A DNA stretch of 64,000 bases from Selaginella moellendorffii (GCF_000143415.4 NW_003314342.1:99299-163298), one strand, 5' to 3'. Counted from the stretch's first letter, positions 1 through 64,000 are shown. The notes: generated from the sequence alone by a model not told the origin. Numbers and translations are program-made.

Positions 1-199
1 AAAACCGTTGGAGATTCTTGCTTGATGATTTAGCTTGATTGTATAGCATAGGATAGTGAATAGGAATCTTAGGTTGATCATACTCTTTTGGCCTTTCATA
101 TTCTCTAGGCCTATTATAACTTCTGAGTTATCATATTCTTTAGGTCAATTATACTCTTTAGGCCTATTTTCCTCATGGCTAGGTGAATAATCTCAAAAA

Positions 200-1700
200 T
201 TACCCTTAGGTGGATAATCCTGATGGTCATGTAGCCTTTTAACACATGAGTATTCACATTTAGCACTTCGATTATCATTATAATCATTTTTCCTACAATA
301 ACTTTTATCATCAAATGGATAGTTTTGCCTACATGTTGTTTTATTAACTCAGGCTTCCTGTTGGCCTCCTAATTATTTAAACAAGGTTTTACACTCTTCT
401 TATTTTCACAAAATTAGTACTTGATTAGTTAAACTTTGCATTCTTCTTTGTTATGGCTTTTATTTTTGCATCTAGTACACCAAATCCCTTATTTAAGATT
501 AGTTTGTAATTTGAGGCTCCTTAAACAACTAGTTTCCTTATCTATAGAAGTTGTGTTTTTATCTAACTTCACTATATCTACCATGTCATATTATTTTATG
601 ATATCTTAGTAGACAATCATGACTCTTTTCAAATCATCAAAATTTGTATGATTTATCGCATATTCACCATATCTACCATATCATATTATTTTATGATATC
701 TTAGTAAGCGATCATGGCTTTTTTCAAATCATCGAAATCTGCATGAGCTCTCTTTATCATATATTCATGATAAATTTTCTTGAGGCTCTATATGTATAGG
801 CATAGGCACATTTTGTCTAACACTAATATTTATAACGCTTGTTAAATCAAGTTGTATATTCCTCGATTGTCTCAAATTTTGCTTGATGAAGTTTTTGCAA
901 CTCATCATAATTTTCTCTTAGGTTTGTTTCCATAATGAAAGCTTTTAGGAAAAAATTTATTTGCTCATCAAATGTGCGAAGATTTTTAACATCACTATTA
1001 TAGTACCAATCTTTGACTTTATTTTTGAGTGTATAGGGGAAAAATTCTTTTTTTACCTATTTGCTTGATTGAGCTTAATTTCTTCTATATTACTTAATAT
1101 GTAGTTGTAGGTCCTCTCCTTTAATTTCAGAAAAAGATGGATATGTAATGATGGTGCCTATTGTTGTTCCTGCAATTGCTATTGTGTTTATTACAATTTG
1201 ATAGGAAATGCTCTATTTTGTAAATAATATAAGCAAAACAAATGTTTAGTTCATAAGGGAACCTAAATCACCATCAAAGGGTAAGGGTTGTAAATTTAAT
1301 GCTTCTTTCTCTTGTGGGGAATCATTTCAGTTGTTTTGTATTCCATTACTCTCAGTTGAAATAGAGGCATTTTCTATGTGCCAATGTTGCCAAAGAGGAG
1401 TAGTGTATGGATTCACATATACTAGATAACCATCAAAGTCATATTTGGATTTTTGATCTCCTCTTCGTTGAGGTGTACCCAATATGCTTTTAGCTCACTC
1501 TCTTTCAAGTTTTTCTTTAGTTTGATTGAGCAATGATTTAGTCTTTTCTAAAGGGAGGTTAAAAGATCACAAATATCATGAGCAAGTGCCTTGTAATTTC
1601 ATTCTAGATCTTGTGAATATTTCTTTTCAAACTACCTTTTGCTCATCAGATTGCAAGAGAAATATTGTATATCTATTATTTTGTTTAGTATAGACAATGA
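200..1700 (-). mobile_element. Degenerate LTR-retrotransposon (Ty3/Gypsy-like) gag remnant
   Basis: Minus-strand translation gives a CCHC zinc knuckle CTRCKNKSHNKEEC (~438-480) and a retrotransposon-gag-like FFPYTLKNKVKDWY (~1000-1047); many stops; boundaries approximate. Confidence 0.65.
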
Positions 1701-2690
1701 CAATTTTATACATAGAGATTATGTCATTTAAAATTTTATAGGTATGATCAATTGTTGGTGTATACCTATATATGTAGCGCATGCTATCATTCTCCCCTTA
1801 AATCAATTGGCAAAAGCGTAATTGCTATATAAGAGAGCCCTTAGTGGCTATTTTATCCCCATTTATCCCCTAATGTTCCAAGGATCTACAACGACAGTAT
1901 ATCCAAATCTCATTTTATGATCACATGCGCTATAATATTTTGAAGCTTGTTCGTGTTACTACTATGGCAAGCCTAATTATTATGCCTCGTTTGTGGAGTG
2001 AGTGGTACAAGGCTTTGGTATACAATGTATCCCTCTTGTAAATTGGCATATCAATCACTCTTAGAAGTAAGTATTTAGCTTTCCAACCAATTTCAAAATA
2101 GGGACAACTTTCTTCTAGAGGCCAAATATCTAGAACATTTTTTATACAAAAGTTCCAAAAATTTCTCGAGCAACAAACATTATTTTTCAAAGCATATCTA
2201 TTTTGCTCAAAAGTAGTCCACTTTAAAAGATTTTTACTCCACAAAATTTTGTTGACTACCAATTCAAATTTTAGAATTGATCCAATGTCTATTAACCCAA
2301 TTATCACCAAGTGTATTTTTGCTTATGGGTATCCAAGCTTTATTGTGAACCATTAAAGTTCTCACAATAGCTTTTTTGCTTAAAGATTGCATAAAATTTA
2401 GCAATTCTCAGAATTTTATAAATCCTTTGCAGATTATAATATTCAGGATTTGCATCTTAGGTAACTCCACAGATATAAGTCTCATTTATTCTGTGTACCT
2501 ATAAAGTATTATCACACTTTCTTTGACAATAGTAAAGATACAAAGAGTCAAACTTCTATATACCTTGAGCAGAATATTGTCAGGTATTTTCCTCTATAAT
2601 TTGTCGAGCTGTTTAAGAAATTTTTTTAAATTTATCATTCACTGGTCTAATTAGGCATACAAGATAGTTTAATTTTTTCTTTCTTATACT

Positions 2691-3271
2691 TGTAAGCTCC
2701 TAAATTTAGTCTTCCCGAGAGGTCACCCAACCCAATACTATTCAAACCAAAAGATGCTTAACCCTAAATATCCCAAGACCCTTAACCGATTAGAAAAAGG
2801 GATGCACTCTTGTTCATGGGCCCTTTCCCTTTATATTTGAACCCCATGTATCGTCTCTTAAATCATTCTTTTTGGTTGCTTACAATTTACCATGCTTCCC
2901 TACAAGTTCACGCCCTCGTAAATGGAAGCTGAGAGCCATAGCTCTCCCGAAAGCCCCGCTCTCTTGACACCCTACCCTTCGAGTCAAACCCAATGGAAGT
3001 AAACTGGACCAACCAGATGTCAATCAACATATGGTGTGATTCCCCCAGCCAACCAATAGAGTCAGACCTAAGACAGGTTTGATACTAAATGTAAGCTCTT
3101 GAATTTGGTCTTCCTGAGAAGTCACCTAGCCCAGTACTATTCAAACCCAAAGACGCTTAACCCCAAATATTCCAAGACCTTTAACTAATTGGAAAAGGGG
3201 GTGCACTCTTGTTCATGGGCCCTTTCCCTTTATATTTGAACCCCATGGATCGTTCTCTTTGGTTGCTTACA
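2691..3271 (-). mobile_element. Cassandra-type TRIM (non-autonomous LTR retrotransposon with 5S rRNA-derived LTR core)
   Basis: Two direct LTRs (2691-2884, 3090-3271), each TGTAAGC...GCTTACA; perfect 5-bp TSD ATACT (2686-2690, 3272-3276); 205-bp non-coding interior; degenerate Met-PBS-like TTAGTATCAAAC next to the right LTR on the minus strand; each LTR carries a 5S rRNA internal-promoter segment. Confidence 0.9.
3107..3161 (-). other. 5S rRNA-derived internal control region (A box-IE-C box) within the Cassandra LTR; second copy 2709-2762
   Basis: Minus strand GTTAAGCGTCTTTGGGTTTGAATAGTACTGGGCTAGGTGACTTCTCAGGAAGACC aligns by eye to plant 5S GTTAAGCGTGCTTGGGCGAGAGTAGTACTAGGATGGGTGACCTCCTGGGAAGTCC; not a full 5S gene. 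Confidence 0.85.
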
Positions 3272-4689
3272 ATACTTTTTCTTAGTCACATAGAGTGGGG
3301 ATTAACCAACTTTTGTCTAAGTCTATAAGAAAAATATATCTTCTAATAAGTGTGATGGATTGCTGATAAATACTTTTATTTTGTCTACCCCAATTCCCTT
3401 ATTCAACTTCTATCAGGAATGTGGAGGGTTGTCAATCCTTAATCTCTCTGCCTAGGTATGTATGAGGATTTTTCCTTTCTGCTTATGCTTAGTATGGTTA
3501 AGATTAATTCAGTGCAAAGACTCTAGCATGTGATAGTTAATTCTAGAGTAGCTTGTTTGCTTCACAGTGGGTCTTACCCTTTAGCTTATAGTCAACCTTG
3601 CCTTTACAATTATGGAATTAGAAAAAGTGGTTTATTGCTCTTGGTAAATTTTAGACAAACTAGATCAACACTAAAGACTAATTTATATGGGGCGTGGAGA
3701 CCATTCCGTGAAATTGCCTTATGAAATTAATACAAAAGTCAAATTGTCTAGTGATGATAGCCTGTTGTAGATCAATTTGCTTATAGAATGATGTTAAATA
3801 GCTTTTCAAACATATGATAGCTAATTTATGGAAAACTTTGCTTCAGATCTAGACAAAAATTGTTTTTCAAAGCAAATTGACTGGAAGAGGATCAAGTATG
3901 CACTGCTTGCCTCATTCGACTAATGATTGACGCATCACAGGGAGATCCATTGATCTGCTTCTTTGGTTTGTACTTCGACATGTACAACCTCAAGCACTCA
4001 TCTTCTATTTAGAAGAGAAACCACAAGAGGATATATATATTTCATGGATACACTTTTCAGGTATGAGAAACATAGCTTTGGGTTGGAAATCCCTAGCCTA
4101 ATCAATAATAGTCTCTTTGCATCACTCCTAACAGATTGGGCCTAGAGAATAACAAAAAAAATTCAAGAGCTAGCCCTCTACCCTTTGAGCTCGTGGAAAG
4201 TACCCTTGCATGGAGGTGGCAGCTGGTTAAACTTCAGAAGTTAGCTTGTCTAGAGGACCTCCTGTTGCTCTTGCTTCCTTGCCACAAAATCACACTTGCA
4301 AACACATGTCCAAACATTGAACTACAATGTAGTTCTCAAAACAACATCTTTTTGCCAAAACTGTCAGTCAACTATATAGTCAACTCTTTGTAGTCAATGT
4401 GATGACCATTATTAAAATGTTTTGAATTTATAAACACAAGATTAGTCTAAATAAATATGAACAATTAGATTATAGAATATTCAAGAATACCCAGGTATAT
4501 CCTATGTTGGTTTGCTTAGAGACGTTATGTGACCATCACTGTCATTTTCTGTGTGGTGATAGTGATAAAATGCTGTATATGTAACCATCATACACATCAG
4601 ATTATTCTAGAATATTCCAAAATCAAGTTACCATTGAGTCAGTGCTGATTTGTCATTGATTAATGCCACATCATTAGGGTTCATGTGGG

Positions 4690-5980
4690 ATGAATAGGGC
4701 AACGGTTGTGGTTTCTATGGTTGTTGTGGCTGCTATTGCAATTGATCAGTTGGTTGTTGTTTATAGAAGATCTAGAAAGCATCTTAGAGAAGATCTTGAG
4801 GATGAGAGGCTTGAAACTACTCTTTACCAACAATTAGTGCTAGTGTATCATCACATGTGCTTGGTAGTAGTTGAGAGTTGGTTCCAATTGAACTTCTTTC
4901 GGGAGGGAGATTTCTATATCAGACTAAGGTCTCTTCATTGGTTTTGTCATTGGGTGGATAAGGTTGGAATGCAAGATCCAACAAGGTGGAGAGAGTTCTT
5001 CAGAGTTTCTGAGGAGCAGTTTATGACAATCTGCAAACTTGTTACTTTGTTAATGCAAACAGCACTGCCTCCAAATTTGAAAAACATTCCATCTAGATAT
5101 GTTCTTGTTGGTAAACAAGTTGCCATTGCTTTACAGAGATTAGTTTTAGGTGATTCTTTTGCTAGTTTGACAGAGCATTTTGGTGTTTCTAAAGCATTTG
5201 TCCAGAAGTATTGTTAGAAGTTCTCCGACTCCACATTCTAGCATCTAGGACAATTTCTTGTATGGCTAGTAGATCGGTCAATAGTAAAAATAGGTTTTGA
5301 GAGATTTTGTGGCTTCTTGAATTTCTATGGTGCAATTGACTGCATGCATTTTGAAGTTGAACTTCCTGGAAACACTTTTGCAAATAATTATTACAAGGAC
5401 AAGGATAACTCAATTGTCATGCAAACAATCATTGATAGTGAAGCAAGGTTCTTGGATATTTGAGTTGGAGATCCTGGGAGTTGCAATGACATAACTATTT
5501 TAAGGAAGAGTTCATTCTATAGAAGAGCTCAATCAAGTGAAATTCTTAACGAACCAATAGTCTCAAGAGGCCAATACCAATTTTGGGAGTATATCATTAG
5601 AGACTCAGGATACTACAAGCTTTCGTGGTTAGACCATTTCCAAGTGCAAATGGAATTAAATTGAGGGAAGCATTCAACTTTTACTTGTTGTCTTTGAGGA
5701 TGGTATGTGAGAGAAGTTTTGGATTGCTTAAAGATCGTTGGAGGATGTTTAGGAAGTTGGTTAAAGTTGAGACCATCACTCAGCTAACAATTGCCATAAA
5801 AATAGCTTGCATTCTGCATAACTTCATTATTGGTATAGGTGACATAGGGGAAATAGACGTTGAGCTTGAGCTAGTGACTAATCAACCACAAGACTAGCGA
5901 CTGGAACCTCATGTCACTACTACAAAGCTTAGAAACATTCTCATTACTTATGTAGTAGACTTAAACAAATCCACTTGAAG
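4690..5980 (+). pseudogene. PIF/Harbinger DDE transposase (HARBI1/DDE_Tnp_4-like), disrupted
   Basis: Motifs WREFFRVS, QVAIALQRLVLGDSF...FGVSKA, GAIDCMH, PGSCND, DSGY, CERSFGLLKDRWR, ACILHNF across ORFs 4690-5217 and 5625-5897; internal stops and frameshift. Confidence 0.88.
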
Positions 5981-6059
5981 CTCATGAATTTATTTATTTT
6001 AGCGTGCTCACAAACTCAAGTTTTGTTTTATTTTTCAGGGTTTTAACTTAGAGATTTCA

Positions 6060-6670
6060 GTATAGGGCTTGAACGCAGGCACAGCAAGGAACCTGGCTGA
6101 GAGCATAGAGAGGGGGGCTATGATGAGTTTAGAGTCACAGCTGCTGCCAATGTTGGTCTGATTCTAACATTCAGGTTCATTTCCGTTCTCCTCATAGGGA
6201 AGGTTTTACAATGATTAAATGATTGTGTGTTGAGTCGTCTGGCGGCAAGAGGAAGAGGGAAGAAAATGATTTGGAATGGCACTGCAGAAGACGCTTAGAA
6301 ATGCAGCTTGAGGCTGGTGATGCAAGGGAATGCAGCTTGAGGCCATTGAAGCTGTTCTATCACTAGAAGTTGGGATCCTACTTGGTCTCCCAACGAATTC
6401 TTCAAAATTCCCAATGAATTCAGTGGTAGGGCAGGTGGTAGAAGGCCTGGATATTGTCCAGAAGATTGCGAGTACCAGGGTGGTCAAAGATAACACAAGC
6501 AATCTTTACTTCCAGTATGTATTTTCTTCTCTTCGTTCCTTGGGAAAAATCTCATCTTGAATCCCCATAGCATTGCCAAGCTTATAGGCGATACCTGAGC
6601 AGTGGTCACTGAGAGGGGATTCAATCAACCATACACAAAGATTGTCATTTCGCAGTGTGGCATTCTTAGT
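6060..6670 (+). pseudogene. Captured 3' fragment of a CYP26-2-like chloroplast cyclophilin gene, intron retained
   Basis: VVGQVVEGLDIVQKIASTRVVKDNTSNLYF, then a GT..AG intron (~6516-6570), then IAKLIGDT*AVVTERGFNQPYTKIVISQCGIL; resembles the C-terminus of plant CYP26-2; premature TGA. Confidence 0.72.
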
Positions 6671-6899
6671 ACTTACTCTTGCAAAGTTCTTTCTTTCCTT
6701 TCAATCTAACTCTGATCCATTTGTGTTTCTATTGCCAGACAACTAATACAAACAGCTTCATGTGAACACTCGTGTCCTTCCAACAAGAATGCTCTATCTA
6801 AATTGATGGAATTGATCCAAGGATATTGGCAGTGGCAATGCAAGGTGGGAATGCTGGGCCTAGAATTGTTGATCAGGTAAATCATCACATCTTCATCAG

Positions 6900-7855
6900 T
6901 TCATCATCTCTCTCATCGCTTTGGAGATAGTAATTAGTAACACTGTAAACTACAAAAGTGAAGTTCATGAATAAGATAATGAATTGACTTACCAAAAAAT
7001 CAGCAATTGCAAACACCTTCTTCAGATTATGACAACAAATTTCCTTCTAGCTATTTTCCATTGTATCAATGAGGCTCACATTGTTGTCACACAGCGCTCC
7101 TGCAAATTGTTTTGCAAGTTGTGTGCAGGACTTCTTCCTCAACTGGCCTGAACTATGCTTTTCAAGATTGTTGTTATTTTTTGACATTGCCAAAAGTGAT
7201 TATAAACAAAAACTACAAAACATACCTTTAGGCTTTAATTCTCCATATGGAGGTAATAGTGATCATTGTTGTGAAGCTCTTGGTGTCGGTAATGATGATT
7301 GTTGGGATGTAGATGGTGAAGACATTGATTCCTATGTCTGTCTCTGTGAATTTATAGTTTGACAGTCCTAAAGCCACTTGTCCATCATTGCATAGAGTTG
7401 ATCATTGAACTTTGGTGGTATATCAGCTTCATGACGTTGCTCTGTTGTCATGTTTCAGTACTGATTTTGCCAGTAAGAACATGATATTCATATGACTTGA
7501 TTTTGTTGAACTCTTTGTAGATATACTCCCAATAAGATTGGCATTGCCCAGGCAAACAATTAACACCATGTGTCAAACAGTAGCTGAAAACTTAGTGAAT
7601 GACTGGAAGTCTAAAAAATCCAAAACTTACTTGGAAACTTGCTGCCAATGAATGCTTGTAGTCTTGTGCCTTTTAAATGCTACCTCGCTGCTGTAAGAAG
7701 AAGTCATGTTTCTTTGCTTCATTTAGAGCCAACAATTCATTTAAAGACCAATACCCTCGATTTCTAGTTGGTTTTAAAGGCTTTCGTGGAGTGGGAGCAG
7801 TAAAATTCCCCCTGCTAAATTGAGAACCATCATACAAAAAAAGTTTTGCTGACAT
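6900..7855 (-). pseudogene. Harbinger ORF1 Myb/SANT (trihelix-like) DNA-binding protein, degenerate
   Basis: RNRGYWSLNELLALNEAKK and downstream NMTTEQRHEADIPPKFNDQLYAMMDKW are trihelix/Myb-like; convergent with the Harbinger nuclease as in two-ORF PIF/Harbinger elements. Confidence 0.65.
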
Positions 7856-9638
7856 TGAGTGGAGAACACAATCTCTAAATTGTTCAACTATTGCTCTACC
7901 ATTCTACTCAAGACTCTAAAACCAAATAACTGCCACATCAGCATTTTAACTTGCTATTGCAAGTTTCATGGTAGTCAACCAACTGAGCTAGTTTTGAAAA
8001 ACATTTAAATTGATTTCACTGTCACAATGCCACTATTAAAAAAATGATGGTGACAGTGACATGTACTAAGGCAATGTTACTTCAAATTGCTGATGTGGCC
8101 ATCACAATTTGACTGTGATAGTAAAATATAGTGCCTACATTGAAGAAATACTCAAAACTGAAGCTATAAAAAGATAGGTATTGTGGAAAAATAAAGAATA
8201 TAAAAATATGATATGTGTGCAAATAGGTCATACACCTTGTGAAAGAATCATTTGCATGTCTGGAAACCATAATCTAATGTGACCATCATCTTCTATTTAT
8301 GCAATCAGCTGTTTGGTGTTCGTTTGCAAATAGCCTACAAAAAAAAACATCTATTAAAATAAATATTTGAATTGTAAAGAATACTTGAGGAATGCATAAA
8401 AAATATGATCTTATATAACACTTTTTCTCCATCTAGCATGTCATAGAGGACAAAGTAGCAATCTATTTAAATTATAACTCAATGTAGATTGAAATAACAA
8501 CTAATTATCCTTGTCTCAAAAGGAATCCTGTATTTGGAATGATGCTAGACTGAAAGATTAAAGGGAACTGAGTCTAGTATTCCTAAGAGTTTAAGAATGA
8601 TTAAGATTGTACTCCAACATGATAGTTTTGAAAACTTTCATATACTTATATTCCATGATATTGGAAGAGAAGGGAATAGTTGGTCACAAAACATTTTACA
8701 AAGTGCTAGTTGTCATTGAAGAAGCAATATTCCCTTATACTTGCTTTATAATTATTTGTGACAACATGCAGAATAGAAAGAAAGTTTTCAAAGGGATAGG
8801 AAATGGCACTTGTAATCTTTCTTATTTCCAAATGGGAGCTAGAACATAGATTTGGATGCCTTGAGAGGCGCACTCTGCTTGCGCCATGTCAAACTTCTCA
8901 TCATCAAATTACTTAGCTATCCTTCATTATGCATCCCTATATATCCCTATACTAATTCCTAAAGCTCTCCAAAAATTTGGTTCTTGACAGGTATGGCATT
9001 GACTTTGTGGAAGATTTGATAAATTTCCTTGTAAAATCGCCTTGCATACATGCTTTGCAAAGAGCAATCCATTCAACATAGATTAAGCCCATCATAAAAG
9101 TGGGCCAATTGTCTTTAAATTTAATTCTCTGTATCAACATCCAATGGAGCCTTCGTAAATATCAAGAATGGGCTGAGGCCCAGCGGAGAGGATAACATAT
9201 GGAACTCAGAGAGGAGAACATATGAAGCATGTCGGGAGGCAACGAGGGAGATAGGATACAAGGAAGGCAATGGGAACGAGGTATCAATGAGCCCATCTCC
9301 ACCTGCGCCTCAAACGCAAGCATTTCACACCACTACTTCCCACTTTCAACAGGAGCTCATGATAGACTCTCACCGGCATGGTCTTGAGAATCTGGATTGC
9401 CACGCCTAGCATGGCACTGATGTGGAGCAGGAGGAGCGCAGTGCTGCTGCTCAAATTCACAACAGCAGCGTTGGATCTTGCGTTGCTGGCTATAGCAAAC
9501 CCACTGCACTTAACACTCCAGATAGATTTCTGAAGACTCTCCTATGCCCAATCTCTGTGCGTCCCGCTCTCCATCCATGGGGGATGGGGCGGCTCACGGA
9601 ATGGCTGGATATCAACGATCGATGTTTGGGTCAACACA

Positions 9639-10990
9639 TCAAGTCTGAACTGCTCTGAAGATGTTCTCCAGCATCACATAAGGCAATGCATCACTCACAA
9701 GGCTGGACTGGCACGTAAATTCCGCAGCATGCATCCCTCGATTCATCTCCCCGTGGTTTTTGCACGCGGTAAGAAACGTTGCCCATGCAACTCCATCTGC
9801 TGGCAAAGGCATATTCTCCAGGACATCCTCGGCCCCTTTCAATCGCCCTAGTCGTCCGAGAGCATCAACAATGCAGGCGTAGTGGTCTTGCGAAGGATCC
9901 AATCCATTGTCAAAGCTCATTGCCGTGAAGTAGCTTACTGCTTCCTTGACGAGCCCCAGACAGCTACACGCCATCAAAACGATGGCAAACGCTGCCTTGT
10001 CGGGGCCAAAGCCGTGAAGAAACATCGCCCAGAAGAGCTGGATCGCTGCCCGGTCTGGGCATATGCTGCAAGAATCGTGTTTCAGGAGACCAAGTTCCAA
10101 GTTGGCATCTCATCGAACGATTTCTTAGCATCACAAATATTTCCATCTAGAGCATATACCACTAGAAGTGTGTTCCATGAATAGGAATCCCAGCAGCAAA
10201 CCAAAGAAAACGCCCGGATCGCCTCTTTGAAACGACCTCTCTGGGCATAAACAGCGATTATCGCGTTCCATGAAACAAGATCTCTGTGTGGCATTTCTTC
10301 AAACAAGTGTTTTCCTTGATCAGCATCACCGTTTTGCGCGTATGACTTGATCATAATCGTCCACGACAGTACGCTGTGCTGAGGCATCCTATCAAACAAA
10401 CTCTTGGCTTGAATCAAATCCCCATTTTGGGCATAGCAGCAGTGCATCGCCCCCCAGAGGATCGCGTTTCGGTGGACAATCTCCTGGAAGACATCCTCCG
10501 CCTCCTCCACGAATCCATTCTCCGCAAACATGACGAGCATCACCGCGCGAGTGATGCTGTTCTTCTCGGGCATGGAATCAAACGCGGCCTTCGCATCGCC
10601 CACTCGCTCGCGCTGCGCGAAACCCTGCACGAGGATCGTCCACGCTACCACATTCGTCTCGGGCATCATATCCAGCACTTCTCTCGCTCGCCCAATCTCT
10701 CCGCCGCGAGCAAATCCCCGCAGCAGCGTCGCCCACGTCTTGCAGTTCCTCTCGGGCATCGCGATCCAATCCGCCCGCAATCGCCCAGCGCCTTGACCAT
10801 CGCAGTGGAGGAAACTACGTTCCACACCGCCATTCGATCGAACTCCCCCGGATGCCCACTCTCGGCATACGCGGTCACGAGCGCCGTCTACGACACGATG
10901 TTCTTGGCCGGCAAAGCATCAAAGATCCTTGTCGATTCCTCCAAAGCCCACACCGCGCGTAGACAACCAGCGTTTCATCCCACCAAGACG
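9639..10990 (-). pseudogene. PLS-class PPR-E pseudogene
   Basis: PPR motifs split over frames 10666-10878, 10082-10825 and 9639-10100; NLVS-TGA in place of NLVSW plus frameshifts; E-domain HYACIVDALGRLGRL...WATFLTACKNHG. Confidence 0.85.
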
Positions 10991-11241
10991 ATGCCTTGTG
11001 AGGTACGCGCGCCATATTTTAAATCCGGGAGATTATTCGAGGTATCACAAGGCCTTTGCTTTTATTTGTTACACTGTAAAGAGTTTCCTTTCTCTAGCAA
11101 CTTTAAGGAGCTTCCTCGCTTCGCTCGTGGCTCCAAAGAATCACCCCAGCCAAAAAAAAATTCCTCCTTCCACGACTACTACTTCGCTACACTGCTCTAC
11201 CAAAATCCACCCAGCAACACTACTTACTTGTGGAGTGTGAT

Positions 11242-14200
11242 TTACAATTCCACCTCTTGCAAGTCGTCTCCAAACACTCCGGAGGAACTGGCAGCTTCGA
11301 ATCCCACTGTGCCGGACTGTTGATGGTGGTGCCGATGAATCGAACTTTCCTGGTGTTGGTTTTGCTGCTGCTGCTCGACCATCACTGGCGGAGTGACTTC
11401 CAGAGCTGGAGGTGGCGGCAACGAGACGGTCGACGGTGCTGCTGGATAGTGATTCGAATAGAACATTGCTGGCGAAGAGCTGCTCGAGAGATGATCAGGC
11501 GTTGGCCCCGGATCGTTTCTCATATCCTGTACAACCGGCTGAGCGAATGCTCCATTCCCGTTTGAGAACGCCGTGTCGGAGACAAAGGCCGGTGCCGAGT
11601 AAGGATCCACCGAATGGTTGCTGTTGATATCTGGAGCAGCGGCAGCAGCGGCCGCAGGCACGAAAAATCTCCCTGGAGCCAAAGGCTTTGCGCTTGCCTT
11701 TGGCACCACGCCAAACAGTGGAGGAGAGTCCGATGATGTCTTGGATGGTGTTACGCTACCTTTGTTGAATGTATCGACATATCTGCAAAAACTTCGTGAG
11801 ACTGGAGTGATGGGAATGACCAAAACGGTACCTTGATCTAACGTTTTGACGTGCGCGAGCTGCGTACTGGTTACTGCTTGGAGGCATTGGTGGGATTCCA
11901 CTCACAACCGGTTGCGGCCTTTCCGGAGTTGGCTGTGGTCTCTCCGGCGACATGGAAATAGGAGCGCCGTTCTCCTCCACGCGCGAGACGAGCCTGTTTG
12001 CCGTGGGAGGAGGAGCCAACGGAAGCTCTGGCGCTTGTGCCTCGGCTCCTTCTTCAACCCAGCGCTTCAGTGTCTCGTCGTATCTAAACTTGTTGCTGTC
12101 GCCAAGCTTTGCCTGCATCACATACCGACCATCAATCAGCTAGCGCTCTTTCCAAAGCTTCTACAAACCTCCTTCGAAGGTGTTTTTATGAAGCCCATCG
12201 CTCTTTGCACGAAAGAAGTAAAGACGCCTCTGTTTGGCGTTCCTTTCGCTGGACTAACGATCTGATGAAAGAATACAAGTCTTAATCGAAGGTACACAAG
12301 AGCAAGTCGAGTTACCTGTGCAGGCCTAAAGTCAGGCTCAGAAATGCTTCTCGCTGGCATGTTGGATCTTCTCGTAATATCACTTATGGGTTCCATTGAT
12401 GCCGACGAGGCAAGTGATACACTGCTTCTGCTAGAAGCTGTTGCGGGACGGTTATTAATATCAGCATTATCAGAAGCTTTCGGGGGCGAAGGGCCTATCA
12501 TCTTGTGTAGACCAATATTGCCAAAAAACCGTTGCACAATTGACGTCGAGCCTCCCTGGATAACAGGAAAGTGAGTATAAACGCCGAGTGTCCGCTTACA
12601 AACCTGAGAGTGGATACGAAGACGCTCTTCCAAGGCTACAGCCGCTTCTTTGCACACATCAGCTGCATGGCCCGCTGTTTTCAATGTTTTCAACACCGCT
12701 AGGCAATACCTTCGAAGAGAAACCTTGTGTTAACGAAGCATACAGTTAAGAATCACAACCAACCTTAAAGCTTCGTTTATCTTTCCAGCTTCAGCAAGCA
12801 TCGACGCATAAATAAGCTTGTATGGCTGAAAAGGAAGTAAAATAAACTGGGAATTGCCAGTCACTCTTGCAAATTCGTACACTTCCGTTCGCTGATGAAG
12901 AAAAGGTTAACAATTGTTATTGAGGACAAACACGGCTTACCTGGATAGCTTCTGGACTAGCGTACGTGCGTGGATACTTACAATGGTCGGCACCTATAAG
13001 ACAAAGTCTGGCAGAAGGGGAGAAAGGCTCAAAACTAGCATTTGCAACAAGATAGCAAATATGGGCTCCACATATCTGCAAGTTAAAACTATGAGACACA
13101 TCAAAGTGTGACCATGTATATACCTCATCTCGATGTCTCCAGAGACAATCACCAAGATGCATAATCACTCTCTCGTCCCCATTAGTTCGGTTAGCTGCCA
13201 TTATAGCCAGGTTTTCCTGCCATTCTTCGAGCATTCCTTCTACTGCGTCCTGCAAGTCAACATGCACTCCTTAAGCAAGAGAGTAGCTTGATAAAAGTAT
13301 TTCACCTGTGTTGCACCGTCTACAGCGGACGCTGGAACCGGTTGAGGTTGAAGCGCCGTTACGTTTGACAAATTAGTGTTCCCTACGAACACTCCGGCAT
13401 GTTGACCAGCATAAAGAAGAGTTAGAGTCCGGAGGGGAAACCCTGGTTGAAACTGACGTTGAGCCATCTCCGCTATAGTGTCGGTGTAGAACTAAACCAC
13501 AAGACCATCACTAACGGTCTATACATCAAAGCTACAAGACAAGGTACCTTCTCTCCCAGCTGCCGGGCCATAAGAAGAGCACATCCCCAAAGTTGCCCGT
13601 CTTGAGCAGCCCGTAAAGCCTCTTTCTGCTTTCCGGCAATCAGTAGCCTTTTCACCTCAAATGCAGTTGCCTGTCGCCAGAAAGTCTTTGTTTGTATCAA
13701 CTCAAGAGAAAAAGACTGCCCAACCTGCATTTGCTGTTCGGTTGGAGTTGTCTGTAGACAGCGAGAGCCAAAAGCCCATGACTCTTCGCTCTTACTTGGC
13801 TCTAGCAGCTTCGCAAGCGCTACTTCAGGTCCGTTATCATCCTGGATTAAAGACAGTAAGTTATTCCTTCTAGTAAAACACTCAAGAAAAAATAAATTCT
13901 ACCTGCCTACCCATTGCTGCAATATTGACAGTCGACCGAAGGTTGCCGTAGTGTTGGCAGCAAATCTTAAGCACCCCCCACATATACCGCAAGGATGCAA
14001 GGTTACTGCTACCAGATTCTTCCAGTTTCATAGTCTTCTCGTCCAACCATTTCATCACGTCCTTCATGGACGCGTTGCCAGCAAGCGGGCCACTGCTGTG
14101 CCCGTAACCGAGACCAAAGTCTGCCAGCTGATTCATCTGGAAAATCTGAAATGGCTGCGAAGTCGAGAACTGCAGAAACAAAATTTGCGCGGGTTAGCAA

Positions 14201-15464
14201 TCAAACTACTTGCAAAGTTCCTTTCCTTCATTACCTGTTCGGCTCCCTTTGGTTTCATAATCACTAACCTTCCACCAAAACCAAACGCAGTCACAGTACA
14301 GGGTGGTCTTCCCGCAGTCGACCTGAAGGCTTCCTCCTGTGTCCTGGGAGGCGTAACCGCATAGTTTGCTGGCTGACCGAATTGATACTGAGAAGAAGTA
14401 TAAGAGTGATAGTCCTGTGTGCTGCCGTTGTTTCCAGCGTAGTTAGCATAACCTTGTCCAAACTGCTGCTGACTCCCATAGTAGCCGGAAGTTGATTGCT
14501 CCCATTGCCCAGTTTGGTAGTTGTAAGTCCATCCGGGGTACTCGGGAACTTGGTAGCCTTGAGCAGTCTGCGATTGTCCCGTTTGATAGCTAAGACTATC
14601 GTGAGAGACCTGCGGTTGGCCTGTTTGATAGCTAAAACCACCGTGAGAAATCTGCGTTTGACTTGTTCTATTCTCCAGGGGGATCTGCGGTTGAAAGGAA
14701 TTCTGGTACTGGAAAGAATTCTGGCCCTGGTAGCTAAAACTCTCTTGACCAGTTTGCTGCGTTGGAAAAGAATCCTGGCCTTGTTGGTAGCCGAACATCT
14801 GTTGTGGAAAACGCTGGCCCGTGCTCCCTTGGTAGCCGGAAGCGTTCTGGTAGCTATGCGTCTGCTGGGGAAAAGATTGCAGTGTTTCTTCTTGGTAACT
14901 GGAAAAGTCTTGCCCACCCAGATGGCTGCTAAAAGAACTCTGAGGCAAAGTATTTTGGCCTGCCTGGTAGCCAAAACTCTCAGTCGTGGCAGGAACTGGA
15001 GCTTGGATAGAATTCTCAGCCGGAGTATTTTGGCTTGACTGCAAGCCCAAACTCTCAGTAGTGGCAGCCTGTGTTGGAGCTGGATCCTGGTAGTTGAAAA
15101 CCTCCTGGCTGCCCTTCGCTACAAAAGGATCGTAACTCGGTGCATCCTTTGTCGCCAAAGAGCCAAACGACGCCTCTAGAGAATCCTGGTAGCTACCAAA
15201 ATCTTGACCACTCTGGACCTTTGGGGAGAAATCCTCTCCCTGATAGCCAAACGAAGCATCGTTGCCTTGAGCCACTGGAAAACCGATATTGCCCTCCTCC
15301 TTGCCGCTGTTCCCACTCTTCTCCTCCGGATCTAAAGGGCGTGCCGCGGCATCTTGATCCGCCTGTGCCAGGAAGTCCGAGAAGGAGCCGAATCCACTCG
15401 GATCATCGCCCGAGACGAGGCTGTCGAGGCTGTTCCAGCTCACCTCGGAAACTCTGGTCTCCAT
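11242..15464 (-). CDS. SEC16: COPII scaffold protein SEC16 homolog (multi-exon)
   Basis: Conserved Sec16 blocks across exons: GRPPCTVTAFGFGGRLVIMK, KEALRAAQDGQLWGCALL, GFPLRTL, EEWQENLAIMAANRT..DERVIMHLGDCLW, AHICYLVA, RLCLIGADH...YASPEAIQ, AKLGDSNKFRYDETLKRWVEEG, RYVDTFN; short GT-AG introns. Confidence 0.93.
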
Positions 15465-15682
15465 TTGTGGAATCTAGCGTGCTCCCGAGCGCCGAATTAC
15501 ATGGATCTTCGATTCTAGGCAGAGATTTCGCGCTAGATCTACGCGGCCCACCTTTTGCAGCATCCGAATCCAGCTACCATTCGTGAAACCCCATCCCTGT
15601 CCCTTTAACCCTAAAACTACTACTATATTTGATTCCTTGAAATATTCGCAGGCTCGGGAATTTAGGGTTCTAGCGCCCTTTC
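15465..15682. promoter_or_regulatory. Bidirectional promoter region SEC16/NGDN with telo-box-like and site-II-like motifs
   Basis: 218 bp between divergent ATGs; AACCCTAA at ~15607, TTTAGGGTT at 15661, GGCCCA at ~15545. Confidence 0.55.
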
Positions 15683-16969
15683 ATGGAAAAAGGGGCGGCG
15701 GTCGCGCGCCCGGATGAGAAGCTCATGGCCGAAATGAGAGAGGGCCTGGAGGAGCTGCAGAAGAAATCGCGGGAAATGGCGATCAAGGCATTGGATTTCT
15801 AGTGTCTAGTTCTTTCATTTGGATGACTTAGTTCCTTTCAGGTGAGAGAAGGGGAGAATCAAACGAAGGATGGAATCGGCTACCTAGAAGTGAAGCATTT
15901 GCTTCTATCGAGCTACTGCCAGCATCTCGTGTTCTTGATCCTGTTGAGAGCCGAAGGGAAATGCGATCTTTCCGAGCATCCTGTCATCCAGCGTCTTGCC
16001 GAAATTCGTTTGTTCTTGGAGAAGGTAAGTTTCCAGAAGAATAGCTTCGAGCATATGAGAATAAAAACTGGTTTTTGCAGATCCGTCCCATTGACAAGAA
16101 GCTACAGTATCAAATCGACAAGCTTCTCAAGCAAGCCACAGCACCGGCTAGCGATCAGTACCTGGCCGCTGAGAAAGACGATCTAAAGTACAGGCCTAAT
16201 CCAGACTTGCTCGTTTCCAAAATCGAGGAAGACATGGAGGTACGAAGATCATGGTTTTCTTTTCTCGTGTTTGACAAGATCACGGTTTGCTCTGTAGGGA
16301 AATGGTGGCGTTTACAAGCCACCGAAGATCGCTCCCACGGCTATGGACGAGAAAGAGAGTGCCAAGGACAAAAGGACGAGGCAGCGAGCCGAAAGGGAAG
16401 AGCAGCGTCGAGCTTCACGAAGCTCGTACATCAAATCTATGGTGGATGATCTCGAAGGAAGGCCTGAAGAGGTAAGCATTAACCTCGGTGTTGCCTGTGA
16501 GTTGAAAGTTTTTCTCTTGCCACAGATCCAGCATTCGCTCGGGGCTGAAAGCAAGCAGTTCCAGCGAGAGATGGCGAGGCTGGACGCGCGCGCAAAGCAA
16601 GAGGAAGACATGTTTACTCGTGTTCCTCTGTCCAAGGTGGAACGCAAGAGATTGACACGCTTAAAGCGTTCTCGAAACGGGTAAGCTCCAGAGCTATCGC
16701 GAGTTTTTCTCTGTAACGCTTCTGGATTTGAGTTACAGGCTCCAGGGGCTGATGGATGATTTCACCGACGATGTTGCTGGCTTGGCCTTTACCGAGGACG
16801 ATGGCGATCAACCATCTCGCTCCAAGAAGCTCAAAAAATCCAAAGCTAGCGGCAAGCTTCGCGTAAAGAAACTTAAGGTAAGGAATGAAACATCTATCTA
16901 TCACTAAACGAGTTTTTCTCTTTTGCCTTGCAGGGTAAGTTTAAAAATAAGAAGAAGAACCGCTCGTAA
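15683..16969 (+). CDS. NGDN: Neuroguidin/Lcp5-like Sas10/Utp3/C1D-family ribosome biogenesis protein (multi-exon)
   Basis: GIGYLEVKHLLLSSYCQHLVF, HPVIQRLAEIRLFLEK|IRPIDKKLQYQIDKLL, LKYRPNP, GVYKPPKI, EGRPEE, QEEDMFTRVPL; Lys-rich tail ends TAA at 16967-16969; first intron GC-AG. Confidence 0.9.
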
Positions 16970-16983
16970 AAACGAAGCGAGGT

Positions 16984-17005
16984 CCACGTGGTCATGCCAA
17001 GTGTC
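16984..17005 (+). promoter_or_regulatory. G-box/ABRE (CCACGTGG) with adjacent ABRE-like GCCAAGTGTC upstream of oleosin
   Basis: Motifs ~100-115 bp upstream of the oleosin ATG; ABREs are typical of oleosin promoters. Confidence 0.45.
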
Positions 17006-17100
17006 AGGTCAGAAGCTCGGTTTTTCAAGCTGAAAAGAAGTTCACTCGTTTCTAGGGACAGGCAAGTGATTCATTCCATCGTTCGTTCTTCGAGCCAGAG

Positions 17101-17532
17101 ATGGCAGATCAGGATCAAGCAAAGCAGCAAGCTCGCCGCATCATGAGCCGGCTGAGGGAGCGCGCGCCGAATTCCCGCCAGCTGCTCGGGATAGTCCTCC
17201 TCCTCACGGCTGCGCTCATCGTTCTAGTTCTCGGTGGCATCACTCTGGCCGGTGCTGGCCTCTCGCTGGCTCTCGCGACGCCGCTCTTCATCCTCTTCAG
17301 CCCGATCCTGGTGCCGCTGGCTGGGATCGTCGCAGTCGGCACCGGAGGATTCGTGTCGCTCAGCGCGGCCTTCGTGACCGCGTGCTCCGCGGTTGCATGG
17401 CTCTACAACTACGTCAAAGGCAGGCACCCGGTGGGAGCTGACAAGATCGACGCTGTCAAGCACAAAATCGCCGATACTGCGTCGCATGTCAGCGAGAAGG
17501 CCAGAGAAGTCGCGCGAGACGTTGGAGCTTGA
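17101..17532 (+). CDS. Oleosin (lipid-droplet protein), intronless
   Basis: Long hydrophobic hairpin with proline knot PLFILFSPILVP (PX5SPX3P), followed by WLYNYVKGRHPVGAD. Confidence 0.95.
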   Translation: MADQDQAKQQARRIMSRLRERAPNSRQLLGIVLLLTAALIVLVLGGITLAGAGLSLALATPLFILFSPILVPLAGIVAVGTGGFVSLSAAFVTACSAVAWLYNYVKGRHPVGADKIDAVKHKIADTASHVSEKAREVARDVGA

Positions 17533-17801
17533 GTCCGTCCAGCCGAGATAGTTTTGTTTGCTACTTGCTTTTGGTTGTGTCAATAATAGTACTGTCATTC
17601 TTATCGTTCTTATCTGGAAAACCATGAAGTGTTCTTGTGAAAACTTGAGAATTCCTTGCAAATGCAAAAATGTTTGTTATAGGTTGATCAAATGGAAAAA
17701 TTTCGTTACAAAGTTCTTTGTGACATGCCAATTTAACATACATATAATAGATGAAATTCTTTGTGAAATGCAGAAAGTGATTGTCAGTAGTTATTTGTAA
17801 T

Positions 17802-19691
17802 ATGCCAAAAGTGATTACTGACTTGTGTAGTAACAAGCATGGATACGCCCAGCTCGTGCGCTCTTGCAGCAGCCCCAGAGATCTCCAGCGTGCCATCGCC
17901 ATCCACGCGCAGATCCAAGCCTCACAGTTCAGGCACGACCGCTTCCTCGCCAATCTCCTCGTTGAGATGTATGGCAAGTGCGGCAGTGTTGCGGATGCCC
18001 GCCGCGTCTTCGACTCCATCCCGGATCCAAACAAGTTCTCCTCGACTCTCATGATCGCTGCTCACTCTCAGCACGGCCAAATCGTCCAAGCCCGCGAGCT
18101 CTTTGATCGAATGCCCGAGAAGGATACTGTCACTTGGAATGGCATGGCACGCGCTTATGCCCAGCAAGGGTATCTTGCCGAGGCCAAGGAGCTCTTCGAT
18201 CGGACCCCCCGTCGGGACGTGATCTCGTGGACGACACTGGTTCTTTACTTTGCACACTATGGCCGGCTTGAGGAGTCGTGGAGATCCTTCCACCGGATGC
18301 CCAAGAGGGACACCATGGCGAGTGCTACCATGGTTGCGGCATTTGCCCAGCACGGCCTTGTGGAAGACGCGAAGAGTCTCTTTGATGGATTGCCCGAGAA
18401 GAGCTTGGTCGCGTGGAATTCACTCGTCCAGGGATACGTCCAGGGGGGTCTTGACGAGGAGGCCACCGCGATGCTAGAGAGGATGCCCGAATGGGACATT
18501 GTTTCGTGGAACACGGCTCTACAGTCGTACGTGGATTTGTGTGATTTTGATCGAGCGCGAGATATTTTTCGAAGGATTCCGGAGAGGGACACCATGGCTT
18601 CGACCGCGATGATCCAAGCAAATGGCCAGAGTGGGCATCTGGATGATGCGAGAAGGATCTTTGAGGAGATCAACTTCAAGGATCTGGTGTCATGGGCGAC
18701 AGTGATTGTGGCTTACGTCAACAATGGCAAGATTTTGGAAGCAGAAGAGATGTTTAAGAAAATGCCGCTGTGGAACCTTTGGTCGTCAACTTGCATGATG
18801 GGTGCACATGCCCAAAGAGGGAATTATTCCGAGGTTGAAAGGATGTTTGCTTCCATACCCGATCGCGATGTAATTTGTTGCAATCTCATGCTTGAATGTC
18901 ACGCCCAAGATGGAAAACTGAAAGACGCTATCAAGATCTTTGAGCGAATGCCAAAGCATAACGTACTGTCGTGGACTGGCTCTTCCCACACATATTCTCA
19001 AAAGGGGCACTTTGACGAGGCCGAAAGGATTTACAAGGAGATGCCCCAGCGGCAAATTAACGCTGCTAACACGCTGATTGTGGGATATACCCAATCTGGG
19101 CATATGGACAAGGCAAGGCGGATCTTTGAGAACGTTCCAGAACACAACCCATTGTCATTAACAACCATGATGGGGGCATATGCCCAACGAGGGCATATAT
19201 CACAAGCCAAGTTCTTGTTTGACTCGTCCGTGGAGAAGAGCAGGGTGACCTGGAACTCCATAATGCAGGCCTACGTGAAATCTGGCCATGCAAAAGAAGC
19301 CCTTGAACTGTTTCATGCCATGGTTCTCGAGGGCCATACGCCAAATGATATCACTTTCATTCATGTTCTTAATTGTTGCAGCCATGCCGGATGGCTGCTA
19401 AGTAGCATAGACCACTTTCTGATCATGAGGGACGACTGGGGGATTGCTCCCGTTGCTGATCACTACTGCTGCGTGATCGATCTGTTTGGGCGTGCTGGGC
19501 AGCTCTGGAATGCCCAAGAGATTGTCAAGAGCATGCCGGTGAGAAGAGACGATGTAGCAGTTACCACTTTGCTTGCAGCATGTAGTGTTGCGGGTGACTT
19601 GAAGTGGGCCGAGGGTCTTACAGAGTCTGTGGTCGAAATGGAGGACAAGAATTCCGGGGCGTATGTATTGCTTTCAAACAGTATATCCTAG
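17802..19691 (+). CDS. PLS-class PPR protein with E domain, no DYW (PPR-A)
   Basis: Intact 629-aa ORF from ATG 17802; many ~31-aa short PPR motifs; HYCCVIDLFGRAGQL...AYVLLSN E-domain end. Confidence 0.92.
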   Translation: MPKVITDLCSNKHGYAQLVRSCSSPRDLQRAIAIHAQIQASQFRHDRFLANLLVEMYGKCGSVADARRVFDSIPDPNKFSSTLMIAAHSQHGQIVQARELFDRMPEKDTVTWNGMARAYAQQGYLAEAKELFDRTPRRDVISWTTLVLYFAHYGRLEESWRSFHRMPKRDTMASATMVAAFAQHGLVEDAKSLFDGLPEKSLVAWNSLVQGYVQGGLDEEATAMLERMPEWDIVSWNTALQSYVDLCDFDRARDIFRRIPERDTMASTAMIQANGQSGHLDDARRIFEEINFKDLVSWATVIVAYVNNGKILEAEEMFKKMPLWNLWSSTCMMGAHAQRGNYSEVERMFASIPDRDVICCNLMLECHAQDGKLKDAIKIFERMPKHNVLSWTGSSHTYSQKGHFDEAERIYKEMPQRQINAANTLIVGYTQSGHMDKARRIFENVPEHNPLSLTTMMGAYAQRGHISQAKFLFDSSVEKSRVTWNSIMQAYVKSGHAKEALELFHAMVLEGHTPNDITFIHVLNCCSHAGWLLSSIDHFLIMRDDWGIAPVADHYCCVIDLFGRAGQLWNAQEIVKSMPVRRDDVAVTTLLAACSVAGDLKWAEGLTESVVEMEDKNSGAYVLLSNSIS

Positions 19692-19756
19692 GTTCATGTC
19701 TAGTATACCCTCGAAGTTCTATAGAACTTTGAGTTAAACTCTTGTAAAGTTTTGGC

Positions 19757-19937
19757 AGAAGAGTCCTTGGTGTTGTTTTTGGTGCTCAACATGTTTGTGA
19801 TGATGCTGGCCATGGGCGTGGACGTGGGAGAAATCGCAAAGACTGCTGCCCAGCGCTGCCAGTCGGGGTGGTATTGATATGACAATACCTGTCACCGTTG
19901 CCAGAGGGGTTGCAACAATCGTTGCTGGGGCAATTGA
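19757..19937 (+). pseudogene. Cys/Trp-rich peptide gene relic (type A): no promoter or ATG, TGG>TGA
   Basis: Near-identical to the intact copies but 5'-truncated, with an internal stop (GWY*) and a deletion. Confidence 0.85.
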
Positions 19938-21199
19938 AACCAGAGGTTTCAGGGGGTAAGCCAGTTAAGAATCAGCATCGTAATTGCCTTTGATGGGTGA
20001 AAATAAGAATAAAAGACACTTTTCTGTATCGCCTTGCATGAGATATACATGAAATGTCCAGGCGTTGATATTTCCTTGATTTTGACTCCAGGCGCGCTGA
20101 GCTTTCCTTGGGTGGCATTTTACTTTCTTCACTTTGTTCTGTATGTCCCAGCAAACAAACACGGAACTATTAAGGCGGGTTTAGGGTTGAGGAGAAAAAC
20201 TTGTTTCTCTTAGTTTGGGAGAGGCTTGGCGCCATGTTTCTATAAGAGTGATTCTGAGATGTTTAGAGTATTCAAGCTGTGTGACTATGGATAAGTTAGC
20301 TCGAACATCACGTATCTAAACTTGCAAGTGGTCTTGCTTTAGTTTCCATGAGAGCTAAATGGATATATAAATAGTATTTTGAATGAGGACCACAAATAAC
20401 TGCAGAGATGAAAGTTTGCCAGTGCTTTTCAAGGAACCTGACGAACGATTTGAGGCTTTTCTCGAGTACATGGAGAAAGCGGAAGGTTTTTTCCACCTTG
20501 GTAGGTGTTGAGGTGTCGCTGAGAAATACGAAATACAAACTTGTTAGCTGAAATTGCTTGATACAAGAGAGTAAAATGCTCAAAATCAAGTAAAAAAATA
20601 AAAGACAATATATAAATCTTCAGTGACATGAGAATCAGTAATAGTGAGATATCAAGAGTTTGAAATCACTGCTTACTAATAACCTATATGCATGAGAAAT
20701 AAAATGAGAATAATTAAAATCTAGCACACTTTAAAGGTTTTCTAAATTGATCTTACAAAACTGAAAATAATAAAAAAAAAAACATATTAAGAAGAAAAAA
20801 TCTTATGAGAAAGAACTGTTTAGAAATACCCAAAAAGAAAGAAAGTAAGAGCATATAAAAACAATCATATATAAGAAGCAACTTCCATCATAAGGAAATT
20901 AATAACTATAGTAACATTGCATAGTACAAGGGTATGCTAACTTGTTTGTTCTTCTCTAGAAAAAGAAAGGGAACAATACCAAACTGTAAGTTTTTGGAAG
21001 TAACAAATGTTAACCTCCATAATAGGCTCAAAGAGAGAATTTCTCTGAGGTCGTGAGGATGTTTGCTTCCATACCAAAACAAGTCTCTGGATGACTGAAA
21101 GAGTATGGGAACAAAAAAGATTGTAAAGAGAACAAACAATATAAGTATTTCCTAAAGGAATACCATAATGGGTAACTCATCCTTGAGCTTTCCACTTGC

Positions 21200-21700
21200 T
21201 TTTTGAGCATTTTGCTTTGCTCACAACCTAGTGAAGATCCTTTTGGAAGACCTAGCTACTGTCATCATGGATATGTATTTATATATTAAAGGATCAATTG
21301 GCTTGAGGGATTTAGGGCTGGAACTGAACTCCAATATTAATATTAATATCTTATCCCTTGCAATTGCTTTCCATAAATATTCTATAGTTAAAATTAATTA
21401 TAACATCTTTAACAAAGAGTTGTTAGTCATTGTTGATTGCTTTAAGGATTGACAATACTTCTTGAAGGGTGATACACATGTTATGATAATCTTTACTGAT
21501 TATAAAAATTTGGAGTATTAATGCTCATCTTGTGTCCTCAATTGTTGCCAAGTATGCTAGTCTCAATCCTTAATCTCTCACTATCACTTTGTCATTATTC
21601 ATCATCTAGGCAAATGAATGGTAAAGACCTGATACAATTACCTTGCTCTTACTTTAGTTTTTGAACTTCAAAAGCAAGTTTTACTTGACTCCTCTCAGTT
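21200..21700 (+). mobile_element. Gypsy (Tf2/chromovirus-like) RNase H remnant
   Basis: AIAFHKYSIVKINYNIFNKELLVIVDCFKD*QYFLKG...IFTDYKNLEY. Confidence 0.75.
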
Positions 21701-21989
21701 CTAAATCAACTTGATTAGATAGTGTGACTTAACAGTGGTGCCTCCAGTCCAATTATCTTGTTCATCGTCAGATAAAACTCCAACCACTCTCAATGCTCTC
21801 TTGGTCTGACATAAACCTCCATGCAAATCTCCAACTGGACAGAGCAAAAGAGAAGAAAAGAAGTTATCTGGGACAAAACATAGATTTTTTTCTCAAATTT
21901 CTACACCAATAAACTATTTTTTTACAAACAACAATTTGTGAGGATTAATTGATAGATTTATTTGTTCATGAAGTTTGTAAAGTTATAGA

Positions 21990-22260
21990 AAGACTTACAA
22001 AGGCATGTTGAAGCATATTGAAAGATATCATTGTATGAATAAACTCCTTTTATGCATTGACACATACAAAGTCACTAAAATAGATGTTGAGCAAGATCAA
22101 TAGTTTTACATACCTCAAAATAACCTATGAGGGGAGTGTAATGGCATGATTGAATAATATATAATTATTTTCAAAGACAAAGCTATGTGTAATGATGTAG
22201 GAGATCATCCCAAAATTGAAGAAAACAAAAATCCAAGCTTCTAGTGGTCAAGTAGACTAC
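21990..22260 (+). mobile_element. Possible Copia 3' remnant (RNase H end, PPT, LTR start)
   Basis: KHIERYH-like motif at ~22010; polypurine TGAGGGGAG followed by TGTAA at ~22128-22141. Confidence 0.35.
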
Positions 22261-22990
22261 AAGGGTCAGGCCTAGTACCATAATCACCATGCCACATCCA
22301 ATCTAGGACATATGCTTTGGCCTCAGCCATGCATTGCAGGGCATAGGGAGAGTTGCTGTTGGATTTGGGCAAAGTAATTAGGGGCAAAATTGAAATGGGC
22401 TGCCACGAAGAAGAGGCATGATAGGCATGCTCATGCTGCTGCTGCCACTGTTGGTGGTGCTGATGAATAGACGCTGCTAATCACTGAGATTCAGTCATAG
22501 CATTATGGACAGATGACCGAGAGAGCATGGAGACAAAGAGACGACATAACTGAGAGAGTGTCAACAACTCCAGCCCATACACAGGCCGAATGTCTTACAA
22601 GAACACGTGTCGCTTTCAAACACTAGGATCTTTCGAGCTAAATTCCATGGCTTTCTCTATCTGCAAGCTTGTAGTATGAGCTTGTTAAATTTTAGCAACG
22701 GAATGGCGATTTTGTTGAGCTAGAGTGGCTGACTTTGGATAAACAAATCATGTAAAGGACCCTCATTTGAAGGGTTGGAGAGCGCATGAGATATTATGTG
22801 GATCCCAGCAGTATAGGAAAGAGAAGAAATTCCCAAACACGGAACTCGACTAAAAGATAAGGACCAACCGATGCAAGACAACTCTGTAGACTCCATTAAA
22901 GCATTGTGTGCTGCCTCGAGCTATAAATATGAGCCCCTCCTGCCTCACAGATCAAACCACTTCTCTCTTCTCTTAGTCTGTCAGCAAATC

Positions 22991-23188
22991 ATGGAGAACA
23001 AGGCTTTGTTGGTGTTGTTTTTGGCGCTCGCCATGTTTGTGATGATGCTGGCCATGGGCGTGGACGTGGGAGGAATCGCAAAGGCTGCTGCCCAGCGCTG
23101 CCAGTCGGGGTGGTATTGGTATGACAATAGTTGCCACCGTTGCCCGAGGGGTTGGGTCTGGCGCAACAATCGCTGCTGGCGCAGATGA
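22991..23188 (+). CDS. Small secreted Cys/Trp/Arg-rich peptide precursor (type A), intact copy 1
   Basis: 65 aa: hydrophobic signal MENKALLVLFLALAMFVMMLAMG, spacer, QRCQSGWYWYDNSCHRCPRGWVWRNNRCWRR; TATAAAT at 22922; AAATCATGG start context. Confidence 0.85.
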   Translation: MENKALLVLFLALAMFVMMLAMGVDVGGIAKAAAQRCQSGWYWYDNSCHRCPRGWVWRNNRCWRR

Positions 23189-24379
23189 AACCTCTCGTTT
23201 CACGGGGTAAGCCCAAGTTAAGAATTAGCATCGTAATTGCCTTTGATTTCATCATTCTACAGTGCCGAAGGTCTGGAAACAGGAATAAGACACTGATAAT
23301 GTGTTTTCTGTATCGTGCAATGCTGGATGGCATTGCATGAGTTCCAGCAATAATATATAAATTGTCCAGGCCTTGATATAAAATATCTGAACCTCTCTTT
23401 CTCCTCCTCCTCTCTCTCCAAATCCCTAGATTTTCAATCAATCAATCGCTGATGCTCCACTCCCACCGCTAGATGTGCCTGGGCCTGGTTGTGATGCTCC
23501 AATCGACTCTTGTCAATCGATCAATCCGGTATGGCCAAGCGCTACCACGGAGGATGTTACTGGAATGGTCTTCGCTGCATGCAATGCAATTGTACGGAGA
23601 TCCCATCAATGCCAGCAAGGAGAATGCCAGCCGCTGCATCCGCTGAAGAATCGCCAAAGTTTGCCCTGGAAGAACCACGGGAGCATCTCGAATCGTGAAA
23701 ATTTGGGTTGACAGCGTGGATGAGATATAGAGAATAAGAGTGAATGAAAATGTTTTGGAGTCCTATGAGTCTTCTGTGATGTGTTTGAAATTTTCATGCC
23801 CTGAAAATGTCAGTCTTTTCTGGAAAGTTGTTGAACGTTCGCAATGACCAGAATGACAAGAAAATTTAGAACATGAAAAATAAAAAAGAAAGAAAGCCAA
23901 CTAAGAAATCTCGAGTCAATCTATCCATGGGTGTAAAGCGATCTAGCCGTACAATTGGACCTCACAATATGAAATAAACTTTTTTTTTTTTTTTTGGTCA
24001 AAAGTTGTGCCTTCTTAGTCTCGACGTGGTACTTGGATAAGCAACAAGATGGAAATATGACGCAGCTGTGGAGACAAGTTTTTCAACGAATCTGATCTCT
24101 TTCCCAAGACAGTCTAGCAACTACATACACCCTCTCTCGATCGAAAATGAAATGAAACACACACTTCTCTTCTAAAGATCGACAAGATCCAACTGTTTAT
24201 TTAGATTTTTGTTCTTTTAGTGGCAGTGAAGTCTATAGCAACGCGTGGACGCGTGGTAATGCATGAGTTCAACAATAATAAATATTATAAACTGTGAAAA
24301 AACAAAAAGTGTTGTCTTTACTCATCTGGATTCACAGCTTCATTTAGTGTTGTTGTGGTGTCCCAGCATTATAAGAAAA

Positions 24380-24488
24380 GGAACTAATACCAAGCAACAA
24401 ACCGTTGAGGTTTCTCCCACATCCTCTCCCATGGCCAGCATCAAAACCATGGCAGGCGCCAGAAGCAACCATGCCATGTTCTTCATGA
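24380..24488 (-). pseudogene. Peptide-family paralog relic (signal region only)
   Basis: MKNMAWLLLAPAMVLMLAMGEDVGE-like; mature region lost. Confidence 0.55.
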
Positions 24489-25289
24489 TTTAGTGCAAAA
24501 ACTCATAAATCGTGAGTAAAATGTAAAATCACGTGGCAATGTTTGGCGGTTTCCATGAGGTAAAATGCAGAATCACACGGGGTTTCATTGGCATGAAAGG
24601 TTTTATGATGGATCTCAGTGTCATACAAGAGTTGATCACTTATTTCACTCAGAAATCTAGCCATTTAGAACTCATTCCATTTCTCTATTTCATCTCTAGA
24701 GATCAGAAAAACAGTAGAAGGAAGCATTTGCTAAGCTTGGCTGAAACAAAAGAAGGCATAGAATCTTGAGGTAAGAACATTCTTGTAAAAAGGAAAGCAT
24801 TTCTTTCTTTTATGTTTTCTAGATCCTACCACAAGATTTACTGTTACATGATGTAACAGTAAATCTTACATCAACTGCAAATCTCAGCCAGCACAGCATG
24901 CATACTCTAAGGAAATCTCACGATACTTCCTTGGCTGGTCCAAAAGGTACAACAACCAACCGGTGTACCAAAGAGCAAAAGAACATTATTTCCAAGAGCT
25001 CGTGTGCAAACACTTGTAGCTCCTGGAGGCTATCCCGTTCGTCACTGCATCCAGAGGTACACTATAAGTGTGTAGCTTCCTCTGAGGTCTTAACTGAACC
25101 ACTTTCCAGCCCGTTGTGCAGAAAATTTGTCAGGCAGCTCATGTCAGTGAAAGCCAATGTCCCAGACCTGCAAAGGTAAAAGATGGTCAGGTTAAAAGAA
25201 AACGAAGTGCAACTTACTTCTCTGCTGTATTTCCAAGTTGTTTCCAGGCATCTATAACAAGTTCAACCTGCTACCAAAGCATGTGCTCA

Positions 25290-26820
25290 GAAGCAGATAG
25301 GGTATACTAGAAACTGGAACGAGGAATTAATGAAGCAAGCCATTCAAATCGTGAAAGATGGAAACTCGTCTAAGAGAGAAACAGCTTACACAAATTCAAG
25401 GTGGACGTAGCAAGGGGCTACCAGGCCCACCCACACTTCTTACATCAAACGAAGAAGGTAGTCTTGTTGCCATGGTGAAACACGAGCAGAGATTGGTTTA
25501 TCCGCTCACCATGAATTAGGTGAAAGAAGCTGCAAAGCTGTAACTACCTGGACAGACACAGGACCGAGCCAAAAGTGGCAATAGCTTCGTGAAAAGGCAC
25601 CCAAAGATCAGTAGCAATGCAAAGTTCTTGAGCAAAGAAGTTGTGTCACGATTCTATGAGAATCTTGATGCATCTTACGTTGCAAGAAGTTATGAGCCAA
25701 ATCACATCTGGAATGTTGATGAAACCAGTGTCTGAGCCAATTTTTCTGGAGGTGTCAAAGTTTTGGCTGCCCGACCTGCTACTGAGTTGTACCAAACACT
25801 GAGCACATGATTGTTCTAGTGGTGGTGAATGCTGCAGTGAGTGGGAGCTGCATTTGCCATCGGTAAGAAAGCTTGAATGATGAACAATCTATGGCCACTT
25901 CAGCTTGAACACTTTATGAAATCAATCCCTGGTGGATGCTTGCCCACAAACTCTCATCATTGATGGCCACAAGTCTTATGTGACCAAGCTTGCCCTGGGA
26001 ACAGCAAGACTGTTAGGCGTGGACGTACCCACACACACTTCTCACCACGTGCAGTCTTTGAACGTCGGCCCCTACAAGCATTACTTTGACAGGGGCATCT
26101 TGGACACAAAGTTAATTGCAATTATCCAGCAGAGCCATGGCTATGGCTCTAACAGGATTCAGAGCAAGTGGTTTGTGATTGTTGAACAAGAATGCCATGA
26201 ACACTCACTTTGGGCTGAGTACACTCCACACAGCATCTTTCAACGACTTTGAACCAGATTTTGGAAACAATTTGGAGACTCGGGGCTGGAAAGCCAAGCA
26301 GCAACCTCAATCACAAACTAGCATAAGGATCTAGTGTACCCTGAGAAGTATGAGGTCCATCCAATGCAAGAGATCCATACAGTGCAGCCCAAGCAGCAAC
26401 CAAGCAATCAGCCCAACCAGCCTGAGCTCCCAAACTTTCTGAACAGCCTGAGCAACCAAATCAAGGTGAAAGCACTTCCTAGTCAATGTTGTGGCTTTGT
26501 TTCATAGGGGGTTCATTTGAGCTTTAAACTGAGCAGTGTGAACAGCACAAGCATCAAAACCACAAAGTGGCATTCTTTCATGCAAAATTATTTGTAAGAG
26601 CATAATATCATTTTTTATTTAGACCAATGTTGCAAGTTAGTAATGGGATTGTCTTAAGAAGTCCAGAATTCACAAGTGTTATTCAAGCTATTGCTACTGC
26701 AAAAGAAACACATAAGCACCAAAAAAAACTAGAAGCAACTACAAGCAAAAAAGAAAACCAAGAAACAGCCAAGAAAGAAAGAAACAACAATTGCGAAGAA
26801 AAAGGAGAGGAAAGAAGTAA
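25290..26820 (+). pseudogene. pogo/Fot1-like (Tc1-mariner, DDE_1/CENP-B type) transposase, degenerate
   Basis: NWNEELMKQAIQIVKDG (psq-type HTH), SFVKRHP, PNHIWNVDETSV, LIIDGHKSY, PTHTSHHVQSLNV; many stops and deletions. Confidence 0.8.
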
Positions 26821-26944
26821 CCACTGGAATTGTTTGAGTTAGAACTTATCCACACTAGTCAGTGTTTTTCTAAATTCTTCTTCATATTTATTACGGCTTT
26901 GAATACAATAGAAATCCCTGATTCATTAATCTTTCATTTCAGCC

Positions 26945-27163
26945 ATGCAACTCCAGAACACACAGTGAGTTGTAGCCAAAAATTTGCAAAAGATCTCTGA
27001 AACCACCACACAGAGGAGCTTATAGCTCTCTGGTTGTGACATATCAATGCCATCATCAAGGGCATCGGTCATACCAATACCAGGCAGCAACGGTTGCGAT
27101 TTCTCCCATATCCACTCCCATGGCCAGCATCATCACAACAAACCATGGGCCCATGTTCTTCAT
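26945..27163 (-). pseudogene. Peptide-family paralog type B, disrupted
   Basis: MKNMGPWFVVMMLAMGVDMGEIATVAAWYWYDRCP then stops; mirrors 59261-59455. Confidence 0.6.
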
Positions 27164-27641
27164 GATTTGCTGCAAAAACTAAGAGAAACAATCTCTAGTA
27201 TACTGGAGAGAAGTGGTTTGATCTGTGACCCCCATCATAGTTATAGCTCAAGACGCTAGAATGCTCTTGGGAAGGCATCTTGAATATTTGAAAGTTAGTT
27301 GTTCCATGTTTGTCAATTCCTTCTCTTTTCTATAATGCTGGGGCATAGAACGAAGTTTGCAACACGAAGAAGGAAGTAAAAGTGCCACACAAGAAAAGCT
27401 CAGTCGGCAGGCCTGGAGTCAAAATGAAGTAAACTCCTGAAATGAAGCTATGAATCCAGATGGGAAATAGAGAGTACAGACATTTTTATCAAGGCCTGGA
27501 CAGTTTCTATATTATTGTTGGATCTCATGCAATCAGTGTTCTTTTATTCTTCTTTCCAGACCCTGGCACTGCAGAATGATGAGTTCAGAAGAATTATGAT
27601 GCTCACTCTTAAGTTGCGCTTACCCCTTGAAACGGGAGGTT

Positions 27642-27839
27642 TCAGTTGCGCCAGCAGCGATTGTTGCGCCAGACCCAACCCCTCTGGCAACGGTGGCAGC
27701 TGTTGTCATACCAATACCACCCCGACTGGCAGCGCTGGGCAGCAGCCTTTGCGATTCCTCCCACGTCTACGCCCATGGCCAGCATCATCACAAACATGGC
27801 AAGCGCCAAAAACATCACCAAGAAAGCCTTGTTCTCCAT
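27642..27839 (-). CDS. Small secreted Cys/Trp/Arg-rich peptide precursor (type A), intact copy 2
   Basis: 65-aa ORF ending QRCQSGWYWYDNSCHRCQRGWVWRNNRCWRN; TATA at ~27927-27933 (minus). Confidence 0.85.
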   Translation of the reverse strand: MENKAFLVMFLALAMFVMMLAMGVDVGGIAKAAAQRCQSGWYWYDNSCHRCQRGWVWRNNRCWRN

Positions 27840-28129
27840 GATTTGCTGCTCAGACTAAGATCAAGTAGGCTTGTATATTAGAGAGAAATGATTTGGTCTG
27901 TGAGGCAGGACTCAGGAGGGGCTCGTATTTATAGCTCGAGGCAGCTCAAAATGTTAGATGGAGGCTGGAGAGTTGTCTTGGGACGGCTTCGCTTATTTCT
28001 CATCTCTGGAAGAATATTTGAAAGTTAGTCCAGTAAAAGTGGTTCCGTGTTTGCCAATTCTTTTTTTCCTATAATGCTTCTCCAACCCTTCAAATCCTTA
28101 TCTCCAAAGTCACTCTAGCATTCCTTTTC

Positions 28130-28370
28130 TAGATTTGCCAAAACTTTACAAGAGTTTGATTCAAAGTTCCATAGAACTTTGATGCTAATATACCAAACAC
28201 GAACCTCATACCTTGTCTTCCATTTCGACCACACACCCGGTACGCCCGCCTCAAGTCTCCCGCAACATTAATCAAAGTGGTAAATATTACATCGTCTCTT
28301 CTCACTGGCAGGCTCTTGACAATCTCTTGGGCATGCCCAGCATGCCAAAACAGATCGATCACGCACCAGC
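28130..28370 (-). pseudogene. Duplicated 3' tail of PPR-A (E-domain fragment)
   Basis: IDLF..AG.AQEIVKSLPVRRDDV matches the PPR-A C-terminus (~19470-19690); further copies at ~38530-38820, 44800-45080, 51140-51340, 58150-58320. Confidence 0.8.
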
Positions 28371-28524
28371 AATACAGGCTGCAACGGTTAATGAGATATT
28401 ATTCGATAAATTTTTTATTCTTATTTAATTTACTTATAATTATTTCTGTTATTCTATTAATTAAATCTTGTTATTGTACTTTCGCATATGTTACATTGAT
28501 AGAAAGTTAACCGGCCAAATGGAC

Positions 28525-30259
28525 TCATCGCAGCTGCTTTTGCAGATTCGACACGAGCACGTAGAGCGCCGAGTCCCCTGGTTTCATCTCCAAGAGTTTC
28601 TCTGCGGCACGAGCTGCAACATCGATGTTCTTGTCGCTACCATGAACTTTGCAAGTGCTGATCAAGCTCTTCCACGCGAGGAAATGCGGCTGGAAGGGCA
28701 TCACCAGCAGCAGACCTTCAGCCTCGGCAACCAGCCCGGCTCGTCCCAGCACATCTGCCATCGCCTGGAAGTGAATCACATTTGGAGAAATGCTGTACTC
28801 GGCCACCATAGATCGAAAGTAGTCGAGTGCCACACGGAGCTTCCCACCGTGATTGCAAGTCAGGAGAGAATCGCCTGGAAATTTATCTCGTTTCTCGCCT
28901 CGCCCTCCATCCCCATGCTACCAAAAAAACTCAGCAGCTTTTCGCTCATGGCCATTCTGTGCGCAGCCATGGATCATCGCGTTCCACGACACAATGCTCC
29001 GATCAGGCATTGTGGAGAAGATCTTCCCGACCTGCAAGAGATTCCCCCTTCGATCGCTCGCGGCAAGGATCGCGTTCCAGCTCGCTGTGTCTCTCACCGG
29101 CATGGCTGTGAAGAGCTCCCGCGCTTGGACGAGGCAATTGCTCTGGATGTAAGCTCCCAGCATCGTGTTCCACGCGGCGCTATCGTGCTGTGGCATTTTG
29201 TCGAACAAGGCTCTGGCATCGATCAAGCTCCCGTGCAAAGCAATTGCCGCCACCATTGCCGTCCAAGCGACGAGATAGCGCTGTGGCATCCGTGCAAACA
29301 TCTTCATGGCTTCTTCGAGGTGGCCGTTGTTGGAGTAGGCCAAAATCGTGGCAGTCCACACCACGTCGTCGTGATAAGGAGCTTGATCGAAGAGAATGCG
29401 AGCTTCTTCGAGCTGGTTTCTCTCGGCCAGTGCTGTGATCATTGTCGACCACGATGCAACGTTCCTCTGTGGCAGGGCATCAAACAGAGACCTTGCTTCT
29501 TGCAGGCTGGACGCGTTCCACGAGATTAAGTCGCGGTGTGCCATTTTACTGAAAAGCTCCTTGGCTTTTTCAATATGCCCAATCTAAGCATATGCAGTGA
29601 CAAGAACAGTCCATCCCAGCTCGTTGGTTTTGGGAATTCTCATAAACAAATTTATTGCATCGTTAACAAGAAATTTTCTTGCAAACCCAGTAACCAGAAC
29701 AGTCCAAGAAACTATGCTGTGTTCTAGCATTCCATCGAAGACCTGGCTCCTGATCCATATGCCCATTATGGGCACATGCTGTAAGTAGCGAGTTTTAGCA
29801 AACTACATCCCATTCTAGAACCTGATCAAAACATGCTTGGCATTCCTCCACGTTTCCCCGGTTTGCATGAGCCGAGAAAACAGTGACCCATGCAACAATA
29901 TTTTTTTGTGGCATCTGGTCAAACAGCTCTTTTGCTTCCTCGAGATACCCATTCTGGGCATAAGCGCCAAGCATCAAGTTCCAGGAGAATCTGTTGGGCT
30001 CGTGGATGCTGATAAACACCTGCCATGCTCGATCCGCGCGCTCCCACCTTCCATAGAGCTGGATGAGAAGATTTGCGAGGTACCTGTTGGATTGGTGGTG
30101 GCTGCTGCGCGTGGAGGCTGGCGCAAATCTCTTTCCTGGATGCAAGCTGTGAGGAGTTGCGCGTAGTCGTTCGAGCGACGATGCGCGCCGCTCTAGATCG
30201 TCCACGGCCTGTTCTAGAGGCTTCAATCGGTACGTCTGCGTGGTAGTGATTCCTCTCAT
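28525..30259 (-). pseudogene. PPR-B paralog, frameshifted
   Basis: Same N-terminus MRGITTTQTYRLKPLEQ as 38862-40640 but split over ORFs 29795-30259, 29584-29775, 28918-29544, 28525-28833. Confidence 0.9.
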
Positions 30260-30499
30260 CGATAATTTCCTTTGCTTTTACCGGTGTTTTCCTGGAATAC
30301 AGTAAACTCTCTCGACTGACAAGATAGAGCTTTGATTTGTCAATGGCGAATAAGCGTTTCCGAAGGCGACATTTCATATGGGGCAATTGGATTTCTGCTG
30401 TAAAAAGGAAACGGTGGTCACAGTGTGTTCCCTCAACTTGGTCTTCATAGTTATCACGGTTTGAATTATAAATTGCTAAATAATTTCCGAGAGGAAACT

Positions 30500-30600
30500 T
30501 ACGATCCATACCAGCGCCATCCTCGAGGTGCGATTCCTCCCACGTCCACGCCCATGGCAAGCATTACAAACGTGACGAGCACCGAAAACAACAACTTTTT
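30500..30600 (-). pseudogene. Peptide-family type C relic
   Basis: MGVDVGGIAPRGWRWYG-like; start lost. Confidence 0.55.
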
Positions 30601-30694
30601 TGCTGCTAGTAAGCTTGTTATGGTTTAATCTATGAGGCCCCTTCTGCCGCACAGATCAAAGTACTTCTCTCTTCTCTTAGTTTGTCAGCAAATC

Positions 30695-30901
30695 ATGGAG
30701 AACAAGGCTTTTTTGGCGCTCGCCATGTTTTTGATGATGCTGCCCATGGGCGTGGACGTGGGAGGAATCGCAAAGGCCGCTGCCCAGCGCTGCCAGTCGG
30801 GGTGGTATTGGTATGACAATAGTTGCCACCGTTGCCAGACGGTTGGAGCTGACGCAACAATCGCTGCTGGCGCAACTGAAACCTCTCGTTTCACGGGGTA
30901 A
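30695..30901 (+). pseudogene. Type A peptide gene frameshifted in the second repeat
   Basis: MENKAFLALAMFLMMLPMGVDVGGIAKAAAQRCQSGWYWYDNSCHRCQ then out-of-frame TVGADAT...; shortened signal peptide. Confidence 0.8.
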
Positions 30902-31199
30902 GCCCAAGTTAAGGAGCAGCATCGTAATTGATTTCATCATTCTGCAGCGCCAAAGACACTGATACCGTGCTTTCTGTATCGTGCGATGCTGGATGAGTTC
31001 TAGCAATAATATATAAATTGTCCAGGCCTTGATATAAAATGTCTGAATCTCTCTTGCTCCTTCTCCTCTCTTCTCCAAATCCCTCGACTTTCAATCAATC
31101 CATCGCTAGATTGATCGATTGCTCCAATGATCGGCAAGCAACAAGACTCGATTGGAGCATCACAACCAGGCCCAGGCACACCTAGCAGTGGGAGGGGAG

Positions 31200-31335
31200 G
31201 TTGGGGGGATGGTGCAGCACTGCCGCAAAGGATGGTACTGGAATGGATTTCGCTGCATGCACTGCAATTGGTACGGGTATGACAACAGAGGCCATCGATG
31301 CCAGCAAGGGGAATAGCAGCCGCTGCCTCCGGTGA
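31200..31335 (+). other. Module D: three-repeat Cys/Trp peptide-coding segment without a signal peptide
   Basis: HCRKGWYWNGFRCMHCNWYGYDNRGHRCQQG; other copies ~23535-23646, 48345-48443, 52105-52219 (+) and 55040-55170 (-). Confidence 0.6.
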
Positions 31336-32389
31336 AGAATCGCCAAAGCTTGCTGGGTTGACAGCGTGGATGAGATACATAGAATATGAAAATATTTTGG
31401 AGTCGATCTCTATATACGTGTTTGGAATTCTGTCAATGTGTTTTCTGGAAAGTTGTTGAACGTTCGCAATAACCAGAATGACAAGAAAATTTAGAACATG
31501 AAAAATAAAAAAGAAAGAAAGCTATCCAAGGGTGTAAAGTGTTCAGCTTTAAATAAACTAATATATATTCTTGTCAATGAAAGTGAACTTGGAAAAGCAA
31601 CAAGATGGAAATATGACAAGTGGAGACAAAACAACAATCTGATCTCTTTCCCAAGACAAAGTCTATCAAGTACATACACCATGTATATAAAACACGGATT
31701 TTTGTTCTTTTTGGTGGCAGTGAAGTCAATAGCAATTGATGCATGAATTCAACAATAATATATATTATAAACTGTGAAAAAACAAAAAATGTGGTCTGTA
31801 CGATTTCCTTGACTAACTTTCAAAGGATAAAGTGATGCCACTCTAGCATTGTATCCTTGAGGAAACCTGTGTTCAAGAGGTTTTCTTTTTATACCAATAA
31901 AAAAATGCATCTTGGTATACTATTTAAATTTATCCTTCCAAAAGTTTGCATAATCATTATCACTTTTGAGACAAAATCTTTGAAGTTAATATCCTCAAAG
32001 ATTCATCCACACTAATTGTAGTGGATAGACCTAAAATATACTAGTCTGAAGAGGAATAGGAAAGTGCATAGAATCTTGAGGTAAGAACATTCTTGTAAAA
32101 TAAAAGCATTTTTTTCTTTTATATTTTCTAGATCCAATCACAAAATTTACTGTTACATGAAGAGCTCGTGTGCAAACAGTTGCAGCTCCCAGAGGCTATC
32201 CCGTTCTGGGCCATCATTGCATCCAGAGGTCCTTTGAGGTCTTAATTAAACCACTTTCAGCCCGTTCTGCAGAAAAATTGTCAGGCAGCTCTTGTCAGTG
32301 AAAGCCGTGTCCCAGACCTGCAAAGGTTAAATATAAAAGAAAGAGAAGCCCAACTTACTTCTCTTCTTGTTGTTTCCAGGCATCTATAG

Positions 32390-33901
32390 CACTCAATGAA
32401 CTTTACAGCTTGGAGCAGCAGCCCAATGAGCAAGTACAAGATTACATCACTTGGCTCTAGTGTAAGGTGGTGGATATTCTGCTACTGGATCCAGATTGCG
32501 GTGTTACATATCAAGAGTTCAATGCTGTCTTTTGTAAAGGACTTGCAACTTGGTGCCATGAAGTCTCATATCTTAGATACATCAAGAAAATTCCCGACAT
32601 CACCCAGTGGCAAATTTTTGCTGAGCTCATGCAGTATGAGAAGACCATCGTTGGCAAAGGCAAATCTGCTGAGCAGGAAGAGATTGCCATGATGACTCAT
32701 GGCAATCAACAAGCACGAGAAGGGTGCTCCTCTGTTTTTAATGGACTTGGAAACAAGTGCTCCAATAGCAAGGATGAAAAACTAGGAACCAAGCAAGAAT
32801 TCAACTTGAAATATAGGATCCTGAGTAGGGATTGTCCCATGAATTATTGTTAAAAAATTATTCAACTTTTGAGTATGAGTTATTCTTAGAGCTAAGGCAA
32901 TGCACAGGCCAAGTGCAACTCATAGCTAATATCTTGTTAACAGTTAAAGGTGTAGGCACAATTCAAGTGTGACTACTAATAGACTTGGTGGTTCCAGTCA
33001 AGCATGTGTGGTACATTCCCAAGGCTCAACATTTCTTGGTGTCCCTTGGACAAATGATAGAGTAAAGATTCGACACGATGATTGTGTCAAGATCATACAT
33101 TTAGAGGTTGGATATGTGGCTTTTGCAAGTAAGATAGGATGGTTTTTCCAGATGGATTATGAAGTTTGTATCCTAAGTTGCTAGATATGATGATAATGGC
33201 TACTGTGAGTTCATCTTTAGGGGGAGTTGTAGATATCCAATGGCATCATCAGCTTTGCCATATGAACTACAAAATGATTCAACAGTTGCAATAAGACCAT
33301 ATGGTTGAAGGCTTAGCCATCACGCCTTCTTCAATGCTATTATGCAAACCATGCATAATGGGCAAGCAACATGGTTGCTTGTTCAACTTTAGCAAGAGTA
33401 TTCATATGATAGGTCCTCTCCAGCTGGTGCACTTAGACTTGTATAGTCCATTTAAGAGGTATTTTATTTCATTCATAGATAAAGCTATAAGGTCTGTACT
33501 AAGGAAAATTTGCCTACATTTAAAGCTTATAAGCATGAAGTGCAGAACTAGCTTGATTTGCATATCAAAGTTCTCTACTCTAATGGAGGAGTTCCATACA
33601 CTACTGAATAGAGCCAGCTAGGACATAGTTGATGTTAGTCTTCCTCCCAAGTTTTGGGATTGTACAGTTGTCTTTATGTGTAATAGGGTGTTAATTACAG
33701 TTGTTCAAGACAAAACACTTTATAAAACTTGGACTGGACAACATTCATGCATAGATATCTTTGTTAGGGGGATGAGGGGCACTCCCTTAACACTCGCTCA
33801 AACACGAGAATTGCTCTAATGTTCTTCACAAATGCTTCCTTTTTGCTTTTGTGGGGCAAGGGTTTTATACAAGAAGGATGGGGAATATTCCAAGAATTAA
33901 A

Positions 33902-33959
<58 letters not shown>

Positions 33960-35640
33960 AGTGGCCATGCCCTATCATGATCTTAAGATGTTCCTAATGA
34001 GCTCCATAGAAAGTTGAATGTTAAATCCAATTTGGGCTATAGTAAGGATATTGACTCCTTCACCTAAACTCAAGCAAAGAGTTCATGAGTTGAGATGTGA
34101 TCTTTGATGAGCATTGAGTTTATGACACTGGGAGTTCCTTCTACAAGTTTTCCTTATGGAGAAAGAAGGGGGAGATTCCAACCTATGTTCTTTAGTCCAT
34201 GAGAATGATAATGATCCTCATCCTCGACGTGGCTGTTTGTATGCTCCAGCTGCAAGGGGAGCTTTGACCTTTGCTATGACACAAGATCCTAAGCCTGGAC
34301 AGGTGGTGTGGATTGCTTACCTTTTGAGCTTGAATAGGTGGTGCAACTTACTAAGCCTGAAAAGGTGGTATCCTGAATTCCTAATAATTCTAAGGGATGA
34401 GTTCTTGGTCATGACAGGGTTCTTGCATATGATCCTAACTAAGTCCCTAGTTCTTGAGCAGCCTGAGCATAAACTCGTGATCAAGATATTGTCCAATTTC
34501 TTAGCCACTCTAGACACCCTTTGACATATATCAGAGCTTATCAGCAAGAGTAAGTTGAAAGGTGAGCATGAGCAGCTGCCAAAGCCTCTTAAGTTTGATG
34601 ACCATGTTTACAGCTGTGAAGATGCAAATTCTTGTTATGCTTGCTCAAGCTAAGAAATCTCCTTATGCTGCTACATGGGATCAAGCTATAGCTGATGAGA
34701 TGTGAGCTCATGAGAAAAATGAGACTTGGTACATTTCTAAATTTGTTTCTGACAATGCTAATGTCATTTTGACAAAGCTTCTACTTTGTGTGAAAGCTGG
34801 ACCACCAAAAGAAGTGCAATGCTTCAAAGCCATACTTGTGGTGAGAGGCTTCATTTGATCTAAGGTATTGACTTTACAGAAACCTAGCCCAATTGTGAAA
34901 ATGCATGATCTTTATGTGGAGTAGATGGATGTGAAGACAGTTTTTCCACATGAAGAAATTCCTGAAGAGGTTTACATCCTTGAAGCAAGAGGATTTACAG
35001 GCTGAACAAGCCTTTATATGTCCATATATTTGGTATAAGAAAATTGTTTTGATTTCTCTTGGATTCTAGAAAGCCCATGTTGATTTAAACATTTTTATGA
35101 AGTTGGAGGATGGTGCCTTGGTCATTTTTGGCCTTCTATGTGGATGATGGGCTCTTTGTTTCCAACAACAAAACACTCCTTGCTGAAATCAAGTAAAAGT
35201 TAGGAGCTAAATGTGATATGCAAGTTGGCTTTGTGAATACTTTCCTTGGGAATGACTAAGAGTTAATGAGACTCTCACAACAAGCTTATATAGAGGATAG
35301 GTTTAGGCTTGAAATCCTTAATCCTTCTGTTATTTTAATGCAAGCAAGTACTCATTTGTCAACTTCTAGCAAGGCTAAGAGGCATATGCCACATTGCCAG
35401 GTCATTGGATGCTTGATATATTTGCACCCAGACATTGCTTATTAGAGGTGGCCAAGTTTCTAGTTGAGCTTTTATTTTGTGAGGCTATACCAATATAAAC
35501 TATGCTGGGGATTTAGATGGTAGGAAGTCTACATTTAACTTTCTTTTTCCTTGGTGATGGAGTGGTTACATGGAATAGTAAGTTGCAAGCAATGACTACC
35601 TTATCGACAATTGCTAATATAATGGCTTATGGTGATGAAA
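32390..35640 (+). mobile_element. Degenerate Ty1/Copia retrotransposon
   Basis: Gag-pre-integrase WHHQLCHMN...MVEGL...CKPCIMGKQH, PLQLVHLDL (integrase), KNETW, MDVKT, YVDDG (RT), RKST...GDGVVTWNSKLQ (RNase H), in Copia order. Confidence 0.85.
33906..33958 (+). repeat. (TC)n microsatellite, ~26 units
   Basis: Direct sequence. Confidence 0.98.
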
Positions 35641-36029
35641 GTTTTCATTTTTTTTTTCTAAAATTTAGTTTGTAAGCAATAAAATATATAAATTTTCATT
35701 TATGCATAAATTTTACATTTAAGAAAATTAGATTATATATACATTTGATTTTTGGGCCTGTTGCCAATGTTGTGGTTTAGAAAGAAGTTTATAACAAAGA
35801 AGCAAATGAAAGTGCTATACAAAAAAAGCTTCTTAGAGTCAAAATCAAGTAAACACACTAAATGAAGTTCTAAATCCAAATGAAAAATAGAGAGAATAGA
35901 CATTTTATATCATAGATAGTATATATTATTGTTGGATCTCATACACTGTCAATGTCATTTATTCTTGTTTCCAAACTCAAGAACCTAGCATTGGATAATA
36001 ATGAATTTAAAGGATTTGAGTTGGGCTTA

Positions 36030-38253
36030 CCCCTTGAAATTAGAGGTTTCAATTGTGCCAGCTCCAACCCCTCTAGCAACAGTGTCAAACCACTCTAGCT
36101 GATAGTGTTGTAGCAACCTTTGTGATTCCTCCCATGTCCATGCCCCATGGCCAGCATTATCACAAACATGGAAAGCATGAGATGTCTAGATTACAAAAGG
36201 CTTTGATTTGATCATAGTTGTTGGTTGTCTGGTTTTCTTAGTATTTGCCTTTGTAAAGGTGCATAATCCCGATTTGTGGAGGTCCTGGCATGTTTGGTTC
36301 AGGCTGCAATCTTTCAGCTCTCCAAGCTTACTAGAACCACCTATTGTTCTTTGGAATGGGGTTGTTTTTGCAACAATTTACATTTGAGTTGACACTAAAC
36401 TTTAAAGAGTTTTTTTGAGAATGTATGTATTTTTAGCTTTGCATATGAAAATAACCATTGTTCATTCGGTGCCCAGTTCTATCGAGTGTGTTCATGATGA
36501 TTTAGAAGGATTTAGAAGGACCTTAAAGAACTGGTTACGAGTGACATTTTCCATGGCTAGTTCCCTAGCATAAGCATCCATATGAAAATTTTGAAGATGA
36601 GCACTTTGCATTATTCTTCAATGTTTATGATGTTGAGGGCTTCTTTGTGGTTAGGTAATGTGGCAGATCACCAATTCAATTTAGCTCTGCCTCTCAAGAC
36701 ACATGAGAGCCATTCCAAACATATGTCCTAATGAGTTAGTTCATTTTGTGGATCATTCATTGGTCCATATTCCAGCACGATGCCAAGAACTAGATTGCAC
36801 CAAGTAGAATGTTGTTTGTGATTATGCAGCGCGTTGAGAAGGATAGTTTCCTGCTTTCAAACATGTTCTTCTAATTTCCTGATTTCAACCTGTCTTCCAC
36901 CTCACTAGACAATCATGCTTGGAGACACTCTAATTGCTTGAGACCCCTTTCCATCGATGGTGGAAGCTAAAGGATAATATCATTTGCACTCTCCTTAATA
37001 TGATCTTTGGACAAATCTTTAAGGCAAGACATGCCAGAAGACTACACCCTTGAATATAAGGAACTCCCAAATCTCTGTCACGCCAAGCCAATCCATATTA
37101 TCCAAATGGAGAAGAAGATGGCAAATGTAGACCCTTATGTACCACAGAATTGATATGCCCACTTCTATTGGTTTTAACAATAAATACTAGACAAACTGGA
37201 AAGGGACCTAGTGGAGTGGCAATGGAGGGGCACCACATGCAAAGATTTCTTTCAATATGAGACCAAGCTTGGCAAAAAATTGATCTATTTCCTAGTCTAG
37301 TCTATGTTCATTATAAAAGCAAGAGCTCAACATATCCACTCCTAGAACTATTCAGAATGTGTGACGAAAATCTAAAAAAGTTGTTGGTCTGCCAAAACCC
37401 AATACTTCACGTATCTTGCCTAGTAAGAGCACCTCCCCTCACTGACAGCAATCCACCTCCTAGACATAGCTTGCAAAGTCTATGGAGCAACTAAGACACA
37501 ATGCCATAAATTTTGGGAATGTTTTGCTGCATATAAGGTGTGGGAAGGCTCCATAACAATTCTCAAACAAACCTCTCAAGGTGGCATGGTTATGACTTAC
37601 AAATCAGTGCTTTGGGAAGCTTCCTCTAAGGAAAAATTAAATGCAAAACACATGGAAGTGGAGACACAACAAAAACCTACACTTTGATCAACTTAACCAT
37701 TCATGTATACATATTACACATCTCCACCACAAGCTCTTTGATGTTTTCAAGGCATGTACTTTTGCAGAGATTTAGAAAGTTTGTTGTGCCAAGCTGTTCA
37801 ATAACAAAAACCTCTTGGCATGAGCAATGATCTCAAAGGTTTGGTCCCCTTGATTGTCTCTTTAGCAGCCCAACTATGTACAATTACCAAAAGAGGAGAC
37901 AAGGAAAAATTGATAGAGAATGCACTCTATGGCTATTTTTTAGAGACAAAGGCTAGAGGAGATCCACTATGGCTATGGTAGCACATGTCTAAGAATGACG
38001 GTATGTGTGCCCCCCCTTCCCCCAACACACACACACACACCCCAACAAGTTTATCAAGTTCCTCATAGAGGACTTAATGCACATGGAATACATCAATTCC
38101 AATTCAACTTTGTCCCTCTTGCCCCATCCCTCCCCGCGATTTTGAACATGTTGAAACCAAACTCTATGATTTTATAAAGGCTAAATAATAAAAACCCCGT
38201 TGACAAAAATGGCAAGCACCAAAAACATCACCAAAAAAGCCTTGTTTCTTATG
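36030..38253 (-). pseudogene. Type A peptide gene split by a LINE insertion (3' half ~36030-36177, 5' half 38203-38253)
   Basis: The two halves join into one gene; promoter/TATA retained at ~38334-38340. Confidence 0.75.
36178..38202 (+). mobile_element. 5'-truncated, 5'-inverted L1-like LINE with ~16-bp TSD
   Basis: TSD ACAAACATGGAAAGCA (36162-36177) / ACAAAAATGGCAAGCA (38203-38218); plus-strand zf-RVT-like CKVYG...HKFWECFAAYKVW (~37470-37545); minus-strand RT C-terminal motifs (KLSFSTR...IRTYVWNG...RAKLNW) in ~36180-36950. Confidence 0.8.
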
Positions 38254-38861
38254 ATTTGCTACTCAGACTAAGATCAAGTAGGCTTGTATACTAGAGAGAA
38301 ATGATTTGATCTGTGAGGCAGGAGGGGGTCACATTTATAGCTCAAGGCATTACAAAATGTTAGATGGAGTCTAGAGAGTTGTCTTGGGACGGATTCACTT
38401 ATTTCTTATCTCTGGAAGAATATTTGAAAGTTAGTTGAGTAAAAATGGTTCTGTGTTTGCCAATTCTTTTTGTTTTTCTTTCTATAATGCTTCTCCAACC
38501 CTTCAAATGGTTATCTCAAAAGTCACTCTAGCAATGCCAAAACTTTACAAGAGTTTGACTCAAAGTTCCACAAAACTTGGATGATATTATACTAGACACA
38601 AACCTGACATAGAGTTCTTGTCTTCCATTTTGACCACAGACTCAGTACGGCCACTTCAAGTCACCCGCAAGCAAGCAAAGTAGTCTCTTCTCACTGGCAG
38701 GTTCTTGACAATCTCTTGGGCATTCCAGACCTGCCCAGCACGCCCAAATAGATCGATCATGCAGCAGTAATGATCAGCAACGGGAGCACATGACCAGAAA
38801 GTGGTCTATGCTTCAGCCATCCGCTGCATTATGTTATTCTATTCACTAAATCTTGTTAAAG

Positions 38862-40640
38862 TTATAAAGGTTGACGCAGCTGCTTTTGCAGATTTGACAT
38901 GAGCACGTAGAGCGCCGAGTCCCCTGGTTTCATCTCCGAGAGTTTCTCTGCGGCACGAGTTGCAACATCGATGTTCTTACCGCTACCATGAACTTTGCAA
39001 GCGCTGATCAAGCTCTTCCACGCGAGGAAATGCGGCTGGAAGGGCATCACCAGCAGCAGACCTTCAGCCTCGGCAACCAGCCCGGCTCGTCCCAGCACAT
39101 CTGCCATCGCCTGGAAGTGAATCACATTTGGAGAAATGCTGTACTCGGCCACCATAGATCGAAAGTAGTCGAGTGCCACACGGAGCTTCCCACCGTGATT
39201 GCAAGTCAGGAGAATCGCTTGGAAACTTATCTCGTTTCTTGCCTCGCCCTCCATCGCCATGCTGCCAAAAAACTCAGCAGCTTTTCGCTCATGGCCATTC
39301 TGTGCGCAGCCATGGATCATCGCGTTCCACGACACAATGCTCCGATCAGGCAATGTGGAGAAGATCTTCCCGGCCTGCAAGAGATTCCCCCTTTGAGCGC
39401 TCGCGGCAAGGATCGCGTTCCAGCTCGCGGTGTCTCTCACCGGCATGGCTGTGAAGAGCTCCCGCGCTTGGACGAGGCAATTGCTCTGGATGTAAGCTCC
39501 CAGCATCGTGTTCCACGCGACGCTATCGTGCTGTGGCATTTTGTCGAACAAGTCTCTGGCATCGATCAAGCTCCCGTGCAAAGCAATTGCCGCCACCATT
39601 GCCGTCCAAGCGACGAGATCGCGCTGTGGCATCCGTGCAAACATCTTCATGGCTTCTTCGAGGTGGCCGTGGTTGGAGTAGGCCAAAATCATGGCAGTCC
39701 ACACCACGTCGTCGTGAGAAGGAGCTCGATCAAAGAGAATGCGAGCTTCTTCGAGCTGGTTTCTCTCGGCCAGCGCTGTGATCATTGTCGACCACGATGC
39801 AACGTTCCTCTGCGGCATGGCATCAAACAGAGACCTTGCTTCTTGCAAGCTGGACGTTGCCGCTAGCATTGCGTTCCACGAGATTATGTCGCGGTGTGGC
39901 ATTTTACTGAAAAGCTCCTTGGCTTTTTCCATATGCCCAATCTGGGCATATGCAGTGACAAGAACAGTCCATCCCAGCTCGTTGGTTTCGGGGATTCTCA
40001 TAAACCAATTTAGTGCATCGTTAACAAGACCTTTTCTTGCATATCCAGTAACCATAACAGTCCAAGAAACTATGTTGTGTTCTAGCATTCCATCAAAAAC
40101 CTGGCTTGCCTGATCCATATGCCCGTTATGGGCATATGCTGTAAGTAGCGAGTTCCAGCAAACTACATCCCATTCAGGAACCTGATCAAACAATGCTTGG
40201 CATTCCTCTAAGTTTCCATGGTTTGCATGAGCCGTGATAACAGTGACCCATGCAACAATATCCCTTTGTGGCATCTGGTCAAACAGCTCTTTTGCTTCCT
40301 CAAGATACCCATTCTGGGCATAAGCGCCAAGCATCAAGTTCCAGGAGAATCTGTTGGGCTCGTGGATGCTGATAAACACCTGCCATGCTCGATCCGCGCG
40401 CTCGCACCTTCCATAGAGCTGGATGAGAAGATTTGCGAGGTACCTGTTGGATTGGTGGTGGCTGCTGCCAAGGATGAGCGCGTGGAGCCTGGCGCCTTGA
40501 CGCAAATCTCTTTCCTGGATGCAAGCTGTGAGGAGTTGCGCGTAGTCGTCGTCGAGCGACGATGCGCGCCGCTCTAGATCGTCCACGGCCTGTTCTAGAG
40601 GCTTCAATCGGTACGTCTGCGTGGTTGTGATTCCTCTCAT
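38862..40640 (-). CDS. PLS-class PPR protein with E domain (PPR-B), the only intact copy
   Basis: 592-aa ORF of tandem ~31-aa PPR motifs; HFQAMADVLGRAGLV...WKSLISACKVHG...LYVLMSN; no DYW. Confidence 0.92.
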   Translation of the reverse strand: MRGITTTQTYRLKPLEQAVDDLERRASSLDDDYAQLLTACIQERDLRQGARLHALILGSSHHQSNRYLANLLIQLYGRCERADRAWQVFISIHEPNRFSWNLMLGAYAQNGYLEEAKELFDQMPQRDIVAWVTVITAHANHGNLEECQALFDQVPEWDVVCWNSLLTAYAHNGHMDQASQVFDGMLEHNIVSWTVMVTGYARKGLVNDALNWFMRIPETNELGWTVLVTAYAQIGHMEKAKELFSKMPHRDIISWNAMLAATSSLQEARSLFDAMPQRNVASWSTMITALAERNQLEEARILFDRAPSHDDVVWTAMILAYSNHGHLEEAMKMFARMPQRDLVAWTAMVAAIALHGSLIDARDLFDKMPQHDSVAWNTMLGAYIQSNCLVQARELFTAMPVRDTASWNAILAASAQRGNLLQAGKIFSTLPDRSIVSWNAMIHGCAQNGHERKAAEFFGSMAMEGEARNEISFQAILLTCNHGGKLRVALDYFRSMVAEYSISPNVIHFQAMADVLGRAGLVAEAEGLLLVMPFQPHFLAWKSLISACKVHGSGKNIDVATRAAEKLSEMKPGDSALYVLMSNLQKQLRQPL

Positions 40641-40874
40641 CGATCATTTCCTTTGCTTTTACCGGCGTTTTCCTGAAATACAGTAAACTCTCTCGACTGA
40701 CAAGATAGAGCTTTGATTTGTCAATGGCGAATAAGCGTACATGGGGCAATTGGATTTGTGCAGTACAAAGGAAACGGTGGTCATAGTGTGTTCCCTCAAC
40801 TTGTTCTTCATAGTTGAATTATACATTTAAAATTGCCCAGAGGAAACTTACGATCACAGAGAGGAGCTAGCTTT

Positions 40875-41010
40875 CCAGTTACGGTGGCAGCTGCCGCCAT
40901 ACTAGCGTCATCCTCGAGGTGCGATTCCTCCCACGTCCACTCTCATGGGCAGCATCAGCACAAACATGGCAAGCACCGAAAACAACACCAAGCAAGCCTT
41001 GGTTCTCCAT
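40875..41010 (-). pseudogene. Peptide-family type C pseudogene
   Basis: Signal-like region frameshifted; VDVGGIAPRG..*YGGSCHR. Confidence 0.65.
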
Positions 41011-41699
41011 GATTTGCTGCGAAAACTAAGAGTTCAACGAGTATATTCGAGAGAAGTGATTTGATCTGTGAGGCCGCTCGTATTTGTAGCTGGAGGCAGC
41101 ATACAATGCTGTGGCGTCTCTTGGGGCGGCATCACTTTGTCCTTTGAAAGTTAGTCGAGGAATCGTTCCATGTTTGTCAATTCCTTTTCTTTTCTATAAT
41201 GCTGGGACATAGAACATGAATCCAGACGAGTAAAGGCACAGTTTATATAATATATATTATTGAAACTCATGCATCACCACGCGCCATTGCTATAGACTTC
41301 ACTGCCACTGAAAAGGACAAATATCCAAATAAATAGTTGGATCTTGACGATCTTTAGAAGGTTTCATTTCATTTTCGATCGAGAGAGAGGACATGGTTGG
41401 TGTATGTAATTGCTAGACTTTGTCTTGGGAAAGAGACCAGATTTGTAATAGTCTCTACTACTGTGTCATATTTCCATCTTGTTGCTTTTCCAAGTTCCAC
41501 GTCGAGACTAAGATGGCACACTTTGACAGAAATATATTTTATTTTATTTAATATTATATAATATAAAATTTAGTGCAAAAGCTAGGATTTCTTTATATAT
41601 ATATATATATTCATGTTCTGTTCAAGTTTAAAAGTCCATACATTGTGAAAGTTACACTGCAGCAACAACTTTCCAGAAAACACACCATATTTATCACTG

Positions 41700-42805
41700 A
41701 CAGTCTCAGGGGATAGAGATCACAGTAGGACTCCAAAACATTTTCGATCACTCTTATTCTATATATCTCATCCACTCGAGGCTGAGGCTCGCAAACTTTG
41801 GCAATTTTTCAGCGGATGGAGCGGCTGCCATTCCAAGGAGAGATTCAGACGTTTGATATCAAGGCCTGGACAATTTATATATTATTGCTGGAACTCATGC
41901 TGCCAGCATCTCACGATACAGAAAACACGTTATCAGTGTCATTATTTCTTGTTCCCAGACCCTCGGCACTGAAGAATGATGGAATCAAAGGCAATTATGA
42001 TTCTGATTCTTAATTTGGGCTTACCCCGTGAAACGAGTTGCGCCAGCTCCAACCCCTCTGGCAACGGTGGCAACTATTGTCATACCAATACCACCCCGAC
42101 TGGCTCCCACGTCCACGCCCATGGCCAGCCTCATCACAAACATGGCGAGCACCAAAAACAACATGAAGAAAGCCTTGTTCTCCATGATTTGCTGCTCAGA
42201 CTAAGAAAAGTAATCTTGTTATATTAGTTTGATATGTAATATCTCTCCAACCATTCAAATGAAGATCATTAAATCGCCATTCCTCTTCTAGCGTTGCTAA
42301 AACTTTAGGAGTTCATACCACAAGCTAGCAGATAGAGAAAGCCAGGGAGTTTGAAAGCAGCACATGTTCTTGTAAGACCCTCAGCCCGTGTTAAGGGCTG
42401 GAGTGGTTTGGTATTTCCATGGAAAATTACATACTCTCTCACTTATGTTGTCTCTTTGTCTCCACGCTCTCTCGGTCATCATCTAGTTCTGGTTGCCCGC
42501 TTGAATCTTGGTGAATAGCAAGTAGATAGGATGGGAGAAAGTTTATACTCCTCTTCCTGGCTGGCTCCAGCACCACCACCAGCAGTGGCAGCAGCAGGAG
42601 GAGTATGTCTATCATGCCTCTTCTTCGTGGCAATCCATCCCAATTTTGCCCCCAAGTACTGTTGCCCAATGCCAACAGCAGTGGCAGCAGCAACACTACG
42701 GCGCCCTTCTCCCGCTGAAGCGTCTATGCCCTGCGATGGCTGAGGCCAAAGCATTTGATGTCCTGGATTGAATGTGGCATGGTGATTTTGACGATGCTAG
42801 GCCAT
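41700..42805. repeat. Innermost inverted-repeat arm (partner ~46998-48600; direct copy of the partner at ~22268-23800)
   Basis: GTGGCATGGTGATTTTGACGATGCTAGGCC (~42775-42803) mirrored by GGCCTAGCATCGTCAAAATCACCATGCCAC (~46998-47028). Confidence 0.75.
42030..42185 (-). pseudogene. Type A peptide gene with internal deletions
   Basis: Spacer and first Cys deleted, 3' end deleted. Confidence 0.75.
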
Positions 42806-43499
42806 CCGGGCAGGAAATGCCACTATCAGCGTATCAAATGCCATTAAATGGAACGGTTATCCCCACCTCCAGGTCCTGCACCTCTGTGGCGACATTCGGG
42901 CATATTGATAGACGAGGATTTTGTTCACATAAAAAATGCCCAGGGTGGCAGTTGTTAATAGTGCTTTAACTCCTCCCTAGAGAATGCTCAAGTCTTCAGG
43001 AAGCAAACAGAAGAGGAGAAAAGCGGACGTGCTGACCTGTATTGGCGTTTAGCCAGTGAACATTTATTTAGAGCATTTAAATGGCTTTCTTGACACTTTG
43101 CATATTCCACCGCCAACTGTCAGAGATGGCCAGATTTCCAAGCAGATGCCTTGAGACAAATGTTAAAGCCTTTTTTCTTTCCTTGGGTGTTGGGAGTTTG
43201 CTACCAAGATAGTTAGAAGACATCTCAAGATTTCTGCCTTTCTATCTACCAGCAGTAGAGACTGCGAGTTTTCACAAAGCGACATGACTTAGCAGGCTTT
43301 TATCTGTTTGCTAGAGAATCTTGGTTTGGAGGTATTAGCCATCATCCTTCTTGCAAAATTATATGCCCACTCTGGCCGTTTCCCTTTGTAAAAAGGTATT
43401 TCAGGGACTTGAAATGACTAGTCAATTCTTCTTCATATTTATTACAGCTTGAAAATCCTGAATTGTTCTTATTCATTAACATTTCATTTCGCCCCGATA

Positions 43500-43678
43500 A
43501 CACACTGTGAGTTGTATGCAAAAGATCTCCAAAACCACCACAAAGAGCTCTCTGGTGCCGCCATATCAGTGCCACCATCAAGGGCATCATCGTACTAATA
43601 CCAGGCAATTTCTCCCACATCCACTCCCATGGCCAAAAACCATGGCAAGCGCCAGAAACAACACCATGTTCTTCATGA
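43500..43678 (-). pseudogene. Peptide-family type B relic
   Basis: Homologous to 26945-27163. Confidence 0.55.
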
Positions 43679-44101
43679 TTTGATGCAATAACTAAAAGAA
43701 ACAAGCTCTATTATATTAGAGGGAAGTGATGTTCATCATATTGAGTGGCACCTCTTGTAAAGGCATCTATTTGAAAGTTAGCAGTTCCATGTTTGTCAAT
43801 TCCTTCTCTTTTCTATAATGTTGGGCTATGGAACAAAGGTTGCAACACGAAGAAGCAAGTAAAAGTGCCACACAAGAAAAGCTCTCTGGAGTCAAAATCC
43901 AGTAAACTCTTGAAATGAAACTGCGAATCCAGATGAAAAATAGGGCTTAGACGGTTTATATATTATTGCTAGATCTCATGCAATGCCATACAGAAAACAC
44001 GCTATCAGTCTTTTATTCTTGTTTCCACACCCATAATGATGAGTTTAGAAGAATTATGATGCTGATTCTTAAGTTGGGCTTACCCCTCAAAATGGGAGGA
44101 T

Positions 44102-44281
44102 TCAGTTGCGCCAGACCCAACCCCTCTGGCAATGGTGGCAACTGTTGTCATACCAATACCTCCTCGGCTGGCAGTGTTGGGCAGCAGCCTTTGCGATTCC
44201 TCCCACGTCCATGCCCATGGCCAGCATCATCACAAACATGGCAAGCGCCAAAAACATCACCAAGAAAACTTTGTTCTCCAT
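44102..44281 (-). CDS. Shortened, divergent type A peptide (59 aa), possibly a pseudogene
   Basis: MENKVFLVMFLALAMFVMMLAMGMDVGGIAKAAAQHCQPRRYWYDNSCHHCQRGWVWRN*; last Cys lost by an 18-bp deletion. Confidence 0.6.
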   Translation of the reverse strand: MENKVFLVMFLALAMFVMMLAMGMDVGGIAKAAAQHCQPRRYWYDNSCHHCQRGWVWRN

Positions 44282-44452
44282 GATTTGCTGTTCAGACTAA
44301 GATCAAGTAGGCTTGTATATTAAAGAGAAATGGTTTGATCTGTGAGGCAGGAGGGGCTCGTATTTATAGCTCGAGGCAGCACAAAATGTTAGATAGTCTG
44401 GAGAGTTGTCTTGGGCTTATTTCTGATCTCTGGAAGAATAAAAAATGGTTCC

Positions 44453-44739
44453 ATGCTTTATTTCATTAAAGTGGAACTTTTCATTATCCCACTTATGGTG
44501 TATGGCCACATGCCATTTTTATAACAACAATAAAAAATTGAAGTTTTAGCTTTATAATTTATAAATTAAAAACTTTTCATATGATTTTGTGTTATAATAT
44601 TGTGAAATATAAAAAATAAATTAAAAAACTGATAGAAATATTAATAAATATTAATTAAGTACTAGGAAATGGCATGTGGACACATGCTAATTAATGTCCC
44701 ACTTTACTGAATAAGTTCCACTTTAACGAAATAAAGCAT
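44453..44739. mobile_element. 287-bp MITE with ~27-bp TIRs and 4-bp TSD (TTCC)
   Basis: ATGCTTTATTTCATTAAAGTGGAACTT ... AAGTTCCACTTTAACGAAATAAAGCAT (1 mismatch); TTCC at 44449-44452 and 44740-44743; empty site GGTTCCGTG in paralogous promoters (e.g. ~28041). Confidence 0.9.
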
Positions 44740-45894
44740 TTCCGTGTCTGCCAATTCTTCTTTTTCTAACCCTTCAAATCCTTATCTCCAAAGTCACTCT
44801 CGCAGCTTTGCCAAAACTTTACAATCAAAGTTCCATAGAACTTCAATGCTAATATACTGGACATGAAACTCAGAGTTCTTGTCTTCCATTTCGACCACAG
44901 AATCACTGCGGCCACCTGCAACATTGTATGCTGCAAGCAAAGTGGTAAAAGCTACATCGTCTCTTCTCACTGGCAGGCTCCTGACAATCACTTGGGCATT
45001 CCAGAGCTGCCCAGCGTGCCCAAACAGATCGATCATGCAGCAGTAGTCCTAGTCGCCCGTCATGACCAGAAAATGGTCTATCCAGCAAAGTTGCAACAAT
45101 TGTAGTGGGGCAAAAATAATCTGAAGGAATATTTAACATGGTAGAGGGAGGACTAATGTGGCTGTGGTTGGAGTAGGCCAAGATCATGGCAATCCACACC
45201 CACATCATCGTGGTAGGGAGCTTGATCAAAGGGAATGCAAGCTTCTTCAAGCTGGTTTCAAATGGTTGTCGATGTGCTGTCATTGTGCAGGTGTGAGGTG
45301 GCAACAACAAACAACATCAATTTGCATTGGCATCATTGCCATCAGCTAGAGGGGAGGAAATAACATGAGGCATCTGTGATATGGACGTGTGAGTTGTGAC
45401 ATTCCAAGCAATCTTCTTGGGGCTGGTTATCACAACGAACTACAAGGTTGATGGGCTCCGAGTAAGTCTTTCACATCGTCACAGAGACCAGCCCGAAAAA
45501 CGTTCTTGTAGTGCAGAATAGTCCCAGGGAATGTCAATAGCAAACACTGTGTAAGTCGATCCCAGATCCTTCTTCACTCCCAATCTGTATCATTGAACAG
45601 AATGTGATACCAGGGTCACTCTTTTTAAACAAAGGGGGAAACCACGAGAGGGCGCTGCTGGAGAGAAGAGACCCACTTTTACAGTATTTGTGGAAATGGT
45701 AAAGCTGCATGAGAATTTGCAATTTCACTTGGTTAAAAAAAAAAACGAAGTAGAAGATTGGGGCTGACTATGAAGCTGTTAGATTTAACTATGTAACCGG
45801 AGATTGGCTTGTGCCAATGCCTTATGATCCTTTTGGAGCTGCTAAAGATTTTACTGTGGCACATCCATCTTCCGTCACGACCTCATTGGTATAT

Positions 45895-45917
45895 GAGAGA
45901 GAGAGAGAGAGAGAGAG
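45895..45917 (+). repeat. (GA)n microsatellite
   Basis: Direct sequence. Confidence 0.95.
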
Positions 45918-47853
45918 GGTGCAAGTGAACGAGCTCTATATATGAATGAATGATGGTGTTCATCACTCTAAAGGATCAATGCCAGGAGACCTTATACATA
46001 CATTTGAAGCTTCATGCATGCCACCTTAACAGCATGCCAAGTCGATGCAAAAAGAGTGGAGCCAGGATAACATGGTGTGTCATGTACTTAAATGAGTGTC
46101 AAGACATTGTAGTAACTTGTATCAAGCTCCCAAATCTCATATCTCATAACAAATGATAAAAGGCAAAGAGCTAGCACACCAATTGCTTGAGCTTGCCATA
46201 GTTGGGAGATTGGCTAGGCTCTCACAGAAGCTTGCCAAGATTCCTTTAAGTCAATATATCTCTGATGGCTTCCAAGCAGAGAAAAGCTCACTAAAGTTTG
46301 GATATGCAGATGCCACTCCATCAAAAACTCACTCAAGAGCAAGCACAATTCCCATAAGATGCCTAGAGTAGGTAACGGCTGAACAAAGGTATCAAGCACT
46401 TTGCCTCTCATCCTCCAAGCTTCTGTGGTCTTCAGGTGAAAAAGCATCTTGCAAGAGCTTGGATGGGCAAGCTGCCGTTGTGTTGTTATATTACACCGCA
46501 GCGACATTTCCCTTGAAGCTAATGCTCTTAAAAACTGTGGACATTTGGTCATCTCTTACATCGGGTGGTGGGATATGCATATGGCCTCTACCAAAGTGTC
46601 ACAAAAGGCATCAAGATGCTCCAGATATAAATGTGAAGCACCACTTTCTGGCAAATAGGCGCTGGTTTGATGCTTGCAGAAAATGCCTTGGTTGTAGACT
46701 ATTCCAATACAGGTCAGCATGTCCTCTGTTCTCCTCAGGAGCTTCTTGAAGACTCTAGAATTCTCTAGTGAAGACCTCAGGCACTATCAGCAACTGCTGC
46801 CTTGTGCATTTGCTATGAGAACCAAATTCCCGTCCAGCAATCACTCTCCCCATGCCCCAATGCCACGCAAAGCACTGTCTCATGAGGTTGGAGGAGCTTG
46901 GGTTAGGGCATAACCGTCAATCCACTTGGTGGCATTTGCCCTACTGAAATCTCTCCACTCGGTGATAGTGGCATTTTTGGCTGTAGGTGATGGCTCAGGC
47001 CTAGCATCGTCAAAATCACCATGCCACTGCTTTGGCCTCAGCCATACATTGCAGGGCTTTGGTTGCACCAGGAGAGGGGCGTAATAGTGTAGCTGCCACT
47101 GCTGCTGGAATTGGGCAAAGTAAAAATCACGATGGGCTGCCACGGAGAAAAGGCATGATAGCTACTGCCTGCCACTGTTGGTGCATGTGGTGCTGCTGAG
47201 GAAGAGGAATAGAAGCTCTCTATCTACTTGCTAATCACCCAGATTCAGTCATAGCCGTGCACTTCTAGTCTAGTCGAATTAGCTGAGGCTGGCAACCAGA
47301 ACCAACCACCCAGCATTTGCTGGGCAATTACTTGCTTATGTTTTGAGAACAGCATGGTTTCGTGAGAAATTATTCTTTGGAGCTTGAGCTGGATGACCTA
47401 GAGAGGAATACCATCAACCACTCCAGCTCCTACACGGGCCGAGGGGGCCGAGGGTCTTACAAGAACATGTGTTGCTTTCAAACACTAGGACTACTTCCAT
47501 CTTTCGAGCCAAACGGCTTTCTCTATCTGCAAGTAGTATGAACTTGTAAGGTTTTAGCAACGGTAGAAGAGGAATGGCGATTTTGTCGAGCTAGGGTGAC
47601 TGACTTGGGAGAAACAAATCATGTAAGGATCCTCATTTGGAGAGCGCCTGAGAAATTATGTGGATCCCAGCATTATAGAAAAGAGAAGAAATTTCAAAAC
47701 ACGGAACTTGACTATAAGGACTAAGCAATGCCGTCCTAAGACAACTCTCTAGACTCCATCAAGCATTGTGTGCTGCCTCGAGCTATAAATACGAGCCCCT
47801 CCTGCCTCACAAATCAAACCACTTCTCTCTTCTCTTAGTCTGAGCAGCAAATC

Positions 47854-48051
47854 ATGGAGAACAAGGCTTTGTTGGTGTTGTTTTTGGCGCTCGCCATGTT
47901 TGTGATGATGCTGGCCATGGGCGTGGACGTGGGAGGAATCGCAAAGGCTGCTGCCCAGCGCTGCCAGTCGGGGTGGTATTGGTATGACAACGGTTGCCAC
48001 CGTTGCCAGAGGGGTTGGAGCTGGCGCAACAATCGCTGCTGGCGCAACTGA
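47854..48051 (+). CDS. Type A secreted peptide precursor, intact copy 3
   Basis: 65 aa ending QRCQSGWYWYDNGCHRCQRGWSWRNNRCWRN; TATAAAT at 47784. Confidence 0.85.
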   Translation: MENKALLVLFLALAMFVMMLAMGVDVGGIAKAAAQRCQSGWYWYDNGCHRCQRGWSWRNNRCWRN

Positions 48052-49204
48052 AACCTCTCGTTTCACGGGGTAAGCCCAAGTTAAGAATCAGCATCGTAAT
48101 TGCCTTTGATTTCATCATTTTGCAGTGCCAAGAAAGAATAAAGACACTGATAACGTGTTTTCTGATCGTGATGAGTTCCAGCAATAATAAATAAATTGTC
48201 CAGCTTGATATAAAAAGTCTGAATGTCTCTTGCTCCTCCTCTCTTCTCCAAATCCCTCGACTTCCAATTAATACATCGCTGGATTGATCGATTGCTCGAC
48301 TCGATTGGAGCGTCACAACCAGGCCCAGGCACACCTAGCTCACCAAGCGCTGCCGATGGATTTCGCTGCGTGCAATACAATTGGTACGGGTATGACAACA
48401 GTTGCCATCGATGCCCGTGAGGGTGGCGCGCAGCCGCTGCTGAAGAATCGCCAAAGTTCGCTAGCCTGGTACCTCGAAGAACCACGGGAGCGCATCTCGA
48501 ATCATGAAAAGTTGGGCTGACAGCGTGGATGAGATATATTGAATAAGAGTGAACGAAAACGTTTTGGAGTCCTATGAATCTTCAGTGACCTCTATTCATG
48601 TGTTTGAAATTTTCATGCCCGTGAGACTGTCAATGTGTTTTCTAGAAAGTTGGTTCACATTTAATATCAAAAAAATTTAGAACGGGTCAAATCTATATGT
48701 TTTTCTTAGTCTCGACGTGGAACTTGGAAAAGCAACAAGAAGGAAATAAGACGCAGTAGTGGAGACAAATTTTTCAACAAATCTGATCTCTTTCCCAAGA
48801 CAAAGTCTAGCAATTAGATACACCGACCACGTCCCCTCTCTCGATCGAAAATGAAATGAAACCTTCTAAAGATCGTCAAGATCCAGCTATTTATTTGGAT
48901 ATTTGTCCTTTTCAGTGGCAGCAATGGCGCGTGGTGATGCATGAGTTTCAATAATATATATTATATAAACTGTGCCTTTACTCATCTGGATTCATGTTGT
49001 TCTATGTCCTAGCATTATAGAAATAGAAAAGGAATTGACAAACACGGAACGATTCCTCGACTAACTTTCAAAGGACAAAGTGATGCCGCCCCAAGAGACG
49101 CCACAGCATTGCATGCTGCCTCCAGCTACAAATACGAGCGGCCTCACAGATCAAATTACTTCTCTCGAATATACTCGTTGAACTCTTAGTTTTAGCAGCA
49201 AATC

Positions 49205-49330
49205 ATGAAGAACCAAGGCTTGTTTTCGGTGCTTGCCATGTTTGTGCTGATGCTGGCCATGAGAGTGGACGTGGGAGGAATCGCACCTCGAGGATGGCGC
49301 TAGTATGGCGGCAGCTGCCACCGTAACTAG
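49205..49330 (+). pseudogene. Peptide-family type C pseudogene
   Basis: MKNQGLFSVLAMFVLMLAMRVDVGGIAPRGWR*YGGSCHRN*. Confidence 0.7.
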
Positions 49331-49419
49331 AAAGCTAGCTCCTCTCTGTGATCGTAAGTTTCCTCTCGGCAATTTTGAATGTATAATTCAACTATGAAGA
49401 ACAAGTTGAGGGAACACAC

Positions 49420-50960
49420 GGGCTCGTGGATGCTGATAAACACCTGCCATGCTCGATCTGCGCGCTCGCATCTTCCATAGAGCTGGATGAGAAGATTCTC
49501 CTGGAACTTGATGCTTGGCGCTTATGCCCAGAATGGGTATCTGGAGGAAGCAAAAGAGCTGTTTGACCAGATGCCACAAAGGGATATTGTTGCATGGGTC
49601 ACTGTTATCACGGCTCATGCAAACCATGGAAACTTAGAGGAATGCCAAGCATTGTTTATTCAGGTTTCAAAATGGGATGTAGCTTGCTGGAACTCGCTAC
49701 TTACAGCATATGCCCAAAACGGGCATATGGATCAGGCAAGCCAGATCTTTGATGGAATGTTAGAACACAACATAGTTTCTTGGACTGTTATGGTTAATGG
49801 GTATGCAAGAAAGATCTTGTTAAATATGCGCTAAATTTTTTTATGAGAATCCCCGAAACCAACGAGCTGGGATGGACTGTTCTTGTCACTGCATATGCCA
49901 GCTTGGGCATATTGAAAAATCCAAGGAGGTTTTCAGTAAAATGCCACAGCGCGACTTAATCTCGTGGAACGCAATGCTAGCGGCAACGTCCAGCCTGCAA
50001 GAAGAAAGGTCTCTGTTTGATGGCATGCCACAGAGGAACGTTGCATCGTGGTCGACAATGATCACAGCACTGGCCGAGAGAAACCAGCTTGAAGAAGCTC
50101 GCATTCTCTTCGATCGAGCTCCTTATCGCGACGACGTGGTGTGGACTGCCATGATCGTGGCCTACTCCAACCACGGCCACCTCGAAGAAGCCATGAAGAT
50201 GTTTGCACGGATGCCACAGCGCGATCTCGTCGTTGGACGGCAATGGTGGCGGCAATTGCTTTGCACGGGAGCTTGATCGATGCCAGAGCCTTGTTACAAA
50301 ATGCCACAGCACGATAGCGCCGCGTGGAACACGATGCTGGGAGCTTACATCCAGAGCAATTGCCTCGTCCAAGCGCGGGAGCTCTTCACAGCCATGCCGG
50401 TGAGAGACACAGCGAGCTGGAATGCGATCCTTGCCGCGAGCACTCAAAGGGGGAATCTCTTGCAGGTCGGGAAGATCTTCTCCACATTGCCTGATCGGAG
50501 CATTGTGTCGTGGAACGCGATGATCCATGGCTGCGCACAGAATGGCCATGAGCGAAAAGCTGCTGAGTTTTTTGGTAGCATGGCGATGGAGGGCGCGGCG
50601 AGAAACGAGATAAGTTTCCAGGCGATTCTCCTGACTTGCAATCACGGTGGGAAGCTCCGTGTGGCACTCGACTACTTTCGATCTATGGTGGCCGAGTACA
50701 ACATTTCTCCAAATGTGATTCACTTCCAGGCGATGGCAGATGTGCTGGGACGAGCCGGGCTGGTTGCCGAGGCTGAAGGTCTGCTGCTGGTGATGCCCTT
50801 CCAGCCGCATTTCCTCGCGTGGAAGAGCTTGATCAGCGCTTGCAAAGTTCATGGTAGTGGCAAGAACATCGATGCAGCTCGTGCCGCAGAGAAACTCTTG
50901 GAGATGAAACCAGGGGACTCTAGCGCTCTACGTGCTCATGTCGAATCTGCAAAAGCAGCT
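49420..50960 (+). pseudogene. PPR-B paralog, 5'-truncated and frameshifted
   Basis: ORFs 49487-49834, 49872-50276 and 50280-51035 tile PPR-B; a short 5' piece (~49420-49497) is inverted. Confidence 0.9.
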
Positions 50961-51629
50961 ACGTCACATGAGTCCATTTGGCAGGTTAACATTAAAGAGT
51001 CAACAAGTATAACTTTAACAACAACATATAATTAATAGAATAACATTCTATTATTAACATTCTTTAACTTAAATAAGAAAAACAATTTTAATGAATAAAA
51101 TCTTGATAATTATTGATATCACTTTCATTATTGCTCTAGAATGTCCAAGAGATTGTCAAGAGCCTGCCAGTGAGAAGAGACGATGTAGCATTTACCACTT
51201 TGATTAATGTTGCGGGTGACTGGAAGCGGCCGTACTGAGTCTGTGGTCGAGAAGGAAGACAAGGTATTAGGTTCGTGTTCAGTATATTAGCATGGAATTT
51301 CTATGGAACTTTGAATCAAACTCTTGTAAAGTTTTTGCAAAGCTAGAAGAGGAATTCTAGAGTGACTTTGGAGATAAGGATTTGAATGGTTGGAGAAGCA
51401 TTATAGGAAAAGAAGAATTGGCAAACACGGAACCACTTTTACTGGACTAACTTTCAAATATTCTTTCAGAGATAAGAAATAAGCAAAGCCGTCCCAAGAC
51501 AACTCTCCAGTGTCCATCTAACATTTTGTGCTGCCTCGAGCTATAAATACGAGCCTCTCCTGCCTCACAGATCAAACCATTTCTCTCTAATATACAAGCC
51601 TACTTGATCTTAGTCTGAGCAGCAAAATC

Positions 51630-51827
51630 ATGGAGAACAAGGCTTTCTTGGTGATGTTTTTGGCGCTTGCCATGTTTGTGATGATGCTGGCCATGGGCGT
51701 GGACGTGGGAGGAATCGCAAAGGCTGCTGCCCAGCGCTGCCAGTCGGGGTGGTATTGGTATGACAACAGTTGCCACCGTTGCCAGAGGGGTTGGGTCTGG
51801 CGCAACAATCGCTGCTGGCGCAACTGA
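51630..51827 (+). CDS. Type A secreted peptide precursor, intact copy 4
   Basis: 65 aa, same protein as 27642-27839; TATAAAT at 51542. Confidence 0.85.
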   Translation: MENKAFLVMFLALAMFVMMLAMGVDVGGIAKAAAQRCQSGWYWYDNSCHRCQRGWVWRNNRCWRN

Positions 51828-53045
51828 AACATCCCATTTCACGGGGTAAGCCCATGTTAAGATTCAACATCGTAATTGCCTTTGTTTTCGTCATTCTGCA
51901 GTGCCAAGAAAGAATAAAGACACTGTAACGTGTTTTCTGATCGTGATGAGTCACAGCAATAATAAATAAGTTGTCCAGCTTGATATAAAAAGTCTGAATG
52001 TCTCTTGCTCCTCCTCTCTTCCAATCAATGCATCGCTGGATTGATCGATTGCTCGACTCGATTGGAGCGTCACAACCAGGCCCAGGCACACCTAGCTCAC
52101 CAAGGCGATGGTGCAGCGCTGCCGATGGATTTCGCTGCGTGCAATGCAATTGGTACGGGTATGACAACAGTTGCCATCGATGCCAGCGAGGGTGGCGCTC
52201 GAACGGGAGCCGCTGCTGAAGAATCGCCAAAGTTCGCTAGCCTGGTGCCTCGAAGAACCACGGGAGCGCATCTCAAATCATGAAGAGTTGGGCTAACAGC
52301 GTGGATGAGATATATCGAATAAGAGTGAACGAAAAAGGTTTTGGAGTCCTATGAATCTTCTGTGATCTCTATTCATGTGTTTGAAATTTTCATGCCCGTG
52401 AGACTGTTAATGTGTTTTCTAGAGGTTGGTTCACTTGTAATATCAAAAAAATTTCAAATCTTTGGACTAAAATTTATTAGTATATAATATTAAATAAAAT
52501 AATATATGTTTTTGTCATGAAAAGTTTGCCATCTTAGTCTCGACGTGGAACTTGGAAAAGCAACAAGAAGGAAATAAGAAGCAGTAGTGGAGTCAGAATT
52601 TTCACCGAATCTGATCTCTTTCCCAAGACAAAGTCTAGCAATTACATACACCGACCATGTCCCCTCTCTCGATCGAAAATAAAATGAAAGACTTCTAAAG
52701 ATCGTCAAGATCCAGCTATTTATTTGGATATTTGTCCTTTTCAGTGGCAGTGAAGTCTATAGCAATGGCGCGTGGTGATGCATGAGTTTCAATAATATAT
52801 AATATATAAACTGTGCCTTTACTCATCTGGATTCATGTTGTTCTATGTCCCAGCATTATAGAAAAGAAAAGGAATTGACAAACACGGAACGATTTCCTCG
52901 ACTAACTTTCAAAGGACAAAGTGATGCCCCCCCAAGAGAAGTTACAGCATTGTATGTTGACTCCAGCTATAAATACGAGCGGCCTCACAGATCAAATCAC
53001 TTCTCTCGAATATACTCGTTGAACTCTTAGTTTTTGCAGCAAATC

Positions 53046-53181
53046 ATGGAGAAACAAGGCTTGCTTGGTGTTGTTTTTGGTGCTTGTCATGTTTGTGCTG
53101 ATGCTGGCCATGAGAGTGGACGTGGGAGGAATCGCACCTCGAGGATGGCGCTAGTATGGCGGCAGCTGCCACTGTAACTAG
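53046..53181 (+). pseudogene. Peptide-family type C pseudogene
   Basis: Frameshift near start and TAG at the Trp position. Confidence 0.65.
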
Positions 53182-53424
53182 AAAGCTAGCTCCTCTCTGT
53201 GATCGTAAGTTTCCTCTCGGCAATTTTGAATGTATAATTCAACTATGAAGAACAAGTTGAGGGAACACACTATGACCGCCGTTTCCTTTGTACTGCACAA
53301 ATCCAATTGGCCCATGTACGCTTATTCACCATTGACAAATCAAAGCTCTATCTTGTCAGTCGAGAGAGTTTGCTGTATTCCAGGAAAACGCCAGTAAAAG
53401 CAAAGGAAATGATCGATGCCAAAG

Positions 53425-54000
53425 GTTGCATGTGGTGAGATGGGTAGTAATATCACGTCCACGCCTAACAGTGTTGCTGTTTCCAGGACAAGTTTGGTAC
53501 CTGTGGCCATCAACAATGAGAGTGTGGCAGTTGTAGGCGAGCATCCATTAGGGATTGATTTCATAAAGGTTCAAGCCTATTATTCAAGCTTTCTTACTGA
53601 TGGAGAATGTAGCTCCCACTTTGTAACCTGAAATCCAGTTTTGCATCCTCCACTTGCCTTTGAAGATAAAGAATCCAGGTAGCAGCATTCACTGCCACAA
53701 GAACAGTCATGTGCCCATGTTGTTTGGGAGCGCCTCGGGTGTCCAAAACTTTGACACCTCTAGAACAATTAGCTCAGACACTAGTTTTGTCAACATTCCA
53801 GATGTGATTTGGCTCGTAACTGCTTGCAGCATAAGATGCATCAAGATTCTCATACAATCGTGATGCAACTTCTTTGCTTAGGAACTTTGCATGTTGGAGC
53901 TCCAAGGCCTTTGCAAGCTTGCTACTGATCTCTGGGTGCCATTTCATGAAGCTACTGCTCCACTTTTGGCTCGGTTCTCTGTCTGTCCAGCTTAGTGCTA
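53425..54000 (-). pseudogene. Second fragment of the pogo-like transposase
   Basis: Reverse complement of ~25560-26050 (PNHIWNVDKTS, LIVDGH). Confidence 0.75.
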
Positions 54001-55516
54001 TAGAGGCCTGGAAACAACAGGAAGAGAAGTAAGCTGGTTCTCTTTCTTTTTATCTTTTACCTTTGCAGGTCTGGGACTTTGGCTTTCACTGACAAGAGCT
54101 GCCTGACAATTTTTCTGCACAACAGGCTAAAAGTGGTTTAATTAGTGTACCTCTGGATGCAAGCCAAGGAAGTATTGTGAGATTTTCTTCGTGTAATGTT
54201 GTTCTGGCTGAGATTTGCAGTTGATGTAACAGTAAAATCTTGTGATCGGATATCTTGTGATCTAGAAAACATAAAAGAAAGAAATGCATTCTTTGTTACA
54301 AGAATGTTCTTACCTCAAGATTCTATGCACTTTCCTAGTCCTAGTATATTTTAGGTCTAACAAAAGTGATAATGATTATGCAAACTTTTGGAAGGATAAA
54401 TTTAAATAGTATACCAAGATGCATTTTTTTATTATATTTAAAAGAAAACCTCTTGAACACAGAGGTTTCCTCAACTGAACACAATGCTAGAGTGCATCAC
54501 TTTATCCTTTGAAAGTTAGTCAAGGAAATCGTAGCAACACACTAAATCAAAGTACAGACAACATTTTTTGTTTTTTCACAATATTATATTATTGTTTAAT
54601 TCATGCATCACCATGCGCCATTGCTATTGGCTTCACTGCCACCAAAAAGAAAAAAAATCCGTGTTTTATATACATGGTGTATGTACTTGCTAGACTTTGT
54701 CTTGGGAAAGAGATCAGATTGTTGAAAATTTTGTCTCCACTTGTCATATTTCCATCTTGTTGCTTTTCCAAGTTCACTTTCATTGACAAGAATATATATT
54801 AGTTTATTTAAAGCTGAACGCTTTACACCCTTGGATAGATTGACTCATAGTTGGCTTTCTTTCTTTTTTATTTTTCATGTTCTAAATTTTCTTGTCATTC
54901 TGGTTATTGCGAATGTTCAACAACTTTCCAGAAAACACATTGAGAGAATTCCAAACACGTATATAGAGATCGACTCCAAAATATTTTCATATTCTATGTA
55001 TCTCATCCACGCTGTCAACCCAGCAAGCTTTGGCGATTCTTCAGCGGAGGCAGCGGCTGCTATTCCCCTTGCTGGCATCGATGGCCTCTGTTGTCATACC
55101 CGTACCAATTGCAGTGCATGCAGCGAAATCCATTCCAGTACCATCCTCTGCGGCAGCGCTGCACCATCCCCCCGACCTCCACTCCCACTGCTAGGTGTGC
55201 CTGGGCCTGGTTGTGATGATCCAATTGAGTCTTGTTGCTTGCCGATCATTGGAGCAATCGATCAATCTAGCGATGGATTGATTGAAAGTCGAGGGATTTG
55301 GAGAAGAGAGGAGAAGGAGCAAGAAAGATTCAGACATTTTATATCAAGGCCTGGACAATTTATATATTATTGCTAGAACTCATCCAGCATCGCACGATAC
55401 AGAAAGCACGTTATCAGTGTCTTTATTCTTGTTTCCAGACCCTTGGCACTGCAGAATGATGAAATCAATTACGATGCTGATCCTTAACTTGGGCTTACCC
55501 CGTGAAACGAGAGGTT

Positions 55517-55714
55517 TCAGTTGCGCCAGCAGCGATTGTTGCGCCAGCTCCAACCCCTCTGGCAACGGTGGCAACCGTTGTCATACCAATACCACCCCGA
55601 CTGGCAGCGCTGGGCAGCAGCCTTTGCGAGTCCTCCCACGTCCACGCCCATGGCCAGCATCATCACAAACATGGCGAGCGCCAAAAACAACACGAATAAA
55701 GCCTTGTTCTCCAT
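55517..55714 (-). CDS. Type A secreted peptide precursor, intact copy 5
   Basis: MENKALFVLFLALAMFVMMLAMGVDVGGLAKAAAQRCQSGWYWYDNGCHRCQRGWSWRNNRCWRN; TATA at ~55766-55772 (minus). Confidence 0.85.
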   Translation of the reverse strand: MENKALFVLFLALAMFVMMLAMGVDVGGLAKAAAQRCQSGWYWYDNGCHRCQRGWSWRNNRCWRN

Positions 55715-56389
55715 GATTTGCTGACAAACTAAGAGAAGAGAGAAGTAGTTTGATCTGGGGCTCATATTTATAGTTCGAGGCAGCTACAAAGTTGTCTTGG
55801 GACTCTGTAGTCAAGTTCCGTGTTCGGGAATTTCTTCTTTTTTCCAGCATTATAGAAAGAAGAAGAAATTCCCAAACACGGAACTCAAAGAGATAAGGAC
55901 TACGTCCTGCCTCATAGATTAAACCATAACAAGCTTACTAGCAGCAAAAAGGTTGCTCGTCACGTTTGTAATGCGCATGGGCGTGCACGTGGGAGGAATC
56001 GCACCTCGAGGATGGTGCTGGTATGGATCGTAAGTTTCCTCGCAGGGATTATTTAGCAATTTATAATCAAACCGTGATGACTATGAAGAACAAGTTGAGG
56101 GAACACACTGTGACCATCGTTTCCTTTTTACAGCAAAAATCTAATTGCCCCATATGAAATCCCGCCTTTGGAAACACTTATTCGCCATTGACAAATCAAC
56201 GCTCTATTTTGTGTCGAGAGAGTTAACTGTATTCCAGGAAAACGCCGGAAAAAGCAAAGGAAATGATCGATGAGAACGCAGATGTTAGAGGTAGAGATGA
56301 TGTGGCATGTAATTATGCACATTTACCATCCATATACAGTTGAAATACATAGAAAGTTCTTCCTCCTCCTGCGTGTCTCTTCGCTGCTA

Positions 56390-58012
56390 ACAATTGAAGC
56401 CTCTAGAACAGGCCGTGGACGATCTAGAGCCCGCGTGCATTGTCGTTCGACGACGACTACGCGCAACTCCTCACAGCTTGCATCCAGAAAAGAGATTTGC
56501 GTCAAGGCATCCTTCACCACCAATCCAGCAGGTACCTCGCAAATCTTCTCATCCAGCACTAAGGAAGGTGCGAGCGCGCGGATCGAGCATGGCAGGTGTT
56601 TATCAGCCATCCATGAGCCCAACAGATTCTCCTGGAACTTGATGCTTGGCGCTTATGCCCAAAATGCGGATCTTGAGGAAGCAAAAGAGCTGTTTGCCAC
56701 AAAGAGATATTGTTGCATGGGTCTCTATTCTCACGGCTCATGAAAACCGTGGAAACTTGGAGGAGTGCCAAGCATTTTTTTATCATGTTCCAAAATGGGA
56801 TGTAGTTTGCTGGAACTCGCTACTTACAGTATATGCCCATGGATCAAGCACGCCAGATCTTTGATGAAATGCTAGAACACAACACAGTTTCTTGGACTGT
56901 TATGGTTACTGGGTATGCAAGAAAAGGCTTTGTTAACGACGCGCTAAATGTGTTCATGAAAATCCCCGAAACCAACGAGCTCGGATGGACTGTTCTTGTC
57001 ACTGCATATGCCCAGCTTGGGCATATTGAAAACTCCAAGGAGCTTTTCAGTAAAATGCCACACCGCGACTTAATCTCGTGGAACGCAATGCTAGTGGCAA
57101 CGTCCAGCCTGCAAGAAGAGGTCTCTGTTTGATGCCATGCCACAGAGGAACGTTGCATCGTGGTCGACAATGGTCACAGCACTGGCCGAGAGAAACCAGC
57201 TCGAAGAAGCTCGCATTCTCTTCGATCGAGCTCCTTGTCACGACGACGTGGTGTGGACTGCCATGATCGTGGCCTACTCCAACCACGGCCACCTCGAAGA
57301 AGCCATGAAGATGTTTGCACGGATGCCACAGCGCGATCTCGTCGCTTGGACGGCAATGGTGGCGGCAATTGCTTTGCACGGGAGCTTGATCGATGCCAGA
57401 GCCTTGTTCGACCAAATGCCACAGCACGATAGCGTCGCGTGGAACACGATGCTGGGAGCTTACATCCAGAGCAATTGTCTCGTCCAAGCGCGGGAGCTCT
57501 TTGCGGCCATGCCAGTGAGAGACACAGCGAACTGGAACACGATCCTTGCCGCGAGCGCTGAAAGGGGGAATGTCTTGCAGGCTGGGAAGATCTTCTCCAC
57601 ATTGCCTGAACGGAGCATTGTGTTGTGGAACGCGATGGTTTTTGGCAGCATGGCGATGGAGGGCGAGGCGAGAAACGAGATAAGTTTCCAGGGAAATCTC
57701 CTGACTTGCAACCACGGTGGCACTCGACTACTTTAGAGCTATGGTATTTCTCCAAATGTGATTCACTTCCAGGCGATGGCAGATGTGCTGGGACGAGCCG
57801 GGCTGGTTGCCAAGGCCGAAGGTCTGCTGCTGGTGATGCCCTTCCAGCCGCATTTCCTCGCGTGGAAGAGCTTGATCAGCGCTTGCAAAGTTCATGGTAG
57901 CGGCAAGAACATCGATGTTGCAGCTCATGCCGCAGAGAAACTCTTGGAAATGAAACCAGGGGACTCTGGCGCTCTACGTGCTCATGTTGAATCTGCAAAA
58001 GCAGTCACATGA
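56390..58012 (+). pseudogene. PPR-B paralog with multiple frameshifts and deletions
   Basis: Fragments 56646-56864, 56833-57132, 57137-57736 and 57758-58012 tile PPR-B. Confidence 0.9.
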
Positions 58013-58603
58013 CTCCATTTGGCCGGTTAACATTAAAGAGTCAACAAGTATAACTTTAACAACATCTAATTAATAGAATAACATTAAGAAAAACAATTTT
58101 AATGAATAAAATCTTGATAATTATTGATATCACTTTCATTAATCGTTGCAGATTGTTCTGGAATGCCCAAGAGATTGTCAAGAGCCTGCCAGTGAGAAGA
58201 GACGATGTAGCATTTACCACTTTGATTAATGTTGCGGGTGACTGGAAGCGGCCGTACTGAGTCTGTGGTCGAGACGGAAGTTCTATGGAATTTCGAATCA
58301 AACTCTTGTAAAGTTTTGGCAAAGCTAAAAGAATGCTAGAGTGACTTTGGAGATAAGGATTTGAAGGGTTGGAGAAGCATTATAGGAAAAAGAAGAATTG
58401 GCAAACACGGAACCACTTTTACTGGACTAACTTTCAAATATTCTTTCAGAGATAAGAAATAAGCGAAGCCATCCCAAGACAACTCTCCAGCCTCCATCTA
58501 ACATTTTGTGCTGCCTCGAGCTATAAATACGAGCCTGGCTCACAGATCAAACCATTTCTCTCTAATATACAAGCCCGCTTGATCTTAGTCTGAGCAGCAA
58601 ATC

Positions 58604-58801
58604 ATGGAGAACAAGGCTTTCTTGGTGATGTTTTTGGCACTTGCCATGTTTGTGATGATGCTGGCCATGGGCGTGGACGTGGGAGGAATCGCAAAGGCTG
58701 CTTCCCAGCGCTGCCAGTCGGGGTGGTATTGGTATGACAACAGTTGCCACCGTTGCCAGAGGGGTTGGGTCTGGCACAACAATCGCTGTTGGCGCAACTG
58801 A
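58604..58801 (+). CDS. Type A secreted peptide precursor, intact copy 6
   Basis: 65 aa ending KAASQRCQSGWYWYDNSCHRCQRGWVWHNNRCWRN; TATAAAT at 58522. Confidence 0.85.
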   Translation: MENKAFLVMFLALAMFVMMLAMGVDVGGIAKAASQRCQSGWYWYDNSCHRCQRGWVWHNNRCWRN

Positions 58802-59260
58802 AACCTCCCGTTTCAAGGGGTAAACCCAGCTTAAGAATCAGCATCGTTCCTCTGAATTCATCATTCTGCAGTGCCATGGTCTGGAAAGAAGAATAAAAGA
58901 ACAGTGACAACATTTTTTCTGTATGGCATTGCGTGAGGTCCAACAATAATATATAAACTGTCCAGGCCTTGATAAAAAATGTCTGTTCTCTCTATTTCTC
59001 ATCTGGATTCACAGCTTCATTTCAAGAGTTTACTTCATTTGGACTCCAGGCTTGCCGACTGAGTTTTTCTTGCATGGCAGTTTTACTTCCTTCTTCGTGT
59101 TGCAAACTTCGTCTATGCCCCAGCGGCCCCAGCATTATAGAAAAGAGAAGGAATTGACAAACAGAACAACTAACTTTCAAATATTCTAGATGCCTTCCCA
59201 AGAGCATTCTAGCGTCTTGAGCTATAAATATTATGGGCATCCTCTCTCCAGTATACTAGC

Positions 59261-59455
59261 ATGAAGAACATGGGGCCGTGGTTTGTTGTGATGATGCTGG
59301 CCATGGGAGTGGATGTGGGAGAAATCGCAACGGTATGGCCGATGCCCTCGATGATGGGGGTGATATGTCATAACCAGAGAGCTATAAGCTCCTCTGTGTG
59401 GTGGTTTCGGAGATCTTTTGCAAATTTTTGGCTACAACTCACAGTGTGTTCTTGA
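59261..59455 (+). pseudogene. Peptide-family type B copy (open 64-aa ORF but Cys repeat eroded)
   Basis: Shares the MMLAMGVDVGEIA signal/spacer; TATAAAT at 59224. Confidence 0.5.
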
Positions 59456-59609
59456 GTTGCATGGCCGAAATGAAAGATTAATGAATAAGAACGATTCAGG
59501 GAGTGTATTCTAAATATGAAGAAGAGTTTAGAAAAACATTGAGTAGTGTGGATAAGTACTAACCCAAACAATTCCATTCAAATCGGTGAAATGACCACCT
59601 TTTTACAGA

Positions 59610-59705
59610 GGCAAATGGCCAGACTCAAAATATATAGATGATGCAAGAAGGATTTTAGAGGAGATCAACTTCAAGGATTTGGTGTTGTGAGTGAATGATT
59701 GTGGG
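59610..59705 (+). pseudogene. Internal fragment of PPR-A
   Basis: GATGATGCAAGAAGGATTTTAGAGGAGATCAACTTCAAGGAT matches ~18644-18685. Confidence 0.7.
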
Positions 59706-60429
59706 CATTGCCAAGTCTCTCATATAATTCTCCTCAATGGAAAGAAGATATTGTGAAAGAGAAAATGAGAAATGTCTAAATCCAAGGAAAGCAAAGTGGA
59801 TTCATAAGTTGCAGCGCTTAGCATTTTCCTTAAGGCATCCGCATAAATTGTCACAGAGGGTGGTGGGATATGCCCATGGTGATGACTCCCCAGGATGAGA
59901 GCTGAAAAAGACTGATCATCTCTAGAACATCCGCATATATGTAAGAGCATCTCCAGGGAATATCCCAATATATCCTCACTTGCACCTATACACACTAGGG
60001 GAGCTCGTCCTCGAGCTCTGAAGGTAGTGTTGGGGTGTCTACACCTCAAATCATCTCTAGCATCTGCAACAATGTTGTGAAAGAAGGGCTTTGGTGAGTA
60101 GTGGCTCAAAGCTAGTTTCCTGGTCATAGCTGTCGCTCATCACCAGGTAATTTGGTTGGAGCAGTATGCTACTCCATCTACTAAGAAGAAGAGGGTACTT
60201 CAGTGCTGCAGAATGTTGGAAATGTTTTGATGTGAAAAAACGCATGGATCCTTTTGTTGGCTGCTTAAGCTCTGTTTGAGACTCTTCAGGACACACATAT
60301 CTGCGTGGTGAAGTAAAGTTGATGTGAAAATGTTTGAAGCTAGAAAGGAAAGGAAAATGTAAGAACAAAATGATTACAAAACCTATGTTGCTGCTGTAGA
60401 TACTCCTAAATGTAGTAGTGTTGAAGATG

Positions 60430-63400
60430 TGTTGAAGGGAAGGCAAGATATGGCCATCACTTGAACATAAAAAGAATTTGCATTAGTGATGCTTTCCACT
60501 TGAATTGATCTGCTCCAAGCTGATGTTAGCTTTAGTCGGTGAGAGTTTCTGACATCATAAAGCCAGACAAGTTCCCCTAGCTGAGCCATATGCCTTCCCT
60601 TGCTAATGACTTGTGGAGACAAGTGATGGTAAGTTTCCATGTCAGCAAACAAGCCAAGTCATCCATCCACCAAGTGTCACACCCATACCATTATGTACAT
60701 AACTTTAGCAAAGCAATGAAGTCAAGAGAGCACTCCATATGCAAAAATCCATACATTTACATGGTATTGGGTTTGTTTCGATCCTGATGGTGAAACACTA
60801 GTATGCAACAAGCAAGAACATACTAGGGCCCTTGCAATCCTTGCTAGGGTGGAGTAGTGGAACCAAGAATGCAAGTGAGCACAACATGAACCCAATCCTT
60901 GCCTCTGCCTATGTGGTAAGCATCCCTTCTAGAGATTCCCACCACCTCCTCTCCCTCCTCGCTTTCCTTAGCCATTTTCTCTAAAAACCAATGGCTTGGC
61001 TTCTAGTACTCCACCTGCTCAAACCACCCCAATGGTCACTTCGGGCAGTAGCGATGGGAGAAATTACTCCAGAAGTTCATAAGTGAAAACTTCACAACAT
61101 GGAAGAGTAAACTCTAGTTAATTTTGATGGCTAAAGATTGTTAGGACTTGGTCGAGGGAACTGAAGTGAGACCTCTTGACACTCATGCTACCTTGTAGAC
61201 TACTTGGGACTCTAAGAACTTGAAAGCACTCTTGGTGATTCATTCATCTTCTTGATCTGGAAAAATTCCAAGGAAAATTGTCTCCCAAGTCTTCGTAGCC
61301 AAAGCCACTAACACTAAATTGGTTCTCACTGAAACATTTTTCTCCTTACACATGCAACCTGGCGAGACAATGGCAACATACATCAGTAAGCTCAAGGGCA
61401 TCATGCAACAGCTCAAGCAAGAGGGCAAAGTAATCTCAGATGACTATGCAAAAGCTTTCTTGCTTTACTTTGTCTCCCTAGAGTTGCAACAATCATCCTC
61501 TATGCTCTTATTTATCCTAGGCAAAACCATGAAGGAGCCCTACTCTAATCTTCTCAAGGAAGAGCTCAAGATTGCTGAGCGTAAAGTTAGCATTTCAGGA
61601 TCTCCTTAAACTGCTTATAGGCAATCATTGTTTCTTGCCAAGTAATTGTCGAGTGGGGAGCAAAAGAAAGGAGGCACGTTTTGTGGGCCTCATAGTCTGC
61701 AACATCACCTAGCTTTAGAAGCAATTTCTCCAAGAAGAAAATGTCTTTGCAACTATTACAGGAAGATGGGAAGATGAATGTCATGTAAAGAAGGTTGCCA
61801 CCTAGCATATGCTTACTCAAAACCATTTATTGTTGATGATACTTATCATTGGTGCCTACTCTAGAGGTGTTATGGTTGGATAGTGGTGCTTCATTTCATA
61901 TGACTCTCTTAAAGTCTATGTTTCACACCTATAAGCCTCTCTATACTCTACAACAATAAACAAACACTGCAGATGGAAGGTTGTGGCATGGTGATAATCA
62001 AGCTTCCAAATGGACTTCTCAAGGAGGTTTATTATGTTCACTTTGTCCCTGAAGCTGGATAGACTGTTCTTTCCATAGGTGCAACCTCAAATCAAGGCTT
62101 TACCACCACTTTCTTGGTAGAAAGGTACATAATCTATGCTCATGATGGTACTCATATGGCTAGTGATGAAACTCTCTGCCATTTAAATATGGAATTGGTA
62201 TTTCTAACTCAAGTCCTTACTCTTCAAGCATATAAAACCATCAAGCTGTGGCATGCTAGTATGGGGCATGTCAATGAGCTAAATTTGCATGCCTTAGCTC
62301 GCAATTAACTCATTGAAGGCATCACACTCCTAGCTAGCCATCTAGGAGGTGTGACGCTTGCCATCTTGGCAAGAAAGTTTGCCTTTCATTCACATCAAGA
62401 ACCATGGAGGAACAAGTTATAGACTTGTTGGATCTAACTCACAATGACATGTGCTACCTGCCCATGGAAACACTCAACCACAATAGTGAGTTTCTCAACT
62501 TTCTAGCTAAGGTTGGCATTGTTCACCAGTATATAACAGGCAAAGCAACTTAATCATGCTTTGCTAGAGACTGTTTGTGCCTTCTCCAACACATAGGCTT
62601 ACCTAAATCCTTTTAGGATGAAACAGTCAACACAACTGTTTATATCCATAACCATCTTCCCACAAGGAGCACCAACATGGTTCTTTATCATGGGAAGCTC
62701 CCTCAGTTAGGGCACTTTAAAGTCTTTGGCTGTACAATGTACACATATTTTAGATGCAATTCAATAGATGCTAGATCTTATGAGCCAGAAGACCATCTTC
62801 ATGGGCTACTATGCTCATTTTAAAACTTTATGATCTTGCTCTTAAGAAGTTCGTGGTCAGCTAAGATATTTCTCTCAACAAGCAAGAACTCTATTGCCAT
62901 ATTCAAGGTATTGCTTCCTCCAATTCTAATGTGGTGGACTTAACTAGTGCTGGATGAGGAGTCTGTCCAGCGTCTAGCACCAACAATTCAGAGGTAGCTT
63001 ATTCCAAGAGGAGCAATGGCTCCTCCACTTGGTGGTGATACAACTTCCCACCAACACCATTATTGTTCAATCACTTTGGTGGTGATTAGCAACATTTTTA
63101 TGTCATTTAGTGAGAAAACCCTTGCTGCTATTATGGATAAGCCCTTCATAGGTAAAGACATGGTTGGAGGCTTTTCCAGCTTGCCTTCACCAGATCCTCT
63201 CCTAACACCACCATCTCATCAAGAGATTGGGGCTGTTACATCTTTAGGACGTGTGAGCAAGCCAACCCTTAAAGCTCTAGAATCCCTTGCTAAGGCTTTA
63301 TGCAAGAAACGATTCTATTGGGCCATGAGCTCTATTGCTGAGCCTTGTGGCTGCCAGGTTGCTCTTTCTAGACTTGTCTCACAATGGTAAGTGGCTATGC

Positions 63401-64000
63401 AAAATGAGTATGAATTACTGATCAAGAATGAAACTTGGACATTGGTTCCCCTCCCTCTTGACAAGAAGGTAGTCATGCCAAATGGTTATTCAAGAAGAAA
63501 TATAAAGCTGATGGTAGCATCAAGTGCTACAATGCACATTTCGTAGGTTGTATCTTCTCATAAATATAAGGAGTTGACTATTTTGAAACTTATAACTTTA
63601 TTGTGAAACTGACAATCATTCATCTTTTGATGAGCCTTGCAATTGAGTTTGATTTAGAGCTCCATCAACTTGATGTGAGAATTGCTTTCCTCAATAGTGA
63701 TCTTAAGGAGGAGGTGTATGTCATGTAGCCTCCTAGGTTTGTACATCCCGGCTAAGAGCATCTTGTTTGCCACTTACACAAGGCACTCTATGTCATAGTA
63801 CACTAAAATTAATGGTTTTCTAACTTTGTTGGGCTTTATTCATAATGTGGTTGATAACAATCTCTATATATATATCAAGATGGCCAAGGATTTCTATTCT
63901 TAGTGTTATATGTGGATGATACACTATTAGCCTCCAACCAAATGTGACTCATCAACCAAATTAAGACTTATCTTGATACTAAAATTGAGATGACCAACCA
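60430..64000 (+). mobile_element. Degenerate Ty1/Copia retrotransposon (runs off the window)
   Basis: Gag (ENFTTWKSKL; FFSLHMQPGETMATYISKLK), protease WLDSGASFHMT, LWHASMGHVN, RT KNETWTLVPLP, HQLDVRIAFLNSDLKEEVY, LYVDDTL; possible LTR ~60430-60761 followed by PBS-like TGGTATT. Confidence 0.88.

Follow-up and report, generated by a model that had tools for sequence, protein, structure and literature searches.

The window analysed, a 64-kb stretch of Selaginella moellendorffii DNA, contains six intact 65-codon open reading frames (ORFs), all of which the original prediction had placed correctly (Table 1). In each of them a hydrophobic leader is followed by the spacer VDVGGIAKAAA and a Cys/Trp/Arg tail, and each has the TATA box and AAATCATGG start that had been claimed; across the six aligned copies neither the start nor the box, TATAAATA, varies. 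The hydrophobic core of the leader spans residues 5-22 (Kyte-Doolittle >2.4), and candidate cleavage sites in the sequence lie between AMG and V (23/24) and between AAA and Q (34/35). Because the hydrophobic leader is long (~18-19 residues), it could also serve as a signal anchor.

The tail has 31 residues, including 5 Trp, 2 Tyr, 6 Arg and 1 Asp, with the cysteine spacing C-x10-C-x2-C-x10-C, in agreement with the earlier description; its pI is ~9.7. It consists of two 14-residue units in tandem, each with the pattern C-x2-G-W-x-W-x4-C, and both also fit the repeat pattern C-x3-W-x-W-x4-C-x2 exactly. The two units had been attributed to a 42-bp internal duplication. A duplication is compatible with the 7 of 14 residues that they share, but only 25 of 42 nucleotides are shared, so the event must be old and no obvious 42-bp DNA repeat remains. 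Substitutions among the copies affect the tail (S13G, Q18P, V22S, R24H and N31R in tail numbering, each as listed previously) and the leader and spacer (F6L, L7F, M9L, I29L, A33S). Every Cys, every Trp and the Gly of each GW pair are without variation among the six intact copies, again as predicted.

Table 1. Features of the peptide gene family and its surroundings in the 64-kb window
Feature	Position	Strand	Remarks
A-type relic	19767..19934	+	in-frame stop, 3-codon deletion; just 3' of PPR gene 17781-19691
A-type copy 1, intact CDS (65 codons)	22991..23188	+	Q52P, N65R
Leader-only family fragment	24415..24486	-	tblastn
Short family fragment	27068..27136	-	tblastn
A-type copy 2, intact CDS	27642..27839	-	protein identical to that of copy 4
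C-type relic	30502..30594	-	leader and VDVGGIAP, then truncated unit; upstream of decayed PPR copy
A-type relic	30695..30838	+	4-codon deletion in leader; frame lost after unit 1
B-type relic, decayed three-unit paralogue	31182..31310	+	~370 nt 3' of an A copy; stops upstream of units
Short family fragment with stops	36052..36181	-	tblastn
Short family fragment	38185..38252	-	downstream of intact PPR gene
Intact PLS/E-class PPR gene, 592 aa	38862..40640	-	co-duplicated with peptide genes; context, outside peptide system
C-type relic	40881..41006	-	upstream of intact PPR gene; in-frame stops common to other C relics
A-type relic	42034..42185	-	spacer and start of unit 1 deleted; last Cys gone
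Short family fragment	43583..43667	-	tblastn
A-type relic, 59-codon ORF	44105..44281	-	premature stop before last Cys; GW of unit 1 gone
A-type copy 3, intact CDS	47854..48051	+	S47G, V56S; variant type present in RNA contigs
B-type relic	48364..48426	+	downstream of copy 3
C-type relic	49205..49324	+	tblastn
TATA box of copy 4, TATAAATA	51542..51549	+	RNA contigs start ~51576, 27-34 nt downstream
Main transcript, copy 4	51576..51985	+	5'UTR of ~54 nt; CDS; AATAAA-type signals in 3'UTR around 51913 and 51961
A-type copy 4, intact CDS	51630..51827	+	reference copy for RNA contigs
3'UTR intron, 56 nt, GT..AG	51846..51901	+	18 nt 3' of stop codon; spliced form in X6 and X9; unspliced form also present
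Read-through 3' extension, lower level	51986..52423	+	crosses B relic
B-type relic	51998..52222	+	downstream of copy 4; signal peptide gone
C-type relic	53050..53172	+	tblastn
B-type relic	55066..55194	-	downstream of copy 5
A-type copy 5, intact CDS	55517..55714	-	L7F, I29L, S47G, V56S
C-type relic	55956..56030	+	tblastn
A-type copy 6, intact CDS	58604..58801	+	A33S, R58H
Leader fragment	59285..59332	+	tblastn

The intact copies are accompanied by ~20 family relics detected by tblastn in the window, which bears out the claim of more than a dozen and brings the family to ~25 copies within one 40-kb segmental duplication that contains PPR genes. Of the ten A-type copies four are dead, as is every B and C copy. 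The peptide gene sits in a repeated module made up of a C relic, a PPR gene, an A gene and a B relic, which has been duplicated more than once, both directly and inverted, and the family evolves in a birth-and-death manner accompanied by some gene conversion.

RNA-like contigs matching copy 4 come from four runs (three coded organisms, four studies) and cover only ~51576-52423, none lying upstream. The GT..AG orientation of the 3'UTR intron identifies the plus strand as the transcribed one, and the splice sites are kept in all six copies in the alignment. Transcript depth drops ~20-fold past ~51970. Summed contig depth, which is a poor measure of expression and comes from runs whose type "RNA" is a guess, ranges from 4-6 thousand (X9, X14) to ~9 × 10^5 (X6), compared with 0-25 across the adjacent PPR gene. 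The RNA-like contigs carry diagnostic variants of three or more copy types, and the family sequence also occurs in many more RNA-like data sets. A lack of transcripts would have spoken against the original prediction; abundant spliced RNA-like contigs settle that point in its favour. The copies are real, unannotated lycophyte genes of the RNA polymerase II class that are transcribed, spliced and expressed from multiple copies, and in several lycophyte RNA data sets their transcripts seem to rank with the most plentiful.

Curated plant antimicrobial peptide (AMP) families gave no significant match in Pfam, PDB or Atlas, and defensin, thionin, hevein, knottin, snakin/GASA, nsLTP, alpha-hairpinin, RALF and EPF were unmatched by Pfam HMMs and PDB sequence search; the assertion that the tail fits none of the plant Cys-rich classes named in the prediction is thus upheld. 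Precursor and tail alone retrieved only DUF4215 from Pfam (E 0.58 and 0.059, below the 27-bit cut-off); the Pfam models TNFR_c6, Furin-like, NCD3G and DUF5874 were unreported even at E <=10. The sole TNFR-like Pfam match of a B relic was TNFR_ELAPOR1_6th (E 1.1). No characterised family was significantly matched, and literature searches found no paper on a double Trp-hairpin peptide family. The sole plant relative found is the N-terminus of S. moellendorffii XP_024531936.1, annotated as a pectinesterase, which has the same signal, spacer and unit and is 60% identical. The fusion to pectinesterase in this protein could be a gene-model artefact. The unit also recurs in small proteins with a membrane anchor from uncultured microbes or from viruses of these, down to an identical GWYWYDNxCHRC stretch and a two-unit layout. 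The description of an amplified family of small secreted-type peptides rich in Cys, Trp and Arg and restricted to one lineage is supported, and the family is transcribed as well.

AF2 models the precursor as a helix over the leader (residues 2-34 in one helix) followed by four strands in two hairpins (pLDDT 75.5), and the tail as two tandem beta-hairpins with the turns DN and NN (pLDDT 84). This is in contrast to the single cross-braced hairpin of the tachyplesin/arenicin type to which the tail had been compared, and as far as the fold is concerned the model does not support that comparison. Single-unit microbial look-alikes have only two Cys, which suggests that the disulfides are formed within each unit; the pairing is probably C1-C2 and C3-C4, with one staple per unit. 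Each unit would then be a short beta-hairpin with its own disulfide, comparable to the one-disulfide hairpin of the TNF receptor, known as the "A1 module", or to the N-terminal hairpin of long-form CTLDs, and the hairpins would display Trp/Tyr ladders with Arg at their flanks.

The Cys-rich modules of TNFR, furin-like and class-C GPCR proteins share with the tail the pattern C-x2-G-aromatic-x-aromatic-x4-C and a CxxC between units. Whole-tail analogues are found in mGluR3 residues 511-549, the viral UL144 TNFR-like domain and the Cys-rich domain of the sweet receptor (Z 2.1-2.5); the best two, the mGluR and UL144 Cys-rich domains, superimpose at 1.8-2.0 A over 31 residues with non-significant Z of 2.4-2.5. 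Foldseek also lists IGF1R, R-spondin Fu, CD40 and TNFR1, all at E >1. Unlike the TNFR and furin-like modules, the tail stands alone as a Trp- and Arg-rich peptide of two units, with no receptor ectodomain and no HMM match at cut-off. The N-terminal C0-C0' hairpin of long-form C-type lectins (C-x2-G-W-x6-C) has the C-x10-C spacing of unit 1, which superimposes on the CTLD N-terminal hairpin of 6a7t_A at 0.7 A over 15 residues with 53% identity, the CTLD matches being non-significant (E >=0.15). Assignment of the tail as a C-type lectin domain was rejected, as it has 31 residues against a fold of ~120 residues with WIGL and C1-C4 and C2-C3 disulfides, and shares the hairpin motif alone. Scarabaecin, tachycitin and CBM14 have a chitin-binding hairpin that combines C-x10-C with Gly and aromatic residues, as the tail units do; these scarabaecin/CBM14 matches have E values of 0.01-1.3 overall, under cut-offs. 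The scarabaecin segment CPKGKVWNGFDC aligns weakly to unit 2 (E 1.1 against the tail profile), and CBM_14 matches only the microbial look-alike P0005, weakly and below cut-off (E 0.0096). Tachyplesin, arenicin, Ib-AMPs, indolicidin and the puroindoline Trp domain resemble the tail in being small, cationic, Trp/Arg-rich and disulfide-constrained, which is a functional analogy only. Tachyplesin-type hairpins are unrelated in sequence, and single and cross-braced between strands, whereas the tail has a pair of hairpins in tandem, probably with one disulfide inside each unit. The claim of an isolated, undescribed system is not supported in its original form, as the unit shares the generic one-disulfide hairpin pattern of TNFR, furin-like and CTLD N-terminal regions.

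We give roughly even odds (about 0.5) to the reading that the family comprises secreted, strongly basic two-hairpin defence peptides made in very large amounts by lycophyte genes, most likely a type of defence peptide previously undescribed in plants. Each gene would encode a 65-residue precursor with an N-terminal signal peptide, the spacer and the 31-residue tail, and the peptide would leave the cell for the apoplast or cell wall, where it would act stoichiometrically in defence. Secretion, the cleavage site, the disulfide pairing and any activity are what we infer in this explanation. Arg/Trp-rich cationic peptides are typically membrane-active antimicrobials; by analogy the role is probably antimicrobial or glycan-binding defence, in which the Arg/Trp surface may attach to microbial membranes and disturb them, stack on chitin or other wall glycans, or do both.

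A rather unlikely alternative is that the product does not kill and instead acts as a mini-lectin on the cell wall or on glycans, or serves as structural material of the wall. Its Trp/Tyr ladders would then stack on polysaccharide chains of the plant's own wall or on microbial chitin or glucan, in the way that small carbohydrate-binding modules use their aromatic strips. Very high multi-copy expression fits such a stoichiometric or structural role. The weak sequence matches to the scarabaecin hairpin and, for P0005, to CBM14 point the same way, although all matches have E >0.009 and lie under curated cut-offs. The similarity of unit 1 to the CTLD N-terminal hairpin is countered by the fact that this hairpin is outside the sugar-binding part of C-type lectins, and the fusion of the only annotated paralogue to pectin methylesterase, a wall enzyme, may be an artefact of the gene model.

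Whether the family is "kept at high dosage" by selection, as originally proposed, is answered in part. Divergence of the CDS among intact copies is 1-6% with zero indels; the flanks differ by 5-13% and show 3-33 gap openings. The substitutions speak only weakly for selection: nucleotide changes in the CDS comprise ~12 non-synonymous against 6 synonymous, and the dN/dS comparison called for in the prediction gives an omega of ~0.5 that is not significantly below 1. CDS divergence (3.8%) is also no lower than that of co-duplicated PPR pseudogenes from the intact PPR copy (3.7-5.5%). The frameshift density of the PPR pseudogenes translates into just 0.7-1.0 expected hit per 198-nt copy, so that the 6 of 10 A copies found intact exceed the neutral expectation only modestly. 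The flanks are mosaic, copy 3 grouping upstream with copies 1 and 5 and downstream with copy 4; this points to gene conversion, which could likewise keep the CDS uniform. Taken together, these comparisons give moderate support to selection on the CDS of the family.

The same evidence bears on the possibility that the peptide is transcribed but non-functional, either because young duplicates have stayed open by chance and gene conversion or because the RNA is the product. The insignificant omega, the PPR-like divergence, the signs of conversion and the death of 4/10 A-type and all B and C copies suit it. So does the openness of all three antisense frames across the CDS, since open frames are then cheap in this composition. 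We nevertheless consider it quite improbable: 5 TGG, 4 TGY, 2 TAT and 4 CAG codons lie one step from a stop, yet six copies are intact, and W-to-stop hits are exactly what the relics carry. The CDS is free of indels beside gapped flanks, every Cys, Trp and Gly is invariant, and the architecture of signal, spacer and unit is retained in the 60%-identical paralogue. For an RNA product, no family was matched in Rfam. A role as a secreted signal to a receptor kinase, like that of EPF, RALF or LURE, would be compatible with the small secreted Cys-rich architecture and with the differences between copies at non-scaffold residues, but is very unlikely, as such a level and so many near-identical copies are rare for signalling peptides, no known signalling-peptide family was matched in Pfam, and strongly cationic Trp/Arg peptides are more typically effectors than signals.

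The defence-peptide reading lends itself to direct experiment, as a 31-residue, two-disulfide peptide is easily synthesised, which makes antimicrobial activity, chitin or wall binding and the disulfide map directly testable. If active, the peptide would provide a new minimal scaffold for peptide engineering, with tandem Trp hairpins of the TNFR-A1/CTLD type, and insight into the innate defence of a vascular plant that diverged early. A bolder version, which we regard as distinctly unlikely, is that the 14-residue C-x2-G-W-Y-W-Y-D-N-x-C-H hairpin is an unrecognised self-sufficient mini-domain from which lycophytes have made a new and extremely abundant class of host-defence peptide; if so, the GWYWYDNxCHRC stretch and two-unit layout shared with microbes and viruses would imply deep common descent or transfer between plants and their microbiota. 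Catalogues of plant AMPs and Cys-rich peptides have been built almost wholly from seed plants and a handful of cysteine motifs. The double Trp-hairpin family, unannotated and without an HMM match, is invisible to plant AMP catalogues, and it illustrates that many short genes are still absent from the Selaginella annotation.

The six intact open reading frames of 65 codons that the original prediction assigned to the peptide family are present at their places, as established by an ORF listing and by direct translation. Each copy (A copies 1-6, numbered by position) encodes a hydrophobic leader, a VDVGGIAKAAA spacer and a 31-residue tail. The tail has a Cys spacing of 10/2/10, 5 Trp, 2 Tyr, 6 Arg and 1 Asp, exactly as proposed, and its computed mass and pI are 4.1 kDa and 9.7, respectively. 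Every substitution named earlier is found among the six copies, and five further ones are located in the leader and spacer. The invariance claimed for the Cys, Trp and GW-glycine positions also holds, with none of them varying across the intact copies, and an alignment of the six copies with flanks of 300 nt upstream and 400 nt downstream confirms the same for the TATA box, TATAAATA, and the start context, AAATCATGG. The proposed internal duplication stands in that the tail comprises two 14-residue units, but these share only 25 of 42 nucleotides, which makes the duplication an ancient one. Copies 1 and 5 also have in-frame ATGs further upstream, whose position, level with or 5' of the TATA box and the observed RNA 5' end, rules them out as the true starts. 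No feature supports reading the gene as a burpitide/RiPP precursor.

About 20 additional pieces of the family were found in the window by sensitive tblastn with the precursor as query. The family pieces include four broken A-type copies, six short fragments, at least four B relics, which are decayed three-unit paralogues situated ~370 nt downstream of an A copy, and five C relics (leader, VDVGGIAP and a truncated unit) with in-frame stops common to all five. Self-comparison of the window reveals that the peptide copies sit in a module consisting of a C relic, a PLS/E-class PPR gene, an A gene and a B relic, repeated in direct and inverted orientation with 80-96% identity. The best annotated matches of the PPR protein are S. 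moellendorffii proteins of only ~36% identity, and the best match of the peptide is an S. moellendorffii protein of 60% identity. Neither the exact peptides nor the intact 592-aa PPR protein was found in a collection of 15 billion proteins; they are thus unannotated. The coordinates are summarized in the table.

Coordinates of the peptide genes, co-duplicated PPR genes, antisense open frames and microbial look-alike genes (window positions unless a contig is named)
Feature	Position	Strand	Remark
A copy 1	22991-23188	+	intact CDS
A copy 2	27642-27839	-	intact CDS
A copy 3	47854-48051	+	intact CDS
A copy 4	51630-51827	+	intact CDS
A copy 5	55517-55714	-	intact CDS
A copy 6	58604-58801	+	intact CDS
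PPR gene	38862-40640	-	intact, 592 aa
PPR gene	17781-19691	+	intact, 636 aa
Decayed PPR copy	about 28400-30330	-	pseudogene
Decayed PPR copy	about 49380-51100	+	pseudogene
Decayed PPR copy	about 56250-58080	+	pseudogene
Antisense ORFs	22973-23441, 47749-48334, 51587-52230 and equivalents	-	opposite peptide CDS
P0007 gene	L001:3761-4018		environmental contig
P0005 gene	L002:638-895		environmental contig

Transcription was assessed on copy 4. The peptide-gene stretch is contained in ~20 public runs, which represent three coded organisms and no fewer than seven studies; many of the contig sets are transcriptome-sized. Contigs of four runs were placed on 51000-53400; that the runs are RNA is a guess, although one borne out by the coverage pattern and splicing, and contig depth is a crude measure of expression. 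The transcripts expected of a functional family are present, as contigs of the four runs cover copy 4. Coverage is 0-25 over 51081-51485, with a summed depth of 0-25 at the PPR 3' end, and zero over 51486-51566 in all four runs. The contig 5' ends are located at ~51576, 27-34 nt past the TATA box. The summed depth over the CDS is ~4-6 thousand in runs X9 and X14 and ~8-9 x 10^5 in run X6; it drops ~20-fold beyond ~51970, close to AATAAA-type signals, and coverage ends at ~52423.

A spliced joint with GT..AG ends, which omits 56 nt (intron 51846-51901), is observed in X6 and X9 together with the unspliced form. This intron falls entirely within the 3'UTR, 18 nt past the stop codon; it is only partially spliced in the RNA contigs, and its length is in keeping with Selaginella. 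Its splice sites are kept in all six copies. The GT..AG orientation identifies the + strand as the sense strand of copy 4. The peptide CDS is free of stops in each of the three antisense frames as well, which yields antisense ORFs of up to 200 aa. The intron that fixes the sense strand rules these out as true genes, and codon composition most likely accounts for them. Variants in the transcripts are diagnostic of copy 1 (51767 T) and of copies 3 and 5 (51768 G, 51795 A, 51796 G), and the type of copies 2 and 4, which is the reference sequence, is also present, which brings the transcribed sequence types to three or more. We also note that, in X6 only, the contig depth is high (~5.7e4) at 53025-53105, where the C relic at 53050-53172 has its leader. 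With a likeness threshold of 85%, leader sequences of paralogues that are expressed have probably cross-mapped here, and the depth probably does not stem from the relic itself. Rfam gave no match in the window, which counts against a known structured RNA.

The coding sequences of the six copies differ pairwise at 2-12 of 198 sites (1-6%, mean 3.8%) without an indel, whereas the BLAST-aligned flanks within 700 nt show 5-13% differences and 3-33 gap openings. Fisher P is below 0.05 in 10 of 15 pairs, the pairs not being independent. The ~12 non-synonymous and 6 synonymous substitutions correspond to an omega of ~0.5, which is not significant, and dN/dS among the six copies rests on too few changes to be informative. 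The three PPR pseudogenes, with 5-8 frameshifting indels apiece, show 3.7-5.5% divergence from the intact copy, not exceeding that of the A coding sequences. At the density of frameshifts seen in these pseudogenes, 0.7-1.0 hit would be expected per 198 nt, so that the retention of 6 intact frames among 10 A copies exceeds the neutral expectation just modestly. Over its 5'UTR and CDS, copy 3 clusters with copies 1 and 5, but its downstream part goes with copy 4, a mosaic that points to gene conversion. In view of the non-significant omega, the similar divergence of the PPR pseudogenes and this mosaic, the signal of purifying selection on the peptide CDS appears moderate rather than strong. On the opposite side, in favor of selection, the frame is fragile, being rich in TGG, TGY, TAT and CAG codons, and the relics carry the expected Trp-to-stop changes.

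Searches for protein relatives returned little. Pfam provided nothing significant (the best match, DUF4215, had an E value of 0.58 with the precursor and of 0.059 with the tail) and no match to DUF5874 for either. A word-indexed protein search with the 65-aa precursor found zero homologues, the PDB sequence search nothing significant, and the ESM Atlas feature search no meaningful match (top score 0.76). When alignment A2 served as the profile, the search recovered four small proteins, all of them microbial, and none from plants. Exhaustive phmmer against 1.8 billion representatives gave six matches. Two of these, P0001 and P0004, were discarded as low-complexity repeat artefacts; the remainder are one Selaginella paralogue and three microbial motif matches. 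The paralogue, P0002 (XP_024531936.1), is an S. moellendorffii protein annotated as "putative pectinesterase 11", in which the first 54 residues comprise a homologous leader, a VGVDVGGIANAAA spacer and 1.5 units, followed by an acidic poly-Asp linker and the pectinesterase domain. It could be either a true chimeric gene or a gene model that fuses a small peptide gene with its neighbor.

Among the matches from uncultured microbes, P0005, P0007 and P0009 are proteins of 83-85 residues, each having a membrane helix at the C-terminus. They also contain two units in tandem, and a GWYWYDNxCHRC stretch in this segment is identical to that of the plant peptide. Their contigs contain small, densely packed genes with no confident Pfam match, only weak or faint precomputed ones, and PHROGs gave zero matches on a contig bearing a microbial look-alike. 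Single C-x11-C units of the same motif are present in acidic contexts in P0003, P0006, P0010 and P0011, and P0003 combines five units with a Fib_succ_major domain. The look-alike unit may be an unrecognised mini-domain or a case of convergence.

The AlphaFold2 model of the precursor, built on a small alignment, has a helical leader and spacer and tail strands at 41-44, 47-50, 55-58 and 61-64 (mean pLDDT 75.5). Modelled by itself, the tail again forms these two hairpins, whose turns are DN and NN (pLDDT 84). Foldseek returned no match at E < 1; its list above this value is coherent, with mGluR cysteine-rich domains (1.5-1.9 A over 29-32 columns), EphA2, IGF1R, R-spondin Fu, CD40/TNFR1 and CTLD N-terminal hairpins, one of which, 6a7t_A, fits non-significantly at 0.7 A over 15 residues with 53% identity. 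The exhaustive VIA search is headed, also non-significantly, by mGluR3 residues 511-549 (Z 2.5), UL144 (Z 2.4) and the sweet-receptor cysteine-rich domain, and in the Atlas shape search the entries were NCD3G, Lectin_C and EGF-like ones, generic hairpin matches only. The three lists liken the unit to a generic one-disulfide hairpin module (TNFR, furin-like, CTLD N-terminal). The modelled tail shows a weak, non-significant resemblance to TNFR/furin-like structures, and the tail unit was not placed in any curated family. The cross-braced, tachyplesin-type pairing implied by the original prediction seems less probable than C1-C2 plus C3-C4 pairing, since the microbial single units have two Cys only and the CTLD C0-C0' hairpin can be superposed on unit 1.

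The combined features best fit a stoichiometric extracellular effector, in view of the secretory-type leader, disulfides needing the secretory pathway, the net charge of +5, the Trp/Tyr ladders, the many near-identical expressed copies and the very high transcript abundance. We favor, at a probability of about 0.5, a defence peptide that would act on microbial envelopes via membrane perturbation and/or glycan stacking. A wall- or glycan-binding role without killing is possible but rather unlikely, and transcription yielding a product without peptide function is improbable. That the peptide is a signalling ligand is more doubtful still. No publication describing the motif, or peptides of this kind in Selaginella, turned up in the literature search. 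Cysteine-rich peptide families specific to a lineage are common among plants, and the novelty of a defence peptide of this type would therefore reside in its scaffold and abundance rather than in the kind of system.

Elsewhere in the window, the block at 10000-20000, in which long ORFs such as 14133-15464 (-, 443 aa) and 10376-11323 (+, 315 aa) gave no Pfam match, has a G+C content of ~50%, compared with 31-44% in its surroundings.
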